Positions 1-53,602 of a stretch of DNA of 53,602 nt are shown here, one piece after another (within the stretch, counting starts at the first letter, position 1; each line of letters opens with the position of its first letter). Source of the stretch: an uncultured Candidatus Saccharibacteria bacterium. Its GTDB lineage: Bacteria > Patescibacteriota > Saccharimonadia > Saccharimonadales > UBA10212. The translations under genes were made by a program, and so were the position numbers. The stretch is from the NCBI GenBank assembly GCA_964448095.1, contig CAYUUT010000006.1, positions 1 through 53,602 on the forward strand, in the 5' to 3' direction. Below the pieces are notes generated by a model, which did not search any database, was not told where the DNA came from, and was given only the letters and a program-made list of their open reading frames with translations.

Positions 1-832
1 TAAAGGCCCGGCCGCCGATGCCAAACATCTTGGTGCCTTCCACGCCGCCTTCGTTAACCACCGCGATATCAGTTGTGCCGCCGCCAACGTCCATTAAAAC
101 GGCGCTGATAGAGGCATTGGGATCGTCGCCGACCACGCTGCGGGCGACGGCAAACGGCTCGGCCGCCACCGCTAATAATTCTAGGTCGAGTTCGGCGGCC
201 GTGCGTTCCAGCGCGCCGATGTGAATCATCGGCGCGAAGGCCGTATACATCTCTACCACTATATCGCGCCCCTGAAAGCCCACCGGATTCGTAACTTTAT
301 AACCATCTATATCAATCCGCACTAAAGCGCTGTTTACCAGCCGGACTTCCACGTCTTTGCCGCCCAGTTCCCAGGCTAGTTGCTCGCGAGCTTTAGCCTC
401 GGCGCGCTCTTGGACCAAATTAATAATTCGGCCCATTTCATCTATACTCAGTTCTTTTTCGGGATTTTTGCGGGTAAAACGGACGGTGCTGGTAGTGCCT
501 TTAACTAGTTCCCCGGCGATACCTATAACAGCGGTGCGGGCGCTAACACCGGCTTGCTGCTCGGCAGCCGCCAGCGCTTTGTCGCAGTTATCGACTACCG
601 CGGCGATATCGGCAATCGCCCCGGCCTGCATATCCGTTAATTGTTGGTGCATGCGGCCAACGCCAATAATCTCTACGCTGTTGCCAACTACCCGCCCAAC
701 CAGAGCTTTTACGTACTCCGTGCCAATATCCAGCGCCACCATATACTCGCCAACCGGGCGTGAGCGCTTAGCGGCAGCGGATATTTTAGGCAGTTTGCCT
801 TTTAGGTTTTTAGCCTTGTCGCGTATAGGCAT
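1..832 (-). CDS. ftsA: FtsA-family cell division protein, 3' part runs off the window
   Basis: Not in the ORF track. Read manually from ATG at 832: MPIRDKAK...YMVALDIGTEYVKALVG...VLMDVGGGTTDIAV...FGIGGRAF. Has the actin-like ATPase motifs DIGT and DVGGGTTD. TATAAT lies 10 nt upstream. Confidence 0.8.
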   Translation of the reverse strand, partial: MPIRDKAKNLKGKLPKISAAAKRSRPVGEYMVALDIGTEYVKALVGRVVGNSVEIIGVGRMHQQLTDMQAGAIADIAAVVDNCDKALAAAEQQAGVSARTAVIGIAGELVKGTTSTVRFTRKNPEKELSIDEMGRIINLVQERAEAKAREQLAWELGGKDVEVRLVNSALVRIDIDGYKVTNPVGFQGRDIVVEMYTAFAPMIHIGALERTAAELDLELLAVAAEPFAVARSVVGDDPNASISAVLMDVGGGTTDIAVVNEGGVEGTKMFGIGGRAF

Positions 833-867
833 AATCAGATTGATTATACCACGACCTATCTGTTAGC

Positions 868-2766
868 TTACTGAAGGATGGCTTTGATTCGGCGAACGCC
901 GGCAGATGAGGCTTCTTCTTTGACGATTTTGAATTTTTTTCCGCCTTCGCCAATCTGGCCGGTGTGTTCTACGTGTGGACCGCCGCAAATTTCGCGGCTG
1001 AAGGGCTGCTTTGGGTCGCCAATCGTATAAACTTTGACCTTGTCGCCATATTTATCACCAAAAGCTCCCGATGCGCCTTTAGCAAAAGCTTCTTTGGTGT
1101 CTTCCTCTTGCCAAGTGACTGGCAGGTCTTCGGCAATTTTCTCATTAACGATTTTCTCCACCTCTGCCAACTGCTCCGGTGTAACTTTTTCTGGCTGGCT
1201 AAAGTCGAACCGGGTGCGCTCGGCTGTGATATTACTGCCCCGCTGGACAACATGCGGCCCTAATACCTGCTTGAGCGCCTGGTACATCAAATGGGTCGTG
1301 GTGTGGTATTTGACCACTTGCTCGGAATGGTCGGCCAGACCGCCCTTAAACATCCCCTGGCTGGCGGTCTGGCTGCGTTGCCGCTGCTGTTCCATCAATT
1401 GTTCGAATTGGTTATCGGCATCTTCGGCCAAGTTAATTTTTTTCTTTGAAGCTTCTTCTTTGGTCAGTTCCACCGGAAAGCCGAAAGTATCATAGAGTTT
1501 GAAGATATCCTGACCGCTGAGTTCTTTTTTCGCCTTGGAAATTTTCTCAAATTCATGAAGGCCTTTGCGAAGAGTTTGGCGGAAGAGTTTTTCTTCGGCT
1601 GCAAACGATTTAACAACTTCATTATTGCGTTTTTTAACTTCCGGAAAATCAGCTTCGTATAGCTCCACGATAATTGGCACAACTTTTTCGCACAAGTCTT
1701 GCTCGATGCCCAGCTCAAACGCGTAGCGGATAGCCCGGCGCAGCAGCCGGCGCAGCACGTAGCCTTGCTGTTTGTTGCTGGGAACAACCCCGTCAACCGC
1801 CAAAAATAGGGCTGCCCGCAGGTGGTCGGCAATTACCCGCATGCTGGTTTGGTTATCCTTGTAGCTTTTACTGCTGAGTTTTTCTAAGCCTTCAATGATC
1901 GGCTTAAGCAGGCTGATTTCAAAAACATCCGGCGAATTAATGGCCGCGGCGGCGATCCGTTCCAAGCCGCCGCCAAAATCAACGTTGGGTTCGGGCAGTT
2001 TCTCAAAACCGTTGGCGGTTTTTTTATAAGTCATGAACACGCTGTTGCCGATTTCTAAAAACCGTCCGCAATCGCAGTTGGGGTGACACTGCCGGTCTTT
2101 AAAGACCGATTTTTCGTGAATTTTTAGCTCGACGCCAAAATCGTAAAAAACTTCGCTGTCCGGGCCGCCGGGCTCGCCTTCGCGCATATTATCCGGCTGG
2201 CCTTCGCGGCTCCACCAGTTCTTGCTGGCATCATAGTAAAATACCCGCTCGCCGGGCTTCATGCCGCGGGTATAGCCGTCTTCTCCGGAGCCGATATTGC
2301 CGGTCTTGGCCTCGACGTTTTTATCATTAAACAACTGTTGCCAGATTTGGCAGGCCTCAATGTCCTTATGAATTCCGTTATTTTCATCACCGATAAAACA
2401 AGTTACGTAGAGTTTTTCCGGCTCCAAACCAACTACGTCAGTTAGGAACTCAAAGAACCAAGGCAGCTGCTCCATTTTAAAATAATCGCCCAGGCTCCAG
2501 TTACCCAGCATCTCAAAAAGAGTGGTGTGACGGTTATCGCCCACTTCGTCCATGTCTTCGGCCCTAAAGCAGGTCTGGCTATCTACCAGTCGCTTGCCGT
2601 TTGGGTGTTTTTGACCCAGTAAATAGAGTACTAGGGGCTGCATGCCGCTGCCGGTAAACAGTGTGGTCGGATCGTCCTGCGGCACCAAGCTAGCCCGCGG
2701 AATTATCTTGTGTCCGCGCGCTTTAAAGAACTCCAGATACGCTTTGCGTATTTGCTCCGCTGTCAT
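868..2766 (-). CDS. alaS: Alanyl-tRNA ligase, short form lacking the C-Ala domain
   Basis: Motifs DPTTLFTGSGMQP, HTTLFEMLGNWS, DFGGGLER, ADHLRA; editing-domain HTTTH and CGGPH; ends GVRRIKA. Confidence 0.96.
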   Translation of the reverse strand: MTAEQIRKAYLEFFKARGHKIIPRASLVPQDDPTTLFTGSGMQPLVLYLLGQKHPNGKRLVDSQTCFRAEDMDEVGDNRHTTLFEMLGNWSLGDYFKMEQLPWFFEFLTDVVGLEPEKLYVTCFIGDENNGIHKDIEACQIWQQLFNDKNVEAKTGNIGSGEDGYTRGMKPGERVFYYDASKNWWSREGQPDNMREGEPGGPDSEVFYDFGVELKIHEKSVFKDRQCHPNCDCGRFLEIGNSVFMTYKKTANGFEKLPEPNVDFGGGLERIAAAAINSPDVFEISLLKPIIEGLEKLSSKSYKDNQTSMRVIADHLRAALFLAVDGVVPSNKQQGYVLRRLLRRAIRYAFELGIEQDLCEKVVPIIVELYEADFPEVKKRNNEVVKSFAAEEKLFRQTLRKGLHEFEKISKAKKELSGQDIFKLYDTFGFPVELTKEEASKKKINLAEDADNQFEQLMEQQRQRSQTASQGMFKGGLADHSEQVVKYHTTTHLMYQALKQVLGPHVVQRGSNITAERTRFDFSQPEKVTPEQLAEVEKIVNEKIAEDLPVTWQEEDTKEAFAKGASGAFGDKYGDKVKVYTIGDPKQPFSREICGGPHVEHTGQIGEGGKKFKIVKEEASSAGVRRIKAILQ

Positions 2767-2796
2767 TCTTGACTATTATAACAGAGGTGGCCTAAT

Positions 2797-3837
2797 TTAG
2801 GTAACGATGCCGCCGCCGAGGCATTCGTCCCCGCTATAGAAGACGGCGGATTGGCCGGGGGTTAGAGCCCGGACATCTTCATCCAGCTGGGCGGTCCAAA
2901 AATTACTTGACTTGTTAAGTAATTTTACATCGATGAATTTAGCGCGGTGCCGCAACCGGATTTTCAGTTTATCTTTTTTACTTGGTGGCTGGTTAATCCA
3001 ATGCATATCCGTGAGCCGCACTTCCCTGCTCCACAGCTTTTCGTCCTGCAAGTCGGTAGTCACATAAACTTTGTTCTTCTTCATGTCTTTGCCTATAACG
3101 TAATAAGGCAGGCCGCCGCCAACTTCCAGGCCATGCCGCTGGCCAATGGTATAGAAAATCGCTCCGTCGTGTGTGCCCACTTCCCTGCCACCGTGGTCGA
3201 TAATCTTGCCGGGCCTGGTTTTTACGTATTGCTGCAAAAATTCTTTAATACCGACCTTACCTACGAAGCAGATACCCATGCTGTCTTTTTTGTCAGCCGT
3301 GACCAGCTTGAATTTTTTGGCCAGTTGCCTGACCTGCGGCTTAGTCAAATCGCCGAGCGGGAATATGGTTTTTTGCAGAGCCTCATTTTTGACTCTATAT
3401 AGGAAGTAGGTTTGGTCCTTATTGCTGTCGGCTGCCATATATAGGCGTCCGGCATTGGTTTTGGCATAGTGCCCGGTAGCGATAAAATCGGCGCCGTCTT
3501 TCAGAGCCGTATTCAAAAATAGTTTGAATTTAACCTCTTGGTTGCACATAACATCAGGATTGGGCGTGCGGCCGGCCTTAAATTCATCCAGCATGTAGTC
3601 AACTACTTTGTGCCGGTATTCGGTTTCGAAATCGTACATCTTAAAATCAATACCCAGCTGCACAGCCACGCGCTTGGCGTCCTGATAATCTTCTTGCCAC
3701 GGGCAAGGCAGGCCCGGAAAGTCCTGGCTCCAGTTTTTCATATAAACACCCACGACGTCGTAGCCTTGCTGTTTTAGCAAAGCGGCGCTGACGGAGCTAT
3801 CAACCCCGCCGGAGAGCCCAACGTATACCGTCTTCAT
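2797..3837 (-). CDS. mnmA: tRNA 2-thiouridine(34) synthase
   Basis: SGGVDS, TPNPDVMCN, ATGHY, KDQTYFL, PGQSAVFY. Confidence 0.97.
   Translation of the reverse strand: MKTVYVGLSGGVDSSVSAALLKQQGYDVVGVYMKNWSQDFPGLPCPWQEDYQDAKRVAVQLGIDFKMYDFETEYRHKVVDYMLDEFKAGRTPNPDVMCNQEVKFKLFLNTALKDGADFIATGHYAKTNAGRLYMAADSNKDQTYFLYRVKNEALQKTIFPLGDLTKPQVRQLAKKFKLVTADKKDSMGICFVGKVGIKEFLQQYVKTRPGKIIDHGGREVGTHDGAIFYTIGQRHGLEVGGGLPYYVIGKDMKKNKVYVTTDLQDEKLWSREVRLTDMHWINQPPSKKDKLKIRLRHRAKFIDVKLLNKSSNFWTAQLDEDVRALTPGQSAVFYSGDECLGGGIVT
2904..2921. repeat. 18-bp palindrome TACTTRAC-TT-GTTAAGTA, copy 1 (inside mnmA)
   Basis: tacttgacttgttaagta; symmetry extends over 2899-2926. Confidence 0.8.
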
Positions 3838-3855
3838 CTGTTACAGTTTAACAGA

Positions 3856-4737
3856 TTAACCAAATGGCGGTTTGCCGGCGCGTAGTCTAGCCCGAATAAC
3901 TTGCAACCGGTGCTGCATACCTAACCAGAAGGCTATAAAGGTCAGAGCCGCCAGCGCGCCAATCACCCACCAAGGGACAAATCGAGTTTCGTTAATAACG
4001 GCGCCGTTGCTGCCCTTGCCGCTGCTCGACTGTTGGATTGGCCCATTAGCCACCGCCACCACCTGCAAAAAGGCCGAGAAGCCCTGGCTGTCGGTGGCTT
4101 TAATAGTCACGTTGTAGGTACCGGCGTTTTTATAAGTATGGTCGAGGGTAATGGCGCCCGGGAATTGTTGGCTCTTTAGGTCCGAGGATGAACTATCGCC
4201 CCAATCTATGCTGATGGCATAAGGTCCGGTACCACCGCTAAGGCTAATGGGCCAGGTCAAATCCGTATTGGGATCAGCCCCGCGTTTAGCGTATTGCGTA
4301 GTTAGAGTAATCAGCGATTCGGTGGTAGGCAGGGCATTATTAAAGTTGACCGTAACAGTATTGGAGACCGGGCTGGCTTGGTTTAGGTCGTCATAATCCT
4401 GGGCAGTCAGGTCATTCCGACCACTGAATAAGTCAATTTGTATGGAATAGCTGCTGCCGCTGCATTCACGCGAGCCGGCAAAAACATTATTTTTGAACAC
4501 CTCAACCAGAGTTCCCGATTGGCACAGGCCGGCTACAGTTATAGGTAAGTTGGAAAAGTTCTGGCCGTTACCAGGCACACTGATGGTTGGCGTTTGAGTG
4601 GGCGGGTTACCTTTAACCGTACCCTCCAGGCCGGCTGAACCGCTAAGGGTGGTTGTGGTGGCGCCAACAATGGCGGCGGGTCCAAGACACGAGAAAAAAA
4701 CTGCCACAACGGCTAATAACGGTAATACTCGCTTCAT
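3856..4737 (-). CDS. Secreted, membrane-anchored Ig-like + PKD-domain protein
   Basis: Signal peptide; PKD-like ISIDWGD...HTYKNAGTYNVTIKATD; C-terminal TM helix with basic tail. The ORF track starts at 4743; the ATG at 4737 is 7 nt after TATACT. Confidence 0.7.
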   Translation of the reverse strand: MKRVLPLLAVVAVFFSCLGPAAIVGATTTTLSGSAGLEGTVKGNPPTQTPTISVPGNGQNFSNLPITVAGLCQSGTLVEVFKNNVFAGSRECSGSSYSIQIDLFSGRNDLTAQDYDDLNQASPVSNTVTVNFNNALPTTESLITLTTQYAKRGADPNTDLTWPISLSGGTGPYAISIDWGDSSSSDLKSQQFPGAITLDHTYKNAGTYNVTIKATDSQGFSAFLQVVAVANGPIQQSSSGKGSNGAVINETRFVPWWVIGALAALTFIAFWLGMQHRLQVIRARLRAGKPPFG

Positions 4738-4828
4738 AAGCATTAGTATAATAATATAATCTTGTAGCGATTATAGCCAAATTTACCTTTGCGTTGACCG
4801 GCCATTTTGCTAAACTACAAACAGCTAT

Positions 4829-5836
4829 ATGAGGGAAACACTAAGAAAGCACCTAACAAGGGCGCTAGCAGCGGTGGCAGTTTTTGCTATTGCGTTGGGG
4901 ATAATTCCCCAGGCGATGGCGGCTACGGCAACCCCTAATAATGCTACCCAGTCCGGCAATAACGGTTTACAAATCTCCCCCACCCGGACCGACCTTGCGG
5001 TTAATCCTGGTGAATCTAGCACTTTCCAGATTAGCCTCAAAAACATCAGTAGTATCGCCCTAACCGCCAAAGCGTCCTTAAACGATTTTGAATCCGACGA
5101 TCAGACCGGCATACCCAAGCTTATAATTGACCCCAGCCAACACTCACCACGTTCCATAAAACCATTCTTGAATGGTTTTGGTGATGTACCACTGCAATCC
5201 GGCGAAACCAAAACTGTACAGTTAGAGGTTAATGTTCCCGCTAACGCCGCGCCCGGCGGTTATTATGGAGCCTTGCGCTATTCAGCCATACCGGTCACCG
5301 CCAGCCAGAATGTCGGCCCCAACCAGATTTCCCTGACCGCCAGCGTGGCATCTTTAGTGTTGCTGGAAATAAACGGCCAGGTCAACGAACAGCTTAATTT
5401 TGATTCAATGAGCGCCTTACGCCACGGTACAACGCAAGCGATTTTCTTTGGCAAAGGACCAGACCAGATAGCTATTAGGCTTACTAATAAAGGTAACGGT
5501 TTCTCCCAGCCCATTGGCCACGTGGTCATTAACAAGGGTGGCAAGTCGGTCTACAACTACGAGTTTAACAGCACGACCTCCGGCCTGCACAGCACCATCC
5601 TGCCGGACTCCTCCAGGACCTTCACCAATTCAATTAAGAACGTCAACGGCTTTGGCCAATACACCGTAGTCGCCAGCATCGCCTATAAGCAGGGTGACGA
5701 AGCTTTGACCTTAAGCCAAAAGTTCTGGGTAATTCCAAAGGGTATTGAGTACGTCCTACTGATACTGGTCATATTAATTGCAGCTGGTATCGGTCTGTGG
5801 CAACTGGCCACCCGAAGAGCCAAAACCAAACGCTAA
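4829..5836 (+). CDS. DUF916-like (WxL-interacting / chaperone-like Ig-fold) membrane-anchored protein
   Basis: Signal peptide; GLQISPTR...VNPGE and VPANAAPGGYYGAL resemble DUF916; second Ig-like domain; C-terminal TM with basic tail. Confidence 0.65.
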   Translation: MRETLRKHLTRALAAVAVFAIALGIIPQAMAATATPNNATQSGNNGLQISPTRTDLAVNPGESSTFQISLKNISSIALTAKASLNDFESDDQTGIPKLIIDPSQHSPRSIKPFLNGFGDVPLQSGETKTVQLEVNVPANAAPGGYYGALRYSAIPVTASQNVGPNQISLTASVASLVLLEINGQVNEQLNFDSMSALRHGTTQAIFFGKGPDQIAIRLTNKGNGFSQPIGHVVINKGGKSVYNYEFNSTTSGLHSTILPDSSRTFTNSIKNVNGFGQYTVVASIAYKQGDEALTLSQKFWVIPKGIEYVLLILVILIAAGIGLWQLATRRAKTKR

Positions 5837-5840
5837 CAAT

Positions 5841-6908
5841 TTAGAATGAACCTATCGCCAGATAGGTCATGGTAGTGCTGTAGACGCCTTCCGGCTGAGA
5901 ACTGTCGACGTTGGCAATATAACTAACCGTAAACAAGCTAAAATCAGTACTCAGCGGCGAGTCCGCCACTAGATCGCCGGCTTGGAATTTGTAACGGTTC
6001 GCTAAGTTATAGCCATTATCAACCACGCCACTGCCGGCACCAAACGGATTAGCGCCAACCGGCGGCGAGCCATTGGCTACCAGGTTGAGGCCGAACTGGC
6101 CGATACCTTTAGCGCTGGACTGCTGGCTAGCCATAGCCGGGATAGTATTATTACCTGAGGTTAAGGTGTTTCCTAGAACAAAAATATTGTAGCCGGTGAA
6201 GTAATTGGTCCCCACCGAAAACTGGGTAGTAGTAAAGCCTGTCACCTGGGGCGTTAGGACTCCCAGATCTTTAATATCATGTACTTGATTACTGCAGTCC
6301 ACCGCAACCGTGGCGCCGACGCAAAGCACCAGGCGCGGCGGCACATATGCGGTGGCGCCCAGGCCCACAGACAGGTCGAATACCACGCCACCAGTATCAA
6401 TTGGCGGCCCGGTAGCATCAGTGCTGGCATAGGTGCTAAGCCGGACATACATCGACTGGTTAACCGCCGAGGGATTAACGATGTTACTGAAACTATATTC
6501 TGACGGATCGGGTGTCACTGGCGTTGCCGGTCTGGTAAGTATCAAATCATTGGCCGTAGTTAACGGGCTGATAGTAAAGCCGGTGGTTCCGCTTTGGTTA
6601 TCCAAGACTGCCCCGAGTACCGACAGGCCGGTTGGCGCCGTACAAGGTGTACCTACCAGTGGACCATCGGAGCAGTATCTAAACTGGATTGAACCAACAT
6701 CCGCGGCAGAGGCTAATACAAAGTCAAAAACATGGCTGGTTACCACGCTGGGCTGAGAAGAGCCAATGGTTATAGACCGGTCCGGGAGTTCGGCGGCCGA
6801 TGCCTGGGGCCAAGCGGCAGGCAAAGTTAAACATGCCACCAGCAAAATAACTAGAGTGAACAGGCGTAATTTATAAGTCGCCCGCCATCGAAGCAAGGGC
6901 TGAGCCAT
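5841..6908 (-). CDS. Secreted WxL-like/pilin-like surface protein, paralog 1
   Basis: Signal peptide; RSITIGSS, FRYCSDGPLVGTPC, DLGVL, FGLNL; ends GVYSTTMTYLAIGSF. These motifs are shared with the neighbouring genes. Confidence 0.6.
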   Translation of the reverse strand: MAQPLLRWRATYKLRLFTLVILLVACLTLPAAWPQASAAELPDRSITIGSSQPSVVTSHVFDFVLASAADVGSIQFRYCSDGPLVGTPCTAPTGLSVLGAVLDNQSGTTGFTISPLTTANDLILTRPATPVTPDPSEYSFSNIVNPSAVNQSMYVRLSTYASTDATGPPIDTGGVVFDLSVGLGATAYVPPRLVLCVGATVAVDCSNQVHDIKDLGVLTPQVTGFTTTQFSVGTNYFTGYNIFVLGNTLTSGNNTIPAMASQQSSAKGIGQFGLNLVANGSPPVGANPFGAGSGVVDNGYNLANRYKFQAGDLVADSPLSTDFSLFTVSYIANVDSSQPEGVYSTTMTYLAIGSF

Positions 6909-6920
6909 GGCTTTTGGCCT

Positions 6921-8372
6921 TTAGAAGGTTGAGGTTGCTATATAAGTGGAGGTCACGGTGTAGGTACCGGTTGGAGTGGTAATGCCGGGGGTGGCCGCGA
7001 ACTTCAGAACAATCGTTTCATTGTCTACCGGTCCGGTTGACTTAGCCAGCAGCTCGGGGGTGGCAGAACCACTGTGATCCCAGGCGAAACCGTTAGTATC
7101 TCCGTAGTGTGTGGCGTCAATTCCGATGTAGCCAGACTGGGCTACCAGCAGGTTGAGTCCAGAAGACATGTCGCAGGTGTAGGCCGTGGTGGTCGTGCCA
7201 TTACAGTTAGTACCGGCCACAACAACGCCGAAGCTTTCCTGGCCAGCAGTAAAGGCCGCCTGGGTAGTGCTGTCATTGAAGCACTGGTCAGTATGAGAGG
7301 CTCCGGAACACGAAGCGCCCGGAACTTTTAGCTGGCCACTGCCTGTATCCTGCTGAGCAAAGTAAGTTATAGCCACACCATTGCTGGCGTTGGTCTGGAC
7401 CATAGCCGCGCCATTGCAGGCGTTGCCAAGCCCCGGCGTCCCCGGCGCAGTTGGTACTGGCGAAACGGAAACTGCGCTACTGTCTAGGACCCCTAGGTCA
7501 ACCGTGGTTCCGCAGTTCCCAGCAAAGGTTGAAGCGCAGTTGTTGGCAATAGTGGTGGTTGAGTCATCAACATCGGTAGTGCCGACGCAGAATTGCAGAA
7601 CTTCCTGTACCCGAGCGGTGGTACTCAGCTCGTTAGCGGTACTCAGGGCGATACCACCGTCATCCAGGTGCGTACCCGGTACGGTATCAGTGTAAGCCGC
7701 GGCTGTTGTATCGTTGGCATAGGTTAAAATGCGGGCATAAAATGTTCCGGTTGCTGAGGGGTTGGTTACACCGTCGCCGCCAGTTGCGTTGGTACCAAGG
7801 CTAAAAGTAACACTTTGGTTGGCGGTTATAGCATTGCCAGTAGCATTGGTCAATATCAAGGTATTAGATGTACTGGTGCCGTTAATCGCATAGCTGTGGG
7901 TGACGGGTGAACCATTAATTTGCTGGGCGGCCACAGTAAGGGTAGCTTTATTGATATCAAAGCCACTGGGGCCGGTGCAGGCTGTTCCTATCAGAGGTCC
8001 GCTGGCGCTATCGCAAAACTGTATAACTATACCCTTAAGGTTAGCGCTGGCTGTGGTTTCATCAAAGCTCACAAAGTAGGTCACATCAGTGGCGCTCACC
8101 ACTGAACTGCCAATGGTTATTTTACGCTGAGTCACCTGGGCGGCAGCGATTTGGGTCGGCTGGAGGACAGCGGTCAATATGCTAGGCGCCAAGAACAGGA
8201 AAATAACCAGTAAAGCTACTAGTCTCCGTTCAAGTGTAGAGGATTTAAACATCTTGGTGGCTGTTTTTTTTGTTTTTATACCTAACGTTAGGAGAATAGC
8301 ACAGGCTAAGAAATAACCCAAGTACTTTTCCACAGGGTTGCTAAAGAGATGGTTAAGGAGTTGGTTCATCAT
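6921..8372 (-). CDS. Secreted WxL-like/pilin-like surface protein, paralog 2
   Basis: RKITIGSS, FCDSASGPLIGTAC, ARVQEVLQFCVG; ends GTYTVTSTYIATSTF; long hydrophobic N-terminus. Confidence 0.6.
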   Translation of the reverse strand: MMNQLLNHLFSNPVEKYLGYFLACAILLTLGIKTKKTATKMFKSSTLERRLVALLVIFLFLAPSILTAVLQPTQIAAAQVTQRKITIGSSVVSATDVTYFVSFDETTASANLKGIVIQFCDSASGPLIGTACTGPSGFDINKATLTVAAQQINGSPVTHSYAINGTSTSNTLILTNATGNAITANQSVTFSLGTNATGGDGVTNPSATGTFYARILTYANDTTAAAYTDTVPGTHLDDGGIALSTANELSTTARVQEVLQFCVGTTDVDDSTTTIANNCASTFAGNCGTTVDLGVLDSSAVSVSPVPTAPGTPGLGNACNGAAMVQTNASNGVAITYFAQQDTGSGQLKVPGASCSGASHTDQCFNDSTTQAAFTAGQESFGVVVAGTNCNGTTTTAYTCDMSSGLNLLVAQSGYIGIDATHYGDTNGFAWDHSGSATPELLAKSTGPVDNETIVLKFAATPGITTPTGTYTVTSTYIATSTF

Positions 8373-9709
8373 TAGAAGGTTGGCGTGGCTATGTAATCCG
8401 AGGTTACGTTATAAGTTCCGGTAGGGGTGGTGATTCCGGGAGTGGCAGAAAATTTAAGTATCAGCGTTTCGTCTTCTACCGGGCCGCTGGAGCTGGCTAT
8501 CTGCGTAGGGCTGCTAATGCCGGTGTCGTTCCAGGCAAAGCCGTTAGTAACACCGTAGGCAGTAGTTGTATTGCCGATATAACCAGATACAGCTTTCAGT
8601 TGGTTAGTGCCAGAGGACATGCTACAACTGTAAGACACCGTGGTGGTACCGTTACAGTTAGTGCCCGCGACGTCCACCCCGAAGTCCTCTTGGCCGGCCG
8701 TAAAGGTCGCTTGAGTTGAGCTATCATTGAAACAGTTGTCGGTAGTAGATGAACCGCTGCAAGTCGCTCCGGGGATCTTGAGTTTGCCGCTACCAGTGTC
8801 CTGCTCGGCAAAGTAGGTTACAGCGACCCCGCCGCCAGCGTTAGTACGGACCATGGCCGCGCCATTACAGCCATTGCCGTAACCGGGCGCCCCCGGAGTA
8901 GTCGCTACCGGCGAGGTTGATATTACGCTACCGTCCAAGACACCCAAGTCCACCGACGTCCCGCAGTTGCCGGCAAAAGTGCCGCCGCAGTCGTTAGCGA
9001 TGGTGGTGGTAGCATCATCGACACTAGTAGTACCGACACAAAATTGCAGGACTTCCTGTACCCGGGCGCTTATGGTCAGCTCACTGGTGGTGCTTAGAGC
9101 TATGCCGCCGGAGTCGATAACGTTACTGCCGGGGTTGGCTACGCTGCCGGTGCTGTCATAAGTGGTCGAGTCGGCAGTGGTGCTAAAGGTGAATATGCGG
9201 GCGTAGAACGAACCGACCGCACTCGGATTAGTGGCGGTGAAGCTAAAGGTCACGGCGTGCGTTGCATCAGTACTGCCGCCGGTACCACCAGAATCTTGAA
9301 TAACTAGAGCTTTGCCGCTACCAATGTTCGTGTTAGGAGCTACAGCCGTAAAGGAAGCGGACCCAAATCCACTGGTCTGAGTAACAGTTATGCTGCCGCT
9401 GGTCTGAATACCGCTAACCGGGTGGTTGGCCGATGAACAGACCGTGCCTAACAGCGGGCCGCCGCCAGCGCTATTACAAAAATCAACCACTATCGCCTTT
9501 ATAGAGGTGGTGCTGCCCGGAATAAAGCTCACCGAATAGGTGTTAGCCGTGCTCACTTTAGAGCTGCCAATGGTAATTTTACGCTGCGTCACGGTAGCCG
9601 CGGAGGCTGGCTGGCTGGCTAAAAAGAAGGGCAGAAAATAAGTGCTCAGAAAGAGCATTATCAACAGCAGGCTAAGAAAGGCTCGTTTATTGGCGACTAT
9701 GCCCGGCAT
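8372..9709 (-). CDS. Secreted WxL-like/pilin-like surface protein, paralog 3
   Basis: C-terminal half closely similar to paralog 2 (ARVQEVLQFCVGTT...); ends GTYNVTSDYIATPTF; GAGGAG SD upstream. Confidence 0.6.
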   Translation of the reverse strand: MPGIVANKRAFLSLLLIMLFLSTYFLPFFLASQPASAATVTQRKITIGSSKVSTANTYSVSFIPGSTTSIKAIVVDFCNSAGGGPLLGTVCSSANHPVSGIQTSGSITVTQTSGFGSASFTAVAPNTNIGSGKALVIQDSGGTGGSTDATHAVTFSFTATNPSAVGSFYARIFTFSTTADSTTYDSTGSVANPGSNVIDSGGIALSTTSELTISARVQEVLQFCVGTTSVDDATTTIANDCGGTFAGNCGTSVDLGVLDGSVISTSPVATTPGAPGYGNGCNGAAMVRTNAGGGVAVTYFAEQDTGSGKLKIPGATCSGSSTTDNCFNDSSTQATFTAGQEDFGVDVAGTNCNGTTTVSYSCSMSSGTNQLKAVSGYIGNTTTAYGVTNGFAWNDTGISSPTQIASSSGPVEDETLILKFSATPGITTPTGTYNVTSDYIATPTF

Positions 9710-9823
9710 CTAACTCCTCTACCCCTACCTCAAAGTTTGGGTTTTTTGTTAATGCTTAATTATTAACAAACTTTACCGCTGGTGACAAGTGTAAATTGGC
9801 TTATCCACAAGCCGTAAAAACCC

Positions 9824-10579
9824 TTAGTACGTAGGTACTACTACAATATCATGATTCATCGTATAAAGTCCGGCCCGTGTAAGCGGCGCCTGGTTGGCAA
9901 TATAAGAGATGGTGTAGGTCGTCTGGCCAATTGATTGATTGCCGGAAGTCGCCGGCGAATTGGCGATAACATTACCAGTCACGTATTTAAATAAATTAGC
10001 CGTGTTGTAGCCGGTGGCGGCCTGGCCGTTGGCAAAAGAGTTATCTGGTTGATTTACCGGATCAGCGCCCAAATCACAGCCGGCGCCGCAGAAATTGCTG
10101 TTTTTGACCAGGTTGATGCCAAATTGCTCTACGCCGGTTGTGGAGGCCGTGGGTGCACCGAGGGCGCTGAATTGGTGGCCTTCTTCATTAGTCAGCGGCT
10201 GGCTGGCAGTAATCACGCTGTAAGCTTGTGACAGGTAGGTTCGCACTGTGAAGCTAGCGCTACCCGAACCGGTTGTCGTGGTGCTAAGCGTGCCCAGGTC
10301 AACGGTTGAATTATTGATAGTCTCCGACAAAAAGACCTGGTTTTGGCTTAAAAAACCGACATTGGAGCGATAGTTGGAGCTATAAAAGTCTCCCGAGCCA
10401 GTGCCGCCAAGACTGGCCTGTCCTTGGTAGTTGGCCGAGCTCTGGCTTAACGCCCCGCCGGTGCCAAAAAAAACTTCGTTGGTACTGTAGCCGCTGGAAG
10501 AATATTGAGCATAGACAAAAGGCGTGCTAAAAAACAGACACGCGCAGATTAACGCTAACAGGAGTTTTAGGCGCGTCAT
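9824..10579 (-). CDS. Secreted WxL-like/pilin-like surface protein, short paralog 4
   Basis: Signal peptide; VDLGTL, FGINL; ends GLYTMNHDIVVVPTY; lacks the N-terminal domain of paralogs 1-3. Confidence 0.55.
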   Translation of the reverse strand: MTRLKLLLALICACLFFSTPFVYAQYSSSGYSTNEVFFGTGGALSQSSANYQGQASLGGTGSGDFYSSNYRSNVGFLSQNQVFLSETINNSTVDLGTLSTTTTGSGSASFTVRTYLSQAYSVITASQPLTNEEGHQFSALGAPTASTTGVEQFGINLVKNSNFCGAGCDLGADPVNQPDNSFANGQAATGYNTANLFKYVTGNVIANSPATSGNQSIGQTTYTISYIANQAPLTRAGLYTMNHDIVVVPTY

Positions 10580-10630
10580 TTACCCATGGATTATAGCATA
10601 AGGGGTTTAAAACATTGTCTGGTATGAATT

Positions 10631-11326
10631 TTAGTTGAGTTTGAAGCTCTGCAGGATCTCCTGGAAAACCTGGCCAAAGTAACTTGAACCGTCGTTCACA
10701 AACGCGAAGTTGAGTGTCTGGTTTTGGCCGTGTGAATTTTGCAGTGTGATGTCGTAGCTGCCACCGACTAAGGCGGCAGCGGCTTTTTCGCCGCTGCCGC
10801 GCACTAAACAGATATAATTAGCGCCTTGGAACTGCATGCTCAGAGTAACTGGCGGCAGGCTGCCTGGGCTTTGTTTAACACTATCGCCACAACGAGCGGA
10901 TATAGCAGTCGGCTGCATCCGGTTATTGCTGACCGTTAACGGCACTACGTAGTTGACCGCTTGGCTTTCAAGCGACTGGTTAAAAATTATATCTAACTCG
11001 TACACGATTAAGTTATTTTCCTGAGTGAAAAAAACATATTTGCTGAGTGACGACTCTTCAGGGGAAAATTGCCAGTTGGCGGTAGACTTAAAGCTAAAGA
11101 CACTATTTTGGACTAAGTGTTCCGGCGATCCGTTATAAAAGGTCTTGGTTAAGGGCTGAATGACGACTGCCTTGGCAGCCTCGGTAGTGGATTTTTGCCA
11201 TAAGTAGACCGCGCCGCCAGAGATTAGTACGACAATTATCATCAGACCAACCAGCAGTAGCCGGCGGCGGCGATAGCGGTTTTTTATGGATTTGTGTTGG
11301 TCCAGATTGTAATAAACATTGGGCAT
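10631..11326 (-). CDS. Hypothetical protein with N-terminal membrane anchor
   Basis: Basic stretch RYRRRR, then a TM helix and a soluble domain. The ORF track starts at 11395; the ATG at 11326 is more plausible. Confidence 0.6.
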   Translation of the reverse strand: MPNVYYNLDQHKSIKNRYRRRRLLLVGLMIIVVLISGGAVYLWQKSTTEAAKAVVIQPLTKTFYNGSPEHLVQNSVFSFKSTANWQFSPEESSLSKYVFFTQENNLIVYELDIIFNQSLESQAVNYVVPLTVSNNRMQPTAISARCGDSVKQSPGSLPPVTLSMQFQGANYICLVRGSGEKAAAALVGGSYDITLQNSHGQNQTLNFAFVNDGSSYFGQVFQEILQSFKLN

Positions 11327-11381
11327 GGGTTTACGCTTTATAACCTCTAGCCTATAGTATAAGCGATAGCGATATAAAACC

Positions 11382-12449
11382 ATGGCAAGCCCCAATAATA
11401 AAAATCAGCCGAAAGCGGAACCGGCGGCCAAGCCGCCGGTTCCGCAGGAGCCTAAAGAACCCGGTTCTTTGGAAGGCGATTCGCTTGAAGCCGAGTCTGC
11501 CACACAAGACAACAGCCCCGGTAACCTCGCCGACCCGGGCAAAGATGCCAGCGGCCAATCAGATCGACCGGGGGGCCCGCCGGCTAATGAGCCAAAAGCA
11601 AAAAGATCTTTGCTGCATAAATTAACCGAGGCAAAATTCCTATACATTTGGATCTTTTTGATTGTCATAGCCGGCATCGGCGTCCTTATATTTTTTACCC
11701 TTAAATGGAGTAAGGCCGCCCCGCAGGCCATCAAGACTACCACTGCTTCGTTAAGTAATGCCCAACTGGCGTCCTTAGCGCAAAATACCACGGTAGTGGG
11801 CGACGCCAAGCAAACCCTTAGCGTTGAAAGTAACGCTATATTCCAAGGGCAAGTGCTGCTTAAACAAGGCCTGGACGTCGCTGGCACGCTGAAAGTTGGC
11901 GGTGGTTTGTCCCTGCCCTCCATAACCGTTGGCGGTAATGGCTCCTTTGGTCAGTTAGAAGTTAATGACACCCTTTCGGTGGCTGGCAATAGCGTCGTCC
12001 AAGGTCAGTTGAATGTCCAGAAGGGCTTAACGGTTGCCGGTACCGCCAGTTTCGGCAGCATTTCGGCCGCCCAACTAAGCGTGACTAATCTGCAGCTCAA
12101 TAGCGATTTATTGCTTAGCCGGCACCTGGTAACCAGCGGCGGCAATCCCAGCAAAACCAACGGCACAGCCTTAGGCGATGGCGGTACGGCTTCAGTTGGT
12201 GGCAGCGACACTGCCGGCACGGTTAACGTCAATACCGGCAGCGGCCCAATTGCTGTCGGCTGCTTTATCAACATTACATTTACCCAAAAGTACTCCGGTA
12301 CGCCGCACATTATTCTCAGCCCGTCTAACAGTGCGGCCGGCAATTTAAATTACTACACTGACCGCTCATCCACCGGCTTTAGTGTCTGCACCGATAGCGC
12401 GCCTAGCGCTTCTACTACCTATCTGTTCGATTATTTTGTAGCTAACTAA
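11382..12449 (+). CDS. Membrane-anchored fibre/adhesin-like protein (GxLxVxG repeats plus tail-fibre-like C-terminal domain)
   Basis: Pro/acidic disordered N-terminus, one TM, then repeats GLDVAGTLKVGGGL / LEVNDTLSVAG / LNVQKGLTVAG, then C-terminal ITFTQKYSGTPHIILS...STGFSV. Confidence 0.55.
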   Translation: MASPNNKNQPKAEPAAKPPVPQEPKEPGSLEGDSLEAESATQDNSPGNLADPGKDASGQSDRPGGPPANEPKAKRSLLHKLTEAKFLYIWIFLIVIAGIGVLIFFTLKWSKAAPQAIKTTTASLSNAQLASLAQNTTVVGDAKQTLSVESNAIFQGQVLLKQGLDVAGTLKVGGGLSLPSITVGGNGSFGQLEVNDTLSVAGNSVVQGQLNVQKGLTVAGTASFGSISAAQLSVTNLQLNSDLLLSRHLVTSGGNPSKTNGTALGDGGTASVGGSDTAGTVNVNTGSGPIAVGCFINITFTQKYSGTPHIILSPSNSAAGNLNYYTDRSSTGFSVCTDSAPSASTTYLFDYFVAN

Positions 12450-12452
12450 AGG

Positions 12453-14887
<2,435 letters not shown>

Positions 14888-14891
<4 letters not shown>

Positions 14892-16432
14892 TTTTTAGCC
14901 TTCTGCTTGGTTTTGGCAAGTTCAGCGGCTAACTGAACAGCTGGTATTTGGGCGGCGGGTACCTGTAGAGTTGGCGCTTCGGGAGCAACTGGCGGCGGCG
15001 GCATTACCTGGGCCTTAAATTGGGCTATCACCTGGTCGTAATCTTTATCTTGCTTAACCAGTTTGGCGGCCTGGTTAGCGGTTTCCTGCATTAGGGCCAG
15101 GTTTATTGGCTTGGTGGGGTCTTCATTTAACAATATGCCAATCAGTAACTGTTGGGCCATCAAGCTATAAATCTGGCCCGGTTTTTGGGTAAAGATTTCC
15201 TGCATGTGCCGGCCACGCTCCAGGTCTTGTTTACTCTGAATTGTCAACTCCGAACCGAAGCGCGAAAATTCCTCGGCTACCCGGAAAGCCGCCAAGGCTT
15301 TCAGGCTTTTTGAACCCTGGTCTTTTTGTCGGCTATTTTGGCCTACGCCACCAACACGTGTAACACTTAAGCCCGGGTTGACAGCCGGACGCATGCCGCT
15401 ACGGAAAATTCCCATGTCCAGAATCCATTGCCCATCGGTAATAGACATGATGTTGGTGGGCAGATAAGCCGTGATGTCACCACTGTCGGCCAACACCATT
15501 GGAATGGCCGTCAGGCAACGATGGTTGCTGGCCAGACGCCCGGCGCGTTCCAGCAAAGCTGAATGGGCGTGGAACATATCGCCGGGGTAAGAATCACGAC
15601 CCGGGCTAACTTTGGAAAGTAGCGAGATTTCCCGGTGAGCGTGGGCATGGGCGGTTAAATCGTCATAAATAATCACTGCGTCCTGACCGAGTTTTTGCCA
15701 CAGGTATTCGGCTAGTGCGCAGCCTACATAAGGCGCCAGATAGCTCATCACCAACGATTCGAAGATGGTCGATACTACTACGATTGCCTTACCCATAGCG
15801 TTGTTGTCATTCAAGCGCGTAAGTAGCGTGTCGACGTCACTGCGGCGCTTGGCAATAAGCACGTAAACTACGATTTGATTGGTGTCGCGTTGATTAATAG
15901 CTATCTGGGTAGCCAGCGTTGATTTGCCTGACTTACTGTCGCCGAGCATAGCCATTCTCTGCCCGCGGACAATCGGGAATAGCGTATCAATCATGGTCAC
16001 GCCGGTCTCCATCTGGTCTTCCAGCAACTGGCGTTCGTGGATTGCCGGCGCCCGGTTAAAAACCGGCCAAGTAGTATCCGAGGCGATAGCGCCTTTGCCG
16101 TCTAGCGGCTCGCCGGTTACAGAGACCACGCGGCCAATAAAATCCTTGCCGACTTTTGCTACTAACTGCGAGCCGGTCAGCACTAAAGTCATGCCAATAC
16201 GTAAATTGGATACGCCCATGTGCAGGACAATCACCCGGTCGACCAATATTTCATGCACGTAGCCGCGGGTACCGTCTTCAAAGACTACAACGGCTTCTAG
16301 GGTCACTGGTTGCAGGCCTCGCACCTCAACTAAAAAACTGTCAACCGCGATTATTTCGCCGACCGGCTGGCCGCTGTCGACTAAGCGTTGGAAGTGTTGT
16401 CCGACATTACTGTCCACCGGTAGCTCCAGCAA
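14888..16432 (-). CDS. atpA: F1-type ATPase alpha subunit, divergent
   Basis: [12 protein letters not shown], Walker [40 protein letters not shown], arginine finger SVTRVGG; start may be GTG at 16417. Confidence 0.92.
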
Positions 16433-16892
16433 TAAGTTCGATTAGATAGGGCTGCTCTTTCTGCAAACGCGGTCGCAGGCTCATATCAAACCATTTGTTG
16501 GGCGTGCGCAGCATAAAACCAGCCGCCACATTGGGTTGGAGCCCAACTTGCAGCAACAGTGTCGGGTGGATATTTTGGCGCATCCAGCTAAGTATTTGCT
16601 CCAGGACTTTGGCTGGCGGTTCGCTACTAAAGCTTATGCGCAGCTGCGGCGCTGTTTTGAGCAGTCCTTCCAGCCGGGCTTTTAATTGCTGGCGCTGCGC
16701 TTCCTCCAGTAAATTAACCTGGTTGTCGCTGACCAACTGATTAAGCAAATTGCTGGGTCGCGGGGCTGGCAGAGCCGTACCGGCTGGCCGGCTTTTAGCG
16801 CCGGCGAAAAAATCATCTAGGCTATTTAGCTCACGCAGCAAACGCGACACGTCATAGCGGCTCACTAGGGTGATGGGGATTTTAAGCTCCAC
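16407..16892 (-). CDS. atpH: F1 delta/OSCP-like subunit
   Basis: C-terminal [22 protein letters not shown] matches the delta pattern; GTG start at 16892 chosen (ORF track starts at 16910). Confidence 0.7.
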
Positions 16893-17508
16893 GCTGTATA
16901 TCCTCCACAATCGCCTGCTTATTAGCTTCCAGCTCGGCCAGGATATATTCCAGCTGGTCTGATAAATCTATCTGGTTGCCGATGGCGTGCAAAATGTAAT
17001 GGTTGATGATGTTGGCCATCTGACCTTCAAACTGTTTTAAGATGTGTTTTTTCTGTTCTTCCGATTGGGTTTTTAGCTGTTGCTCAAGATATTGCCGCTG
17101 TTGCTCAATAGTGTCGATAGTTTTCTCAATTGAGCCCAAGGCCAGCTGCTTAGCGTCAGCAATTGATTGCTCGTACTTCTTAAATTCTTCTTGCAAGGTG
17201 CGCGTAATCTCAGCCCGCATGTAGTCGTTCAGCTGGGAGGTGGTTTGGCGCAGATCCTGCTGCAGAAACATAGCGTTTTCGCCGATGATTTTCTCGAAGT
17301 GCAGGCGTCCGCGGTTACGCAGCTCTTCGCGGAACTCGTCATTAAAAATATGCTCAACGTCTTCTTTGGCGGAGTCTACCAAAGCTTCCTGAGGACCATT
17401 GGCCTTTTTGCCGGACGGCGCACCATTAAGCCGCAGGGCCAGCCAAACAAAGGCCGCTGTGGCTGACAGCAGCGATCCTACGACCAAGACTAGCCCACCA
17501 GTGTTCAT
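16882..17508 (-). CDS. Subunit b-like stator protein (N-terminal TM plus coiled coil)
   Basis: Single N-terminal TM followed by a long helical coiled-coil-like region; position upstream of delta. Confidence 0.6.
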   Translation of the reverse strand: MNTGGLVLVVGSLLSATAAFVWLALRLNGAPSGKKANGPQEALVDSAKEDVEHIFNDEFREELRNRGRLHFEKIIGENAMFLQQDLRQTTSQLNDYMRAEITRTLQEEFKKYEQSIADAKQLALGSIEKTIDTIEQQRQYLEQQLKTQSEEQKKHILKQFEGQMANIINHYILHAIGNQIDLSDQLEYILAELEANKQAIVEDIQRGA

Positions 17509-17524
17509 TATTGCTTTTTTATCC

Positions 17525-18346
17525 TTATAACCTTAGTAGTAAGTATACAGCCAGAAGGCCGGCAATGAAAATCAATACAGCGATAATTATAACCTCGGCC
17601 AAGCTACGCAAAATCGAATGTTTGGATAAGGGGTTACGGCCAATAGCTATCATGCCGCTGCGGATGCCTACCCACAAAAGACAGGCGGCAATAATCGCTG
17701 TCATCAGAAAGACCGCCAGCGCTGAATAAATCCGCAGGGCAGTAACGGTTTTACCGGCAATCGAATCGCCCAGAGTGCGCAGCGCCGAAGGCACGGCCAC
17801 GCTATCGCGGCTCAACGGGTTACGGCCCGGCTCGATATCAATCGTTATCCGCCCAATAGCTGAGCCACCGGCACTGGTAATGACTCCGCTTTTGCCGTCA
17901 AAGCCGGTCAAGGCACGGCCTAAAACAGCATTTTCCAGCGGCGAAGCTTTAGCGGCAATGCCGTTGATGTTAGACATCGATATATAGTCGCCCACTTTGA
18001 CGGCGCCTTCCTCGGAGCTAACCAAAACCGGGTAACTGCCGCTGTTGGCCACAAAGACCTGCTGGCCGTTGTTCTGAATAGCCACGGCCGCCAACGAAGG
18101 ATCTACCACCACGCCGTACATCTGAGTGGAGTCCGAAGCTGGCGCGGCAACTACTGTTTGGGGACTTTTCTTGTCAATCGCCACCACCCAGCCAATACCA
18201 ACCGACCCCTGTGAGTTAAAGCTCTGAACAAATGAGTCAGCTAAGGCGGTTTTAGCCAGCGCGGCCAGCGCTATAGTCATAACCGCGGCCACGATAACGG
18301 CAGCTCGCAGCCAGCGTTGGGTTGCCACGGCTCTGGGCGATGTCAT
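17525..18346 (-). CDS. Membrane protein: signal peptide, beta domain, C-terminal subunit-c-like hairpin (GRNP)
   Basis: Two C-terminal TM helices joined by IAIGRNPLSK, resembling the c-subunit RQP/RNP loop; central domain VKVGDYISMSNINGIAAKA...VLGRAL. Confidence 0.55.
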   Translation of the reverse strand: MTSPRAVATQRWLRAAVIVAAVMTIALAALAKTALADSFVQSFNSQGSVGIGWVVAIDKKSPQTVVAAPASDSTQMYGVVVDPSLAAVAIQNNGQQVFVANSGSYPVLVSSEEGAVKVGDYISMSNINGIAAKASPLENAVLGRALTGFDGKSGVITSAGGSAIGRITIDIEPGRNPLSRDSVAVPSALRTLGDSIAGKTVTALRIYSALAVFLMTAIIAACLLWVGIRSGMIAIGRNPLSKHSILRSLAEVIIIAVLIFIAGLLAVYLLLRL

Positions 18347-18389
18347 AATTAGCTCAAGTATAACGCTTTTGGTTATAAAAAACTATCTG

Positions 18390-19532
18390 TTAATCACTGG
18401 TAACTTTGATGATTAGTCCGAGGACGAATTTTAGGTCCGCTGGCGTGGTTTCGCGCCCAAAACTAAAGCGCAAGGTAGAGCGAGCATCTTCTTTAGTCAA
18501 TCCGATAGCCGATAACACGTGCGAAGGTTCAGCGCTGCTGGCGCTACAAGCGCTACCTACCGCTGCCATCACACCAGCTTCGTCGAGCTGCATCATCAAA
18601 CGTTCGTTATCAATACCCGGGAATGTCACGCTAAGGATGTGGGGCGTGTGGTGCTTAGGCGAACCGTTGACCTTAGCCGAAGGCACGGCCTCGGCCAAGT
18701 CAGCTACAAACCCGACGCGAAGTTTTTCTAGTCTTTCGGACTCGGCTTTCCTGCCGGCTTGGGCTAATTCCAGGGCTTTGGCCAAACCAGCGTCGGCCGC
18801 CACGTTCTCAGTTCCGCTGCGGATGCCGAATTCCTGACCGCCGCCCAAGATCAGCGGCTCCAGATTTATGCCGGCTTTGATAAACAGCGCGCCGCTTTGC
18901 TTGGGCCCGTAAATCTTCCCGCCGTTAACAGTCATTAAATCTACGCCCAGCCGCGAAACATGTAGATCCAGATAGAGCGGCGCTTGGGCGGCATCGGTAT
19001 GCAGGTATAGCGGTAAGTCATTGCCCTTGGATTTGCGCAAAATACTTAACTTGTTAAGTATTTTTGCGACTTCGCGCAGCGGCTGGACTGTACCTAACTC
19101 GTTATTGACCAACATAATGCTTAGCAAAACTGTCTTGTCACCGACCATTTTTTCTAATTTAGCCAGGTCAATGATGCCCTGCTGGTTAACTGGAATTAGG
19201 CGATGGGCAAAACAGCCTGCCGGCGCCAGTACCGAATCGTGCTCAATAGCGCTGGTCAAAACTTCGGCATCAGGAAATTTTCGCAGCACTCCTTGAATAG
19301 CTAAGTTATTAGCTTCAGTAGCGCCGGCTGTGAAGATAATTTCGGCTGGACGGCTGCCCAGGATTTTTGCGATGCCGGAACGAGCCTGCTCCAAAGACTG
19401 GCGGGCCGCCCGGCCCGCCAGATAGGTCGCCGACGGGTTATAAAAAGCTTCGCTAAAAAACGGCTCCATAGCCGCTAAAACCCGTGAGTCTACCGGTGTA
19501 GCCGCGGCGTAGTCCAGATAGATTCGCTTCAA
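18390..19532 (-). CDS. iscS: Cysteine desulfurase (IscS/NifS)
   Basis: YLDYAATTP, HTDAAQA, GGKIYGPK (PLP lysine), RSGTEN, GSACSA. Confidence 0.93.
   Translation of the reverse strand: MKRIYLDYAAATPVDSRVLAAMEPFFSEAFYNPSATYLAGRAARQSLEQARSGIAKILGSRPAEIIFTAGATEANNLAIQGVLRKFPDAEVLTSAIEHDSVLAPAGCFAHRLIPVNQQGIIDLAKLEKMVGDKTVLLSIMLVNNELGTVQPLREVAKILNKLSILRKSKGNDLPLYLHTDAAQAPLYLDLHVSRLGVDLMTVNGGKIYGPKQSGALFIKAGINLEPLILGGGQEFGIRSGTENVAADAGLAKALELAQAGRKAESERLEKLRVGFVADLAEAVPSAKVNGSPKHHTPHILSVTFPGIDNERLMMQLDEAGVMAAVGSACSASSAEPSHVLSAIGLTKEDARSTLRFSFGRETTPADLKFVLGLIIKVTSD
19043..19060. repeat. 18-bp palindrome, copy 2 (inside iscS)
   Basis: tacttaacttgttaagta flanked by aaaa/tttt. Confidence 0.8.
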
Positions 19533-20314
19533 GCTATACGCTCCTCGCCCAAGCCAAACAGCTTGACGGCGTTTTTAGTAGACGCCGCGGCCAGCTCTTC
19601 CGGGCTTTGCCCTCTCAGTTCCGCCAAAAATCGGCAAGTATCGGCGGTGTTTTTTGGCTCGCAACGCCGGCCGCGGTACGGTACCGGCGTCAAAAATGGC
19701 GCGTCAGTTTCCAGCACCAGCTTATCGAGCGGGACTGCTTTAGCGGCTTCCAGCCAACTTTGGTCTTTGGTGTAGGTCATTAGTCCGTTTAGGGCGACGA
19801 AAAGACCGCGCCCCAGCGCTTCATCCAACTGTTCGGAGTTAGCGCTAAAGCTATGAATTACGCCGGTAATGCCTTTGTAAGAATCAAAAATCGGCCAAAA
19901 TCCATCCCAGGCCTCGCGCACGTGGAAGACAAACGGCAGCCCGGCCGCCAGTCCGATTTCCAGCTGCGGGCGCAGGACATTTTCCTGGTCAGTTTTGGAT
20001 GTAAAATCGCGGTAATAATCCAGGCCGATTTCACCCACAGCAACGACCTTTGGCTCTTCTAACATTTTTTGCAACTTTATCGCAGCAGAGGCATCTCCTA
20101 AGAAGTCTTTGCCGTCGTGCGGGTGGGCACCGGCTGTCGCCCAAACGCCGCTATGGGCTTTGGCGAAATCAATCGCCCGGCGACTGTCTTCCAGGCTGCA
20201 ACCGACACAAATTATTCGCTTAACTCCGGCTTCGGCCGCCGCTCGCAGAACTTCTTCGCGGTCGGCGTCGTAAGCGTCAAAATGTAGATGGCAATGGGTG
20301 TCTATGAGTTCCAC
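19529..20314 (-). CDS. tatD: TatD-family hydrolase
   Basis: IDTHCHL, GEIGLDY, FHVRE, IHSF, LETDAPFL. Confidence 0.93.
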   Translation of the reverse strand: MELIDTHCHLHFDAYDADREEVLRAAAEAGVKRIICVGCSLEDSRRAIDFAKAHSGVWATAGAHPHDGKDFLGDASAAIKLQKMLEEPKVVAVGEIGLDYYRDFTSKTDQENVLRPQLEIGLAAGLPFVFHVREAWDGFWPIFDSYKGITGVIHSFSANSEQLDEALGRGLFVALNGLMTYTKDQSWLEAAKAVPLDKLVLETDAPFLTPVPYRGRRCEPKNTADTCRFLAELRGQSPEELAAASTKNAVKLFGLGEERIA

Positions 20315-20317
20315 TGC

Positions 20318-21772
20318 TTAGGCCTTTGGTTTTGCCGCGGCTTCGTGTTTGGGGAACAGGGACTCGGGCAACGGCTTTAACACGCCGCTGCCAAAGACCT
20401 CAATAATTTTAGCGGCTGTATCCGGTAAAAAGGGCTGCAACAGCACGGCTATCTCCAGCAGAGACGCCGCCAGGTAAGCCAGCACCTCACGCAGGTGAGT
20501 TTCGTCTTTAGTCTTGGCGATTTCCCAAGGCTTGGTTTCGTCGATGTACTGGTTAAGCCCCCTTACCTGCTCCCAGACACTGTCCAGCGCGCGGTCAAAG
20601 CGACAATCGGCAATCGCCTGCTTATAAGCGGCGATGTCATGGTCGGCGGCCGGAATCTCGCCAATCAAATCCTTCTGGTAGCGGGTAATCATGGCCGCGG
20701 TGCGCGATACGGCATTGCCCAACTGGTCGGCCAGTTCATCGTTATAAGCGGCCTCCAGCCTTTCCCAGCTAAAATCGCCATCACCCCAGCTCGCTATATG
20801 CCGCAAGAAAAAGTAGCGGAAAGTATCCACGCTATATTTTTGGATGACTTCATTGGGGTTAACAAAATTGCCCAGGCTCTTGCTCATTTTCTTACCGTTT
20901 ATATCGATAAAACCATGCACATAAAGTGTCTTGGCCACCGGCAATTCCAGGCCCATAAGCATCGCCGGCCAGATCGCCGCATGGAACCGCAGGATATCTT
21001 TACCGACTACCTGCACGTTGGCCGGCCAAAAATTCTTAAAATCCTCGCCATCGGGGTAGCCCAGCACGGTGATGTAATTCATTAATGCCTCGAACCAAAC
21101 GTACATCACTTGTTCGGTATCGTCCGGCACGGCAATCCCCCAGGAGATTTTATCTTTAGGGCGACTAATGCTTATGTCTTCCAGGCCGTCATTAATTACG
21201 CTCAGAATTTCGTTCTTGCGGCTATCAGGTATGACCCGCAGCTCGTCGGTTTCGATGGCCTGTTTTATCTTGGCCGTAAAGGCGCTGAGTTTAAAGAAAT
21301 AGTTCTCCTCGGTAAGCTCTTCATAGGGGCGGTTATGGTCAGGACAGACGCCCTTATTGGCCTTAACGACCTTTTCCGGGAAATACTCTTCGTGGCCGGT
21401 ACAGTACCAGCCGCTATATTTGCCTTTGTATATATAGGCGTTGAGTTTCTGCCAGATTAGTTGCGCCCGTTTCTCGTGGTCTTTATCGGTGGTACGGATA
21501 AAAAAGTCGTTGGTTATGTTGAGGTCACTTAGCAGTTGCTTAAAGTGTTGGCTCATCTGGTCGGCAAATTGCTCAGGGGTGAGCTTAAGCTCGGCGGCCT
21601 TTTCGGCGATTTTGCCGCCATGCTCATCGGTGCCGGCGCTAAATAAGGTTGGTTTATGGTTGATTCGGGCGTGCCGCGCCAGCACATCAGCCATTACGAA
21701 TTCCATGGCGTGGCCCAGATGCGGTTCGCCGTTGACATAGGGAATAGAAGTTGTGACGTAAAAGTTGGACAT
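20318..21772 (-). CDS. metG: Methionyl-tRNA ligase, short form
   Basis: IPYVNGEPHLGH, GTDEHG, YVWFEAL, KMSKS. Confidence 0.96.
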   Translation of the reverse strand: MSNFYVTTSIPYVNGEPHLGHAMEFVMADVLARHARINHKPTLFSAGTDEHGGKIAEKAAELKLTPEQFADQMSQHFKQLLSDLNITNDFFIRTTDKDHEKRAQLIWQKLNAYIYKGKYSGWYCTGHEEYFPEKVVKANKGVCPDHNRPYEELTEENYFFKLSAFTAKIKQAIETDELRVIPDSRKNEILSVINDGLEDISISRPKDKISWGIAVPDDTEQVMYVWFEALMNYITVLGYPDGEDFKNFWPANVQVVGKDILRFHAAIWPAMLMGLELPVAKTLYVHGFIDINGKKMSKSLGNFVNPNEVIQKYSVDTFRYFFLRHIASWGDGDFSWERLEAAYNDELADQLGNAVSRTAAMITRYQKDLIGEIPAADHDIAAYKQAIADCRFDRALDSVWEQVRGLNQYIDETKPWEIAKTKDETHLREVLAYLAASLLEIAVLLQPFLPDTAAKIIEVFGSGVLKPLPESLFPKHEAAAKPKA

Positions 21773-21805
21773 CTCTTTAATTGTATCTAATCTGTTGGTT
21801 TCTAG

Positions 21806-22312
21806 CTAGAACAGAGATGCTTGTTCGGGTGTTTGCTCGGGTTCAAGCTTGGTATCAAGTTTTGCTGCCAGCCGCTCTAAAAACTCCGCTTGAGCTGGAA
21901 TTAGCTTAGTGGCCGCCGCGCTTAGACTAAACCAGGCGGCCCTATCGATTTCCGGAAATTCCTGCATTTTGCCCGAGCGCGGCGGCCATTCAATCTCAAA
22001 AGTATTACTCTTAACAGCGCCGACATCCAGGTCGCCTTCTACAGCCCAAATACTTACTATCTTTCCATTTTTATAAGTGACGCTACCTAGCTCCAGCCAC
22101 TCGCCTTCTGGCGGTTCTTTTCCCAGCTCCTCTTTGAATTCGCGTTTGGCAGTCGCGATTGGGTCAGTACCTTCATCGTACTCGCCCTTGGGTATCGACC
22201 AGTGACCGGCATCCTTTTTGGCATGGAACGGTCCGCCCATATGGGCAATCAGCACCTCGACAGAGCTGCCTCTTTTGCGATAAACCAATAATCCGGCGCT
22301 AAGTTTTTTCAT
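21806..22312 (-). CDS. NUDIX hydrolase
   Basis: Nudix box WSIPKGEYDEGTDPIATAKREFKEELG; FPEIDRAAWF. Confidence 0.9.
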   Translation of the reverse strand: MKKLSAGLLVYRKRGSSVEVLIAHMGGPFHAKKDAGHWSIPKGEYDEGTDPIATAKREFKEELGKEPPEGEWLELGSVTYKNGKIVSIWAVEGDLDVGAVKSNTFEIEWPPRSGKMQEFPEIDRAAWFSLSAAATKLIPAQAEFLERLAAKLDTKLEPEQTPEQASLF

Positions 22313-22315
22313 ATC

Positions 22316-22392
22316 TGGTGGGATTGGAGGGGCTCGAACCCCCGACCTCGTGAATGTGAATCACGCGCTCTAGCCAGCTGAGCTACAACCCC
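22316..22392 (-). tRNA. tRNA-Val(CAC)
   Basis: GGGGTTGTAGCTCAGCTGGCTAGAGCG-CGTGATTCACATTCACG-AGGTCGGGGGTTCGAGCCCCTCCAATCCCACCA; folds as a cloverleaf with encoded CCA. Confidence 0.96.
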
Positions 22393-22408
22393 AGATTACC
22401 AAATTATA

Positions 22409-23674
22409 CTAGTTGTCTACGAACTCTTGGCAGAAGCGTTCGAAGACGGCGTTAGTCCAGCCAAAGCCGGTTTGCGACGGATACATGCCCTTAGCCGGCG
22501 GTTTGCCTGGTTGAGCCACGTTGTACTTTTCCAGAAACACGCCGTGGTGATTAAACCAATCGAGGTTGGTTTTAACCCACTTCAGCGCAATGCGTCGGGC
22601 ATCTTCATGATAACCATAGCGCTGCAAGCCCTTAACGACTATAAAGTGCAGCGGCGCCCAGCCGTTAGGATAAGCCCACTGCGCCGGCGTGGCGCCGGGG
22701 AATAGCTGGCCGACTTGTGGCGCGTCAGTGGTCGTCAGACCACCTTTTTCTTCGAATTTGCGCAGCGATGATACCAGCTTGGCGGCCCGGTGCTCGCTGG
22801 CCAGCCCGGCCCATAACGGATAATAGCTGGCCAGCGAGGCTACATTGCCGCGGCGCTTTTTCACATAATTGTAGTCGTAGTACAGGCCGCGCAAATCGCT
22901 CCACATCAGCTTGTTCATAGCGTGTTTGCGGCGCTCTGCCTGTTTTTTCCACACAGCAGCTTCAGGCTTATCGCCGGCAATTTGCGCGGCCTCGGCAAAA
23001 TCCATCTCGTACTTATAGAGCAAGCTGTTAAGGTCCACCGGTAAGTAGTTCAAAATGTGATGGTTAAAGCGCGGCGTAAAATCCCAGCCACTCTCGGTCT
23101 CGGCCAAATCGTTTAGGTAGTTAATGTCGTAATAACGGCTCAAACCTGCATGGACTAATCTGCTGTTAGGTTTTACCTTACCCATCCAGACTGTCTCATA
23201 TTCAGCCTGGGCAACCTTCATATGCTTAGCCAGCCACCTCTTATCCAAGTTATAAGCCTTATAGGCGTCGAGGATAAAGCTGCTTAAGATCGGCGGTTGG
23301 GAGCGGCCCATCAAATAAGTCCGCGAGGCGTTGGGAATTATCTTGAAACGCTCAAACAGATTTACCAGGTCTTCCAATATACCCAGTACCAGGTCCTTGT
23401 GACTTTTGTCCAGCATGCCCTGGACCATAAAATAACTGTCCCAATAATAGAGTTCGTTAAAATCAAACTCGTGACCCTCTTCATAAGCCGGCACCAGATA
23501 CGACTTGGGTAAACCAATCAGACTGTCGTTATCTTTGGGCTGGTAGCGCGTTAGGCGCGGCCAATAATCAGCGATATACTGTCTGGCTGGCGCAACGTCG
23601 GCGCTGTTTAAATTAGGGCTTTGCTGCCACAGACCAATTCTGCCAACGAAGGTTTTTGTTTTTGGCAAGACCAT
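22409..23674 (-). CDS. Alpha,alpha-trehalase (GH37)
   Basis: FNELYYWDSYF, IPNASRTYLMGRSQPP, ESGWDFTPR, QWAYPNGWAP, FLEKYNV, GFGWTN. Confidence 0.92.
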   Translation of the reverse strand: MVLPKTKTFVGRIGLWQQSPNLNSADVAPARQYIADYWPRLTRYQPKDNDSLIGLPKSYLVPAYEEGHEFDFNELYYWDSYFMVQGMLDKSHKDLVLGILEDLVNLFERFKIIPNASRTYLMGRSQPPILSSFILDAYKAYNLDKRWLAKHMKVAQAEYETVWMGKVKPNSRLVHAGLSRYYDINYLNDLAETESGWDFTPRFNHHILNYLPVDLNSLLYKYEMDFAEAAQIAGDKPEAAVWKKQAERRKHAMNKLMWSDLRGLYYDYNYVKKRRGNVASLASYYPLWAGLASEHRAAKLVSSLRKFEEKGGLTTTDAPQVGQLFPGATPAQWAYPNGWAPLHFIVVKGLQRYGYHEDARRIALKWVKTNLDWFNHHGVFLEKYNVAQPGKPPAKGMYPSQTGFGWTNAVFERFCQEFVDN

Positions 23675-23714
23675 AAATCTCAGCGTAGGCCTGCGCTAGA
23701 GAGAAGTCAACCCT

Positions 23715-23879
23715 CTAAACATAATCTTTTAGTTTGAGGGCCACCCAGATGCCAAAAAATGTGCCAATAATACCACCAAGAATGCTGGCAAACGAGAAAA
23801 GGCTGGCGTGCCACAAAACCGGAACATAAGAGCCGACCGTGCTAAAAATCAACACGCTGGCGTAAATCATAGCTTTCAC
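23715..23879 (-). CDS. Small membrane protein, 54 aa
   Basis: Not in the ORF track. GTG start: MKAMIYASVLIFSTVGSYVPVLWHASLFSFASILGGIIGTFFGIWVALKLKDYV; two hydrophobic segments. Confidence 0.6.
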   Translation of the reverse strand: MKAMIYASVLIFSTVGSYVPVLWHASLFSFASILGGIIGTFFGIWVALKLKDYV

Positions 23880-23929
23880 GTCTTAAGCATAACAAATAAT
23901 CAAAGTTTGAGAGAAGGAGTGGGCTCAAT

Positions 23930-23968
23930 GGGCGGCCGTGGGATGTCCTGAGACACCCACGGCCGCCC
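23930..23968. terminator. 13-bp GC-rich hairpin downstream of the 123-aa ORF
   Basis: gggcggccgtggg (23930-23942) pairs with cccacggccgccc (23956-23968). Confidence 0.6.
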
Positions 23969-23980
23969 CGGAGAGCTGGA

Positions 23981-24352
23981 CTAGGCGGCGAACCCGGCTC
24001 GAACGAGCCTCTTGGGCTCTGCCGGCGGCTTCTGGACCACGAAGCTCAGGCGGTATTCCTCGGCCAGTGCCGTGACCTCGTCGCCCCCGACGAGGTCACA
24101 AGCAATGGAGCACAAGCGCTCAACGCGTTCGGCCTCGCCCCTCGCGGCCACCTTGGCCGCACGGCGGAGAATCCGCAGAGCCCGCGGAACATGCGGGTTC
24201 GGAACGACTGACTCCGCTCGGGCGAGAAGCGTCTTGATCTTCATGTGCGAGCAACCCGCGGCTTCGAGTTCCCGCAGGAAGTCGTTGTAGAGCGGACTCT
24301 TGTCGTAGCGCGCCTTGACGGCCTCTACGGCGAGCTCGTGCAGGTCATTCAT
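23981..24352 (-). CDS. Hypothetical protein in a GC-rich segment
   Basis: 123-aa ORF with GAGGGAG SD, GC-rich third codon positions and a downstream hairpin. Confidence 0.65.
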   Translation of the reverse strand: MNDLHELAVEAVKARYDKSPLYNDFLRELEAAGCSHMKIKTLLARAESVVPNPHVPRALRILRRAAKVAARGEAERVERLCSIACDLVGGDEVTALAEEYRLSFVVQKPPAEPKRLVRAGFAA

Positions 24353-24501
24353 CTAGGACCACTCCCTCTTGTTGTGTGTGCTAGTTACGCTATTTTTACA
24401 GCGGCGAAACTAAACGCTGTACTGCTAGCCTCAATGCCTGTTCTGGCACCGACGCTGTAGACCAAGGGCAGCTGATGATTGTTCTCACCGTTTGCCGCCC
24501 C

Positions 24502-24642
24502 ACCGCTAGGTTTCTGGTGCCTGCCCCGTAGTGAGCTTTCGCGATATCCGCAAAGCGGATATTTTTGGCTACTGGTGCTTGCTCACGCATAGCCAAAACG
24601 CGAAAGTCTACTACCGGGCTTGCTCACGCAAAACCTAGCGGT
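24502..24642 (-). ncRNA. Candidate multi-stem structured RNA of unknown family
   Basis: Nested inverted repeats: accgctaggttt/aaacctagcggt, ctttcgcg/cgcgaaag, atatccgc/gcggatat, ttttggcta/tagccaaaa. Strand inferred from the upstream promoter. Confidence 0.45.
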
Positions 24643-24650
24643 CGAGCAAC

Positions 24651-24815
24651 AAAAAACGACTGCTTTTCGTCCTGCAGTCGTGTGTTTTGGTTTTCTGGCG
24701 GGCTTATCTACACAACTGCAGCACTATCCTTCATAACGAGGATAATGTTACGGCTGGTAAATACGCGGCTTTGAACCATGCCATATTTTATACAGCAGCC
24801 CCTTGCCTATTGCAA
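24651..24815 (-). promoter_or_regulatory. Promoter, 23-aa leader ORF and terminator/antiterminator (attenuator)
   Basis: Minus strand TTGCAA-17-TATAAA; leader ORF 24779-24708; terminator acgactgc/gcagtcgt followed by T6; 24710-24721 can pair instead with 24672-24683. Confidence 0.5.
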
Positions 24816-24842
24816 GGGAGTTTTTAAAGATTGTGATTAATT

Positions 24843-25616
24843 TTATGCTTCGGTCAGAGCCTGGTAATCCTCGTTGCTGAGCTGGATCTCAGCTGCGGCC
24901 AGGTTACTGGCTAAATGCTCCGCCGATAACGTCCCCGGTATTGGCAGCATCACTGGCGAGCGTTTTAACAGCCACGCAAGGCCTATCTGCGTGGGCGTAG
25001 CATCGTACTTGTCGGCCATTTTGTTTAACTTGCTATCGGCCACCAAGCTGCCGTGGCCCAGCGGGAAGAACGGGATGAAGGCGATGCCTTCCTTTTCGCA
25101 ATACGCCAAGACGTCATCGTGCTGCCGAGTTTCCAAATTATAATGGTTCTGCACGGAAACTATCGGCAGCACGCTGCGGGCTTTTTCTATCTGTTCTACG
25201 CTGACCTCAGACAGCCCGACATGCTGGATTTTACCGGCGTCTTGCTGGGTTTTTAAGAATTTCATAGTTTCTTCGATTGGCGTGTTCGGGTCGGCCCGGT
25301 GCAACTGCCACAAGTCGATTGTTTCCAGATTCAACAGTCTCAAACTTTGGTCTATGTTCGCGCCAAGTGTACCGGGTGAATTATCTTCGCCCCAGCCGCC
25401 TTTGGTGGCAATAATCACCCCTTCCGGGTAAGGCGCTAAGGTTTGGCCGATAATTTCCTCGCTGCGGCCATAGCGGTGCGCGGTGTCTATAAAGTTAACG
25501 CCCAGCTCCACGGCTTTTTTCAAAACCGTTCTGGATTCATCATTATCGGAAATCCGGTTAGTCCCCAGACCAATCCGCTTAACTGTAAGGTCGCCAAGTT
25601 TTATAGTTTCTTCCAT
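24843..25616 (-). CDS. Aldo/keto reductase
   Basis: GVNFIDTAHRYG, IATKGG, IDLWQLHR, GLSEV, VQNHYN, LPIPGT. Confidence 0.92.
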   Translation of the reverse strand: MEETIKLGDLTVKRIGLGTNRISDNDESRTVLKKAVELGVNFIDTAHRYGRSEEIIGQTLAPYPEGVIIATKGGWGEDNSPGTLGANIDQSLRLLNLETIDLWQLHRADPNTPIEETMKFLKTQQDAGKIQHVGLSEVSVEQIEKARSVLPIVSVQNHYNLETRQHDDVLAYCEKEGIAFIPFFPLGHGSLVADSKLNKMADKYDATPTQIGLAWLLKRSPVMLPIPGTLSAEHLASNLAAAEIQLSNEDYQALTEA

Positions 25617-25692
25617 AAGTCTATTATCTCACGCGCTAAAAACTCCTAACCAGCCCGTGCTAAAATCAGACTAGAACTAAGGAGGGAAAACT

Positions 25693-26082
25693 ATGATTAA
25701 AGCAAAAGCAGCATTTAGTGGGTTTTCGGTTGACGACATCGAAAAAGCCAAGGAATTTTATACCAAAACTCTCGGACTGGAAGTAGCCGACGACACAATG
25801 GGCTTGGAGCTAAAGCTTCCTGGCGGCGGCAGTACTTTCGCCTATCCCAAAGAAGACCACCAGCCAGCAACTTTCACTATTTTAAATTTCGTAGTGGAAG
25901 ATATTGACGCGGCCGTAGACGACCTAAAAAGCAACGGCGTTAAGATGGAAATCTACGACAATATGCCTTTCAAGCAAGACGAAAAAGGCATCGCCCGCGG
26001 CCTAACTGCTAACCAAGGTCCGGACATCGCCTGGTTCAAAGATCCCGCTGGCAACATTCTGGCCGTCCTCCAAGACAAATAG
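25693..26082 (+). CDS. VOC/glyoxalase-family protein
   Basis: [39 protein letters not shown]; AAGGAGG SD. Confidence 0.9.
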
Positions 26083-26088
26083 TTTGCT

Positions 26089-27912
26089 TTAGGAGTTTTG
26101 GCGTTTGCGTTTGGTGGAATCTAGTTCGCGTTTGCGCAGGCGCAGGGATTTGGGAGTGACTTCCAATAGTTCGTCATTTTCTAAAAAGTCGATGCACTGT
26201 TCCAGGCTCAAAATGGTTGGCGGCGTAAGTTGGACCGTGCCGTCACTGCTGCTGCTGCGCATATTGGTCAGGTGCTTGGCTTTGCAAACATTGATTTCCA
26301 AGTCATCGCCGCGGCGGTTAAGACCAACTATCTGCCCGGCGTAAACTTTTTCGGCGGCTGGCACAAATATAGTGCCTCGAGCTTCGGCGGTTTCTAGCGA
26401 ATAGGGAGTGGTAATGCCAGTTTCAAAAGCAATCAGCACGCCGTTGCGCAGTTTTTGCAACGGCGAACCCAGCGGTTCGTAGCCAATCATCAGGCTGTTC
26501 ATTATCACTGTGCCTTTGGTGTTGGTTACCAAGATGTTGCGCAAGCCTAACAGCGCGCGGGTGGGTAGTTCATAAATTAATTTGGTCACGCCTTTGTTGC
26601 TGGCGAATTGCTCTTTTAGCGTTGCCCGGCGAGCGCCCAGCTCTTGCTGCACGGTGCCTACATGCTCGGGCGGCACTTCGATAATCAGCTCTTCCACCGG
26701 CTCAACAACTTTGCCGTCTTCTTCGCGAGTCACCACCTGCGGGCGGCCAACTTCAAACTCATAACCGGCGCGGCGCAGTTCTTCAATAAGTACGGACAGG
26801 TGCAGTTCGCCGCGGCCAGAAACTTTAAAGCCGATTCCCTCTTCTTCCACGCGCAGGCCAACATTAGTCTCCAGTTCTTTTTCCAGGCGTTCGCCAATCT
26901 GGCGGCTGGTACTAAAATCGCCCTCGGTGCCTTTGAACGGGCTGGTGTTTGGTCCTAAATAAATTTGCAGCGTAGGTGCCTCTACTTCAATTACCGGCAA
27001 GGCTTCGGGCTGGTCATTGTCGGCGATGGTTTCACCAATTTGCACGTCGGCAATGCCGGTTAGCTGCACAATGTCACCGGCAACGCCTTCTGGCACTTCG
27101 GTTTTGCCTGTGCCGTTACCAATTAATACGGAGTCGATTTTGGCTTTGGTCATGGTGCCGTCTTTTTTGCAGAGTGTCACTTGGTCGCCCGGTTTTACTT
27201 TGCCGCGGTTGATGCGGCCCACGGCGTATTTGCCTTTGAATGAATCATAAGCCAGAGCGGAAATTAGCATCTGGAAGGGCTTGTCCGGGTCAACTTTGGG
27301 CGCCGGGATTTCCTTGGTGATAGCTTCAAAAATAACTTCCAGGTCGCCGGCGGCTTCGGCGTTGGCGGGCATCTCAGCCCAAGCTTTGCCGGCGCGGCTG
27401 ACGGCGTAATACACCGGGTAGTGCAGTTGGTCTTCGTGCACAGCTAGTTCCAGGAATAAATCTGCCAGTTCGTCTTCCACTTCGGCTACGCGGGCGCCGG
27501 ATTTGTCAATTTTGTTGATAATGACTATTGGCTTCAGTTCATTGGCCAGGGCGATTCCCAGAACAAACTTGGTCTGGGGCATTGGGCCTTCTTGGGCGTC
27601 GACAATCAGCAGGCAGCCGTCGGCCATATTTACAGTACGTTCTACCTCGCCGCTAAAATCGGCGTGGCCGGGCGTATCAATGATGTTAATGCGGTAATCG
27701 TGGTGCTGCACGGCGGTTACCTTGGCTGTAATAGTAATACCGCGCTCGCGCTCCTGGTCGCCGCTGTCCATAATCAAATCCTGGGTCATTTCCGACTGGT
27801 TGTCACGAAAGGTGTGGGACTGCTTTAAAAGCCCATCCACCAAGGTAGTCTTACCATGGTCCACGTGGGCGATAATGGCGATATTCCGGATTTTACTGGG
27901 GTCTTGGCTCAT
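26089..27912 (-). CDS. typA: Translational GTPase TypA/BipA
   Basis: IAHVDHGKTT, ERERGITI, DTPGHADFSGEVER, SGRGELHLS, LEVTPKSLRLRK. Confidence 0.97.
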   Translation of the reverse strand: MSQDPSKIRNIAIIAHVDHGKTTLVDGLLKQSHTFRDNQSEMTQDLIMDSGDQERERGITITAKVTAVQHHDYRINIIDTPGHADFSGEVERTVNMADGCLLIVDAQEGPMPQTKFVLGIALANELKPIVIINKIDKSGARVAEVEDELADLFLELAVHEDQLHYPVYYAVSRAGKAWAEMPANAEAAGDLEVIFEAITKEIPAPKVDPDKPFQMLISALAYDSFKGKYAVGRINRGKVKPGDQVTLCKKDGTMTKAKIDSVLIGNGTGKTEVPEGVAGDIVQLTGIADVQIGETIADNDQPEALPVIEVEAPTLQIYLGPNTSPFKGTEGDFSTSRQIGERLEKELETNVGLRVEEEGIGFKVSGRGELHLSVLIEELRRAGYEFEVGRPQVVTREEDGKVVEPVEELIIEVPPEHVGTVQQELGARRATLKEQFASNKGVTKLIYELPTRALLGLRNILVTNTKGTVIMNSLMIGYEPLGSPLQKLRNGVLIAFETGITTPYSLETAEARGTIFVPAAEKVYAGQIVGLNRRGDDLEINVCKAKHLTNMRSSSSDGTVQLTPPTILSLEQCIDFLENDELLEVTPKSLRLRKRELDSTKRKRQNS

Positions 27913-28074
27913 ATAAAAATAGCGCCCAATAGCGCCGATTAAACGATCTATTACCTATATTATAGCATAAGCTGAACTTTCTTGCTACTCGAGGACGATG
28001 ATTATATAGCGTAGTTCTTATGCTTGCACGCACCTCTTTAGTAAGAGTATAAATGATAGCAAATAGGAGGTATT

Positions 28075-28713
28075 ATGGCCGATTTTCCACCCTTTATGAA
28101 TGCCTACGGCAACGCAACGAAAATTTTAGATAAAATTAAAGAAGCTCAAACTCCAGATCGATTTTCGCAAGATTTCTTATCAACAGTTCTCGGTTTTTCC
28201 GGTGGCGGATCAAAAGCATTCATACCATTAGCAAAAAGAATTGGTTTGCTTTCATCTGATGGAGCGCCCACGGAATTATATAGACAATTTCGTAATCCGT
28301 CACAGTCTCAACAGGCAATGGCCCGAGCAATCAAAAAAGGATATCCTCAGCTCTATAGCCGTAATGAATTCGCTCATGCCTTAGAGAAAAAAGACCTTGA
28401 AGGCTTAGTAATGGAGGCTACAGGACTTAATAAAGGCTCCGCTACTTTAGGGGCAATTGTTAATACTTTCGAGGCTCTTAAGGCATTTGCTAACTTTGAA
28501 TTAGGAGAACCTGTTAGCGATATTGATAAGGCTGGCGATGAATCAGAAAAGCCACAAGATTCTCCTGTGCAAATTCCGTTGAAATTACCCGGCACAAGCA
28601 ATACCGGAGATCCTAAATTTTCATACAATATTTACCTCAATCTTCCGGACACTACTGACCCAGCAGTATTCAATGCTATATTCAAGTCTATCAGAGACAA
28701 CTTGCTACAATGA
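28075..28713 (+). CDS. DUF5343-like protein
   Basis: KILDKIKEAQTPDRFSQDFL...IPLAKRIGLLSSDGAPTELY matches my recollection of DUF5343; C-terminal YNIYLNLP; AGGAGG SD; AT-richer than flanks. Confidence 0.7.
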   Translation: MADFPPFMNAYGNATKILDKIKEAQTPDRFSQDFLSTVLGFSGGGSKAFIPLAKRIGLLSSDGAPTELYRQFRNPSQSQQAMARAIKKGYPQLYSRNEFAHALEKKDLEGLVMEATGLNKGSATLGAIVNTFEALKAFANFELGEPVSDIDKAGDESEKPQDSPVQIPLKLPGTSNTGDPKFSYNIYLNLPDTTDPAVFNAIFKSIRDNLLQ

Positions 28714-29291
28714 GTTCAACTGATAATCTAAAGCTATTCCATCTAAATAAAGCATTGCTAGAAGCTGATTTATCAACGGTTGAGAAGATTTATGATGTAA
28801 AGATTTTGCCCTCTAGGACAGTAATTGAGCGTAAGGACGAAACATTCTACCCCCAGTTCCCCGCTGCAATCAGGCAAAAAGCTAAAGAAATGGCCGCTCA
28901 CTACGAAGCGTTTTATTTACTTGAAAATTCAATAAGGGATCTAGTGAGCGAAGCATTGCTTTCTGCAGAGGGAGAAGACTGGTGGGACAAGACTGTGCCT
29001 AAAGAAGTCCAAGATAACGCCACAGTAAACGCAAAAAGAGAACGAGATGCAGGTGTTTCGCCGCGCTCCACAGAGCCTATTGACTATACGAATTTTGGTG
29101 AATTAAGCACAATCATACAAGCAAATTGGGAAAACTTTAGCGACCTATTTAATAGCAAGAGTGGACTAGTGAGCGTGCTAGCCAGATTGAACCTACTGAG
29201 AGGCCCGATTGCACATTGCGCAGCTCTAACGGAGGATGAAGTACTACGATTGCAACTTTCGTTACGAGACTGGTTCAGGCTTATGGAATAA
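28710..29291 (+). CDS. Swt1-like HEPN-domain protein
   Basis: EMAAHYEAFYLLENSIRDLV, DWW, YTNFGEL, HEPN R-x4-H motif RGPIAH; ATGA overlap with the upstream gene. Confidence 0.75.
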   Translation: MSSTDNLKLFHLNKALLEADLSTVEKIYDVKILPSRTVIERKDETFYPQFPAAIRQKAKEMAAHYEAFYLLENSIRDLVSEALLSAEGEDWWDKTVPKEVQDNATVNAKRERDAGVSPRSTEPIDYTNFGELSTIIQANWENFSDLFNSKSGLVSVLARLNLLRGPIAHCAALTEDEVLRLQLSLRDWFRLME

Positions 29292-29309
29292 ACCCGAAAT
29301 TTTGTTTTT

Positions 29310-29324
29310 GGGGATTTAAGCCCC
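29310..29324 (-). repeat. Cassette repeat R1
   Basis: aattttgtttttGGGGATTTAAGCCCCgg; supplies the TAA of 29316-29996. Confidence 0.85.
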
Positions 29325-29996
29325 GGCCTGTTTGGTTTTTAGCTGGCTGTAGTAGTGGTCGAGTGAAAGCAGCGCCACAGCGTTGAAGAAGTGCCAGACG
29401 GCGTGGCCGTTTATATAGTGAGAGCTGCTTGGGTCGCACCAAATCTTTTTGTAATCCAACCACCAGAATAAATAGCCAATCGCAAAAGCGGCAAAAGTCA
29501 GCCAAAAATATTTTAGGTTTAATTTGTCTTTGGCGGCAGCTTTTAGCTCCAGGTAAACCGCGATAATTAACAATATCGCGAAAAGCGGAATACCGATGTT
29601 AAAACTGCCAATTGTCCGAATTGTTGCCGTCAGCGCCAGCGGAATGCCAGCGCCAAAAATGAAAAACCCCAAGCTCTGATTCTTAGAAAGTTTGCGGTTT
29701 CGCAAGCCGGCGACAATAAGCAGCGAGGCCAGCAAGTACATTGACCCAAGATCGGCCAGCTGCCCCACAAATGTAAAACTAGCGTAATAGAAAAACGATG
29801 CCAAGCCCAAAATTATGGCGATTACGCCAAGATGTTTAGAATACGTGCGGTGTTTCTTGGCTAAAATATAGATTCCAGCCAAAGATATTAACAAAGAGGA
29901 GACGGCATTAGCGGGCTGGACAATCCAGCCGTTTAAATTGGATTCACAGTAGCGAATCGTCGGCTGCATCAAACCAAAAAACGGCGTCCGGTTCAT
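29316..29996 (-). CDS. Ceramidase-like (CREST superfamily) membrane protein
   Basis: YCESN, PANAVSS, ADLGSM, HAVWH; about 7 TM; the first Zn-ligand position reads SFFYY rather than SxxxH. Confidence 0.7.
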   Translation of the reverse strand: MNRTPFFGLMQPTIRYCESNLNGWIVQPANAVSSLLISLAGIYILAKKHRTYSKHLGVIAIILGLASFFYYASFTFVGQLADLGSMYLLASLLIVAGLRNRKLSKNQSLGFFIFGAGIPLALTATIRTIGSFNIGIPLFAILLIIAVYLELKAAAKDKLNLKYFWLTFAAFAIGYLFWWLDYKKIWCDPSSSHYINGHAVWHFFNAVALLSLDHYYSQLKTKQAGA

Positions 29997-30022
29997 AGTC
30001 CAATCATAACAAATTTTGTTTT

Positions 30023-30038
30023 GGGGAATTTAAGCCCC
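30023..30038 (-). repeat. Cassette repeat R2
   Basis: aaattttgttttGGGGAATTTAAGCCCCgg; supplies the TAA of 30030-30923. Confidence 0.85.
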
Positions 30039-30923
30039 GGCATTTGGTTTCATAACAAAGACTACGGCAGTACCGTTTATGGCTGCGACGTAGTCGGCTG
30101 GATAGTTGAGAGCTTTGGGTGAAGTTAGCTCATTCGTAACTTCCAGGAAGCTGTGGCTTTCAACATCAAAGCCCAGTCCTTCAAAAAATTTCTTGGCATC
30201 ATCTTCGTCTTTAAACAAGTTATTTTTGACGTCAACACCGGTTATTTGGGTTATTCTTTTCCGCCTTAACTCCATCACTTCATCTTCTTGGTATACCACC
30301 CGGGGCATCGATATGTCGGCCGTAATCCAGACTCCGCCATATTTGCGTAATAGCTCGCGCACGTTCTTTACGTATTGTTCCTTTTCCTCAAACGACAGAT
30401 ACCTAAGCAGGCCTTCGTTAACGACGGCGATAGGTTCACTGGTTTTAAAATGTCTGGCAGCGCGCTGTAAGTCTGTCAGCTCCAGCGCGCTGCCGTCTTC
30501 TATATGAAGATGCTCCGGCGACCGCAAAGCGCCTTTATTTTCCAGCGCTTTTATAATTTTTCTTTTATCGGCCATCATCAACGGCAAGTCTACTTCGACG
30601 TACTCTATTGTGCCGTCCGCGCTCATTTCCATGCCCCTAGTTGAAAGACCGGCGGCGATTTCCACAACTTGTTTGATGCCGGTTTGCTTAATCAGCTTGT
30701 TAATAAGTTTATGCCGGGCCTCAAAATGAGGTGCCATCTTGGTATCTTTCATTTCTTCCAAGAGGCCAGCTTTACTACCGGCCTGCCGAATGGTTTCCAG
30801 CTCTATAAACATTTCTTTGGAATAAGGGATATCTGAAAAAGTCCGCCCATAAGCCGTCAGCCAACCTGTGGGGATAATTCCATCATAAGCAGTTTTACCG
30901 GTTGGTGACTTAGCCTCGCTCAT
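30030..30923 (-). CDS. Class I SAM-dependent methyltransferase (LCM-like)
   Basis: QVVEIAAGLSTRG, YVEVDLP, VVNEGLLRYL. Confidence 0.85.
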   Translation of the reverse strand: MSEAKSPTGKTAYDGIIPTGWLTAYGRTFSDIPYSKEMFIELETIRQAGSKAGLLEEMKDTKMAPHFEARHKLINKLIKQTGIKQVVEIAAGLSTRGMEMSADGTIEYVEVDLPLMMADKRKIIKALENKGALRSPEHLHIEDGSALELTDLQRAARHFKTSEPIAVVNEGLLRYLSFEEKEQYVKNVRELLRKYGGVWITADISMPRVVYQEDEVMELRRKRITQITGVDVKNNLFKDEDDAKKFFEGLGFDVESHSFLEVTNELTSPKALNYPADYVAAINGTAVVFVMKPNAGA

Positions 30924-30964
30924 AGTCCATCAATAATACCAAACCAGGAAAAAATTTTGGGTTT

Positions 30965-30980
30965 GGGGGATTTAAGCCCC
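30965..30980 (-). repeat. Cassette repeat R3
   Basis: aaattttgggtttGGGGGATTTAAGCCCCggagcg. Confidence 0.85.
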
Positions 30981-30988
30981 GGAGCGGG

Positions 30989-31402
30989 CTACTTTACGAC
31001 TATGGTTCCGCGCATCGACGGATGGATACTGCAGTGATACTGGAATGAACCGGTTTTATTGAATGTAAAGCTGTAGGTTGAGCCAGGCTGTATGTCGCCG
31101 CTGGAGGGGCCGCCAACATTACTTAAATCATCAATTACTGTATGCGCCACGCTATCATTATTTGTCCAAGTGACTGTGGCGCCTTTGGCAACAGATATTT
31201 GGGAAGGCGTGAACATCATATTCTTAATATCTATGCTGCCAGAGGCCGCTGATTGGTTAGAACTTGATGCTGAACTATTGTTATTCGTACTATTTTGAGT
31301 GGAAGTGTTTGAGCTATTATTCGACTTGTTGTGATCATAAATAGCCCAGCCTCCTATCGCCAGAACCGCAACTACGATAATTGCTACCATTACTTTATTC
31401 AT
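30989..31402 (-). CDS. Cupredoxin (plastocyanin/amicyanin-like) with N-terminal anchor
   Basis: FTPSQISVAKGATVTWTNND, HTV, YHCSIHPSM (type-1 copper ligands H, C, H, M). Confidence 0.9.
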   Translation of the reverse strand: MNKVMVAIIVVAVLAIGGWAIYDHNKSNNSSNTSTQNSTNNNSSASSSNQSAASGSIDIKNMMFTPSQISVAKGATVTWTNNDSVAHTVIDDLSNVGGPSSGDIQPGSTYSFTFNKTGSFQYHCSIHPSMRGTIVVK

Positions 31403-31471
31403 TAAACTCTCCTCTTTACAGCTCTATTATAGGCCTTTATAAATTTTTGCGTGCCGAGAAGTTTATTTCTT

Positions 31472-31487
31472 GGGGGATTTAAGCCCC
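31472..31487 (-). repeat. Cassette repeat R4
   Basis: tttcttGGGGGATTTAAGCCCCggg. Confidence 0.85.
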
Positions 31488-31507
31488 GGGCTTTATGCTT
31501 ACAATAA

Positions 31508-31960
31508 CTAGGGCGTGGGACAATCAGGAACTCTAGGGTCTACGGCCACGTCGTTGCTAGCGTTACCATTCTCGAACGTATTTGCAGCCACGTAATCACC
31601 ACTATAGGGTTCTGGACTCTCTATGTGATACCACTTGCCCTCAGCACTAGGGGCGGCATCTACAGGGCCAGTAGCCAGACAGTCAACATCAACCTTATTG
31701 CCTTTTTCCAAGTGATGACCAACGCCAGAGGCGTTTACGTAATCCCTAAAGGTATTAGCTCCGAACTGCTCAGTTTCTTGGTGGTTAGAACCCTTTAATA
31801 ATACTTTCTGGCCAAGTTGAACATTTGGCGGCGCAGAAGTTTCGCTTTTTGTAGCACCGCCGCAACCTGCCCCTGCCAGAGCCAAAGCACCGCCTGAAAT
31901 TATAATTCCTCCGCGTATTCTCCAGTTAGTTTCAAAGAAAATTGAATTCATCTTTCTCAT
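31508..31960 (-). CDS. Putative lipoprotein with SH3-like cell-wall-binding domain
   Basis: AAGGAGG SD before ATG 31960; lipobox-like LAGAGC; VDVDCLATG...KWYHI...DYVAANTF. Confidence 0.6.
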   Translation of the reverse strand: MRKMNSIFFETNWRIRGGIIISGGALALAGAGCGGATKSETSAPPNVQLGQKVLLKGSNHQETEQFGANTFRDYVNASGVGHHLEKGNKVDVDCLATGPVDAAPSAEGKWYHIESPEPYSGDYVAANTFENGNASNDVAVDPRVPDCPTP

Positions 31961-32028
31961 ATGCGCCTCCTTTATCATGATTCTCTACCCCAGTAAGTAT
32001 ATTTGCAAGCATGAGCATTTTTGTTTTT

Positions 32029-32043
32029 GGGGGATTTAAGCCC
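32029..32043 (-). repeat. Cassette repeat R5
   Basis: tttttgtttttGGGGGATTTAAGCCCtc. Confidence 0.85.
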
Positions 32044-32124
32044 TCAATAATAAATTGGGTCGTGCGCCGGCCCGGTCTAGGAGATGCTCACTAGATCCGG
32101 GTCGGCGCGTCGCTCGCGACCTCC

Positions 32125-33222
32125 TTATGCATGTGACTGCGGCTTCTTGGGAGCCTCGCCCATCTCGCGCAGATGTCGGTAATGGGACCGGACCGCCGCC
32201 CAGAGCGTAGGCTGGCAGTGATACTGCAGCCCGTGCCTTTCGCACACCGCCCGCACCATCTTGTAGATTCGCGGGTAGTGCACGTGGGGAAGCCACGGGT
32301 AGAGGTGGTGCTCGATCTGGAAGTTCAGGCCGCCGAGTAACCACCTGAGAGCTCGGTTGTCGGGGCTGAAGTTCTGAGTCGTCTGAACCTCGTGTACCTT
32401 CCATAAGGTCTCGTTGGCCAGTTCCGGCGTCGTGAACATTGCCTCGTCGTTGCAGTGAGCCGCTTGGAAGGTCAGCGTCACCACGAAGCTGAACAAGAAC
32501 GACAGGCCGAGAAAGACCAACAGAACCATTGCCACTCCGTGTAGCGACCAGTGCAGCCACATCGGCAGGGCCAGAGCCCAACCGAAAAACAGCAGCTTGC
32601 CGGTCAACAGATGGACGAATCCGCGGTAGCCGCGCCTTTTTAGCTCGAAGCAACCAATGCGTCCGTTTTTGTAGGACACAAAGTCGCCCCAAACTTGCCA
32701 GCGCAGCGTCACGAAGCCGTACACCAGCCACAGGTACAGGTGCTGCCACCGATACCAGGGCCGGTATTCCTGGGTTGAGGCCAGACGGGCGAAAGGCGGT
32801 GCGTTGATGTCCTCGTCCATCTGGTCGATGTTTGTCCAGGTGTGATGAGCCACGTTGTGGCTGACTTGCCACCCGGGACTGCTACCACCCAGAAACTCGA
32901 GCGAGAAGCCCGCCAGGTTGTTAACGAAGGCATGCCGGCTGAAAGCCCCGTGGTTTCCATCGTGCATGACGTTGAATTCCACGGCGATTAGCGCCAGCAC
33001 CACGTTGAGGCCAAGAAGCACAACCTCCCACCAGTTGCTGGCGAAGAGGATCAGGGCCGGGCAAGCGATAGCCGCCCAGAGGACGACAACCGCCGCTTTG
33101 CGGTGGAGCTCCCTGTAGCCGTTTTGCTTTACGCCTTCCTGGCTGTAGTAGTTGTCGAAACCTTGCTTGAGGTCATCCGAGAAGGCGCCGCCTCCCCGAA
33201 AGTTAACCTTAGGCCTAGGCAT
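32125..33222 (-). CDS. Acyl-CoA/linoleoyl-CoA-type fatty acid desaturase, GC-rich
   Basis: His boxes HDGNHG, HNVAHH and QIEHHLYP; AGGAGG SD. Confidence 0.92.
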   Translation of the reverse strand: MPRPKVNFRGGGAFSDDLKQGFDNYYSQEGVKQNGYRELHRKAAVVVLWAAIACPALILFASNWWEVVLLGLNVVLALIAVEFNVMHDGNHGAFSRHAFVNNLAGFSLEFLGGSSPGWQVSHNVAHHTWTNIDQMDEDINAPPFARLASTQEYRPWYRWQHLYLWLVYGFVTLRWQVWGDFVSYKNGRIGCFELKRRGYRGFVHLLTGKLLFFGWALALPMWLHWSLHGVAMVLLVFLGLSFLFSFVVTLTFQAAHCNDEAMFTTPELANETLWKVHEVQTTQNFSPDNRALRWLLGGLNFQIEHHLYPWLPHVHYPRIYKMVRAVCERHGLQYHCQPTLWAAVRSHYRHLREMGEAPKKPQSHA

Positions 33223-33334
33223 GACACCTCCTCATTGTTGTTGTGCATAGGATGTCAAAGAGCTTCTACAAGCATATCAAAGAAAGGTTAGAAGACAATG
33301 TTTTACTACATTTATAAAGGTTTTAGAGATTTTT

Positions 33335-33351
33335 GAGAGATTTAAGCCCCC
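33335..33351 (-). repeat. Cassette repeat R6
   Basis: tttttGAGAGATTTAAGCCCCCg; supplies the TAA of 33342-33884. Confidence 0.75.
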
Positions 33352-33884
33352 GCCGGCGTTAGCCTAAGGCTATCGGGTCTTATAGCTGTAATCGGGCAGA
33401 AGACATCTGGCGGTGTCGGGCTACTGTCTATGGGCGGGGAGTCTGGGGTCGAATCCGTATCGGAGTAGACCAAACAAATTTCTGGCACGTCTATAACTAA
33501 GCCTTTGTCTGTCTGTTGACGCGTGGTAAGAAGGCCAAAACGTTTAAACCTTCCATGGCCAGCTTGGCCTTCTGTTCCTGGCTGGATTTCGCAAACAGCA
33601 GTCTCTGTGGCTATCGGCCAAAAACCTAGCGTGGCCGTATCAATTCTGGGTAAAACCAAATATGCCCTGTCAAAAACCAAATCGACCAGGTCGCCCCTGT
33701 TCTGCTCATACTCTTGGTCCAGCAGCTGAGCAAAGCCGTGAATCCAATACGGATCATATTCGACTAATAAATGCCTGCGCACTTGCTCAAACTTCGATTC
33801 AGGCATTTGTAATGAACGCTCTGTTCTTTCGGTGGCCATAATTGGCAATACTTTACCATAATTAACCATTTGCCGCAAATACAA
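33342..33884 (-). CDS. Hypothetical protein
   Basis: Fills the interval between R6 and R7; start codon uncertain; ends PAGA. Confidence 0.55.
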   Translation of the reverse strand: MYLRQMVNYGKVLPIMATERTERSLQMPESKFEQVRRHLLVEYDPYWIHGFAQLLDQEYEQNRGDLVDLVFDRAYLVLPRIDTATLGFWPIATETAVCEIQPGTEGQAGHGRFKRFGLLTTRQQTDKGLVIDVPEICLVYSDTDSTPDSPPIDSSPTPPDVFCPITAIRPDSLRLTPAGA

Positions 33885-33903
33885 TAAGAGGGCTTTTGTT
33901 TTT

Positions 33904-33917
33904 GGGGAATTTAAGTC
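33904..33917 (-). repeat. Cassette repeat R7
   Basis: ttttgtttttGGGGAATTTAAGtc. Confidence 0.75.
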
Positions 33918-33940
33918 TTGAGTGGGTCGTTTATAAAGTT

Positions 33941-33971
33941 GGGAGATGCGCAGGGTTGCAGCGCACCTCCC
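33941..33971. terminator. GC-rich hairpin after the small-ORF operon
   Basis: gggagatgcgc pairs with gcgcacctccc. Confidence 0.55.
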
Positions 33972-33989
33972 AGGTGTTGTTGGAAGCTT

Positions 33990-34190
33990 CTACTTGAGCT
34001 CGAGGTCGGCACCGCTCCAGGCGTAGACCTCCGCGCCGTCGTCTAGGCGGATCCTGCAGCGGCCGTCGCGGTTGACCTCATCGATCACCACGCCGTGCTT
34101 CCCTTGATGGGCGCTCAGGTCACTGCTGCCGTTGGCAGAGGTGTTGCCAACGACAATGACACGGTCGTTGAGTCTAATGTAGCGTTCCAC
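33990..34190 (-). CDS. Small KOW/SH3-like protein, 66 aa
   Basis: GGAAGGAG SD with GTG start; DRVIVVG...GKHGVV...CRIRLDDG. Confidence 0.55.
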   Translation of the reverse strand: MERYIRLNDRVIVVGNTSANGSSDLSAHQGKHGVVIDEVNRDGRCRIRLDDGAEVYAWSGADLELK

Positions 34191-34224
34191 GATTCTCCTT
34201 CCCAGCCTCGGCCGAGCTTGAGTA

Positions 34225-34341
34225 CTAGAACAGGTGTTTCAGAAGGCCTCCGGCTTCCCAGCCCCCGATGCATGCGGCTACGACGATGCAAGCTGCCGCC
34301 GCTGTCGAGACAATGAGAAGCGGAATATCTGAAATACGCAT
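34225..34341 (-). CDS. Small hydrophobic protein, 38 aa
   Basis: Not in the ORF track. GGGAG SD; MRISDIPLLIVSTAAAACIVVAACIGGWEAGGLLKHLF. Confidence 0.45.
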   Translation of the reverse strand: MRISDIPLLIVSTAAAACIVVAACIGGWEAGGLLKHLF

Positions 34342-34357
34342 CTCTTCTCCCTTCGAC

Positions 34358-34567
34358 TCAGAGGCGCGAATAGCGCCGGAGGTTGAGGACGTTGGTCAGC
34401 ATCCAGAACGCTTCGAACACGATTGCGGGCATCCAGCCCCAGTAGTGGGCGAAGACCACAATTCCGATCGGCTGGATGATGAGCTCGACGAGCTTACGCG
34501 CCCAGAGTCTTCTCAGACCCTTGGGTATGTCGTAGTTCTGAAGCAAAGCTTCCTCCTCAAAAGACAA
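34358..34567 (-). CDS. Small membrane protein, 69 aa
   Basis: TTG start; GC-rich third positions; hydrophobic core. Confidence 0.45.
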   Translation of the reverse strand: MSFEEEALLQNYDIPKGLRRLWARKLVELIIQPIGIVVFAHYWGWMPAIVFEAFWMLTNVLNLRRYSRL

Positions 34568-34669
34568 GTGCTAACCTCGGCATCAGCCGAGACTAACTCA
34601 AGGCTGATATTGTCGAAATTCAGCTATATTTTACAATAAAACACTCAAAAAAACAAGAAGAGGAAGTTT

Positions 34670-34686
34670 GGGGGGATTTAAGCTCC
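34670..34686 (-). repeat. Cassette repeat R8
   Basis: gtttGGGGGGATTTAAGCTCCggg. Confidence 0.8.
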
Positions 34687-34689
34687 GGG

Positions 34690-35550
34690 TTATAGCAGTA
34701 ACAAACATAGGCCGGCCGTAACGCCGATTATGCCGGCGGCTTTGCGATATGTAAGTTCGTCCCGGAAGAATAAGACCGCCAGGATAGTTACCAAAGAAAT
34801 TGATCCGGCGTTGATAGCATTCACATAGCCAACGTTTGGCGCCAGTTTTATAGCCTCGAAATTACCTAGGTTAAAAAGCGTGGAGAAGACGCCGGTAGCC
34901 AGCAATAGCCAGCCTTCTTGGGCCGTCAGTTTCTTTATTGAGCCTAAGCGGACCTTGTCGGCCACAATAATGCAGAGCGTGACAATCGCATAAATATAAA
35001 TAAGGAAGGCCATGGTATCCACGCCGTGGTTAAAGAGATACTTGGACGACAGCGACAGAAATCCCCAGGCAAAAAACGCGGCGAATGACAATAAAACCCA
35101 TCTGTTGCTGGAAACTTTCTTGGCAGCCCTAGGAGTGATGGTAATAAGCGCCGAAAAACCCACAATGACCAAGATAGCTATAGCTTTACGCCAAGTAAGG
35201 TCGGCATTCAGAAAAATTACCGCAACGATGGTTGTGAATAGCACGTAACTTTTGGAAAGCATCAAGCTGTAGCCCGGATTTGGAGCGATACTTATGGCTT
35301 TGAGTGAAACTTTATTGCCGCCATAGGAAAAAATGACGGCTGTCACCAAAATGACCAACGCTTGCCACCAGGAAATATGCAAGCTGTGCTGGCCACCCAC
35401 GCCAATGACTAGATACGCCGCTAAAGGAAGAGCAAACATCGCTAAGTTAGTCAGATGTATGGGCGTCTTGAGCAGCGAGGATTTACGGACACTCAAATAC
35501 ATCGCCACCGATGCGAAGAACATCATCAGACTATAGCCAACCCAAGACAT
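34690..35550 (-). CDS. EamA/DMT-family transporter
   Basis: About 10 TM in two repeats; APNPGYS and APNVGYV. Confidence 0.85.
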   Translation of the reverse strand: MSWVGYSLMMFFASVAMYLSVRKSSLLKTPIHLTNLAMFALPLAAYLVIGVGGQHSLHISWWQALVILVTAVIFSYGGNKVSLKAISIAPNPGYSLMLSKSYVLFTTIVAVIFLNADLTWRKAIAILVIVGFSALITITPRAAKKVSSNRWVLLSFAAFFAWGFLSLSSKYLFNHGVDTMAFLIYIYAIVTLCIIVADKVRLGSIKKLTAQEGWLLLATGVFSTLFNLGNFEAIKLAPNVGYVNAINAGSISLVTILAVLFFRDELTYRKAAGIIGVTAGLCLLLL

Positions 35551-35576
35551 AAGCTAATCATAGCAAATGACCCAGG

Positions 35577-35591
35577 AATTTTGGGTTTGGG
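35577..35591 (-). repeat. Degenerate cassette repeat R9 (T-rich arm only)
   Basis: aattttgggtttggg matches the left arm of R3; the ATTTAAG core is absent. Confidence 0.4.
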
Positions 35592-35612
35592 CTGGTTGTT
35601 TGCCGGCTAAGT

Positions 35613-36188
35613 TTAGGAGAACTTTATGATGGCTTCTAGCACAATGGCTAGAGCGATTAGACACCAGATAAATATATCCAGACCACTGGCTACCATGCGG
35701 TCTGCTATTTTTTGGTAACGCGCGCTAAGATGTAGGTTTTTATAATTCAATCTAAACCAAGCTCCACTAATCGCCAGCACTCCTCCGTAACAGAAAACGC
35801 AGTAAATGCACAAACTGCCGATGTTAAAAATGCTTTGCCAGAAGTACCAAAAACCAAACCCGATGAAAAATAGGGCCATAGCCTGATAGACCAGGCGCAG
35901 CTTGGCGTTAATCTGGGCGCCCGTCCAGCCGATTAGACCAGCAGAGAACATAATCGCGAAAAAACTAATGCAAAGCATCGAGTTAGGGAAGCCAAAAACC
36001 GAACTTTGATGAGCGTTGAGAATATTAGAGCAATTAAAAACCGAGCTTAGGTTACAGCTTAGTACCGAGTGGGCATTTTTGAGCAGTGTTATCTTTTCCA
36101 GCATCTGCAGAAAAGATGCGGTAAAGCCAATAGCGGCTCCGAAAGTTAGTATTTTATAGAGTGTTTTTGTAGAGGTGAGTTGTCTCAT
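35613..36188 (-). CDS. Vitamin K epoxide reductase (VKOR) family protein
   Basis: CNLSSVFNCSNIL, FGFPNS, CIYC redox motif. Confidence 0.9.
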   Translation of the reverse strand: MRQLTSTKTLYKILTFGAAIGFTASFLQMLEKITLLKNAHSVLSCNLSSVFNCSNILNAHQSSVFGFPNSMLCISFFAIMFSAGLIGWTGAQINAKLRLVYQAMALFFIGFGFWYFWQSIFNIGSLCIYCVFCYGGVLAISGAWFRLNYKNLHLSARYQKIADRMVASGLDIFIWCLIALAIVLEAIIKFS

Positions 36189-36238
36189 AAGCCGTATAGT
36201 GTTTTTCTTGAACCGTACTGTGATTTGAGTCGCAGTTA

Positions 36239-36257
36239 ATTTTGGGAATTTATATCC
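36239..36257 (-). repeat. Degenerate cassette repeat R10
   Basis: aattttGGGAATTTAtatcc. Confidence 0.45.
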
Positions 36258-36814
36258 TAGAGCTTTAGGTTGAAGGCTCCGCCAATTTGCCCGGGTTTTA
36301 ATATTTGCAATGGCTGGCTCTTTGAAGGATCCAAAGCCACTCCTTCAACATCCGCCGAGGCTTTCAGTGTGTACGTATAACTGTTTGAGTTGAATACCTC
36401 GCTAAGTGACTGCAGCTCTTTAAGACCGTGGGCCACTGCTTGACCGGCGCTGCCCTCAGGCAGTTGAGATTCTACTGCCGCCCCGGCGTTCATGACAATG
36501 CTCAGCTGCAAGGTTTGGGACTGCTGCGGCGCCAGGCTAAAAACTTGGGTGTTTTCAGCTCGGGCAACTGTTTGGAAAGTGGTGGCATTAACTGGGTCTA
36601 TGCCTGACTTCGTTGGTTGTTGAAAGTTGAGGCTTTGAGATTGCGCAATTATCTCAACAGTAACCTTATTAATTTGTACTTGAGTGTCTTCGGCTGTCAC
36701 AGTTACGCTGACCGGCAGCGATGCGTCTTGCATAGACACGCTGGCAGGAGCCTGCATTTCAACCTTCACCCCACCGTGAGTTAAATTTTTCTTAAAGCTA
36801 CTAAATATACCCAT
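36257..36814 (-). CDS. Spo0M/arrestin-like beta-sandwich protein
   Basis: MGIFSSFKKNLTHGGVKVEM..., YTLKASADVEGVALDP; TATAAT-6-ATG. Confidence 0.55.
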   Translation of the reverse strand: MGIFSSFKKNLTHGGVKVEMQAPASVSMQDASLPVSVTVTAEDTQVQINKVTVEIIAQSQSLNFQQPTKSGIDPVNATTFQTVARAENTQVFSLAPQQSQTLQLSIVMNAGAAVESQLPEGSAGQAVAHGLKELQSLSEVFNSNSYTYTLKASADVEGVALDPSKSQPLQILKPGQIGGAFNLKL

Positions 36815-36851
36815 AGCATGATTATACGCCCACCGGGGGAAATTTTGGGTT

Positions 36852-36866
36852 GGGGAGATTTAAGAC
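36852..36866 (-). repeat. Cassette repeat R11
   Basis: aaattttgggttGGGGAGATTTAAGac. Confidence 0.75.
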
Positions 36867-36872
36867 GTCTAC

Positions 36873-37070
36873 TTATTTTTTCTTTGGGTGGAACAGGTGG
36901 TAGAAATTTAGGTCGTAGCCCCAGCCAAAGGCGCGCGGGGTCCATATACGCGGGTCATCCGGGTTCCAAAGCCGCGAGCGGTACCTTGCCCAGGTTGGCC
37001 AGCGCCAGTCATATGGCACTCCCCAAAATTTCCCCACCCTATCTTGCTTGTTATTAGGAGCAGTACTCAT
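36873..37070 (-). CDS. DUF5808-like small protein
   Basis: GVPYDWR, LWNPDDPRIWTPRAFGWGYDLNF. Confidence 0.75.
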   Translation of the reverse strand: MSTAPNNKQDRVGKFWGVPYDWRWPTWARYRSRLWNPDDPRIWTPRAFGWGYDLNFYHLFHPKKK

Positions 37071-37100
37071 AACTGAAGTATACGCTCACACAGAGGATAG

Positions 37101-37130
37101 AATTTTGTTTAACGGGATTTAGGTCCCGGG
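37101..37130 (-). repeat. Cassette repeat R12
   Basis: aattttgtttaacGGGATTTAGGTCCCggg. Confidence 0.65.
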
Positions 37131-37147
37131 TGGCCTTTGCTTAAATA

Positions 37148-37191
37148 TGTGACGGTTATTACGCGTAATAAATGTTGTGACTATTAACACA
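37148..37191. promoter_or_regulatory. Pair of CRP/FNR-type boxes, copy A
   Basis: TGTGA-cggtta-TTACG and TGTGA-ctatta-ACACA, starts 28 bp apart. Confidence 0.55.
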
Positions 37192-37335
37192 GACATTAGA
37201 AACCAGGACTAATATACTTATGCTTAATTAGTCGATGGGAATAGGTGCACTATTTGAAGGAGATCATTACTTAAGAGTTGGTCTTTGTACAAAATCGCTC
37301 TAAGGGAAAACAACATAAAGAGAAAGGTACTAATC

Positions 37336-37530
37336 ATGTCTCACACATTCAGCAATAAGAAGTTCAAAGTCCATTACCGAGAATATCTAGCCAATACTAA
37401 CGAACCACGGGAGACTCTCAACGACATAATAGCAGACGAAGAGCTTGACGTTGGTTTAATAAGTAATGCTTATTACGAAAGAAGGAAATTACGGCGTGTA
37501 GCCGAGAGACTGAGACAAGCCCCTATATAG
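37336..37530 (+). CDS. Small basic protein, 64 aa, paralog of 39760-39957
   Basis: AGAAAGG SD with ATG at 37336; YREYLAN..EP...YY.RRKLR...ERLR is shared with the paralog. Confidence 0.7.
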   Translation: MSHTFSNKKFKVHYREYLANTNEPRETLNDIIADEELDVGLISNAYYERRKLRRVAERLRQAPI

Positions 37531-37552
37531 GCGGATGTGTTCGATACATCGC

Positions 37553-37585
37553 AAAAAGAGCCCCTTTGTGAGGAGGCTCTTTTTT
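37553..37585. terminator. Bidirectional intrinsic terminator
   Basis: aaaaagagcc...ggctcttttt. Confidence 0.75.
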
Positions 37586-37598
37586 AAATATAGTCTTT

Positions 37599-37614
37599 GG
37601 GGAATCCAAGCCCC
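37599..37614 (-). repeat. Cassette repeat R13
   Basis: ctttGGGGAATCCAAGCCCCggagcg; same right flank as R3. Confidence 0.7.
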
Positions 37615-37729
37615 GGAGCGAATCTGGTATGATAAATTAAATGGCAACTTTCAAAGGCTTCTAGCCTACTCCTTACTTCAGCCAAAAGTCCGGCCTTGGT
37701 CGGCAATATTTTAATGTTAAGGAGTAAAT

Positions 37730-38263
37730 ATGAAACTTGGTAAATTAGATTTTGTTCCCGTGCAAGATAGGCTAGATTTGGTCGCTGAGCCAGTTGGCGA
37801 AGCGATCAAGGAAAAAGCGTTAAGCGATGTTTTAGTAGCCAAGATTAAGCCCGACCTGGCTGACACGGCCGCCTTTTGCGAATATTACAATATTGGCCTG
37901 GAAGTATCGGCCAATTGCATTGTGGTTGAAGCGAAGCGAGCGGATAAAACTTGGTACGCGGCCTGTGTGATATTGGCGACTTCAAGAGCCGATGTTAATG
38001 GCGTGATACGTCGCCATCTGGGCGCCAAAAAAATATCTTTTGCCCCGATGGATAGAGCCACATCAATCACGTCGATGGAATACGGCGGAATTACACCTAT
38101 AGGTCTGCCCTTGGATTGGCCTATTTTGGTGGATAGCGCAGTAGCCAAAACTGCTCACGCAGTAATTGGCAGCGGCTTACGGAAGTCTAAACTGTTGGTT
38201 CCTGGTAGTTCGTTCCACAAGTTGCCCAACGCGACAGTGATGGATATCACCCAATCCAGCTAG
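37730..38263 (+). CDS. YbaK/aminoacyl-tRNA deacylase-family protein
   Basis: SANCIVV, KKISFAP, MEYGGITPIGLP, IGSGLRKSKL. Confidence 0.88.
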   Translation: MKLGKLDFVPVQDRLDLVAEPVGEAIKEKALSDVLVAKIKPDLADTAAFCEYYNIGLEVSANCIVVEAKRADKTWYAACVILATSRADVNGVIRRHLGAKKISFAPMDRATSITSMEYGGITPIGLPLDWPILVDSAVAKTAHAVIGSGLRKSKLLVPGSSFHKLPNATVMDITQSS

Positions 38264-38278
38264 CCAGAGTATAGGGAA

Positions 38279-38296
38279 TACTTAACTTGTTAAGTA
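38279..38296. repeat. 18-bp palindrome, copy 3 (intergenic)
   Basis: gggaatacttaac-tt-gttaagtattccc, 13-bp arms spanning 38274-38301. Confidence 0.8.
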
Positions 38297-38326
38297 TTCC
38301 CTGCTCCCCCGGGAGAGTTTGTTTTT

Positions 38327-38339
38327 GGGGATTTAAGGC
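38327..38339 (-). repeat. Cassette repeat R14
   Basis: tttgtttttGGGGATTTAAGgc. Confidence 0.75.
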
Positions 38340-38373
38340 TGAACTCCTAGTTTGCTATGATTTTAGTCTAAGT

Positions 38374-38844
38374 ATGGATAAGTCTGATTTTCTGAATAAG
38401 TATTTGCCCTTGTTCAGCATTCATTTTCACGATAACGTTTTTTCAAAAGACAACAGCATCAAAGTCATTGAGCAAAAACTGCCATTTAAAGAATTGCTGG
38501 AGTTTTATATTCTGCGAACAGTGAAAAACGGCTTGCCGGATACACGGGGCATAGAAGAAAGGGAGAATGACCTCAACTCAAAATTAATCACCCTTTATGA
38601 AGCCCGGCAGAATCCCAAGAAATGGGGCTTGGAGTCGAAGGGCAGAATTATACCCTCGCTTAAAGATATCCGGCCAATACCGGTAGCTGTTGACCCTGAT
38701 AGCGGAAATTGTTTAATCCTAGACTCCAATCATCTGCTAACTAACTTGAACTGCCCATCGGATACCGTAATACCACTCGCGCTAATTGTCGGGCCAAATC
38801 TTGAGGCGCTCGGACCAGATTTTATTATCCTCAGCCGGCAATAG
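38374..38844 (+). CDS. Hypothetical protein
   Basis: ATG 38374 after TATGAT (the ORF track extends across repeat R14); no family recognised. Confidence 0.55.
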   Translation: MDKSDFLNKYLPLFSIHFHDNVFSKDNSIKVIEQKLPFKELLEFYILRTVKNGLPDTRGIEERENDLNSKLITLYEARQNPKKWGLESKGRIIPSLKDIRPIPVAVDPDSGNCLILDSNHLLTNLNCPSDTVIPLALIVGPNLEALGPDFIILSRQ

Positions 38845-38845
38845 T

Positions 38846-38861
38846 TTTTGGAGTTTAAGTC
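38846..38861 (-). repeat. Cassette repeat R15
   Basis: ttttGGAGTTTAAGtc, immediately after the stop codon of the CRP gene. Confidence 0.55.
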
Positions 38862-39539
38862 TTAGCCCAGAGCTGCTTGTAGTTTGTCGACATCAATGAC
38901 AGTAAATAGATGGTCGGTTTGACCCATTAGTCCTTCTTCGAAAAGTAATTCTAAAGCCCGGCTGGCCGTCTCTCGGGATAGATTGATAGAGTCGGCGATT
39001 TCTTGATGAGTTATAGGCGCATTAATAAGAATTTCTTTACCACGCCTTTCGCCAAACCTCTCAGCTAAACATATTGATTCCGCGATAACTCTTTCGCGGG
39101 CGGATCGATATTCAAGGGTTTGGATCCGCTGCGTGTAAATACTAATGATGTTGACGGTCTGGTTCAGTATCTCTTGAGAAAGCCAGGTGTTCCTACCCAG
39201 CGAGGAACGCAATTTATCTTTACTGGCCCTTAGCATTTTGACGTCGCTCATTGCTTGGTAGAACATGCCGGTGGCGTGAGCTCCGTCTAAAGCCCAAGGT
39301 AGCGGGATGAACTCGCCAGCTTTGTGGATTAACAAAAGGTTGTTCTGACCATTGCGTGAAATTGTGTATGCCTTAACAAATCCGGATTTAATTAGATAGA
39401 CACCTTCTGGCTCCGCGTAGCCTTGGATAATCACTTCGTCTTTGGAAAAGTTCATTAAATGGCCGTCGCTAAAGTGGGCGACTATGCTATCGTCATCGGG
39501 TTTGCGTGTCGGCACGGCTGCCAGTGCTCTTATGGGCAT
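38862..39539 (-). CDS. CRP/FNR-family transcriptional regulator
   Basis: YLIKSGFVKAY, GEFI, HTH ITHQEIADSINLSRETASRAL. ATG 39539 with TACACT-6-ATG is preferred over the ORF-track start at 39770. Confidence 0.9.
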   Translation of the reverse strand: MPIRALAAVPTRKPDDDSIVAHFSDGHLMNFSKDEVIIQGYAEPEGVYLIKSGFVKAYTISRNGQNNLLLIHKAGEFIPLPWALDGAHATGMFYQAMSDVKMLRASKDKLRSSLGRNTWLSQEILNQTVNIISIYTQRIQTLEYRSARERVIAESICLAERFGERRGKEILINAPITHQEIADSINLSRETASRALELLFEEGLMGQTDHLFTVIDVDKLQAALG

Positions 39540-39572
39540 AGCTTTAGTGTATAGGTATTTGCATTTTAAAAA

Positions 39573-39616
39573 CGTGACACTTATCACATTTGATAAATAT
39601 TGTGATGCTTGACACA
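39573..39616. promoter_or_regulatory. Pair of CRP/FNR-type boxes, copy B
   Basis: aaaCGTGA-cactta-TCACAttt and TGTGA-tgcttg-ACACA, 28 bp apart, between the divergent CRP gene and the small ORF. Confidence 0.7.
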
Positions 39617-39759
39617 GACTTTTAAAGAATGGGCTAATGCACTTACGCTTAAGCTTGTCGACAGGATTTGAGGGGTTATTCGAAGGAGAGTCTTGCTTAA
39701 ACTGCCGGGTATTTTTGCAAAGCGTTCTATAAATACAGTGCCTAAAAGAAAGCAGGATT

Positions 39760-39957
39760 ATGTCACACACATCCAGTAGTAAGGGGCGCTACCGAGAATA
39801 TTTAGCCAATTTCAAAGAACCAGAGGATGTCATCCACGATGGAGTCGAGCGCGGTAGAGCCGAGGCGGAACTTGTTGCCGGCTTAATAGAAAATATATAT
39901 TACCAAAGAAGGAAGTTGCGGCACGCAGTCGAGAGGCTGAGGTACTACTCTCTGTAG
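39760..39957 (+). CDS. Small basic protein, 65 aa, paralog of 37336-37530
   Basis: MSHT...YREYLANFKEPED...YYQRRKLRHAVERLR. Confidence 0.7.
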   Translation: MSHTSSSKGRYREYLANFKEPEDVIHDGVERGRAEAELVAGLIENIYYQRRKLRHAVERLRYYSL

Positions 39958-40007
39958 AACAAAACAATCTCGCATCAAAAAAGCACCAGATTTCTCTGAT
40001 GCGTTTT

Positions 40008-40411
40008 TGGTGGAGTTGGAGGGAATTGCACCCTCGTCCGATTGGTAACATGCTTGGTGACTACAGGTTTAGGCTGTTTGAAATTTCTTAAGCTCAACCA
40101 TAAAAACAGTCAAAAAAGGGAAAGCTAAAGTCCATTAATCTTAGTAAGCACGGGCGGACAAACCCGGCAACTTAAGCAATCAGAAAATATAGCGCTTTTC
40201 GTCCTATCTGATGTCAGACGATTAGCGGTAGCCTATAAAATTAGGCTACGTTGAAGGCCAATTGGCGAGGAGCAAACAAGTTTGCAACCGCTTCTTTGAC
40301 ACTTACAGAAAGATTTTTTACATCTATCTTGGTGCACCGGATAACGTTCAGTGCGACCCGACCTGCCACTTCAGCTTGTTAAAGTCCATTCGTCGAATAA
40401 AATTCAACCCC
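40008..40411 (-). ncRNA. ssrA: tmRNA
   Basis: 5' GGGGTTGAATTTTATTCGAC; 3' GGACGAGGGTGCAATTCCCTCCAACTCCACCA; tag ORF 40300-40241 VKEAVANLFAPRQLAFNVA. Confidence 0.92.
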
Positions 40412-40454
40412 ATGCAAATATTATATCATCTTGCTAAAGAATAAGCAATATGGT

Positions 40455-40934
40455 CTAGTCGGTGCCAAAGATTTTTTGGTTGCGGCGGGTTTCGGCGCTG
40501 AATGCGGTTAGCAGACGCTCGGTCATTTTGATAAATTCTTTTACTTCTGTGCTGCTTCCTACCAGTAGCTTGAGAAGTTCTGTCTGTTGGTCAGCCAGCA
40601 GCTTTTCGGCTTGGTCTTTTTTGTGACTGCCCTTGGCGGTAAGTTTAACGTCACGCTGGCGGCCATCTTTTTTATTCTTAGTGATGGTCACTAGGCCATC
40701 ATCTTTCATGACTTGCAGCTGGCGGCTAACGTTGGCTTCGGTTTGGCGCAGCTTGATTGAAACCACGCGTTGGGACTTAGTAGAGTCTTTATCGAGCACT
40801 CCCATGATGCGTGCATGGCTAAGCCCTACCCCAAGTTTGACCATCAAAAGGTCGTCGGCTATCTGTTGTAAAACAAACGACAGTTGGTGCAGGGGAGTGG
40901 GTGAGTGGACGGGAGCTAAGTCATTGTCGGCCAT
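40455..40934 (-). CDS. MarR-family transcriptional regulator
   Basis: SQRVVSIKLRQTEANVSRQLQVMKDDGLV, DGRQRDVKLTAKG; ATG 40934 after TTGACT-18-TACAGT-6. Confidence 0.88.
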   Translation of the reverse strand: MADNDLAPVHSPTPLHQLSFVLQQIADDLLMVKLGVGLSHARIMGVLDKDSTKSQRVVSIKLRQTEANVSRQLQVMKDDGLVTITKNKKDGRQRDVKLTAKGSHKKDQAEKLLADQQTELLKLLVGSSTEVKEFIKMTERLLTAFSAETRRNQKIFGTD

Positions 40935-40955
40935 GATTTTACTGTAGTCCAAAAA

Positions 40956-40973
40956 TACTTAACAAGTCAAGTA
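40956..40973. repeat. 18-bp palindrome, copy 4 (overlaps the marR -35 box)
   Basis: tacttaacaagtcaagta, reverse complement of copy 1; arms aaaaatactt/aagtattttt. Confidence 0.8.
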
Positions 40974-41112
40974 TTTTTTGGGAAAGGGAAGGGCAGTCAA
41001 CGGCTAACGGGCACAACTTAGTTGGCACTATCCTCGGCTATACGGATGTAGATGAAATATTTTACATCCTCCTGCCTGCGGGTGTGCCTACTAAATAGCG
41101 CCCTGCGCCGCC

Positions 41113-41880
41113 TTATATGTGTTTGTAGATTTTATGCCACTGGTCGAGGGTGAGGTTTTGGGCGCGGAGGTCGCCATCGATGCCCGCACGTTTTAGAAGT
41201 TGGTCGGTCTGTTCTTTACTAAGGCCTAAACCGCCGCTTAAGCTGCTGCGCAGTTTCTTGCGGCGCTCGGAAAAGCCGGCTTTGACAACTTGGAAAAATT
41301 TTTGAGTATCAAGTTCTTTAAATATAGGTTTGGGGTGCCTAATTAAAATGACAACCTGTGAGTCGACCTTGGGCGGCGGCGCAAAAAGTTCCTTAGACAC
41401 TCCTATACCTAGTCCAGCCGCGTAATAAAGTTGGACGCTGACACTAAGCAGGCTCATCTGCCCAGGCTGAGCGCAAAGTCGCTCGGCGACTTCTTTTTGC
41501 ACCAGCAACACCATCAAGTGCGGCGGATTGGCGGCCTCCGCCAACCGCCGCAATAGGTTGCTAGTAAGGTAATAAGGAATATTGGCGACAACTTTATAGC
41601 CGATGGGTAGCTCGTCCAGTTCAAATTCCATAATGTCCGCCTGGACGACCGTCAGATTCTTTGCCGAGATTCTTTCAGGCAGTTTGAGCGCCAATTCACT
41701 ATCGAACTCCACAGCGATTACGTGTCGTGCCTGCCTAACCAGATAGCGTGTTAAGCTCCCTAGTCCTGGTCCAATTTCTAATACGGTATCCGTTGGCTTA
41801 ATCTCGGCGTATTCGGTAATCGCCTCTAACGCCTCAACGTTATCCAGCCAGTGCTGACCCAAACTTTTATCGGCTGTCAT
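41113..41880 (-). CDS. rsmA: 16S rRNA m6,2A dimethyltransferase
   Basis: KSLGQHWL, VLEIGPGLGSLT, VANIPYYLT, FAPPPKVDS, RRKKL. Confidence 0.95.
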   Translation of the reverse strand: MTADKSLGQHWLDNVEALEAITEYAEIKPTDTVLEIGPGLGSLTRYLVRQARHVIAVEFDSELALKLPERISAKNLTVVQADIMEFELDELPIGYKVVANIPYYLTSNLLRRLAEAANPPHLMVLLVQKEVAERLCAQPGQMSLLSVSVQLYYAAGLGIGVSKELFAPPPKVDSQVVILIRHPKPIFKELDTQKFFQVVKAGFSERRKKLRSSLSGGLGLSKEQTDQLLKRAGIDGDLRAQNLTLDQWHKIYKHI

Positions 41881-42431
41881 ATTTTCTTAAGCAGTTTAAG
41901 GGAGATAAGGGCGGCAACCAGCTGAACTGCCGACATTAACGCAAAGAGGCTTTTGAAGCCGCCGGTGGCACTGAGTAGAAAACCGCCTACTATCGCGCCG
42001 GTGGCCGCAAAGATACGGTTGCCGCCCTCCCAAAATGACCATTCCTGGGTTTCCCGACCTTTGTCTTCCCATTTGGCGTAGGTACTCCTAAGTGCCGGTA
42101 CAAGCATGCCGGTGCCAATTGAGTTGAACGCCTGTACAGCAAAAAGCTGCCACACGTGGTGAACCAAAATATAAGCGGCGGCACCGACAGCTAGCCAAAA
42201 AAATCCGATCACCACTAGACGTTCTTGGTGCTTTTGGCTATTTTCCCACTTACCGAAGAATAGAATCATCAAGGCTGCGGCATAAGTTCCAAGGCCGGAT
42301 GTCAGACCAACGGTCTTAGCGTCACCGCCAATATTTAGAACAAACAAAGCGTAAAGCGGCGTAAAAAAAGCAAACGCGAAAAGATTTAGGTAGTTTGCAA
42401 ACAACAGATAGCGGACTCTAAAACTCGGCAT
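41877..42431 (-). CDS. Half-size (6-TM) MFS-like transporter
   Basis: Six hydrophobic helices with MFS N-domain pattern; 184 aa. Confidence 0.7.
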   Translation of the reverse strand: MPSFRVRYLLFANYLNLFAFAFFTPLYALFVLNIGGDAKTVGLTSGLGTYAAALMILFFGKWENSQKHQERLVVIGFFWLAVGAAAYILVHHVWQLFAVQAFNSIGTGMLVPALRSTYAKWEDKGRETQEWSFWEGGNRIFAATGAIVGGFLLSATGGFKSLFALMSAVQLVAALISLKLLKKI

Positions 42432-42446
42432 GATGCTTAGATTGTA

Positions 42447-43718
42447 CTACCAATTATGATACGCCGCCCAGTGGTTATAGGCTGAACGCCAGCTGCCATA
42501 GCGCGAGTCTGCGTAGCCCGTGGCCCACTTTAGTTGAGTTATCGGATTGGTCTCCCAGTCACCGCCTTCGGCTGACATTTTGCTGCCGGGTGTAGCCTGG
42601 CCCAAACCATAACCCAGATAATCCGGCACATAGTCTGGCGGCCCGGCTGGGCAGTAGCCTACCTGACCTTGTAGCTTAGTTGGACACCAGCCAGATTCGC
42701 GGCTAACGATGTAATCCACGTACTGATAGTCCGACGCCGAGATGCCGGCGGCAGCCATAACCTTAACTTTGGCGCTATCAATGTCGATAGTTGTACCAAC
42801 GGCTATGATCTGCGGCACCGGGTCTTGGATTACAACTTCTTGAATTAGTTTACGCCCAGGATTAGTCCCAGTTTGATCTGTAACCAAGTAGGTGTCGACT
42901 TTCTTGCCCGGCGCACCGGTCTGGCGTACGGCCGTGGTACCAAAACTTAAGGACGCGTCAGCTTCATCCTGAACCGGAGTGGGAATGGTAGATTCTTCGG
43001 TGACTACCTGCGTGCCCTTGGCCAGAATAAAAATTAACATGTTTGGCGTAATGGCCGTCTTAACAGTCGGTGATACGGTTTCGCCATTTTCTAATTTAAT
43101 GTGCTTTTCTTCCAGCATGCCCTGTACGGTTTTAGCCAGAGTATAGGAAGGTACCTGGGAGCCGTAGAGATTAAGCTGGATTGGCACCGCCCGCGATATG
43201 ATAACCTGTTCGCCAATAATGTTCTGCGATATGTTGCCCTGCGCAAAATTCGCGATGTCTTCGGCGTTGAGCTTTAGGCCGGCGTCAATCGCCACTTGGC
43301 GGGCGCTTTTTTGGGCGGTTAGAGTAACGGTTTTGCTACTGCCGTCTACGACCGTCACCGGCCGCGCCCGATAAATATTAATCCGGAAATTATCGTCAAA
43401 AATTGGTGTATCGCGGCTAGGCTCCACCACGTCCTGCGGTATCAGATGCAGCGGTAATTTATTAACCAAATCGCCAACGGTCGCGGCCTTGGTATCCAAA
43501 GTTTCCCGCCGACCCTCATCGAACAAAAACACCACGTGCGAGCTATCCGGCCGCAGCAGGACCTGGCTATTATTAGTTAGCAGCGCCGCGGCCACGATAA
43601 TTCCACCCAGCAGCAGGCCAAAAATTGGAATTATGTAGGGCCGGCTACGCAAATGGCGTCTGCCGGTTCGCTGGACGCTTTGATATTGCTGGTTAATTTT
43701 TTTACGGAAAAGTTTCAT
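42447..43718 (-). CDS. DUF348 + G5 + lytic-transglycosylase-like protein (YabE/RpfB-like)
   Basis: N-terminal TM, ubiquitin-like repeats, G5 (VRQTGAPG...QDPVPQIIAVGT), catalytic IVSRESGW and GLGQA; upstream of rsmA. Confidence 0.82.
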   Translation of the reverse strand: MKLFRKKINQQYQSVQRTGRRHLRSRPYIIPIFGLLLGGIIVAAALLTNNSQVLLRPDSSHVVFLFDEGRRETLDTKAATVGDLVNKLPLHLIPQDVVEPSRDTPIFDDNFRINIYRARPVTVVDGSSKTVTLTAQKSARQVAIDAGLKLNAEDIANFAQGNISQNIIGEQVIISRAVPIQLNLYGSQVPSYTLAKTVQGMLEEKHIKLENGETVSPTVKTAITPNMLIFILAKGTQVVTEESTIPTPVQDEADASLSFGTTAVRQTGAPGKKVDTYLVTDQTGTNPGRKLIQEVVIQDPVPQIIAVGTTIDIDSAKVKVMAAAGISASDYQYVDYIVSRESGWCPTKLQGQVGYCPAGPPDYVPDYLGYGLGQATPGSKMSAEGGDWETNPITQLKWATGYADSRYGSWRSAYNHWAAYHNW

Positions 43719-43724
43719 TGAAGC

Positions 43725-45857
43725 TTATTCGACTTTGGTTAGTGGCGCGAAGCCAATATCAAGTTTTTTAGTGCCTTTGCCTTTGAAGTAAACGGTGGCG
43801 ATGTCGCCCTCCATGTCCAGCACCGTGCCAAGGCCAAAAACCTGGTGTTTAACACCGTCGCCCTCATTTAAGTCTGGGACGTAGCGCGGCTCCTCTGGTT
43901 GCGAGCTGGAAAATGGTTCTTGCTGCCGACTAACAGGCTGGCTCTCGATATCGGCCAGGAAGCGGCTGGGTGGATTGTGCTGGCGGCCGCCATAAAGCGT
44001 ACGCTCGGTCGCGTACAGCAGATTGAGCTCTTCACGGGCGCGGGTCATTCCTACGTACATCAAGCGACGTTCTTCCTCCATTTCGGTGGCGTCATAAAGC
44101 GCCCGGCTGTGCGGGAATAAGCTTTCTTCCAATCCGGTTATAAAGACTACCGGGAACTCCAGACCTTTGGCGGAATGCAGGGTCATTAAAGTAACTACAT
44201 CGCTGCCGAAATCGGCGTTGTCTAAGTCCGAGACCAGGGCGATTTCTTCCAGAAAAGCGGATAGGCCGGCGTCTTGGTACTGCGCGGCTACACTCGCCAG
44301 TTCTTTGACGTTTTCTATCCGGGCATCGCCCTGGGGCGTGCCGTCCTGCAGAAAGCGCACGTAATCTAGGCGCCGCATAAGGCTGTCTATCAAGCCGCCT
44401 GGAGTTAGTGAGTCCATCTGCGCCTGGAAGCTGGTAATAATATTTGCCAGCTCGGTAAAGCCGGCCCGGGCTTTGGGGCTGAGGTCGGGGTTAGCGCCCA
44501 CGGTCTTTAGGCCGTCATACAGCCCCAGGCCTTGGGCGCTTCGCCAGTCATTAAAAGTCGCCAAAGACTTTGCTCCCAAAGCCCGGGCCGGTACATTAAC
44601 TATTCGTGAAAAACTGGCCTCATCATTAGGCTGATAAATTAAGCGCAGATAGGCCAATATGTCTTTGACTTCTTTGCGTTCGTAAAAACGCACGCCGCCA
44701 ACAATCCGGTAAGGTAGGTTATGATGCACGAAAACTTCTTCCAACGCCCGGCTTTGAGCGTTTGTGCGGTATAGTACAGCAAAATCACGATACCGGCGGC
44801 TGCCAGAGTCTACACCCGCACGCATGCGCCTAACTATCGACTCCGCTTCGGCGCGTTCACTACCAACGGATAAAATTTGCACTGGCAGTCCAGCGGCGGC
44901 CGCCGTCCAGAGTTTTTTGTCACTGCGTTGATGATTTTGGCTAATTACGCCGTGCGCCGCGTCCAGAATATTCTTGGTACTGCGATAATTTTGCTCTAGT
45001 TTGATAACCGTGACTTTGGGATAATCTTTCTCGAAGTTCAAGATATTGCGAAAGTTAGCGCCACGCCAACTATAAATACTCTGCCAGTCATCGCCGACCA
45101 CGGCAATGTTGTGGTGCGAGCCCGTTAAGAGCTTAACTAACTGATACTGCGCGGCGTTGGTATCCTGGTATTCGTCCACCATTACGTACTTAAATTGCTG
45201 CTGCCATTTTTCCCTAACTGCCTTGTCGGCTGACAACATCTGAACTGTTCGGCTAATTAAATCATCGAAGTCCAAGGCTCCGGCATCACGCAGAGCCTTT
45301 TCATAAACCGGGAAGATCTTGGCCGCTGCGTGAAGCGCTGGGCCGTTGGCCATAGCGGCATATTCGGCCGAGCTTATCATTTCATTCTTGGCGCCGCTAA
45401 TCATTGAGCTCAACATCCGGGCCGGATAAGTCTTTTCGTTTACTCCTAGCTGCTTGCTGATTTGTTTAACTGCTGCCGTGCGGTCGCCTTCATCCCAAAT
45501 TACAAAATTACGCGGCACGTCCGCGGTTTCGCCGTCTTGGCGCAGCAGCCGGACGCAAATGCCGTGGAAAGTCCCCATAAAAGGCATGAATCCGCGGTTA
45601 TCGGGATTTTGGCCAACCAACTGGGAAATACGCTGGCGCATCTCGCCGGCGGCCTTGTTGGTAAAAGTCACCGCCAAAATATTAAACGGCGTGGCTTTTT
45701 TACTGGCCAATATATAAGCAATACGATGAGTCAGGGTCTTGGTTTTACCGCTGCCGGCGCCGGCCAAAATTAATAGCGGACCTTCGGTGCTTTGCACCGC
45801 CCGTTTTTGCTCGTCATTAAGCCCCTCTAAGAGTTTGTCCAAAACCTCATTCGCCAT
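43725..45857 (-). CDS. pcrA: UvrD/PcrA superfamily-1 DNA helicase
   Basis: LAGAGSGKT, VDEYQDTN, VGDDWQSIYSWRGA, LEQNYRST, TLHSAKGLEF, EERRLMYVGMTRA. Confidence 0.95.
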   Translation of the reverse strand: MANEVLDKLLEGLNDEQKRAVQSTEGPLLILAGAGSGKTKTLTHRIAYILASKKATPFNILAVTFTNKAAGEMRQRISQLVGQNPDNRGFMPFMGTFHGICVRLLRQDGETADVPRNFVIWDEGDRTAAVKQISKQLGVNEKTYPARMLSSMISGAKNEMISSAEYAAMANGPALHAAAKIFPVYEKALRDAGALDFDDLISRTVQMLSADKAVREKWQQQFKYVMVDEYQDTNAAQYQLVKLLTGSHHNIAVVGDDWQSIYSWRGANFRNILNFEKDYPKVTVIKLEQNYRSTKNILDAAHGVISQNHQRSDKKLWTAAAAGLPVQILSVGSERAEAESIVRRMRAGVDSGSRRYRDFAVLYRTNAQSRALEEVFVHHNLPYRIVGGVRFYERKEVKDILAYLRLIYQPNDEASFSRIVNVPARALGAKSLATFNDWRSAQGLGLYDGLKTVGANPDLSPKARAGFTELANIITSFQAQMDSLTPGGLIDSLMRRLDYVRFLQDGTPQGDARIENVKELASVAAQYQDAGLSAFLEEIALVSDLDNADFGSDVVTLMTLHSAKGLEFPVVFITGLEESLFPHSRALYDATEMEEERRLMYVGMTRAREELNLLYATERTLYGGRQHNPPSRFLADIESQPVSRQQEPFSSSQPEEPRYVPDLNEGDGVKHQVFGLGTVLDMEGDIATVYFKGKGTKKLDIGFAPLTKVE

Positions 45858-45894
45858 GCATTAATTGTAACAGTCCCAGAGGTGTTTTGTCCGC

Positions 45895-47043
45895 TTAGTA
45901 GTGCATGGATTGGAGCATCAGCTTGGCGTCGATATAGTTGCTATCGGCCTTAACAAAAGACTGCGATTTAGCCAGCACCGACTTCCCGTCCGAGCCCAGG
46001 TAATACATACTGATTTTGATGCTGCTGCCGGAAATATTCTTAGTGGCCATGAACTTGGTAGGGTCGGTATTGCTAGTAGAAACATTGGTGAAAGATATTG
46101 TGCTGGTATTCTGCGAGCCAGTTTGGCAAAGATCCATATAAGCTTGCTGACTCAGAAAAGCGATGGGATCGGTTGAATCAACCGTAGCGCCGCCCGCCGG
46201 TAGGCTGTAGTCTTCTAAGCCGGTGTCAACCGTTAGCTGAAAGCCGTTTGTCCCGCGAATAACGATGCTGTCACCCTTATCGTTAACTTTCGCGGTGTTA
46301 TCGGTAATGGTCCAGGCGCCCGGGTACTGAAAGGACAGACCCTCATTTGAAAGTTTGAAAGTTTTCCAATTAGCGTAAGGGTCGGTAGTCACTGGTGTTT
46401 TGGTCGCCGTAGATGCAGAAGCTGGCGTATTCACGGTTTGAACCGTAACCGGAGCGGGTTGCTTGAAAACATGGAACGGCAGTTTAATGGAAGTTTTTAT
46501 TAGGCGCGCGTCAAGGACTAAATAGCTAGCCACTACCAGAAGTAATAGCAGCAATAGTACCCACAGGCCCTTTTTACTACTCTTATCTTTAGTCTGATGG
46601 CGCAGTTGTGGTTCGGTTACTTGATGAGTTGGCTGGTGACTGCTGTGATGTAAATTGGCATGGTGCGGGTGGCCGATTAAGTCGTCCACCGGCGTGAGAT
46701 GCAGTTCGCCGGGTGGCAGCGCCTGCGCAGCCTGCTCAGCTATGGGAGCCGCCGCCGCGGTTGCTGCTATACTCTCCGGGTGTTCCGACGCCACCTTTGG
46801 CGCCGGTGGCGCAGAGTTAGTGACAGGCACTTCGGAAGCCGAATCGTCGTCCGGCGCATTGATGGTTATGGTCTTGTGCTCCGAGGGTCGCGGCAGTTGC
46901 GCAGAGTCATCCTTATCATCCTTGACCATTGGGTCGCTCATCATTGGCTGATGACCAACAATTATTGGCCGCGACGTCGGATTTGGCGCGCTGCGATTAG
47001 GTTTGCTAACATCAAAAACTTGACCTTCATCATCCTTGGGCAT
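45895..47043 (-). CDS. Membrane protein with disordered N-terminus and PsbP-like extracellular domain
   Basis: Pro/His-rich N-terminus, one TM, Thr-rich linker, WKTF...LSFQYPGAW. Confidence 0.6.
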   Translation of the reverse strand: MPKDDEGQVFDVSKPNRSAPNPTSRPIIVGHQPMMSDPMVKDDKDDSAQLPRPSEHKTITINAPDDDSASEVPVTNSAPPAPKVASEHPESIAATAAAAPIAEQAAQALPPGELHLTPVDDLIGHPHHANLHHSSHQPTHQVTEPQLRHQTKDKSSKKGLWVLLLLLLLVVASYLVLDARLIKTSIKLPFHVFKQPAPVTVQTVNTPASASTATKTPVTTDPYANWKTFKLSNEGLSFQYPGAWTITDNTAKVNDKGDSIVIRGTNGFQLTVDTGLEDYSLPAGGATVDSTDPIAFLSQQAYMDLCQTGSQNTSTISFTNVSTSNTDPTKFMATKNISGSSIKISMYYLGSDGKSVLAKSQSFVKADSNYIDAKLMLQSMHY

Positions 47044-47827
47044 CGTCGTCTATGCCTCCAGTATCGCGCTGCCAGCGCCGTGCAGCTTCAACAATGCCGG
47101 CGAACTGGTGGTAGTTTAGACTGGCGCCACCCACCAAAAAACCATCGACACCGGATTCATTCAAAAATCCGCCAACTACGTCTGGTACTACACTGCCGCC
47201 ATATAGCAGCCGAATATTTTTAGCGGCTTTGGGGCCAAAAATGTCGTTTACATAACTGCGGACGTAACCGATAGCTTCTGTTACCTGATTCGGTTTAGCT
47301 ATATCGCCTGTGCCGATAGCCCAAACCGGTTCGTAAGCTACAACCATCTGCCCGACTTCAACGGCAGTTAGCTCGGATAGACCAGTCATCAATTGGTCGT
47401 GTAGAACCTGCTTGGTTTCGCCTTCTTTGCGTTCAGTTTCGGTCTCACCTATACACAGCAGAGGGGTTATTTCATTGCGCACCGAAGCCGCTACTTTATC
47501 CCTTATCATGTCTAAGTCTTCATGGAAAATATGCCGGCGTTCACTGTGACCAATAATTACGTAGTGCACCAGCTCGCGCAGCATGGTGAAGCTTACTTCG
47601 CCGGTAAAGGCGCCTTCGTCACGAAAATAGGCATTTTGGGCAGCCAAACGGAATTTACGCCGATCAATCTGCACGCTCATCGGCTGCAGCGTAAGCATGC
47701 TGGGAGCCAGAACTACCTCTATATTTTGGTAGATTTTGACGCGCTCTTGCAGCCGGTGCACCAGTAAACTGGCCTGCGAGGCATTCAAATGCATTTTCCA
47801 ATTACCGACAATCAGAACCCGGCGCAT
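47030..47827 (-). CDS. tpiA: Triosephosphate isomerase
   Basis: GNWKM, IIGHSERR, AYEPVWAIGTG, LYGGSV, LVGGASL. Confidence 0.97.
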   Translation of the reverse strand: MRRVLIVGNWKMHLNASQASLLVHRLQERVKIYQNIEVVLAPSMLTLQPMSVQIDRRKFRLAAQNAYFRDEGAFTGEVSFTMLRELVHYVIIGHSERRHIFHEDLDMIRDKVAASVRNEITPLLCIGETETERKEGETKQVLHDQLMTGLSELTAVEVGQMVVAYEPVWAIGTGDIAKPNQVTEAIGYVRSYVNDIFGPKAAKNIRLLYGGSVVPDVVGGFLNESGVDGFLVGGASLNYHQFAGIVEAARRWQRDTGGIDDDAQG

Positions 47828-47883
47828 TGCCCACCTTTCTTAGGTTTTATAACGTAAGCGTTATAGGGCTTATTGTACCTGTA

Positions 47884-49191
47884 TTAGGCCTCTTTATTCA
47901 ACAGTGCTTCCACACCGGGCAAAGCCTTGCCGCTCATCAGCTCCAGGCTGGCACTGCCACCGGTTGAGACATGATTGAAATCTTCTACCAGGTTTTCGGA
48001 TTCAACATAGGCCACCGTGTCGCCGCCGCCCACCAAGCTAAAGGGTTTATTGGTATGGTTGTTAGTGCTGCCAATCATTGCATCAACGACAATCTTGGTG
48101 CCGTGAGCAAATGGGGCTTCGGCGCCGGATAGCCCCTTAGTCTCAGTGACGCCACACGGTCCGGCCCAAATGACTGTTTTACAAGTCTTAATAGCGCCGG
48201 CGATATAAGCGGCGCTGATGGGGCCGATATCTAGGACCATCTCTTCAGCCGCCACCGCCGAAGCTTCCGGCGGCGGTACTTTAGGATAAGCCTGGATATC
48301 GGCCAAGGTGTTACTAGACAAGTCCACTACGCGAGTTGGCGCTTTGCCATCCGTGCTAGTTGATACCACCGCGTCCACCGGTACCAAGAAATTAAACTCA
48401 CGCCGGCTCTCGGCCTGCCGAGCCTGCTCCAATACATCTTTGGCAGTGTCTAATGCTTCCGGCTCAATCAAGCTCTTGCCCACCTTGTGACCTTGGGCCA
48501 ACAAAAAGTTATTTGCCAGCGCGCCAACTACGGCTACGCAATCAGCTATCTCTATCAGTTTATTAAGCACGTCGATTTTATCGCTGATTTTGGCGCCGCC
48601 GACCACCGCGACCAATGGCCGGGCTGGGTCTTGCATGGTTTTGGTTATAGTATCCACTTCCCTCTCCAGCAACAGACCGGCCACGGCTGGAAGCAGCTTG
48701 GTAATAGCCTCGGTACTGGCATGCGCTCGGTGAACAACGCCAAAGCCGTCCTGAACGAAGATTTCCGCGCCGCTGGCCTCAACCAGCTGTTGGGCAAATT
48801 CTGGGTCGTTTTTTTCTTCTTCCGGATGGAATCGCAGGTTCTCTAAAAGCAAAACTCCGCCTTGTTGCAATGCCGAAGCGGCATTCTTGGCTTCATCGCC
48901 TATGCAGTCAGCGGCAAATGCCACTTCTTTTTCTAATAACTCGCCCAGCCTTTTAGCAACTGGCGCCAGGCTCATCTCTGGATCGACCTTGCCGTCCGGC
49001 CGACCCAAGTGCGAGATTATCACCAAACTGGTGTCTTCCTGATCCAGAATATATTTAACAGTTTCCAGCGACTGCTTAATCCGGTAATCATCACTAATCT
49101 GCCCATCTTTTAGCGGCACATTATAATCAGCCCGCAACAACACCCGCTTGCCTTTTAGGTCGATTTCCCTGACGGTCCTTTTGCTGAACAT
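47884..49191 (-). CDS. pgk: Phosphoglycerate kinase
   Basis: RADYNVP, SHLGRP, LLENLRF, HRAHAS, GGAKISDKI, GGGDT, STGGSASLE. Confidence 0.97.
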   Translation of the reverse strand: MFSKRTVREIDLKGKRVLLRADYNVPLKDGQISDDYRIKQSLETVKYILDQEDTSLVIISHLGRPDGKVDPEMSLAPVAKRLGELLEKEVAFAADCIGDEAKNAASALQQGGVLLLENLRFHPEEEKNDPEFAQQLVEASGAEIFVQDGFGVVHRAHASTEAITKLLPAVAGLLLEREVDTITKTMQDPARPLVAVVGGAKISDKIDVLNKLIEIADCVAVVGALANNFLLAQGHKVGKSLIEPEALDTAKDVLEQARQAESRREFNFLVPVDAVVSTSTDGKAPTRVVDLSSNTLADIQAYPKVPPPEASAVAAEEMVLDIGPISAAYIAGAIKTCKTVIWAGPCGVTETKGLSGAEAPFAHGTKIVVDAMIGSTNNHTNKPFSLVGGGDTVAYVESENLVEDFNHVSTGGSASLELMSGKALPGVEALLNKEA

Positions 49192-49240
49192 GCCCCACCC
49201 TTTTCTTTTATGCTTAGTCTAGTGATAAGTATAGCCCATG

Positions 49241-49271
49241 AAAAAAGACCATCCAAAAGATGGTCTTTTTT
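49241..49271. terminator. Intrinsic terminator after tRNA-Glu
   Basis: aaaaaagaccatc-caaaa-gatggtcttttt. Confidence 0.8.
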
Positions 49272-49274
49272 CAT

Positions 49275-49349
49275 TGGTGACCCCGAGGGGAATCGAACCC
49301 CTGTTGCCAGGATGAAAACCTGGTGTCCTAACCGTTAGACGACGGGGCC
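49275..49349 (-). tRNA. tRNA-Glu(TTC)
   Basis: GGCCCCGTCGTCTAACGGTTAGGACA-CCAGGTTTTCATCCTGG-CAACAGGGGTTCGATTCCCCTCGGGGTCACCA. Confidence 0.96.
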
Positions 49350-49568
49350 AGAACAGAGGTATTTTAGCAAAATTACCTCTGCTTGGGTACCAAAAATCCC
49401 CCGTGCTGTCTCCACCACAGCAAACGAGGGATTAAATGGTGTTTCTTAGATTTTTATTTTGGAGAGCGGTCAGTCACGATTACTCTTTTGTCCTAAGAAC
49501 TAGGCTAGCATGTTTTCCGTGATTTCGCAAATGCTTATCCACAGGAAACGGTGACTTTTGCGCTATCC

Positions 49569-50513
49569 TTAAAGACCGCGGCGGCCGCGGCGGAACAGGT
49601 AGTGACCAATTCCACCAAAGGCGGACGTACCGACGAACAATCCGGCTACATCGCCAGGACCGGTGTTGGGCAAAGAAGGCGGAACCGTAGTGGTTACTGT
49701 AGCACCGGTAGTACATTTTGCCTTAGCGGCGGCGCTGGCACTGGCCTGAGCGTTAGCTTGGGCGTTGGCCTGAGCTTGGGCGTTGGCCTGAGCTTGGGCG
49801 TTGGCCTGAGCTTGGGCGTTGGCATCAGCCTGAGAGACCGTAGAGGTCGCGGAAGCTGTGGCGCTGGCAGAAGCCGAAGCCGTAGCGCTGGCACTTGCAG
49901 TAGAGTTCGCAGAACCCTTATTGCAGGTAGCAGCAGCGTTGGCTGTAGCAGATGCCGTAGCTGTAGCAGTAGCGGTAGCAGTGAAAGTGGCGGGAGCTGG
50001 GCAGCTAACTTGAGCCTTGAAGTTTACGAACTCAGTAGTGGAACCACTGACAGTGCCAATATTGACATTGCCGGAAGTAATTCCATCAGACAGAGTCCGA
50101 ATTAGGTGACCGCTACCATCGTAAAGATTGGTAGAACCATTTTCGTAACTAATGGTATTCCCTGAGGCTAAATTAACGGTGGCGGAGTCAGAAGTACCAC
50201 TTGCGCCACCAAGGTCGGTAGTAGCAGTGAAAGTACTCGTTCCGCCATTGCTTGGCAGTGTGGCGTTGACTTTTACGTTTGTAAGATCGCCAAACTCGAC
50301 GTTACTCAGCATCATGCTGTATTGAACTTCGTCACCACAAGCAGCACTTATAGAACTGGCGTAAGAACCGCTTTGAGTCAGGTTTTTAGCCAGGTAAAGA
50401 CCTGTGCCACCAGCAAGCTGGCCCGGACTAGCGGCTAAAACCGGAGACATGCTGAGAGCTGCTACGGCAATAAGGCCGGTAGCAACAGCAGCTATTTTAG
50501 AAAGACTTTTCAT
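49569..50513 (-). CDS. LPXTG-anchored surface protein (DUF11-like domain plus Ala/Ser/Thr-rich domain)
   Basis: GAAAGGAG SD with ATG 50513; signal peptide; C-terminal LPNTG, hydrophobic segment and RRGRRGL. Confidence 0.75.
   Translation of the reverse strand: MKSLSKIAAVATGLIAVAALSMSPVLAASPGQLAGGTGLYLAKNLTQSGSYASSISAACGDEVQYSMMLSNVEFGDLTNVKVNATLPSNGGTSTFTATTDLGGASGTSDSATVNLASGNTISYENGSTNLYDGSGHLIRTLSDGITSGNVNIGTVSGSTTEFVNFKAQVSCPAPATFTATATATATASATANAAATCNKGSANSTASASATASASASATASATSTVSQADANAQAQANAQAQANAQAQANAQANAQASASAAAKAKCTTGATVTTTVPPSLPNTGPGDVAGLFVGTSAFGGIGHYLFRRGRRGL
49756..49823. repeat. 18-bp tandem repeat, about 3.8 copies (encodes NAQAQA)
   Basis: (gcttgggcgttggcctga)n. Confidence 0.9.
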
Positions 50514-50666
50514 AGTCGATCTCCTTTCGAATGAGCGCACTTAATTGATTAATTAATATTGATACAAACTAGATAGTTATTGGACTTTAAAGTGATGAGT
50601 GGCTGGTCCGCGCGCAGGCGCGGACCAGCCGATGAATCGACTACCTCATCATTTCGTGCTTGCTCG

Positions 50667-52283
50667 CTATGGGCGAGTGGAGTGCGAGATCGCCACGGTC
50701 TCCGTGAACTTGTCGATCGCCGAGGTTCCGGGGATCGTTACGGTCACGGTGATTGTCGTGGAAGTCGCACTCGGGTCGCTCGGTCCGACGAACGTCAGGC
50801 AGAACGGCACATTCGTACCAGCCGACTGGCTGAAGTTCAGAACCGCAGCCTGTGGCGTCTGGCTGCACTGGGCGACCTTGGCGATGCCCGGATCCACCGT
50901 CACCTGGAAGGCATCCGTTGAGGTCACCGTGAAGTTCTGGTTCGGCGCCGTCGGCGTCGTTCCAGGCACAGTGGCCGGGATGTCGTTCAGGGTGGTACTC
51001 GAGCTGATCGCGATTGCGTGACTCGGCGCCGGAGTGTTGATCGTCACGGAAGTCGAGCACGAGCTCGACTGGACTCCACTCGGCGTGCCGAAACGCAGGG
51101 TGGCCGTGATGGTCCGAGTTCCCGCCGACCCGTAGGTGTGCGACGCGGTGGTCGACGCCTGAGTTCCGGTGGTGTTGCCGTCGCCCCAGTTGAACGATGC
51201 GTCCTGGAAGGTCGCAGTCCCGCTGAGGCTGTAGTTCGCCGTCACTGACGCCGTATTGCCGCTGAGTGACGGCGACGTCAGGCCGGTGCAGACGCCCGAT
51301 CCCGTCGGAGACGGGTTCGGGTACTGGCACGGAAGCGCGCCGCCGTAGTTCGTGGCGGAGTGATCGGTGCAGGTCGGAGCCACAGGCGGCGGAGCCTGGC
51401 ACGAAGCCGAAGCACTCGCCGTCATCTTGTAGCTCGCCGTTGCGGTGACCGTTGCCCGCAGGTTGTTGGCCTGCGTGCTGTTGATCGCCGCCTGATGGGC
51501 CATGTTCGTGGCCTGCATCAGGGTCCTGCCCGTTCCGGTGCCGCTCACGACGATCGACTCGCTGTCGGTACCAGTTGCGGTACCAGAAGCGGAGGCGCCG
51601 TTCGTGGCGTCACCCACCGTGCAGCGCGCGGACGCGCTGACGGTGCCGTGAAGCGTCAGCTTGAGGCTGAGCGTCACGGTGTAGTTGAAGTTCTGGACGA
51701 TCTTGTACCTGCCGTAGTAGATGTTCTTCGGCTGGGGTGCGGTCTTCGGCCAGAAGACGTTACCGCAGTCCTCCCAGGTCGGAGGGCCGCCTGCCTTGCG
51801 CCAGCCCGAGGGGCTGGATGCACTCGGGCAGATGTAGGCCTTCTTCCCGGCCCACGGGATCGGAATCGTCTTGCCTGCCGAGTTGACGTAGGAGTTCGTA
51901 CCCCCTACGACCCAGTGGCAGCTCTTCTGCTCTCCGACGGTCGGCTTCCAGCCGGCGGGGAAAGCCCAGCGGAGCTGCATGACGCCGCCGGAGTTGACCT
52001 TGAGGGTTGCGACCTTGCGGTCGCTCTCGCTCGAGGTCATCTGGGCGACCTGGTTGCAGTAGGTGACGCCGTTGGCGGCGGTCGTACAGGTCTGTCCCGC
52101 CGAGGGCGGCGGGATCTTCTTGCAGCTTGCGCTCGGCTTGTCGAAGCTGTAACCCTTCGGGCAAGTCGGAGCCGGGCTGTTGTCGTTCGTGTTCTTGGTG
52201 CTCGCGAACGCGGTGCTCGCGACGACCATCAGAAGCGCCCCGACCACGCTGGCCAGGACGAGGAGCTTACGCATGCGACGCAT
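50667..52283 (-). CDS. GC-rich secreted protein with Cys-rich N-terminus, Ala/Ser/Thr-rich domain and PKD domain
   Basis: Signal peptide MRRMRKLLVL...AFA; PKD FNWGDG...HTYGSAGTRTITATL; GC-rich third positions. ORF track starts at 52328; ATG 52283 preferred. Confidence 0.75.
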   Translation of the reverse strand: MRRMRKLLVLASVVGALLMVVASTAFASTKNTNDNSPAPTCPKGYSFDKPSASCKKIPPPSAGQTCTTAANGVTYCNQVAQMTSSESDRKVATLKVNSGGVMQLRWAFPAGWKPTVGEQKSCHWVVGGTNSYVNSAGKTIPIPWAGKKAYICPSASSPSGWRKAGGPPTWEDCGNVFWPKTAPQPKNIYYGRYKIVQNFNYTVTLSLKLTLHGTVSASARCTVGDATNGASASGTATGTDSESIVVSGTGTGRTLMQATNMAHQAAINSTQANNLRATVTATASYKMTASASASCQAPPPVAPTCTDHSATNYGGALPCQYPNPSPTGSGVCTGLTSPSLSGNTASVTANYSLSGTATFQDASFNWGDGNTTGTQASTTASHTYGSAGTRTITATLRFGTPSGVQSSSCSTSVTINTPAPSHAIAISSSTTLNDIPATVPGTTPTAPNQNFTVTSTDAFQVTVDPGIAKVAQCSQTPQAAVLNFSQSAGTNVPFCLTFVGPSDPSATSTTITVTVTIPGTSAIDKFTETVAISHSTRP

Positions 52284-52762
52284 GGTGCGCTCACCGTACC
52301 TTTCTTGTGATCGAGGACAAGGAAACACAGCACAGGCTTGATCATTTCCCGTGCTGTGTGTTTGCCCGATGATGCTGGACAGAACAACACAGCGGCGAAA
52401 TCTTCACCGCCAAATTGTTCTGTCCAACGAAGGACAACTTAAGCACCGGATAATCATTGAATGAATTGGTAGTCGATTATTGGTCTAAAACCGCGAGCAA
52501 AAAATGCTCAAGCGGGTTTAAAGACCCATAACTATCTAGTTTGCTTTTTTTCAAAAACAAACTTTTCTAATTTTTAAGTAACACCTCACCTGCTACCGCT
52601 TCCAGAGCAACTTTCCTATCTGTTGTACCCCTGTAAGAGATTTCCACCTCTTCGCTGTGAAGCGAGGATGTCCATACTCTACCACAAGAAGTCAACTATG
52701 TCAACATGCTTAAGTATAATTATGCGAAAAACACAAGCTTCATAAAATTGTCAAATGCCCTT

Positions 52763-52799
52763 AAAAAGAAAGCGCCCGCTCAAGACTTGCTGGAGCGGG
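52763..52799 (-). terminator. Intrinsic terminator on the minus strand
   Basis: Minus strand cccgctc-loop-gagcggg-cgc-TTTCTTTTT. Confidence 0.65.
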
Positions 52800-53380
52800 G
52801 GTTCGCACACCTTTTTCAGGGTGCGTAAATTTGTAGCTTGGTTCAATACGCTTAACGCGGAACTGGAATTACCATAAACAGGGGACGACCCCGCCGTGAT
52901 GCCGTCAGTCCAGACGGGGTCGGCCCTGTGGGGGTTGTTGGTTCACTGTCACGGGGGCGTGACAGCTCTTGCGCGGCTCAAACTTCTGAACCGCAAACGT
53001 CGGACCATCCTCTTTCACCACGCGCCGGGCGGCTATCCGTCTCTTCTGTGCAGACGTCGGAAGCGCTCGTACTTTGTGGATTCAGAACCATGGATGGTCC
53101 TTCGGCGACAGCAACCACGCTGTCGCGGACCTGCGGGGGACCCAAAAACACGCTTGAATCACGATATTCAGGACCGTGATCACTGTTGGTGTGGCGCGTG
53201 CCAAGGTACTTCGTCCCCCGAGGGTGGGCTAAGGCTGAGTACCCTGCCCACACTGGACGGTTCTACAGACAAGGTCTTCTTGCAGTAACCTTGCCCTACC
53301 GTCCAAGTTAAAAACGTCGGTAATTCCTCAAACTACGTGGGAGCTGGCTCTTGGTTTTCCCAAAAAAGCGCTCACCAGGC
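52800..53380 (-). ncRNA. Candidate large structured ncRNA of unknown family
   Basis: TATAAT at 53391-53386, terminator at 52763-52799, at least 8 stems in between and no convincing ORF. Confidence 0.4.
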
Positions 53381-53410
53381 CCATTATTATAACCTATTAA
53401 ATGAACTACA

Positions 53411-53602
53411 TCAAGGACGTTGGGCAGCCTTGGGGGTTTCACCGGCTTTCACTTCTTTAGGTTTACGCGGAAAACTGAAACCAAAGGTACTGCCCTTCCC
53501 CTCGCTACTCTTAAAGATAATCGCCCCGCCTTCGGCTACTACCACCTTCTTGGCCATAAACAGGCCTAACCCCGTACCATCTGGCCGCATCTTCCTAGCA
53601 TT
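53411..53602 (-). CDS. Sensor histidine kinase, C-terminal fragment (5' part outside window)
   Basis: Not in the ORF track. NARKMRPDGTGLGLFMAKKVVVAEGGAIIFKSSEGKGSTFGFSFP...; HATPase_c G2 box. Confidence 0.85.
   Translation of the reverse strand, partial: NARKMRPDGTGLGLFMAKKVVVAEGGAIIFKSSEGKGSTFGFSFPRKPKEVKAGETPKAAQRP

Follow-up and report, generated by a model that had tools for sequence, protein, structure and literature searches.

What is the same palindrome doing at four places in a short stretch of bacterial chromosome, twice within housekeeping genes, once between genes and once over the promoter of a regulator gene? The stretch analysed here (the window, 53,602 nucleotides) comes from an uncultured Candidatus Saccharibacteria bacterium, whose lineage is a family of tiny soil Saccharibacteria. 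The initial annotation reported four near-identical 18-mers and held them to be beyond chance. They are found at 2904-2921 (+), 19043-19060, 38279-38296 and 40956-40973 (-), and the four perfect copies compare with 0.01 expected from 100 shuffles, which bears out both statements. The description of the element as an 18-bp palindrome stands for the core, but the motif conserved across sites is longer, a 24-bp palindrome that reads AAW-TACTTRAC-NN-GTYAAGTA-WTT.

The placement of the copies was also described correctly. The copy at 2904 (full palindrome 2901-2924, no strand assigned) lies in mnmA (2797-3837, minus strand; Pfam tRNA_Me_trans), where LLNKSS is encoded in the context K-LLNKSS-N. That at 19043 (19040-19063, no strand assigned) encodes ILNKLS, as K-ILNKLS-I, within the gene of a class-V aminotransferase, an IscS/NifS-like cysteine desulfurase (iscS; 18390-19532, minus strand). 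The intergenic copy at 38279 extends to a 30-bp palindrome with AGGGAA and TTCCCT on either side of the core (38273-38302, no strand assigned), lies 15 bp past the stop codon of a YbaK/tRNA_edit gene, and belongs to a region with no orthologues in the related genome G012. The copy at 40956 (40953-40976, minus strand) overlies the -35 box of a marR gene.

The enrichment extends to the whole genome. In the 965-kb genome of the window (G000) there are 15 exact matches and about 23 copies within 2 mismatches, versus 0 for a reversed control. Sites with 0, 1 and 2 mismatches number 13, 8 and 2 in G000 and 28, 12 and 5 in G012; beyond that, counts are at chance level in both genomes, and controls give 0. 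Sites are either near-perfect or missing, with no degenerate tail of weaker ones, and the 24-bp motif is the sole over-represented palindrome in G000 and in G012. Genomes of the window's family carry 2-48 copies each.

Which protein may bind these sites is suggested by the copy upstream of marR, a predicted operator. It sits between the stop codon of ksgA/rsmA (rRNA adenine dimethylase; 41113-41880, minus strand), a conserved upstream neighbour, and the start of marR (40455-40934, minus strand), which encodes a MarR-family winged-helix protein of 159 aa, the presumed palindrome binder. The -35 box TTGACT (40970-40965, minus strand) is inside the palindrome, and a -10-like hexamer TACAGT (40941-40946, minus strand) follows 18 bp after it and 6 nt before the marR ATG, a distance that implies a leaderless transcript. 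This layout (TTGACT, 18 bp, TAnnnT, 6-7 nt, ATG) is kept, with TAnnnT at equal spacing in most relatives, and in 27 of 29 Saccharimonadales loci the palindrome has the same place and orientation, about 21 bp upstream of the ATG of the MarR orthologue with TTGAC on the sense strand. Two relatives (G028 and G031) have a MarR and no recognisable motif upstream. The fixed upstream palindrome is also found in five other families, whose genomes have no more than 1-3 copies each; because the site is kept even in such lineages, the ancestral role of the palindrome in the order Saccharimonadales, as read from its position, is autoregulation of MarR.

The protein itself matches Pfam MarR_2 (29.3 bits, cut-off 27) and its sequence is remote from those of all MarR proteins of known structure (E about 1e-3). 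Its AF2 model (monomer; pLDDT 84.5, pTM 0.75) has exclusively MarR-family structures among its top 50 Foldseek matches in the PDB, DNA complexes included, with TM up to 0.87, and confirms the predicted winged-helix MarR fold, in which helices at the N and C termini serve dimerisation. The recognition helix, QTEANVSRQL, is nearly invariant across the order, and the basic wing suits the conserved A/T flanks of the palindrome. MarR proteins let go of their sites in response to a ligand or to oxidation; there is no cysteine in the sequence, which makes thiol sensing unlikely. Four relatives have no MarR match, and in three of them the palindrome is missing as well; G013 (96% complete) has 4 copies and no MarR match. 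From promoter geometry and from co-occurrence in related genomes, which are non-independent samples, we infer that MarR binds the palindrome and that the same protein binds all copies.

Housekeeping genes such as mnmA, iscS, uvrB and dus contain half of the copies, which in different genera occupy orthologous codons. Identity at third codon positions is 94% in motif codons versus 45% over the remainder of these genes (P=1e-14), and three of three motif codons are invariant among 5-7 genera, versus 3-8% gene-wide. Eight of the 12 intragenic sites of G000 occupy the same codons in G012, at a median protein identity of 68%. In mnmA the motif is at the same codons in G005, G015 and G022, has 1 mismatch in G010 and G002, and is absent from G001 and G012; in iscS, CTT AAC AAG TTA AG is invariant in 7 genera, other relatives having a different peptide of equal length. 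The peptides tolerated at intragenic sites can be summarised as (K/E)(I/L)LN(K/M/L/T)(L/S)S(I/N). Synonymous positions, which the initial annotation had proposed to compare in mnmA and iscS orthologues, are thus conserved and, judging by these alignments, it is selection on the DNA itself that preserves the intragenic copies, fixing codons and even amino acids. Such conservation, together with the upstream position at 27 of 29 marR loci and the MarR fold, lends good support to the view that the palindrome is this regulator's operator and that its regulon is an unusual, intragenic one.

The copies are also unevenly distributed along the chromosome, being depleted from the terminus-side ~40% in four genera. 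In G012 this portion measures 38.5% of the chromosome and contains 2 of 45 sites (P=1e-7, post hoc, as the site-poor regions were defined after seeing the data; gap permutation P=0.002). Chance-level near-matches are uniform in this region, and the contigs that have no site in G000, G005 and G008 show synteny with it. Sites are mostly origin-side, one of them in the dnaA-dnaN spacer. The other suggestion of the initial annotation, a lineage-specific chromosome-organisation site, gains some support from sites that are near-perfect, indifferent to promoters and depleted on the terminus side, but the depletion is imperfect: 8 sites specific to the G012 lineage lie at 10-62 kb in that genome, adjacent to the inferred terminus. 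Moreover, copy number ranges from 0 to 48 across genera with almost the same recognition helix, which would be odd for an important structural role. Genome searches found no Rho, MinC, DivIVA or full-length SMC.

Could the dispersed copies simply form an ordinary regulon, in which MarR, in a genome poor in transcription factors, represses or modulates uvrB, recX, sbcB, rnhB, iscS, mnmA, dus, tsaB and other genes from sites within or beside them? Members of this family repress through palindromic operators, the sites are kept at specific genes across genera, and DNA repair and tRNA modification are loosely over-represented among the host genes. Relation to promoters argues otherwise. By approximate counts, gene calls being those of a crude ORF caller, 15 of 34 intergenic sites lie between convergent genes (about 13% expected) and 3 of 34 between divergent genes (about 27% expected), and the palindrome supplies the stop codon at 9 of 68 sites. 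Dispersed copies show no enrichment of a -10 box, and many are hundreds of codons deep in the host gene. The tail of weak sites typical of regulons is missing, the regional depletion is not predicted, and the host genes have no clear functional theme. We consider such a regulon unlikely.

It is more doubtful still that the extra copies are decoys, which merely buffer free MarR and have no local function. An autoregulated repressor with perfect extra sites, placed without regard to promoters and in numbers that vary between genera, is what titration would look like, but the same positions in different genera have had their synonymous codons, and amino acids too, fixed by selection, and buffering predicts neither positional conservation nor regional bias.

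A protein-free reading, in which the palindrome is a bidirectional intrinsic terminator or RNA hairpin, accounts for the layout of A-run, palindrome and T-run, for the enrichment at convergent genes and stop codons in a genome where no Rho was found, and for flanks that in some cases lengthen the stem with different bases. The stem is weak, however: the core hairpin has -2.7 kcal/mol, with one G-C pair per arm, and with A5/U5 flanks reaches -7.4 kcal/mol versus -5.3 +/- 3.3 for random 34-mers. It is conserved and not covarying, conserved codons of essential genes harbour half of the copies, the asymmetric TTGAC/GTTAA variant pairs as G.U or leaves an A.C mismatch depending on the mRNA, and the marR copy is embedded in a promoter. 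Taken together, these properties make a terminator very improbable.

Near-identical copies in numbers that differ greatly between genera might also point to a short palindromic element that is mobile or selfish, of the REP, MITE or RPE kind, or to functionless neutral spread, and in-frame copies within coding sequences recall Rickettsia palindromic elements, for which such presence is known. Yet no indel is seen at the site in alignments of iscS and uvrB across 30 relatives, and the equal length of site-less orthologues indicates that nothing was inserted; uvrB of relatives has near-matches that look like intermediate pre-sites. About 16 of 23 sites are in syntenic positions in genera whose synonymous divergence is saturated, half-sites standing alone show no enrichment, and 24 bp with unrelated flanks would be too short for homogenisation by gene conversion. 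We give mobility or neutral spread hardly any weight.

The same slight weight attaches to a divergent parS bound by the lineage's ParB, or to a site of some other protein such as the neighbouring Crp/Fnr-like regulator. In favour, ParB is present (one ParB_N match in the genome, and no Noc paralogue) and canonical parS, TGTTNCACGTGNAACA, does not occur in G000 or G012 even with 2 mismatches allowed; the origin-side bias and the dnaA-dnaN copy would suit a parS, and parS sites are likewise intragenic palindromes. Against this, the palindrome differs in sequence from parS and has a 2-bp spacer; G005 (96% complete) has 24 sites and no ParB_N match, which renders the ParB-like binder considered in the initial annotation unlikely; the parB-bearing contig of G000 (C9) has no site at all; and it is the marR promoter, not parB, that has the motif as a fixture. 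G012, with its 45 sites, lacks an orthologue of the Crp-like gene, and the 5-2-5 core TTAAC-NN-GTTAA has the architecture of SlyA-type MarR operators. DNA uptake sequences are single oriented motifs that number in the hundreds or thousands, at a density near 1 per kb, versus ~23 copies per 965 kb and unenriched half-sites here, and MatP-matS needs terminus-confined sites, the opposite of the distribution of the palindrome. As explanations, ParB/parS, an intrinsic terminator, a mobile element and an uptake sequence were all rejected.

The reading that we find probable, on genomic grounds, is that the palindrome is a high-affinity site of a dimeric MarR, which served in autoregulation ancestrally and was then multiplied into dispersed copies selected as DNA. 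A MarR dimer would bind the palindrome and, since the marR copy covers the -35 box and spacer of a putatively leaderless promoter, would repress its own synthesis, an arrangement presumably ancestral to Saccharimonadales. In the window's family, extra near-perfect copies would have arisen in place through point substitutions, in short spacers at gene ends and in tolerant housekeeping codons, and would have been retained by selection on the DNA sequence. Since they lie off promoters, they would act via the bound protein and not by governing initiation. Two candidate roles may be envisaged for them: barriers to RNA polymerase at gene ends or within genes, in a genome without Rho, or positional marks on the origin-side chromosome. 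We give the two roles about even odds. A roadblock inside an essential gene is expected to be costly, and a roadblock role does not explain the regional bias, which a landmark role fits imperfectly (the G012 sites at 10-62 kb). Overall, the data suggest a promoter-independent chromosomal role, undescribed for the MarR family.

A bolder version, which we put forward tentatively and with some doubt, is that MarR and the 24-bp palindromes together make up a system of chromosome landmarks in ultra-small Saccharimonadales, bacteria without Rho, MinC, DivIVA, full-length SMC or a Noc paralogue. MarR would have been recruited from an autoregulated repressor, like the TetR-family SlmA, and from 20-50 conserved origin-side positions the bound protein would mark or structure the nucleoid, for instance in nucleoid occlusion, origin-domain organisation or genome-wide transcription boundaries. 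That housekeeping genes came to carry sites would follow from a coding share of ~90% of the genome.

Bacteria of the candidate phyla radiation have very few regulators and, to our knowledge, nothing is known of their chromosome organisation, segregation or division-site placement. A transcription-factor operator that appears to have been multiplied and retained within essential genes would contrast with the usual view of intragenic sites as unconserved noise (PMC9934606). If the copies are roadblocks, they show how a minimal genome without Rho bounds its transcription units; if they are landmarks, a small repressor family would have been recruited into chromosome biology for the third time independently. 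With a small protein and a defined site, assays in E. coli are feasible although the organisms are uncultured.

How does the putative MarR system compare with those already known? MarR-family autoregulators with a palindromic operator over their own promoter include E. coli MarR/marO, S. aureus MepR and SlyA/RovA. With these the window protein shares the winged-helix fold, a palindrome over the -35 box and spacer of its own promoter, and A/T flanks that suit minor-groove contacts by the wing. The palindrome core TTAACAAGTTAA (TTAAC-NN-GTTAA) agrees at 10 of 12 positions, in the same 5-2-5 layout, with the SlyA/RovA operator consensus, TTAGCAAGCTAA; the SlyA-DNA structure 3q5f ranks 22 in Foldseek, the window protein being no closer to SlyA than to other MarR structures. 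Unlike those autoregulators, it has no cysteine and no known ligand, and 20-50 near-perfect extra copies of its presumed site are found, half of them in housekeeping genes, under selection and mostly off promoters.

SlmA (TetR family) and Noc, nucleoid-occlusion proteins that antagonise FtsZ or tether DNA to the membrane, have tens of near-perfect palindromic sites, mostly intragenic and scarce near the terminus. The palindromes resemble these SBS and NBS sites in their number, near-perfection and terminus-side scarcity and in a predicted binder of transcription-factor type, in genomes where no Min or DivIVA was found. The candidate binder, however, belongs to the MarR family and is neither a TetR protein like SlmA nor a ParB paralogue like Noc, terminus depletion is imperfect (the G012 cluster at 10-62 kb), and copy number is very variable. 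ParB-parS offers a similar mixture: a conserved palindrome of 16-24 bp, often intragenic, origin-biased and kept in position among relatives, with a site at the predicted binder's own gene, but with a sequence that is not parS, persistence in G005 where no ParB was found, fixation at marR and no SMC to load.

Transcription roadblocks, examples being intragenic CcpA cre sites, CodY sites and the lac O2 operator, affect RNA polymerase during elongation and not at initiation. They too are operator-type sites inside or after genes, but single and gene-specific, whereas the palindromes form a genome-wide, near-perfect and regionally biased set. Finally, the many PhoB sites within E. coli genes are reported to be unconserved and transcriptionally inert (PMC9934606); the palindromes are like them in being numerous predicted transcription-factor sites within genes, and unlike them in that their synonymous positions are conserved across genera.

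The initial annotation had described a palindrome recurring four times in the window, and had read it either as a chromosome-organisation site or as the operator of a MarR-family regulator with an intragenic regulon. Four copies of TACTTRACTTGTTAAGTA do stand at 2904, 19043, 38279 and 40956 (minus strand), where shuffled sequence leads one to expect 0.01, and the gene assignments hold as well. The copy at 2904 lies inside mnmA (2797-3837, minus strand), where it encodes LLNKSS; that at 19043 lies inside a class-V aminotransferase gene of the IscS/NifS type (18390-19532, minus strand), encoding ILNKLS; that at 38279 is intergenic; and that at 40956 is placed 21 bp 5' of the ATG that starts a MarR-family gene (40455-40934, minus strand). 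The repeat was thus correctly recognised, but its length of 18 bp was not: the conserved motif spans 24 bp, AAW-TACTTRAC-NN-GTYAAGTA-WTT. The genome to which the window belongs, as contig C6, is G000 (965 kb, 98.7% complete), and a genome-wide count returned 15 exact copies and about 23 at ≤2 mismatches, with none for the reversed control. In a census of all palindromes this was the sole over-represented one both in G000 and in G012, a relative with 45 sites on a contig of 776.5 kb. The mismatch spectrum is sharply bimodal, with 13, 8 and 2 sites at zero, one and two mismatches in G000, 28, 12 and 5 in G012, and chance level beyond, so that sites are either near-perfect or absent. Among the relatives, the named ones being Saccharibacteria MAGs of soil, peat and groundwater origin, copy number ranges from 0 to 48 across 24 genera of the window's family, and from 0 to 3 in other families. 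The centre of the motif is mostly TT/AA in the window's family, versus a central ACGT version, TACTTAACGTGTTAAGTA, in nearly all copies of G044, G045 and G042 (other Saccharibacteria lineages, 3-5 copies). Literature searches on the motif string and on Saccharibacteria together with MarR found nothing relevant.

Comparison across relatives gives good support to the palindrome being the operator of an autoregulated MarR-family protein. MarR orthologues are present in 37 of 41 relatives. Upstream sequence is available for 29 loci, 27 of which have a palindrome (≤3 mismatches) about 21 bp ahead of MarR residue 1, with TACTTGAC invariably on the sense strand; three of the four genomes with no MarR match also have no motif. 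TTGACT within the palindrome is followed by 18 bp, a TAnnnT hexamer, 6-7 nt and the ATG, a layout that predicts a leaderless marR promoter whose -35 element and spacer are covered by the palindrome. The same layout is kept in other families with just 1-3 copies per genome (G025, G026, G027, G032, G034 and G035), which indicates that the marR operator is the ancestral copy.

The protein itself passes the Pfam MarR_2 model and has weak sequence similarity to solved MarR proteins. The best 50 structure matches to its AlphaFold2 model (pLDDT 84.5) are all MarR-family, and include DNA complexes of SlyA, MepR, MftR, MosR and MarR. Its recognition helix, QTEAN(V/I)SRQL, is nearly invariant among orthologues; in the window's family the protein has a strongly basic wing, in keeping with the palindrome's conserved A/T flanks. 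The 5-2-5 layout of the core TTAAC-NN-GTTAA resembles that of the SlyA consensus. We infer that MarR binds the palindrome. A search for features of the protein that track copy number found none.

Several observations concern the surroundings of the operator. A C-rich element, CCCCTGCCC, is conserved in most relatives 5-15 bp upstream of it (for example at loci L025, L028, L030, L031, L034, L039 and L048), between the end of ksgA, the conserved upstream neighbour, and the palindrome; it is less clear in the window (ccttccctttccc), and may form the 3' side of a terminator for ksgA or else be another protein-binding site. Directly downstream of marR is the tmRNA gene ssrA (40008-40411, minus strand; tag peptide VKNLSVSVKEAVANLFAPRQLAFNVA), preceded by a promoter-like TTGCTT...TATAAT sequence. 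The ORFs at about 34-40.4 kb, which include YbaK-like and Crp/Fnr-like genes besides several unknown ones, all lack an orthologue in G012, and on the far side of marR the genes are collinear with that genome; the part of the window from about 29000 to 40400 looks like a variable region. It contains site 38279, with a degenerate GGGGATTTAAGGC repeat some 25 bp away.

What can be said of the dispersed copies? Half of the sites in G000 and G012 (34/68) are intragenic, though about 90% of the genome is coding, and 29 of 32 intragenic copies share one frame, giving (K/E)(I/L)LN(K/M/L/T)(L/S)S(I/N). Convergent spacers, which make up about 13% of intergenic bases, hold 15 of the 34 intergenic copies; divergent spacers, at about 27%, hold only three. 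No enrichment of a -10 hexamer was found at promoter spacing from dispersed copies, nine of the 68 sites supply the stop codon of a gene, and the core folded as an RNA hairpin reaches -2.7 kcal/mol, or -7.4 kcal/mol with A5/U5 flanks. Taken together, these observations count against a promoter regulon as well as against a simple terminator. We reject the dispersed copies as promoters since the -10 is missing at the right spacing, and an intrinsic terminator or RNA hairpin as the main role because the hairpin is weak, its stem is conserved rather than covarying, and half of the copies are in coding sequences. A scan downstream of site 38279 called no canonical terminator.

Other proteins were also considered as binders. 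A ParB-like binder had been proposed, and ParB is indeed encoded in G000 (C9:24848-25126). However, canonical parS (≤2 mismatches) was not found there, and another relative, G005, keeps 24 sites while ParB was not detected in it, which makes ParB unlikely as the binder; we therefore reject ParB/parS. One parS-like sequence, GGTTTCACGTGAAATT, occurs in G012 at 602,220. The Crp/Fnr-like neighbour (38862-39770) is likewise rejected, having no orthologue in G012 with its 45 sites.

The conservation of the copies bears on their origin. Of the 23 G000 sites, about 16 recur at syntenic positions in G012, and eight of the 12 intragenic ones are at exactly orthologous codons, in uvrB, apbE, a Mur ligase gene, dus, iscS, tsaB, a pseudouridine synthase gene and exonuclease I. 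Synonymous sites, whose conservation the initial annotation had proposed as a check, are strongly conserved: third-position identity between the two genomes is 94% (51/54) in motif codons, compared with 45% in the rest of those eight genes (P=1e-14). When 30 relatives were compared, the iscS site was found in seven genera, with CTT AAC AAG TTA AG invariant, and the uvrB site in about five; degenerate motif codons are invariant (3/3) within site-bearing genera, against 3-8% gene-wide. Orthologues without the site have a different peptide of equal length, and near-match pre-sites exist in uvrB relatives. This pattern indicates that copies arose in place by substitution and have been kept by selection on DNA, not on peptide. 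Sites also turn over, as the mnmA site is common to G005, G015 and G022, has one mismatch in G010 and G002, and is absent from G001 and G012. A mobile element or insertion is rejected given equal-length orthologues and pre-sites, and an uptake sequence by the small number of copies and the lack of enrichment of lone half-sites. Of the three copies in a distant family, two fall within recX. At L255:1330-1923 (+), in a Saccharibacteria MAG of another family, recX has two copies 93 bp apart in its repeated helices (EKLLNLLSN and EKLLNKLSN), the gene being downstream of recA and a NUDIX gene.

The copies are also unevenly placed along the chromosome. From strand bias and GC skew, the terminus of G012 is placed around 75 kb and its origin around 500-570 kb; dnaA is at 569 kb. 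Sites are dense at 200-615 kb, where they are spaced a little more evenly than expected by chance (CV 0.69, P=0.014), and almost missing from 62-200 kb and 615-776 kb. These two stretches make up 38.5% of the chromosome and hold 2/45 sites (P=0.002 when the four largest gaps were tested by permutation). An exception is a group of eight sites specific to G012, at 10-62 kb and next to the terminus and parB. Composition is rejected as the cause, since chance-level matches (4-6 mismatches) are uniform in G012. In G000, the contigs without sites (C2, C5, C7 and C11) correspond to the site-poor parts of G012, and those rich in sites to its dense part. Site-free contigs of two other genomes, G008:C3 (175 kb) and G005:C4, run collinear with the terminus-side region of G012, and 19 of 26 G005 sites are on the contig bearing dnaA and marR. 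Five further Saccharibacteria genomes with large contigs have too few sites for an origin/terminus test. A site occupies the dnaA-dnaN spacer in both genomes (G000 C4:19342-19359; G012 C1:569813-569830), which could link it to the replication origin; this copy is surrounded by repeats of the CCACA type, which are possibly variants of the DnaA box. Four other G000 contigs, C3 (115 kb, GC 56%), C8, C13 and C16, carry no palindrome and have almost no reciprocal best matches in G012 (one of roughly 100 genes on C3, whose GC is 5 points off); such contigs might represent accessory islands, an independent replicon or DNA binned in error.

The dispersed copies would then be additional MarR sites that work via protein occupancy, either as roadblocks to transcription or as landmarks on the chromosome, two roles we regard as roughly equally likely. 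Rho, MinC, DivIVA and full-length SMC were not detected in G000 (98.7% complete), which is compatible with either role but proof of neither. We give a lower probability to an ordinary regulon, decoy sites, a terminator, a mobile element or another binder. Ordinary regulons have graded sites, whereas the palindrome is near-perfect or absent. Intragenic PhoB sites of E. coli are reported to be unconserved and inert (PMC9934606), in contrast to the intragenic palindromes described here, which are kept by selection on DNA. It is unusual in the MarR family for a site to have been multiplied into copies that are conserved, near-perfect, independent of promoters and biased towards certain regions.

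Follow-up and report, generated by a model that had tools for sequence, protein, structure and literature searches.

Subunit c of the F-type ATPases (AtpE, PF00137) has several properties in common with the protein described here. It consists of two helices of about 35 residues with the N and C termini outside, it has a short, basic cytoplasmic turn of the R-N-P type, and its gene is directly upstream of the b gene. The turn is ARNP in mitochondrial and ARQP in bacterial c subunits (the E. coli sequence was verified here). To our knowledge, all characterised F-, V- and A-type rotors use a carboxylate. Some bacteria have a second, divergent F-type operon, which encodes the N-ATPase (an alternate F1Fo, atpDCQRBEFAG), and in N-ATPases both subunit a and subunit c are kept, along with the residues that bind the ion. 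Mycoplasmas, which are host-dependent and have small genomes, encode F1-like ATPases (Types 2 and 3; the Mycoplasma mobile gliding motor) by divergent, paralog-like alpha, beta, gamma and epsilon genes. These genes form dedicated clusters in which no Fo a or c is recognisable. We know of no description of a c-shaped hairpin with an outer domain for these clusters. At least one of the mycoplasma ATPases drives mechanical work and not ion coupling (PMC3369863, PMC8406192, PMC11864180). A preprint on the Pam pilus reports that a tail-fibre-like gene and "ATP synthase subunits" are encoded close to the pam operon across CPR bacteria, and that they consistently adjoin it in the Saccharimonadia. The preprint reads these neighbours as a source of ATP and suggests that a dedicated envelope machine is unnecessary (bioRxiv 10.64898/2026.03.03.709456).

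The window analysed here is 53,602 nt of DNA from an uncultured Candidatus Saccharibacteria bacterium. An ORF at positions 17525–18346 on the minus strand has an ATG start and encodes a 273 aa protein, termed here the hairpin protein. It is not described in the Pam preprint, and the literature searched contains neither a description of it nor a mention of missing a and c genes. At least 605 homologs were found, and the family comprises 707 representatives at 50% clustering. AlphaFold2 modeling of the whole protein, with a 119-sequence alignment, gives a mean pLDDT of 92. The order of parts is a signal peptide, an extracellular beta domain of about 140 aa and a C-terminal two-helix hairpin. RNA runs were searched for the gene and none contained it, and a promoter and terminator scan gave signals no better than chance.

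Residues 1–36 (positions 18239–18346, minus strand, as are all parts of this gene) form a hydrophobic helix, which spans residues 4–31 in the model and is followed by a conserved A-x-A at its end. Ala36 is almost invariant and the family consensus at this site is A.AD in the alignments; the segment is probably a signal peptide that is cleaved here. Residues 37–175 (17822–18238) represent the all-beta domain, which is predicted to face outward, in agreement with the first-pass annotation, where the domain was taken to be secreted. The linker of residues 176–202 (17741–17821) is marked in the alignment by a second conserved N-P-L motif, PGRNPLS at residues 173–179, in which P173, N176 and P177 are almost invariant; the model also shows a short helix at residues 187–197. 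The first hairpin helix (residues 203–237, 17636–17740) is modeled as running from outside to inside, and the conserved residues G227 and R229 lie where it reaches the cytoplasm. The cytoplasmic turn is G236-R237-N238-P239-L240 (17627–17641), and all five residues are invariant in alignments A1, A2 and A4. The second helix (residues 239–272, 17531–17632) returns to the outside, and the protein ends in ...WVGIRSGMIAIGRNPLSKHSILRSLAEVIIIAVLIFIAGLLAVYLLLRL. The most conserved stretch of the whole protein is the cytoplasmic tip of the hairpin, residues 227–251, with basic residues gathered around the turn. In subunit c the turn corresponds to the R-Q/N-P loop, and the arrangement of a GRNP loop between two membrane helices is as first annotated.

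The beta domain has the fold of phage cement, decoration and fibre-anchor modules. A likeness to phage tail and cement proteins had been proposed in the first-pass annotation, and the N-terminal motif quoted there is present (VKVGDYISMSNINGIAAKASPLENAVLGRAL). Sequence comparison of the domain with the PDB gives no match; family-level Pfam searches and fold comparison alone succeed. The Pfam family XM1_gp53_minor_capsid (PF23982) is matched at E ≤ 1 by 93 of 119 family members, with a best value of 1.1e-7, Phage_cement by 27/119 and Phage_cement_2 by 20/119. The hairpin protein itself scores 12.1 bits on the phage cement profile compared with a gathering cutoff of 27. A Foldseek search of the PDB finds the Pam3 capsid cement chain 8hdt_G at E 2.8e-6, and other matches to the domain include 8pkh, 9ocb_K and 5wk1_K; the values for capsid chains of Pam3, BB1, Sf11 and FCWL1 range from 2.8e-6 to 6e-4. 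Against BFVD the matches are N-terminal modules of phage appendages and fibres (E 4e-9 to 1e-7), with an RMSD of 3.2–4.4 Å over about 150 columns and 41 matches at E ≤ 0.001. Residues 37–175 thus share a fold with cement/decoration modules and N-terminal fibre anchors (PF23982, PF22758, PF09956; Pam3, BB1, Sf11, TW1) and, more distantly, with lambda gpD and P21 SHP. The phage modules are oligomers that bind a symmetric protein lattice, or that anchor a fibre to one. The domain described here differs in that it is part of a cellular protein, which has a signal peptide for export and continues into a membrane hairpin.

The hairpin has the shape, helix lengths, topology and R-N-P turn of an F-type subunit c. 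Modeled alone, it gives a mean pLDDT of 92 with helices at residues 203–237 and 239–272. The best 50 PDB matches of this model are all F-type c subunits, with TM-scores of 0.7–0.89 and an RMSD of 1.2–2.0 Å over 67–70 residues, and the hairpin of the whole-protein model likewise matches F-type c subunits. The Foldseek E-values are weak (0.1–2), and the fold, two helices in a hairpin, is a simple one. AlphaFold is possibly biased towards known hairpins. The likeness to subunit c that was first annotated stands in structure and does not extend to sequence profiles. A Pfam scan with PF00137 gives no match for the whole protein, nor for 38 hairpins at E ≤ 10, and an hmmsearch of PDB sequences with the hairpin profile finds no c subunit. 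In an hhalign comparison with eight c subunits (the E. coli sequence verified against the genome) the probability is 0.5% and the loop alone is aligned. Helix 1 does not have the GxGxGxG packing motif of subunit c; the family consensus is RIYAALAxFxxTAxIAxxxLWVGVRSG. The hairpin protein differs further from subunit c in the signal peptide and 140-residue extracellular domain that precede the hairpin. An identity as AtpZ/AtpI or another small Fo-associated hairpin was considered and rejected, as there is no match to PF09527 or a similar family.

The ion-binding carboxylate is absent, as stated in the first-pass annotation. In E. coli AtpE (NC_000913.3), Asp61 is 18 residues after Pro43 of the loop. 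Counted from Pro239, the corresponding residue of the hairpin protein is Val257, and the hairpin contains a single acidic residue, Glu251, at +12; both had been read correctly from the sequence. The absence is a family-wide property and not a peculiarity of this single sequence. Among 268 relatives none has Asp or Glu at +18 (frequency 0.000), and the frequency is not more than 1.5% at any position from +13 to +32. The residue at +12 is Gln in 78%, Lys in 8% and Glu in 6%. The segment after the loop proline is 34 residues long in 265 of the 268.

A rotor that moves H+ or Na+ by way of a non-acidic site, with an unrecognised partner in place of subunit a, would be compatible with the conserved polar residues, i.e., Gln at +12 (78%), Tyr268 at +29 (Tyr in 98%) and Arg229. 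However, these residues are at the membrane boundaries and not in mid-membrane, the second helix is almost devoid of Asp and Glu throughout the family, the module encodes no polytopic membrane protein, and such a rotor would depart from the carboxylate found in all characterised rotors that we know of. We consider a rotor of this type very unlikely.

The hairpin protein gene is the first of seven genes on the minus strand. The second, 16 nt downstream (positions 16882–17508), encodes a 208 aa protein with an N-terminal membrane helix and a long, charged helical region. It has no Pfam match and no PDB sequence match, and is termed b-like by its position, composition and architecture alone. The genes that follow overlap each other. 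They encode a delta/OSCP-like protein of 167 aa (16407–16910; Pfam OSCP E 0.0033, NCBIfam delta E 0.0015), whose family profile has 15 best PDB matches that are all OSCP or delta (E 0.003–0.07); a divergent F1 alpha of 514 aa with a Pro-rich C-terminal tail (14888–16432; PF00006 E 1e-65); an F1 gamma of 285 aa (14034–14891; PF00231 E 8e-30); a divergent F1 beta of 442 aa (12709–14037; PF00006 E 9e-64); and a truncated epsilon of 90 aa (12453–12725; PF02823 E 5e-12 over residues 13–89). Epsilon retains only the rotor-binding beta sandwich. Alpha is 36% identical to E. coli AtpA and beta 41% identical to AtpD. Catalytic motifs are readable in both, and beta has the P-loop GGAGVGKT and GER(I)REG. 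A search with alpha returned close relatives alone.

All seven products are below the NCBIfam equivalog cutoffs. Alpha scores 388–407 bits against atpA cutoffs of 484–554 (388 against 484), beta 426 against 463 for atpD, gamma 76 against 194, epsilon 39 against 67 and delta 17.5 against 57.5. Neither subunit a nor an ordinary subunit c is encoded in the operon or within 10 kb around it. Queries with E. coli AtpB and AtpE at E ≤ 10 give no match in the ORFs of the window and 85 loci, and a c-subunit HMM at E ≤ 10 likewise finds nothing in these ORFs, the hairpin protein included. A canonical F1Fo operon has all eight subunits, with a and c among them and products that pass the equivalog cutoffs; the operon described here differs on each of these points.

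The scores also separate these proteins from the two alternate systems. The four NCBIfam cutoffs for mycoplasma F1-like proteins (NF045863, NF045858, NF045936 and NF045934) are all missed, with 320 bits against 600, 340 against 850, 246 against 520 and 385 against 570; the first, third and fourth of these pairs are the scores on the models for MMOB1660, MSC_0619 and MSC_0618. The window proteins are closer in score to ordinary atpA and atpD. Unlike the mycoplasma clusters, the window retains the canonical b-delta-alpha-gamma-beta-epsilon order and a delta/OSCP-like subunit, and at the membrane it has a hairpin of subunit-c shape that bears an outer domain. Alpha and beta are also far under the cutoffs of the alt_F1F0 models of the N-ATPase (324 bits against 750 and 402 against 752).

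Linkage of the hairpin protein gene to the ATPase genes is essentially complete. A locus search with hairpin alignment A1 as the query yielded 80 Saccharibacteria species genomes, and the gene is linked to ATPase genes wherever the contig extends far enough. The b-like gene adjoins it in 79 of the 80 loci; in the remaining genome (L067), alpha directly follows the hairpin protein gene, and there is no b-like or delta-like gene. The same gene order is found on three other contigs. A gene occurring mostly apart from divergent alpha and beta genes would have spoken against the first-pass reading, and the opposite is observed. The resemblance to subunit c could in principle be due to chance, the gene being that of an unrelated secreted, membrane-anchored protein which merely precedes ATPase genes. 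The generally high synteny of these genomes and the lack of profile similarity to c are what such a coincidence would leave. Linkage nevertheless persists among relatives that are only 26–50% identical, the cytoplasmic loop does not vary, the C-terminus keeps a constant length, c subunits fill all of the best 50 structural matches, and the 16-nt gap and the overlaps downstream tie the genes closely together. Coincidence is therefore barely credible.

The gene had also been placed where atpE would be. This is correct within the operon, where it is directly upstream of the b-like gene, but not for the chromosomal site. In Southlakia, the AlaRS-MnmA-YdcF-cysteine desulfurase-...-TatD-MetRS backbone is uninterrupted and contains no ATPase, and the canonical atpI-a-c-b-delta-alpha-gamma-beta-epsilon operon is located elsewhere. 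In the window this backbone is interrupted by 14.5 kb of inserted DNA, which carries the ATPase operon and surface-protein genes, and the genes that flank the canonical operon of Southlakia are absent from the window. This comparison bears on a reading in which the F1 proteins of the operon use subunits a and c encoded elsewhere and form a normal synthase or pump, the hairpin protein being an envelope protein that is co-transcribed but takes no part in the enzyme. Southlakia holds a, c and F1 in a single operon. The divergence of alpha and beta from E. coli and the scores of all seven products below the equivalog cutoffs also argue against a normal enzyme. Moreover, the hairpin protein gene is retained before the b-like gene in nearly all 80 species, and the most conserved part of the protein faces the cytoplasm, which is not expected for a mere surface protein. 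A purely accessory role is thus improbable.

A further possibility is that the hairpin is a non-rotating tether. The protein would fix an F1-like ATPase to the membrane, and its outer domain might also attach the enzyme to the wall or surface layer. The ATPase would then work through changes of conformation, or it would regulate or chaperone the assembly of surface structures in an ATP-dependent way. There is an analogy in FliH/FliI/FliJ, which relate to b-delta, alpha-beta and gamma. A static anchor would account for the absence at these loci of a subunit a to part rotor from stator, for the divergence of the b-like protein past recognition, for the lack of both stalk genes in L067 and for a hairpin without sequence homology to c. 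Against this, the operon retains gamma and the half of epsilon that binds the rotor, the b-like and delta-like stalk is present in 79 of 80 loci, and the hairpin superposes on c subunits only, as judged from the best 50 PDB matches. Retention of both the central and the peripheral stalk is a requirement of a rotary mechanism and counts against a static anchor, which we regard as unlikely, although it deserves consideration.

The explanation we favor, at about an even chance, is that the hairpin protein is a c-like membrane subunit, uncoupled from ions and probably ring-forming, in an ATPase of F-type origin that is specific to Saccharibacteria and has been repurposed. The hairpins would join into a c-ring-like oligomer, and the invariant GRNPL tips would bind the gamma/epsilon foot in the manner of the RQP loops of c. 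ATP hydrolysis by alpha3beta3 would then turn or strain the ring against the b-like/delta-like stalk and, with no proton path, the energy may be delivered to the crown of extracellular domains. A ring, its rotation and its output are suggested by operon position, topology, loop conservation and the missing subunit a gene. The first-pass reading of a ring that F1 rotates, with an extracellular domain and a mechanical output, is in this sense partly supported. Since the proton-channel genes are replaced by a gene for an acid-less hairpin with a surface domain, the machine probably burns ATP for a cell-surface task instead of synthesising it. Without subunit a, the partner of the b-like membrane helix and the resistance to torque are left unexplained by this model.

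The adjacent genes offer candidate recipients of this energy. A membrane-anchored, beta-helical, tail-fibre-like protein with one membrane helix and a weak Bactofilin match is encoded convergently with epsilon (positions 11382–12449, plus strand), and its gene is just beyond epsilon in 46 of 53 loci. Pilin-like genes adjoin in 45 of the 53 and the adjacent pilin cluster is absent from seven. In the window this cluster (3856–10579) resembles the described pam operon. As in the Pam pilus system, it encodes four secreted paralogs (251–483 aa), and two further products combine a signal peptide with a C-terminal anchor; the likeness is judged from sizes, signal peptides, C-terminal anchors and the description in the preprint. 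The pilin-like proteins have no matches among PDB sequences. Cysteine desulfurase, TatD and MetRS are equally conserved neighbours, and in such highly syntenic genomes adjacency is therefore weak evidence for a functional link. The tail-fibre-like protein and Pam-type pilus components would be the likely recipients. A more specific form of the model is a rotary motor whose ring carries the phage-decoration-like crown and turns or loads the tail-fibre-like protein, the base of the Pam pilus or both, for host contact. We put this forward as a speculative proposal, and in this full form it is unlikely. If true, such an F1-powered surface machine would be the first rotary ATPase to deliver mechanical output outside the cell.

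Metabolic reconstructions of Saccharibacteria take such genes for alpha, beta and gamma to be an "F-type ATPase" and conclude from them, together with cytochrome o oxidase, that the cells respire aerobically or use protons to drive ATP synthesis (PMC12592800, PMC9530719, PMC11659515). Where the operon is of the kind described here, without a proton path, this conclusion may not hold, or another operon may be its basis. This concerns the many soil, rhizosphere and groundwater Saccharibacteria that carry it. The Pam pili, for which an envelope machine had been proposed to be unnecessary, now have a candidate partner that uses energy. The ATPase would be the second independent F1 motor freed from ion coupling, after the F1-like ATPases of mycoplasmas, in this case with a c-shaped membrane partner that displays a domain outside the cell.

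The gene for the 273 aa protein (positions 18346–17525, minus strand) is the first of a tightly packed cluster in which genes overlap or lie at most 16 nt apart. It is followed on the same strand by a b-like gene (17508–16882), whose 208 aa product combines a single membrane helix at the N-terminus with a long helical part that is charged, and by genes for a delta/OSCP-like subunit (16910–16407), alpha (16432–14888), gamma (14891–14034), beta (14037–12709) and a 90 aa epsilon that consists of the beta-sandwich domain only (12725–12453). Alpha, gamma, beta and epsilon are clear at the Pfam level. The delta-like protein is weak alone (E 0.003) and is supported by its family profile, for which OSCP/delta proteins make up all 15 best PDB sequence matches. 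The b-like protein has no match in profile searches of Pfam and PDB sequences, and an ordinary subunit c and a subunit a are absent from the operon. Every operon product misses its NCBIfam equivalog cutoff, e.g., alpha scores 388–407 bits vs. 484–554, beta 426 vs. 463, gamma 76 vs. 194 and epsilon 39 vs. 67. Identity to the E. coli proteins is 36% for alpha (AtpA) and 41% for beta (AtpD), and NCBI annotation names this alpha type "sodium-transporting two-sector ATPase", not F0F1 alpha. The F1 is plausibly catalytically competent, since P-loops are present and beta has a GER.REG motif when read from the sequence. Epsilon is without the C-terminal helical (inhibitory) domain that is present in the 141 aa canonical epsilon of the cultivated saccharibacterium Southlakia. 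The alpha C-terminus (14888–15040) is a Pro/Ala-rich tail of ~50 residues, Lys-rich at its end, which is missing from most relatives (475–480 aa).

An AlphaFold2 model of the 273 aa protein (119-sequence alignment, mean pLDDT of 92) displays an N-terminal helix (residues 4–31), an all-beta domain (39–175), a short helix (187–197) and two long helices (203–237 and 239–272). A conserved A-x-A with a nearly invariant Ala36 closes the N-terminal helix, which is therefore probably a cleaved signal peptide, with the beta domain extracellular. Basic residues gather round the hairpin turn, and together with the putative signal peptide this points to the topology of subunit c, i.e., N-out, loop-in, C-out. 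Foldseek comparison of the whole protein with the PDB divides between phage capsid cement/decoration chains for the beta domain and F-type c subunits for the hairpin. The hairpin was also modeled alone (pLDDT of 92), because a full-length query could blur its result. Its best 50 PDB matches consist entirely of F-type c subunits (bacterial, chloroplast and mitochondrial), with TM-scores of 0.7–0.89 and RMSD of 1.2–2.0 Å over 67–70 residues at 11–24% identity; the weak E-values (0.1–2) are no surprise for a helical hairpin this short.

The subunit c likeness proposed in the first-pass annotation thus stands at the level of structure, but not at that of sequence profiles. PF00137 does not match the whole protein or any of 38 hairpins at E ≤ 10, a hairpin profile finds no c subunit among all PDB sequences, and hhalign against eight c subunits gives a probability of 0.5% with the R-N-P loop alone aligned, in register. 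The GxGxGxG motif is absent from helix 1 and the carboxylate from helix 2. With these two defining features missing and no sequence match, the protein is not assigned to the subunit c family. The likeness lies in its shape and topology, its loop motif and the position of its gene; that it descends from atpE is plausible, though not proven.

The C-terminus reads ...GIRSGMIAIGRNPLSKHSILRSLAEVIIIAVLIFIAGLLAVYLLLRL. Numbered from the loop Pro239, position +18 is occupied by Val257, and the sole acidic residue of the hairpin is Glu251 (+12), exactly as the first-pass annotation had read them. Asp61 of E. coli AtpE (read from NC_000913.3) is likewise at +18 from Pro43. Homologs number at least 605 at 90% clustering, with 707 representatives at 50% clustering. 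The tail after the loop Pro is 34 residues in 265 of 268 sequences. None of the 268 has D or E at +18, each of positions +13 to +32 has these residues in ≤ 1.5%, and +12 is Gln in 78%. Glu251 is therefore the less usual residue at a position on the edge of the membrane, not a displaced ion site. An unconventional ion site, which would keep the protein an ion rotor, is very improbable. The G-R-N-P-L loop is invariant in family alignments, and in a diverse alignment the best conserved part of the protein is the cytoplasmic hairpin tip (residues 227–251), with a mean top-residue frequency of 0.65 vs. 0.47 for the outer domain. G-R-N-P-L-S is found twice, at residues 173–179 (17810–17830; PGRNPLSRDS), outside the membrane just past the beta domain, and at residues 236–240 (17627–17641; IGRNPLSKHS), in the cytoplasmic turn. 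The N-P is nearly invariant family-wide in both copies.

The best PDB fold match of the beta domain is Pam3 8hdt_G (Foldseek E 2.8e-6), followed by BB1, Sf11, FCWL1 and TW1 and, more weakly, by lambda gpD and P21 SHP. Among predicted viral structures it matches phage "preneck appendage" proteins and N-terminal modules of large fibre/tropism proteins, both at E 4e-9 to 1e-7. The window protein alone is sub-threshold for phage-cement-type Pfam families. Among 119 family members, XM1_gp53_minor_capsid matches 93, Phage_cement 27 and Phage_cement_2 20. The likeness to phage cement modules noted in the first-pass annotation is borne out by fold and by Pfam matches at the level of the family. In phages such domains dock onto symmetric lattices or anchor fibres.

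With each GTDB species represented by a single genome, a scan yielded 220 genomes with a relative of the protein, from which 80 loci were kept, labeled Saccharibacteria, Saccharimonadales, Saccharimonadia or just "bacterium". ATPase genes follow the relative in all 80 as far as the contig extends, so that the co-occurrence with divergent ATPase genes anticipated earlier clearly holds. A chance association is scarcely credible. The order b-like, delta-like, alpha, gamma, beta, epsilon is found in 79 of 80. The exception (locus L067; DATBED010000060.1, 9335–11773) has alpha directly after the homolog, with b-like and delta-like genes absent. Cysteine desulfurase is upstream in about 78 of the 80 loci; in L067 a 2571 aa repetitive surface protein occupies its place. 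The same gene order occurs on contigs from other sources, and a divergent relative on a short contig (P0253) has a b-like ORF next to it. E. coli AtpB and AtpE as queries find no match in these loci, and a c-subunit HMM run over all ORFs of 85 related loci and of the window also finds none. That the operon makes an ordinary enzyme with a and c encoded elsewhere, to which the protein is a surface accessory, is unlikely.

The canonical operon of Southlakia epibionticum, SEML1_0349–0358, reads atpI-a-c-b-delta-alpha-gamma-(hypothetical)-beta-epsilon (PMC10633639), and a "two-sector" ATPase is absent from this organism (PMC10633639 supplements). Its loci SEML1_0657–0664 run uninterrupted as AlaRS-MnmA-YdcF-cysteine desulfurase-two hypotheticals-TatD-MetRS (PMC10633639). 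The window shares this backbone, with AlaRS (868–2766), MnmA (2797–3837), cysteine desulfurase (18390–19532), TatD and MetRS, and the common order continues to RsmA and a G5 protein. Relative to Southlakia, the window has a 14.5 kb insert between MnmA and cysteine desulfurase (3856–18346) that holds the ATPase operon and surface-protein genes. The chromosomal site, which differs from that of the canonical operon, and the extent to which all subunits have diverged favour a paralog-like system of its own, as in mycoplasmas (PMC3369863); the operon may possibly be a relocated, remodelled sole atp operon.

Convergent with epsilon across a 3 nt gap is a plus-strand gene (11382–12449) for a 355 aa membrane-anchored "tail-fibre-like" protein. 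This protein has a single membrane helix (~residues 81–99), a beta-helical part (weak Bactofilin match) and an N-terminus that is disordered and rich in Pro and Lys. The insert also encodes a 254 aa single-pass protein, four secreted paralogs of 251–483 aa (5841–6908, 6921–8372, 8372–9709 and 9824–10579) with a common C-terminal motif (..G.Y..T..Y(I/L)A...F/Y), and PKD-like (3856–4743) and WxLIP/Fn3-like (4829–5836) proteins, each of which carries a signal peptide as well as a C-terminal membrane anchor. In 53 species loci extending ≥ 3 kb past epsilon, a tail-fibre-like gene is present in 46 and pilin-like genes in 45, and seven run straight to MnmA-AlaRS. The arrangement agrees with a 2026 preprint on Ca. 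Mycosynbacter amalyticus and its Pam pili, according to which the pam operon of CPR genomes is consistently flanked by "ATP synthase subunit" genes and a tail-fibre-like gene; the preprint takes this as coupling to ATP production (bioRxiv 10.64898/2026.03.03.709456). The gene at 11382–12449 is probably this tail-fibre-like neighbour. The proteins of 3856–10579 resemble the pilins, chaperones and anchor of the Pam pilus system of Ca. Mycosynbacter amalyticus in size and architecture; sequence searches with the neighbouring genes did not confirm orthology. As a functional link the adjacency is suggestive only, because housekeeping neighbours are conserved as well.

Elsewhere in the window, which derives from a rhizosphere metagenome, a DUF5343 and Swt1-like HEPN gene pair (28075–29291) lies in a lower-G+C stretch (0.43 vs. 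about 0.52) and is possibly a defence or toxin-antitoxin-like module. Positions 29316–36188, partly in low-G+C stretches, hold a gene set unusual for a saccharibacterium: ceramidase-like, leucine carboxyl methyltransferase-like, cupredoxin (plastocyanin/azurin family), fatty-acid desaturase, EamA transporter and VKOR. A tmRNA gene (40008–40411) and two tRNA genes (22319–22392 and 49278–49349) are on the minus strand.

The operon keeps both the central and the peripheral stalk, with epsilon reduced to its rotor-binding half. The sole candidate membrane partner is the 273 aa protein, which lacks an ion-binding residue and is not accompanied by a subunit a. Weak points of a rotary role are a b-like helix lacking subunit a as a brace and the L067 exception. 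The strongest of the alternatives, though a doubtful one, is that the protein statically anchors an ATPase that does not rotate. No paper in the literature searched describes the protein or remarks on the absent a and c; database names for the family are all "hypothetical protein", and published surveys count such operon genes simply as F-type ATPase. The operon is read as encoding an F1-like ATPase, putatively uncoupled from ions, whose membrane subunit has no precedent. In the proposed rotary mechanism, the hairpins would assemble as a c-ring-like oligomer whose GRNPL tips bind gamma/epsilon, and ATP hydrolysis would turn or strain the ring. Lacking a route for ions, the machine would deliver its work to an extracellular crown of decoration-like domains, which may act on the obvious candidates, the adjacent fibre-like and pilin-like proteins.

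Follow-up and report, generated by a model that had tools for sequence, protein, structure and literature searches.

The pdif modules and IMEX elements of Acinetobacter are Xer-dependent, and the recombinase is encoded elsewhere. The pdif sites are 28 bp long (11-6-11) and alternate in orientation. In halovirus HF2, intergenic repeats are short and of the promoter or terminator type (PMC8707807). T4-type phages have promoter-early stem-loops, or PeSLs (Arbiol et al. 2010, PMC2839356; Comeau et al. 2014, PMC4122927). As far as we could find, the literature describes a mechanism comparable to that considered here for T4-type phages only.

Here we describe a 9.6-kb stretch of a soil Saccharibacteria genome where about 15 unrelated small genes have the same short repeat between each. 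Our favoured explanation, which we hold with a probability of roughly 0.55, is that the repeat combines a palindrome, an A-tract and a promoter, drives cassette shuffling by homologous recombination, and is a cellular counterpart of the PeSLs.

A repeat confined to one locus

The stretch of DNA analysed (the window) is 53,602 nucleotides long. Searching all of it, we found 15 copies of a motif of about 31 nt, sharing one orientation and spanning 29.3-38.9 kb. Read on the minus strand, the motif is CCGGGGC-TTAAAT-YCCCC, then AAAA(C/A)CAAAAT. A preliminary description had listed about 15 such copies, and one, in its plus-strand form, was found at all 15 positions. Pattern searching gave 15 matches where 2.1 were expected, and none of 100 shuffles gave 15. 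A repeat finder placed 10-11 copies in families. A weight matrix built from the array copies scores them at 19-42 bits, a circular result for those copies. Outside the array, over the remaining 44 kb, this matrix identified no module copy, as had been claimed for DNA outside the typA-ssrA interval; the top site there (20.2, at 16880) is intragenic and the remainder score 16 or less. In unrelated or flanking DNA totalling 287 kb with both strands counted, which included loci fetched for matching the 19-mer, only four sites exceeded 19 bits.

The module had no real match among 185,579 GTDB species genomes, and no viral contig in IMG/VR contained the motif. Matches in JGI metagenomes were limited to array contigs. 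In one relative, L041, all four module matches are upstream of typA.

Module anatomy and fusion to predicted promoters

In the direction of the genes (minus strand), the module begins with a 16-bp quasi-palindrome, GGGGC-TTAAAT-YCCCC, followed by the A-tract. In about half of unique copies, which number 44 in the window and relatives combined, a predicted promoter follows at fixed spacing. Since the conserved unit extends past the hairpin into the promoter, many copies are about 60 nt long; the extent first given for the repeat was too short. In class A (11-12 of 44 copies) the -10 hexamer begins 26 nt past the YCCCC arm, with the ATG 6-7 nt later. In class B (8-10 of 44) a -35-type box, TGCTYRTGCTTGCA, begins exactly 11 nt past the arm. 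The box ATGCTTGCA is also found ahead of DUF5343. Throughout the window, the usual start is leaderless: TATAAT, 6-8 nt, ATG. From their sequence, the modules probably have promoter activity.

All copies are annotated here on the minus strand. Copy 3 (30921..30982) is of class A, with core, A-tract and TGGTATTAT leading to ATG 30923 of the LCM methyltransferase gene. The same class includes copy 11 (36812..36870; degenerate left arm ACGTC, then GGGCGTATAAT, 6 nt and ATG 36814) and copy 12 (37068..37129; TATACT, 6 nt, ATG 37070 of the DUF5808 gene). Copy 9 (35548..35606) is partial: the core is absent, and A-tract CCCAAACCCAAAATT leads into the class A promoter TGCTATGAT, which lies 6 nt before the EamA start codon, ATG 35550. 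Copy 5 (32001..32046) is of class B, its core and A-tract running directly into the -35-type box TGCTCATGCTTGCA. Copy 2 (29994..30040) has a short promoter extension, TGTTATGAT, 6 nt from ATG 29996 of the ceramidase-like gene. After copy 4 (31458..31489) the next gene, for cupredoxin, has its own TATAAT and Shine-Dalgarno leader. On the plus strand, TATGAT occurs 29 nt past GGGG at copies 13 (37585..37616; loop TTGGAT) and 14 (38312..38343; left arm degenerate), upstream of the reversed YbaK gene and the reversed gene at 38374-38844, respectively. Hence, two reversed genes have a -10 box at the same distance on the opposite strand.

Comparing copies, the right arm is strongly conserved and the left arm variable. 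Copy 10 (36229..36260; GGATATAAATTCCCAAAA) is degenerate in its left arm, and copy 15 (38834..38865), the first in the direction of the genes, is likewise degenerate there; in copy 6 (33321..33352) it is the right arm that has degenerated. In copy 7 (33890..33921) AAGAC replaces GGGGC, and this second left-arm type is common to several unrelated copies. In relatives L041, L029 and L037 the GGGG left arm is mostly missing, while the A-tract and promoter are kept. Modules also have an array-specific flavour, mostly TAAATC in the window and mostly TAAATT in L021, L022 and L014, which fits concerted evolution.

Could the module be the shared control site of a clustered regulon? The quasi-palindrome would then be an operator or activator site, co-regulating every cassette, with recombination a by-product. 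Its GGGGC-N6-YCCCC geometry is the 5-6-5 generally known for CRP-family sites. The most obvious factor, and our candidate binder of the core, is a Crp/FNR-family regulator (38862..39770, minus strand; GC 44%) encoded immediately upstream of the first module; copy 15 is 7 nt past its stop codon. The fixed distance to promoters, in two spacing classes, is also as expected, as are the preserved 29-nt distance at reversed genes and the class A promoters without a -35 box, which are frequent among activator-dependent promoters. Conversely, conservation of the left half-site is poor, and more distant arrays lack it. The core centre is near -47 in class A and near -64 in class B, and the 16-17 bp gap is a non-integer number of helical turns. 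When a full array was rebuilt from L015 and L021, a Crp homologue was at neither flank. Furthermore, regulation alone leaves the cassette turnover described below unexplained. We consider a regulon quite improbable.

Three copies lie between convergent genes, a further point against a regulon, and have no promoter downstream. Hence, promoter function cannot explain every copy, which also weighs against our favoured reading. Copy 1 (29295..29326; full core GGGGCTTAAATCCCC and A-tract), the last in the direction of the genes, is between the convergent ceramidase-like and HEPN genes with no promoter after it. Copy 8 (34657..34688) is between EamA (minus) and a 123-aa ORF (plus).

Position relative to stop codons raises the further alternative of an RNA-level 3' element, with the hairpin and A-rich tail serving as terminator, processing site or stabiliser at the end of each cassette mRNA. 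The core is 0-28 nt past each upstream stop codon. In about 15 of 38 junctions (some 40%) the stop is a TAA within the core, as for the ceramidase-like ORF (copy 1), the LCM ORF (copy 2) and the 180-aa ORF (copy 6). Copies occupy tandem and convergent gaps and are missing from the divergent gap at 34190-34268. In addition, PeSL stem-loops terminate transcription (PMC2839356). Even so, this role is very unlikely. The hairpin has a 4-bp stem and no U-tract, and folds no better than shuffled sequence (z-scores -0.6 to +1.3). There are no compensatory changes in the arms, which are mismatched in many copies, and the repeat matched no Rfam family. Its orientation is constant even beside a reversed gene, and canonical terminators are present where needed, within the array at 37545-37576 and after ssrA. 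Thus, the initial view that this is no canonical terminator holds for the repeat, although the array does contain such terminators. Given the weak hairpin, the PeSL analogy is unsupported as regards termination, a point against our favoured reading.

Cassettes, flanking genes and turnover among relatives

The cassette region (29316..38844) comprises 14 cassettes. On the minus strand are genes for a ceramidase-like protein (29316-29996), the LCM methyltransferase (30030-30923), cupredoxin (30989-31402), a 156-aa orphan (31508-31978), a fatty-acid desaturase (32125-33222), a 180-aa orphan (33342-33884), EamA (34690-35550), VKOR (35613-36188), a Spo0M-like protein (36257-36814) and DUF5808 (36873-37070). 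One cassette has two divergent genes, at 33990-34190 on the minus strand and at 34268-34639 on the plus strand. The reversed (plus-strand) cassettes contain a 64-aa ORF (37337-37530), YbaK (37730-38263) and another 156-aa orphan (38374-38844). Copies are spaced 259-1306 bp apart. The preliminary description had placed one gene or mini-operon in each interval of 260-1300 bp, and the gene content agrees with its account, the Spo0M-like match being weak. Its account of varied composition and both orientations also stands: three to four cassettes are reversed, and cassette GC is 39-57% (gene GC3 31-81%) versus 52% for the flanks and core genome. This spread points to mixed origins.

On the downstream side, typA/bipA (26089..27912, minus strand) anchors the end of the array and is conserved in this place in every relative examined. 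Beside it, a DUF5343 and HEPN_Swt1 pair (28075..29291, plus strand; GC 42%) fills a variable slot. The tmRNA gene, ssrA, is at 40008..40411 (minus strand). Its 3' end bears no relation to the repeat and, in relatives, the anchor is typA while the other far flank differs. The link to ssrA is therefore incidental.

The relatives are metagenome contigs of close relatives. Upstream of typA they contain this repeat, but with other cassettes. Compared with L015, L019 has one extra cassette, of 711 bp, between flanks that are 99.5-99.8% identical, and the two alignments overlap in a 22-nt core at the indel. Two cassettes that are adjacent in L021 and L015 are separated in L014 by seven others, amounting to 6.9 kb. 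The LCM cassette is common to the window and L013 (100% identity over 121 nt), with neighbouring cassettes replaced. Several families, among them ceramidase, 180-aa, cupin and SnoaL, occur repeatedly but in differing order across the window, L011, L013, L014, L029 and L041. Breakpoints fall 1-5 nt left of the core, directly past the A-tract, or within the core, anywhere along a 22-nt identical stretch. Independent assemblies reproduce the arrangements: that of the window recurs in L010, L039 and L040, that of L015 in L021, and that of L014 in L022 and L018. Relatives thus gain, lose and reorder cassettes with breakpoints at the repeat, the opposite of the fixed gene order that the preliminary description had named as evidence against its reading. 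These observations support a modular cassette array. The locus upstream of typA is hypervariable in a clade of soil Saccharibacteria.

Such turnover might reflect dedicated site-specific recombination. CCGGGGC-TTAAAT-YCCCCAA would be an att site for a tyrosine (possibly Xer-type) or HUH recombinase encoded elsewhere. Each cassette would excise as a circle with a single hybrid site, able to insert again at any copy, and the promoter would be cargo of the site. Short inverted arms around an asymmetric 6-bp spacer, in copies that are all direct, are consistent with this, and a conserved right arm beside a variable left one resembles hybrid or XerD-biased sites. The precise one-cassette indel with crossover in the 22-nt core, the in-frame fusion of ORFs to the core TAA, and heterogeneous cassette composition would also follow, and sites are homogeneous within arrays, like species-specific attC sites. 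Several results argue otherwise. Apparent breakpoints occur at both module edges and are not confined to the spacer, and the A-tract and promoter persist in the three relatives that mostly lack GGGG. The arms are just 4-7 bp, compared with 11-13 bp in known simple sites. By inspection against dif, as generally known, the core is dissimilar. The repeat (31-60 nt) has no attC-like fold, and the initial view that it is neither attC nor CRISPR is upheld. Domain searches and the gene table confirm that the window encodes no recombinase (no recombinase Pfam domain was found), and a search beside the motif, using gene tables of eight relatives, found no such gene within 10 kb of the array or typA. 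The integron-like gene capture first suggested is partly supported: the modular array, with turnover at the repeat, stands, while nothing supports dedicated recombinase sites, and breakpoints are not at one position. We regard a dedicated recombinase as unlikely.

Discussion

Module anatomy, restriction to one locus, gain, loss and reordering of cassettes at the module, and variable breakpoints are all observed here. In the homologous recombination that we favour, the module would be a composite intergenic regulatory unit, repeated between unrelated accessory genes so that every gene has its own expression signal. Near-identical tracts of 30-60 nt on both sides of each gene would then be substrates for recombination. 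Recombination or replication slippage between copies on one chromosome could delete cassettes and may free circles. Recombination with incoming DNA of relatives, for which natural transformation is a likely source, would insert or swap them. Repeated exchange could make modules within an array uniform. We infer this pathway; the palindrome itself may be a protein-binding site or a weak attenuator.

Some points weigh against homologous recombination. For exchange by RecA in a cell, 30-60 nt is a short tract. The hyper-recombination system that T4 encodes has no obvious counterpart in the Saccharibacterium. Homologous recombination accounts for the shuffling of existing cassettes, but not for how modules come to flank a newly arrived foreign gene. 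ORFs ending on the core TAA, and the shared AAGAC arm, may reflect a joining mechanism of higher precision. Finally, the core layout is 7-6-7, like a tyrosine-recombinase core site, where the asymmetric spacer would confer directionality.

Comparison with known systems

Like HF2 repeats, Neisseria Correia elements and REP/BIME, the array repeat is short, intergenic and associated with promoter or terminator signals. However, those are dispersed over a genome or phage, while the array repeat is confined to one locus. MITEs have terminal inverted repeats or target duplications, and the array repeat has neither; REP has a RAYT partner. Unlike promoter-carrying repeats and MITEs, the array repeat bounds exchangeable genes.

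Inspection and general knowledge suggest a likeness to pdif modules and IMEX elements in the one-two-gene modules, short recombination-type sites and one well-conserved arm. The differences are arms of 4-7 bp, copies that are all direct, and the absence of dif resemblance. Integrons and CALINs are also arrays of mostly one-gene cassettes, mixed in composition and nearly all in one orientation. They share a repeat at the 3' end of each gene, often overlapping the stop codon, array-specific repeat variants, and fast cassette change between close relatives. Conversely, no IntI accompanies this array, and its 31-60 nt repeat with a 4-bp stem contrasts with attC hairpins of 55-140 nt with RYYYAAC/GTTRRRY ends. 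Integron cassettes rely on Pc, while those here have their own predicted promoters, and breakpoints are at no fixed point.

PeSLs differ in being phage elements, at several loci, whereas the array is at one locus per genome in a cellular chromosome, and its motif is on no viral contig. With a weak stem and no U-tract, the array hairpin is a doubtful terminator, and the promoters of the array are mostly leaderless. Sequence similarity is absent, and for the array promoter activity is predicted from sequence and circles are hypothetical. Yet both motifs are dense in a hyperplastic region rich in small orphan genes, and in both, close relatives vary by gene insertion, deletion and replacement at the motif. 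Both also have subclasses set by stem-loop position relative to the promoter. Mapped breakpoints of PeSL mini-circles are likewise variable, matching those of the array (PMC2839356). Given variable breakpoints, no nearby recombinase gene, and fusion to promoters at fixed spacing, repeat-module recombination, as in phage PeSLs, fits better than an integron-type mechanism.

A module confined to one locus

Searching the window with the pattern GGGGATTTAAGCCCC, and allowing up to 3 mismatches, gave 15 matches. Shuffled sequences averaged 2.1, and 0 of 100 shuffles reached 15. A repeat finder placed 10-11 same-strand copies in families. A weight matrix, derived from 14 copies, scored the module copies at 19-42 bits; the best site in the other 44 kb, at 16880 and within a gene, scored 20 bits. 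All 15 copies listed in the preliminary description, between 29.3 and 38.9 kb, are real and share a single orientation. Its remark that no clear copy occurs elsewhere also stands, there being nothing comparable in the other 44 kb, or, outside the locus, in ~150 kb of sequence from relatives. Note that one copy, near 35590, is reduced to the A-tract and promoter. Four further copies have a degenerate left arm.

A dispersed repeat is ruled out, since the exact 19-mer had only 8 single chance matches, in unrelated phyla, among 185,579 GTDB species genomes. REP/BIME and MITE elements were also rejected, because we saw neither copies elsewhere in these stretches nor terminal inverted repeats or target duplication; the module consensus has no terminal inverted repeats. 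Two scans of IMG/VR found no match to the module, and a viral origin was dropped for that reason. The array is flanked by Saccharibacteria housekeeping genes, rather than residing in a T4-type phage genome, and the closest TypA homologues bearing names are from Candidatus Saccharibacteria. Identical-protein look-ups for typA, Crp and the ceramidase returned the same strain only. No circular contigs were seen.

The core is followed by promoter-like extensions

On the minus strand, which carries most cassette genes, the unit reads CCGGGGC-TTAAAT-YCCCC, then AAAA(C/A)CAAAAT. This part had been recognised previously, but the unit usually extends further, into promoter-like boxes. Conservation of the right arm and A-tract is much above that of the left arm, which is GGGGC in most copies and AAGAC, or another sequence, in several. 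In class A (11-12 unique copies) a -10 hexamer, TATAAT or TGnTATGAT, begins 26 nt past the YCCCC arm, and the ATG of the next gene lies 6-7 nt after the hexamer. In class B (8-10 copies) a -35-type box, TGCTYRTGCTTGCA, begins exactly 11 nt past the same arm. For most cassettes, a dedicated -10 box precedes the ATG by 6-7 nt.

Every upstream ORF ends no more than 28 nt from the core. In ~15 of 38 unique junctions the stop codon is the TAA within the core, so that the ORF ends ...Gly-Ala-stop. Many inter-ORF gaps consist wholly of module, with ~55 nt from TAA to ATG. An open frame of 278-281 codons (32036-32872, minus strand), overlapping the desaturase gene in another frame, also ends on a core TAA. 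The high GC3 of the desaturase gene (78%) probably accounts for this frame.

Throughout the window, gene starts commonly show TATAAT, then 6-8 nt, then the ATG. Hence, leaderless genes are normal in this organism. Given this start type, and a ATGCTTGCA box upstream of the DUF5343 gene too, the class A and class B extensions look like ordinary promoters of this genome. Separately, in alaS and many other housekeeping genes a TATAAT-like box precedes the ATG by 6-9 nt and a Shine-Dalgarno sequence is missing, so that most mRNAs of this Saccharibacterium seem to be leaderless.

The core might alternatively be an operator. Its 5-N6-5 dyad geometry would fit, a Crp/FNR-type gene (38862-39770) adjoins the array, and the spacing between core and promoter is fixed within each class. 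However, the left half-site is weakly conserved, being degenerate in many copies, and the spacing differs between classes A and B by ~16-17 bp, which is not helically phased. Furthermore, the complete array assembled from two related contigs, L015 and L021, has no Crp/FNR-type gene at its flanks. We consider an operator quite improbable. Note that this reading is compatible with exchange between homologous module copies, the explanation that we prefer, and the two are not exclusive.

Other readings of the repeat

Copies of the tmRNA 3' end, from tycheposon-like accretion at ssrA (40008-40411, minus strand), were excluded because this 3' end, GAGGGTGCAATTCCCTCCAACTCCACCA, shares no similarity with the repeat. 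Relatives carry arrays without an adjoining ssrA. The tag peptide given by ARAGORN for this tmRNA, VKNLSVSVKEAVANLFAPRQLAFNVA, is of unusual length, and the call of the resume codon may be wrong.

Sites of the attC type are imperfect hairpins of 55-140 nt with R''/R' boxes (RYYYAAC...GTTRRRY). The conserved core of the module is 16 bp, with a 4-bp stem, no fold signal and no R boxes in the consensus. The earlier judgement that the repeat is not attC was correct. Four representative modules fold no better than shuffled sequences (z -0.6 to +1.3), and a structured RNA or attC-like fold was rejected. Nothing scored above the Rfam gathering threshold; the sole match overlapping the motif was a sub-threshold frameshift element (E=0.027).

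We agree also that the repeat is no canonical terminator. The 4-bp stem is followed by an A-tract on the gene strand and preceded by a T-tract on the other. A terminator scan flagged 3 copies, on the plus strand, and only with G-T pairs allowed. Canonical terminators can be seen at the sites where they are used, namely 37545-37576 and downstream of ssrA. Of all the readings weighed, a role of the repeat at RNA 3' ends is the least likely. Three further candidates were dropped by inspection: a sigma-54 promoter (the GG/GC spacing is wrong), a DNA-uptake sequence (the repeat is restricted to one locus), and the poly(A)-like tail of a retro-copy (the tail sequence is conserved).

Cassettes and neighbouring genes

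Cassette GC content ranges from 39 to 57% (gene GC3 31-81%), compared with 52% in the flanks. The gene content was as described previously, including DUF5808 at 36873-37070 (minus strand). For the GC-rich desaturase, we considered host-to-epibiont transfer; its best homologues reach just 55% identity and are taxonomically mixed. Next to typA (26089-27912, minus strand) is a slot whose low-GC, defence-like unit differs from strain to strain: DUF5343 with HEPN_Swt1 in the window (28075-29291), GmrSD_N with HEPN_RiboL-PSP in L021 (4930-6500), and a 272-aa orphan in L013 (1009-1827). The products of a single 3-kb cassette in L014 (1810-4691) are an orphan of 385 aa and a protein of 571 aa that combines sigma-70 region 4 with a LuxR-type HTH.

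The inverted repeat AATACTTAAC-NN-(G/T)TNAAGTATT is found at 38277-38298, between the YbaK cassette and a reversed cassette gene (38374-38844), and at 40954-40975, just upstream of a MarR gene (40455-40952). It looks like a MarR operator common to a cassette gene. Paralogous ORFs of 64/65 aa, 37337-37530 and 39760-39957 (both plus strand), start MSHT..YREYLAN and have DNA identity of 71-82% over ~140 nt, with no Pfam match. The former lies in a reversed cassette that has a canonical terminator of its own (37545-37576), and the latter is between the Crp-type gene and ssrA.

Arrays in related strains

Scanning JGI metagenomes with the 19-mer identified 10 contigs with real modules, most having at least 2 copies. 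Nine of the 10 are from a sample series that also contains the organism of the window. Two other matches, L012 and L017, arose by chance inside ORFs. As in the window, the array is upstream of typA in L013 (93.6% typA nucleotide identity) and L021 (85%). L015 and L021 together cover one complete array, which comprises 11 modules and extends from a pilin-like gene pair as far as typA. The arrangement in the window recurs in independent assemblies (L010, L039 and L040).

More distant relatives, with TypA amino-acid identity of 85-88%, present a graded picture. Modules are clear in L041, mostly without the GGGG left arm, few in L024, degenerate in L029 and L037, and essentially missing from L027 and L030. 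Hence, the region upstream of typA has long been variable in the clade, and the sharply palindromic module is characteristic of the lineage to which the window belongs. Each array also has its own module flavour, mainly TAAATC in the window and mainly TAAATT in L021, L022 and L014, which fits homogenisation through repeated exchange.

At the upstream flank of the array, a divergent gene pair is conserved in L019 (4038-5103) and L024 (7759-8830), encoding a 108-112-aa protein with a prepilin-like N-terminus and a secreted protein of ~250 aa. In the window, this place is taken by Crp, ssrA and MarR. In the array-less L027, a perfect GGGGCTTAAATACCCC hairpin (~9930) is ~45 nt upstream of the typA -10 box. 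In this clade, metagenome contigs often break off in or close to the array (L009, L015, L013 and L014); L015 begins within a module and L009 ends upstream of typA, at a distance of 430 bp. Such ends are to be expected where strains differ in cassette content.

Cassettes are exchanged at the module

The preliminary description proposed a modular system exchanging genes at the repeat. Comparison of relatives bears this out. Rather than identical gene order with no breakpoints at the repeat, the opposite was found: insertions, deletions and reordering break at the module. L015 and L019 are 99.5-99.8% identical either side of one junction, where L019 has an extra 711-bp peptide deformylase cassette; the alignments overlap within a 22-nt string, CCGGGGCTTAAATCCCCCAAAA. 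In L021 and L015, a cassette X directly adjoins a cassette Y; in L014, seven cassettes (6.9 kb) lie between the two, with identity of 100% on the Y side and 96% on the X side. The end of the LCM cassette is common to the window and L013, with 0 mismatches over 121 nt. Divergence starts 2 nt before CCGGGG and different cassettes follow. L011 and L021 have the upstream cassette, a degenerate core and the A-tract in common (0 mismatches over 116 nt); identity is ~85% in the promoter part and noise past the ATG. Families including the ceramidase-like gene, a 180-aa orphan, cupin, SnoaL, nucleotidyltransferase and a 164-aa orphan occur in differing orders across genomes. Assembly chimeras are unlikely to be responsible, because the identical stretches are shorter than the contig-ID k-mers (k141, k127) and the same junctions occur in independent samples.

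Some apparent breakpoints coincide with the left edge of the module and others with the right edge of the A-tract, and some could lie at any position within a stretch of identity. Such variable positions are as produced by recombination between homologous module copies. A recombinant of two such copies would follow one parental sequence as far as the repeat, and the other from there on.

A dedicated site-specific recombinase could also act at the core, and four points favour one. The inverted arms surround an asymmetric 6-bp spacer, the core TAA is frequently used in frame, and a second left-arm type, AAGAC, recurs. In addition, homologous recombination leaves unexplained how a new gene first acquires flanking modules. 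No recombinase domain was found by Pfam scans of the window, as had been stated previously, or of large ORFs in related contigs (~60 ORFs in all). Similarly, for eight relatives, precomputed Pfam gene tables listed no recombinase at a distance of up to 10 kb from typA or the array. We regard a dedicated recombinase as unlikely. A more specific version is slightly less probable still: GGGGC-TTAAAT-YCCCC would serve as attachment site for a new kind of recombination system, encoded in trans, that captures single genes, joins them in frame to a stop codon and sets them beside a ready-made leaderless promoter. Functionally, this would be a promoter-bringing integron, unrelated to IntI/attC.

Significance and comparison with known systems

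Saccharibacteria, and other bacteria of the candidate phyla radiation (CPR), have genomes of ~1 Mb and an obligate epibiotic lifestyle. To our knowledge, very few mobile elements are recognised in CPR bacteria. The locus bears on how these organisms acquire and test new genes. Some 2% of the 529.7-kb source contig appears to be given to exchangeable, expression-ready, single-gene units, which encode envelope enzymes, small metabolic enzymes and defence-type genes. Since content differs between strains otherwise 99.5-99.8% identical, diversity at the strain level has a concentrated source here. It also accounts for the metagenome assembly breaks adjoining typA in the clade. For new Saccharibacteria genetic systems, the module is a candidate native promoter part, and the locus a candidate neutral landing site.

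The array had been called integron-like. While cassette exchange at the repeat is upheld, a site-specific system of the integron type is unproven and, on balance, disfavoured. No IntI tyrosine recombinase adjoins the array, the scanned ORFs of the window and relatives containing no recombinase domain. Furthermore, integron and CALIN cassettes are promoterless and driven from a common Pc, whereas most cassettes here have a -10 box of their own. If the module works as proposed, it would provide a second, integron-independent, route to cassette arrays.

A literature search found no account of the locus or motif in Saccharibacteria, and the only close analogue was the promoter-early stem-loop (PeSL) of T4-type phages. 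In a PeSL, an intergenic stem-loop, in many cases GGGG...CCCC, is combined with an AT-rich tract and a sigma-70-type promoter. PeSLs are densely clustered in hyperplastic regions and release mini-circles, and most orphan-gene indels between phages RB49 and phi1 have been attributed to them (PMC2839356; PMC4122927). Our module has the same composite of G-run/C-run stem-loop, AT-rich tract and sigma-70-type promoter, the last recognised by sequence only. The comparative signature also matches: a hypervariable region, with indels and replacements at the motif between close relatives, and crossover points that vary. There are differences. The terminator half of the analogy is unsupported, the module hairpin being weak in silico, and the module is in a bacterial chromosome. 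Since PeSLs are defined in phages, and by experiment, we do not file the array as a member. Nevertheless, on anatomy and comparative signature, we consider that it works like a PeSL array. If so, modular shuffling of the PeSL type reaches from phages to a cellular chromosome.

Follow-up and report, generated by a model that had tools for sequence, protein, structure and literature searches.

The DNA analyzed here, hereafter the window, is a 53,602-nt stretch representing the entire contig C6 of a 965-kb, 18-contig Saccharimonadales MAG. The organism is known from metagenome assemblies alone. An overlap between the last 55 bases of the window and the beginning of contig C18 allowed the truncated gene at 53411-53602 to be recognized as the 3′ end of a 723-aa sensor kinase gene encoding HisKA_7TM, HisKA, and HATPase_c domains. 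The closest homologue of this kinase in a 15-billion-protein collection was 58% identical. The same locus was found in two ENA assemblies from soil, ERZ27245399 and ERZ27245400, where the contigs measure 128 kb and 530 kb. Reading along the minus strand, the kinase gene is preceded by one or more response regulators, a pyruvoyl-dependent arginine decarboxylase, and an unknown protein. It is followed by the stretch under study (unit 1), by unit 2 (a second promoter with a long leader), by genes for a GC-rich 538-aa PKD-type secreted protein and an LPXTG protein, and then by pgk and tpi. The promoter and leader of unit 2 (together P2) are conserved and drive variable surface-protein genes. The tmRNA of the window is located elsewhere (40008-40411).

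The limits of unit 1 were delineated from its transcription signals (Table 1). A minus-strand TATAAT had been noted directly after the kinase stop. It is present and belongs to a sigma-70-type promoter (P1, TTGATG-17-TATAAT, 53414..53386 minus) which matches the consensus at 10 of 12 positions with a 17-nt spacer, its -35 box lying over the stop codon itself. The intrinsic terminator anticipated at the other end was likewise found. It consists of a hairpin (CCCGCUCCAG..CUUGAGCGGG, 52775-52799) followed by CGCUUUCUUUUU, and was overlooked by our terminator scanner because its loop exceeds 8 nt. Both boundaries, together with the fold described below, support the original prediction of a promoter-to-terminator unit for a large structured ncRNA. 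As no terminator separates the kinase stop from P1, the RNA of unit 1 can also be the 3′ end of the kinase mRNA.

Table 1. Positions of the features of unit 1 in the window, and closing helices of the window and of related loci
Feature	Position	Strand	Sequence and remarks
P1 -35 box	53409..53414	minus	TTGATG; contains the kinase stop TGA at 53411-53413
P1 -10 box	53386..53391	minus	TATAAT; position conserved in 13/13 unit-bearing loci
Predicted unit 1 transcript	52763..53380	minus	~618 nt; start placed from the -10 box
5′ hairpin	53338..53377	minus	UGGUGAGC/GCUCCCA enclosing UUUUUGG/CCAAGAG; MFE fold
Closing helix, 5′ strands	53319..53336	minus	GUAGUUUG and GGAAUUACC; pair with 52833-52840 and 52865-52873
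Hairpin-dense middle	52878..53308	minus	GC-rich (~60%), ~11 helices; MFE helix list
C/A-rich linker	52930..52944	minus	AACCAACAACCCCCA; predicted single-stranded, MFE fold
Closing helix, 3′ strands	52833..52873	minus	GGUAAUUCC (52865-52873) and CAAGCUAC (52833-52840); small hairpin between
Hairpin	52804..52825	minus	CGCACCCU/AGGUGUGCG; between closing helix and terminator, MFE fold
Intrinsic terminator	52763..52799	minus	hairpin 52775-52799; U-tract UUUCUUUUU at 52763-52771; dG -12.6
Closing helix, window			GGAAUUACC / GGUAAUUCC plus GUAGUUUG / CAAGCUAC
Closing helix, L039			AACAAGAGAUUUGC / GCAAAUCUCUUGUU
Closing helix, L013			CGAGAGAUUUGC / GCAAAUCUCUCG
Closing helix, L004			AGAACAAGUUUCGCU / AGCGAAAUUUGUUUU
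Closing helix, L005			ACAAAUAGGUUUG / CAAACCUAUUUGU
Closing helix, L041			GAGAUGUUGUU / GACAACAUCUC
Closing helix, L038			ACAAGAGAUU / AAUCUCUUGU
Closing helix, L141			GUAAGAGAU / AUCUCUUAC

The whole predicted transcript has a minimum free energy (MFE) of -268.8 kcal/mol. On the sense strand it folded far better than the dinucleotide-shuffled controls on which the original prediction had staked its claim (z -7 to -9). One run gave z scores of -9.0 for the minus strand and -2.65 for the plus strand, and a second gave -7.3 and -3.5. As dinucleotide shuffles flatter any genomic sequence, 60 random 631-nt windows of the same genome were used as the reference (mean z -1.58, sd 1.57, minimum -6.6). 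Unit 1 lies beyond all 60 of them. The GC-rich middle alone (52870-53310) retained a z of -5.4 in sense, compared to -2.75 in antisense, which shows that the signal does not stem from mixed composition, with AT-rich flanks being shuffled into a GC-rich center. Pieces of 240 nt did not stand out, with residual z scores of -1.1 to -1.4 (in the top 7-12% of the genome), indicating that the fold signal requires the whole unit, including its long-range pairs.

Structures of the window RNA were assigned from MFE predictions. Every helix listed in the original prediction exists, and the majority were recovered in the MFE fold. These are ACAGGG/CCCUGU with CGACCCC/GGGGUCG, CUGUCACG/CGUGACAG, GGACCAUCC/GGAUGGUCC, GCGACAGC/GCUGUCGC, AUCACG/CGUGAU, GUGGGC/GCCCAC, and UGGACGG/CCGUCCA with CAAGGU/ACCUUG. 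In the MFE fold, the middle includes GGACCAUCC/GGAUGGUCC as a long-range helix and a 20-bp hairpin at 52878-52929. One further suggestion, that ttctgaa/ttcagaa forms a helix crossing its neighbor as a pseudoknot, did not hold. We estimate that roughly a dozen 7-mers of this kind would arise in 630 nt, which places this pairing at chance level, and the MFE fold puts the segment in a local hairpin instead. Three C5 runs are predicted to be exposed, in the CCCC loop at 52954-52957, in the C/A-rich linker, and in the AACCCCC linker before the terminator. The inner helices of the window RNA are thermodynamic predictions without covariation, as the middle has no alignable relative.

A second ORF-free folded stretch was observed in the window at 24353-24842 (z -9.6), suggesting that RNAs of this kind recur in these genomes.

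Comparison with known RNA families gave no assignment. A cmscan search of 51500-53602 against Rfam 15, on both strands and with E up to 1, returned nothing credible, its three sub-threshold matches (MIR9563, Guanidine-II, and anti-hemB) being chance matches. In agreement with the original prediction, which saw no RNase P, SRP, or group II signature, unit 1 had no Rfam match to group II introns, RNase P, SRP, tmRNA, or 6S. The covariance models of OLE, ROOL, GOLLD, raiA, and HEARO gave no match to unit 1, and neither did that of RNAIII (RF00503), for which a conserved small ORF corresponding to hld was also missing. The related L034 locus had no Rfam matches, and 18 related loci searched at the Rfam gathering score yielded tRNAs only. 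The original prediction had offered either the size class of OLE, ROOL, and GOLLD or a new class. The latter fits, as no Rfam family describes the RNA, while the proposed likeness to ornate RNAs is not supported, as the middle is unalignable.

Direct homologues were equally scarce. BLASTN in 60 relatives found the window RNA in its own genome only, and phage and plasmid collections gave no match. Alignment of the window with the L034 locus was random except for P2. In the data searched, the window RNA thus appears to have no relative alignable in sequence. Viral contigs scanned for the 27-nt leader motif gave no match, and full-text literature searches returned nothing on structured RNAs of Saccharibacteria or Patescibacteria.

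Relatives were instead recognized by position. Loci were collected using the kinase and the start of unit 2 (GTGGTAnAGTAT..CATCCTCGCTTCA) as landmarks from GTDB genomes, ENA, JGI, Logan assemblies, and metagenome contigs. Of 24 genomes sampled from the family to which the window belongs, 12 contained the unit 2 landmark, compared to 0 of 377 from other families in the order. Scans of metagenome and genome contigs with a kinase profile returned mostly distant relatives, with L041, L128, and L141 as the only new unit-bearing loci. Altogether, a stretch of 548-859 nt with a GC content of 0.52-0.59 and no conserved ORF separates the kinase stop from P2 in 13 distinct genomes, namely that of the window and 12 others of the Saccharimonadales. 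The same slot holds a conserved 84-92 aa protein in L035 and L036 (51% identical to each other) and, judging by slot size, probably a protein in L082 as well. About six loci have only 6-156 nt in the slot. The unit is thus missing from about half of the related loci and is dispensable or accessory.

Where the unit is present, its layout is constant. In all 13 loci the -10 box starts between -2 and +44 nt from the kinase stop, and the predicted RNA of 505-780 nt is ended by a hairpin and U-run. Each unit thus has its own promoter and terminator, at a position conserved across species, as befits an independent ncRNA gene. The motif GGUGAGCGC carried by the 5′ hairpin of the window RNA recurs near the 5′ end in relatives (e.g. 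GUGAGCGC in L003, GUGAUGCGC in L128, CUGAGCGC in L012, GUGCGCGC in L004, and GUGAGGUGC in L005). L034, L038, and L141 share a C/A-rich linker and a three-way-junction terminator. The unit always lies directly upstream of P2. In L205, this position is taken, with no kinase within 1.5 kb, by a unit of the same plan that has a terminator, the conserved GCTTGTG box, and a closing helix of 13 bp (AAGGAAUCGGACU/AGUCCGAUUCCUU). The unit may therefore be linked more tightly to P2 than to the kinase. Control of the adjacent leader by pairing or antisense action was rejected at this level of analysis, as the best helix between unit and leader was no better within a genome than across genomes.

This arrangement bears on the unlikely alternative that unit 1 acts in cis, as a structured 3′ UTR guarding the kinase mRNA from 3′ exonucleases, as an insulator against read-through into P2, or as both. 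Such a role would suit the constant placement before P2, even in L205, and the missing terminator between the kinase stop and the unit, which means that kinase transcripts must end at the unit terminator. However, the consensus -10 box at the kinase stop in all 13 loci points to independent transcription. A single terminator hairpin is also enough to insulate, and the genomes with 6-156 nt spacers manage without the unit.

The layout is accompanied by strong folding. Sense z scores ranged from -6.6 to -14.6 across the 13 units, and the sense strand beat the antisense strand in every one. In comparison, the protein-bearing slots of L035 and L036 folded like shuffled sequence (z -0.4 and -2.0). 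Antisense z scores of the relatives were also strongly negative (-4.5 to -8.7), which indicates that many stems are perfect Watson-Crick palindromes, such that a DNA-level process could also yield them. G·U pair counts were mixed, and were discarded as the cause of the sense-strand advantage.

Most units share a long-range helix which closes the structure, starting 41-95 nt from the predicted 5′ end and ending 1-23 nt before the terminator hairpin. When compared with shuffled 3′ windows, this closing helix was supported by a Fisher combined p of 2.4e-6 over 13 genomes. Individually, p was <=0.02 in five loci, with the window at p = 0.02, and 3 of the 13 (L034, L003, and L037) were not convincing. 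Its sequences differ between genomes, which counts against the terminal repeats of a mobile element. A MITE or IS remnant was rejected on this and related grounds: the unit is single-copy, no shared terminal repeat was found, the phage and plasmid collections gave no match, and no part of unit 1 is repeated elsewhere in its own genome.

The absence of a credible ORF, claimed from the window alone, was borne out by all searches. The longest open frames in unit 1 are a plus-strand frame of 130 aa and a minus-strand frame of 91 aa. Neither belongs to a Pfam or PHROG family, and both are absent from the 15-billion-protein collection. The 130-aa frame had 0 HMMER hits in 1.84 billion representatives, and the 91-aa frame has no Shine-Dalgarno sequence upstream. 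Comparison of five units (window, L034, and L037-L039) by tblastx revealed no conserved ORF, while the same method detected the true small gene of L035 and L036 at once. With no frame family, protein match, or tblastx conservation, a decayed protein gene was rejected. A remnant of the L035/L036 small protein was likewise dismissed, since tblastn found that protein in those two loci only.

It is therefore extremely improbable that unit 1 is a decayed or unrecognized protein gene, or GC-rich foreign DNA like the neighboring PKD gene. The two open frames and a middle with a GC content above that of the genome would fit such an origin, but the frames have none of the matches or conservation expected of genes. 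All 13 units have a GC content of 0.52-0.59, which thus characterizes the family and does not point to a local import. This also disposes of transferred junk akin to the PKD gene.

Two pairs of units revealed an unusual mode of evolution. The kinases of L037 and L039 are 88% identical in amino acids and 78% in nucleotides. Their units are 77% identical across a 5′ arm of 79 nt and a 3′ arm of 70 nt. Across the middle, identity per 60 alignment columns was 33-55%, compared to ~48-52% for shuffled sequence. L038 and L141 showed the same pattern, with an alignable 5′ arm of 75 nt and 3′ arm of 135 nt. Nevertheless, the unalignable middles of both pairs still fold at z -10 to -13. Unconstrained drift would return z to the genome mean of -1.6, which suggests that hairpin density is maintained without conservation of sequence. 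Because the middle is hypervariable, covariance-model and alignment approaches fail. Using MAFFT and RNAalifold, seven 5′ arms yielded no pairs and six 3′ arms yielded 8 weak pairs.

These data allow a further explanation to be weighed, in which the slot is a non-functional spacer whose palindromes arose in DNA by template switching or repeated small insertions, with incidental promoter- and terminator-like sites. Perfect stems, strongly negative antisense scores, a middle evolving at a near-neutral rate, and a slot which may hold a unit, a small protein, or nothing are all in its favor. We nevertheless regard it as very unlikely. Folding is stronger on the sense strand of all 13 units, and z has not fallen back to the genome mean as it should under unselected drift. 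Conservation extends to the promoter, closing helix, C/A linker, and terminator although neutral sites in these genomes appear saturated, judging by the 78% nucleotide identity of the closest kinase pair. Finally, the genome contains no second copy of any part of the unit, and the excess of C-rich over G-rich sequence is strand-specific.

This excess was evident from pentamer counts on the sense strand, where C-rich outnumbered G-rich pentamers by 174 to 72 over the 13 RNAs and by 9 to 2 in the window. CCUCC occurred 25 times over the 13 RNAs, compared to 6 for GGAGG. Predicted hairpin loops (e.g. CCCC, CCCUC, and AGCCCUCC) had a C content of 0.31-0.48 in 8 of the 13 RNAs. The window RNA contains no CCUCC, and its hairpin loops, with a C content of 0.23, are not C-rich.

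An array of 9-18 predicted hairpins per RNA, with C-rich loop motifs repeated in most members, could also serve as a scaffold or sponge, offering many equivalent sites to a dsRNA- or loop-binding protein in the manner of CsrB/RsmZ-type sponges or the OLE ribonucleoprotein. Selection would then act on the number and stability of hairpins while their sequence drifts. Of all the explanations considered, this best accounts for a middle without sequence similarity but with extreme folding. We consider it doubtful and rank it next after the riboregulator favored below. No candidate partner protein is encoded beside the unit, no single loop motif is common to all members, the window RNA largely lacks C-rich loops, and the unit is dispensable in related genomes.

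Our data suggest, with a probability of roughly 0.75, that unit 1 is a genuine gene for a structured ncRNA, has its own promoter, and belongs to a new, family-restricted class. Its product would be a stand-alone ncRNA, possibly also made as the 3′ end of the kinase mRNA. The common plan comprises a short 5′ arm, the closing helix, a hairpin-packed middle of 400-500 nt, a C/A-rich linker, and the terminator. By prediction, the closing helix clamps a position ~50-100 nt into the RNA to another shortly before the terminator. The arms can still be aligned among relatives, and the closing helix continues to pair through different sequences, around a middle that has lost similarity yet is predicted to fold as strongly. 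Selection would then favor hairpin density and exposed, C-rich single-stranded motifs over a fixed tertiary fold.

As for mechanism, we tentatively propose a trans-acting, multi-hairpin riboregulator, RNAIII-like and tied to the neighboring two-component system. In this model, exposed C-rich loops and linkers would recognize target mRNAs by pairing with their G-rich ribosome-binding regions. Longevity and handles for RNase III would come from the stable hairpins. A structured ncRNA gene of a new family (the better supported part) combined with an RNAIII-like mechanism (much the weaker part) is our best overall explanation, and we hold it with slightly better than even confidence.

A bolder reading, which we judge unlikely, is that these units are an undescribed kind of RNA, a 'clamped hairpin cassette' in which conserved arms and a closing helix surround a middle that drifts neutrally in sequence under selection for long and stable hairpins, some with C-rich loops. 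Such an RNA might be the output of a 7TM-kinase locus lying upstream of variable surface-protein genes bracketed by inverted repeats in episymbiotic Saccharibacteria. RNase III could cut its hairpins into many small duplex RNAs. Alternatively, it may act on fast-evolving partners such as phage or host factors, and the hypervariability would follow from that.

The genomes of Saccharibacteria and other candidate-phyla bacteria are tiny, at ~1 Mb. At this size, a folded, untranslated RNA of 0.6 kb beside kinase and surface-protein genes is unlikely to be idle. If real, the structured ncRNA gene favored here would provide a lineage-specific large RNA for a group whose RNA biology is not covered in the literature we found. 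It would also exemplify an unusual evolution, in which structure density is kept without sequence and to which standard covariance-model searches are blind. Moreover, it would be a candidate route for surface-protein regulation in these episymbionts. With 13 orthologous units and two protein-coding control loci, the question is directly testable with community transcriptomes.

Several known systems resemble unit 1 in part. Small RNAs derived from 3′ UTRs with an internal promoter, such as DapZ and MicL, are 80-300 nt long and carry one seed region. Like unit 1, they have a promoter that lies at the 3′ end of the preceding coding sequence, or within that end, and they share a terminator with the mRNA concerned. 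In contrast, the RNA of unit 1 is ~620 nt with more than ten helices. OLE, ROOL, GOLLD, and raiA, all in Rfam, are characterized by many invariant nucleotides and covarying junctions throughout their length. They share with unit 1 a size of 0.4-0.8 kb, their own promoter and terminator, the lack of an ORF, heavy structure, and lineage restriction. Here, however, it is the arms, closing helix, and terminator that persist, while the ~450-nt middle is hypervariable.

A resemblance in organization was also noted to Staphylococcus RNAIII (RF00503), the effector RNA of the agr kinase system. The hairpins of RNAIII are grouped by long-range helices, and its ends are conserved between species while its center is variable. 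RNAIII is the effector of a kinase-based sensing system, and its conserved C-rich loops act on ribosome-binding sites (PMC2837412). Unit 1 differs from it in several respects. There is no similarity in sequence or covariance model, no delta-haemolysin-like peptide in unit 1, and no agrB/agrD-type gene among its annotated neighbors. Instead of diverging from the kinase gene, unit 1 lies downstream of it in the same orientation, and the window RNA itself has few C-rich loops. In common, both RNAs are ~0.5-0.6 kb long with many hairpins and their own promoter, and both adjoin the locus of a multi-pass membrane histidine kinase. The exposed C-rich motifs of RNAIII have predicted counterparts in most members of the present family. 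It is this combination of a kinase neighbor, a length of ~0.6 kb, grouped hairpins, conserved ends around a variable center, and C-rich motifs that leads us to favor, tentatively, an RNAIII-like riboregulator.

Unit 2 comprises the second promoter (P2) and long leader downstream of the predicted structured RNA (unit 1). Among 240-nt pieces of the whole genome, it stood out most strongly for its folding (residual z -5.8). Its leader of ~340 nt begins CAUCCUCGCUUCA and extends to the PKD-protein gene. A predicted long-range pairing of unit 2, CCUCGC...GCGGGUGAGG, is invariant. The sequence is kept in ~20 genomes, all within the window's own Saccharimonadales family; unit 2 was present in 12 of 24 family genomes versus 0 of 377 others. 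Comparison with Rfam gave no match to unit 2.

Features at the locus, in related loci and in a second folded stretch
Feature	Coordinates	Strand	Remarks
Unit 2	52330-52704	minus	promoter and leader preceding the PKD-protein gene
P2 promoter	52704..52676	minus	TTGACA-17-TAGAGT, with TG extension
GCTTGTG box	52732-52738	minus	precedes the P2 -35 by ~45 nt
27-nt leader motif and inverted copy	52517-52543 (leader) and 50565-50591 (inverted copy)		CAAACTAGATAGTTATGGGTCTTTAAA (minus strand)
ORF-free gap, 490 nt	24353-24842	minus	flanked by a 123-aa ORF and an aldo/keto reductase
Conserved slot protein, 84-92 aa	L035 4060-4314; L036 6232-6510		post-kinase slot, replaces the RNA

A GCTTGTG box upstream of P2 is common to the window and six related loci (L003, L004, L005, L012, L013, and L205), and the sequence CTTGTGG is found again adjoining the -10 box. 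The GCTTGTG box is a putative target site of the response regulator of the locus.

The leader also carries a 27-nt motif whose inverted copy lies directly downstream of the first post-leader gene, such that the pair flanks the GC-rich 538-aa PKD gene. These two copies are the only ones in the genome, and a scan of viral contigs did not detect the motif. In L036, L038, L082, L128, L137, and L141 the same pair, with a spacing of 1.4-2.1 kb, flanks the gene that comes first downstream. Such an arrangement could mark an invertible gene segment, could provide flanks for the exchange of surface-protein cassettes, or could permit pairing between the 5' and 3' ends of the mRNA.

Only two substitutions (at 52885 and 52557) separate the organism's two ENA assemblies across 14.2 kb, and both fall inside the 1.1-kb non-coding stretch: one in a predicted bulge of the 20-bp hairpin of the unit 1 RNA, the other in the leader. 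The assemblies additionally differ by a 36-nt change in repeat number within the LPXTG protein gene near 49790. Since window positions 53548-53602 are identical to positions 1-55 of contig C18 (a 55-base overlap), the kinase gene runs on into C18. This join was confirmed by ENA contigs of 128 kb and 530 kb.

Second among the folding outliers of the genome scan was an ORF-free gap elsewhere in the window (MFE -205 kcal/mol; z -9.6, 100 shuffles), for which Rfam likewise gave no match.

The slot between the kinase stop and P2 is occupied differently among relatives. In L035 and L036 it encodes a conserved protein with the pattern VKLP.G....V..G..D.VLRGY..TA..LG.E.AA.LYKRANP, which matched no Pfam family; the slot of L082 probably holds this protein as well. 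In several more distant Saccharibacteria lacking the P2 landmark (L083, L017, L057, L080, L045, and L040), very strong folding (z -6 to -15) was observed directly after the orthologous kinase, over the 500 nt that follow the gene. A tRNA gene lies inside the folded post-kinase stretch of L079 and L023. For the loci in which the 84-92 aa protein takes the place of the RNA, it may represent a functional alternative.
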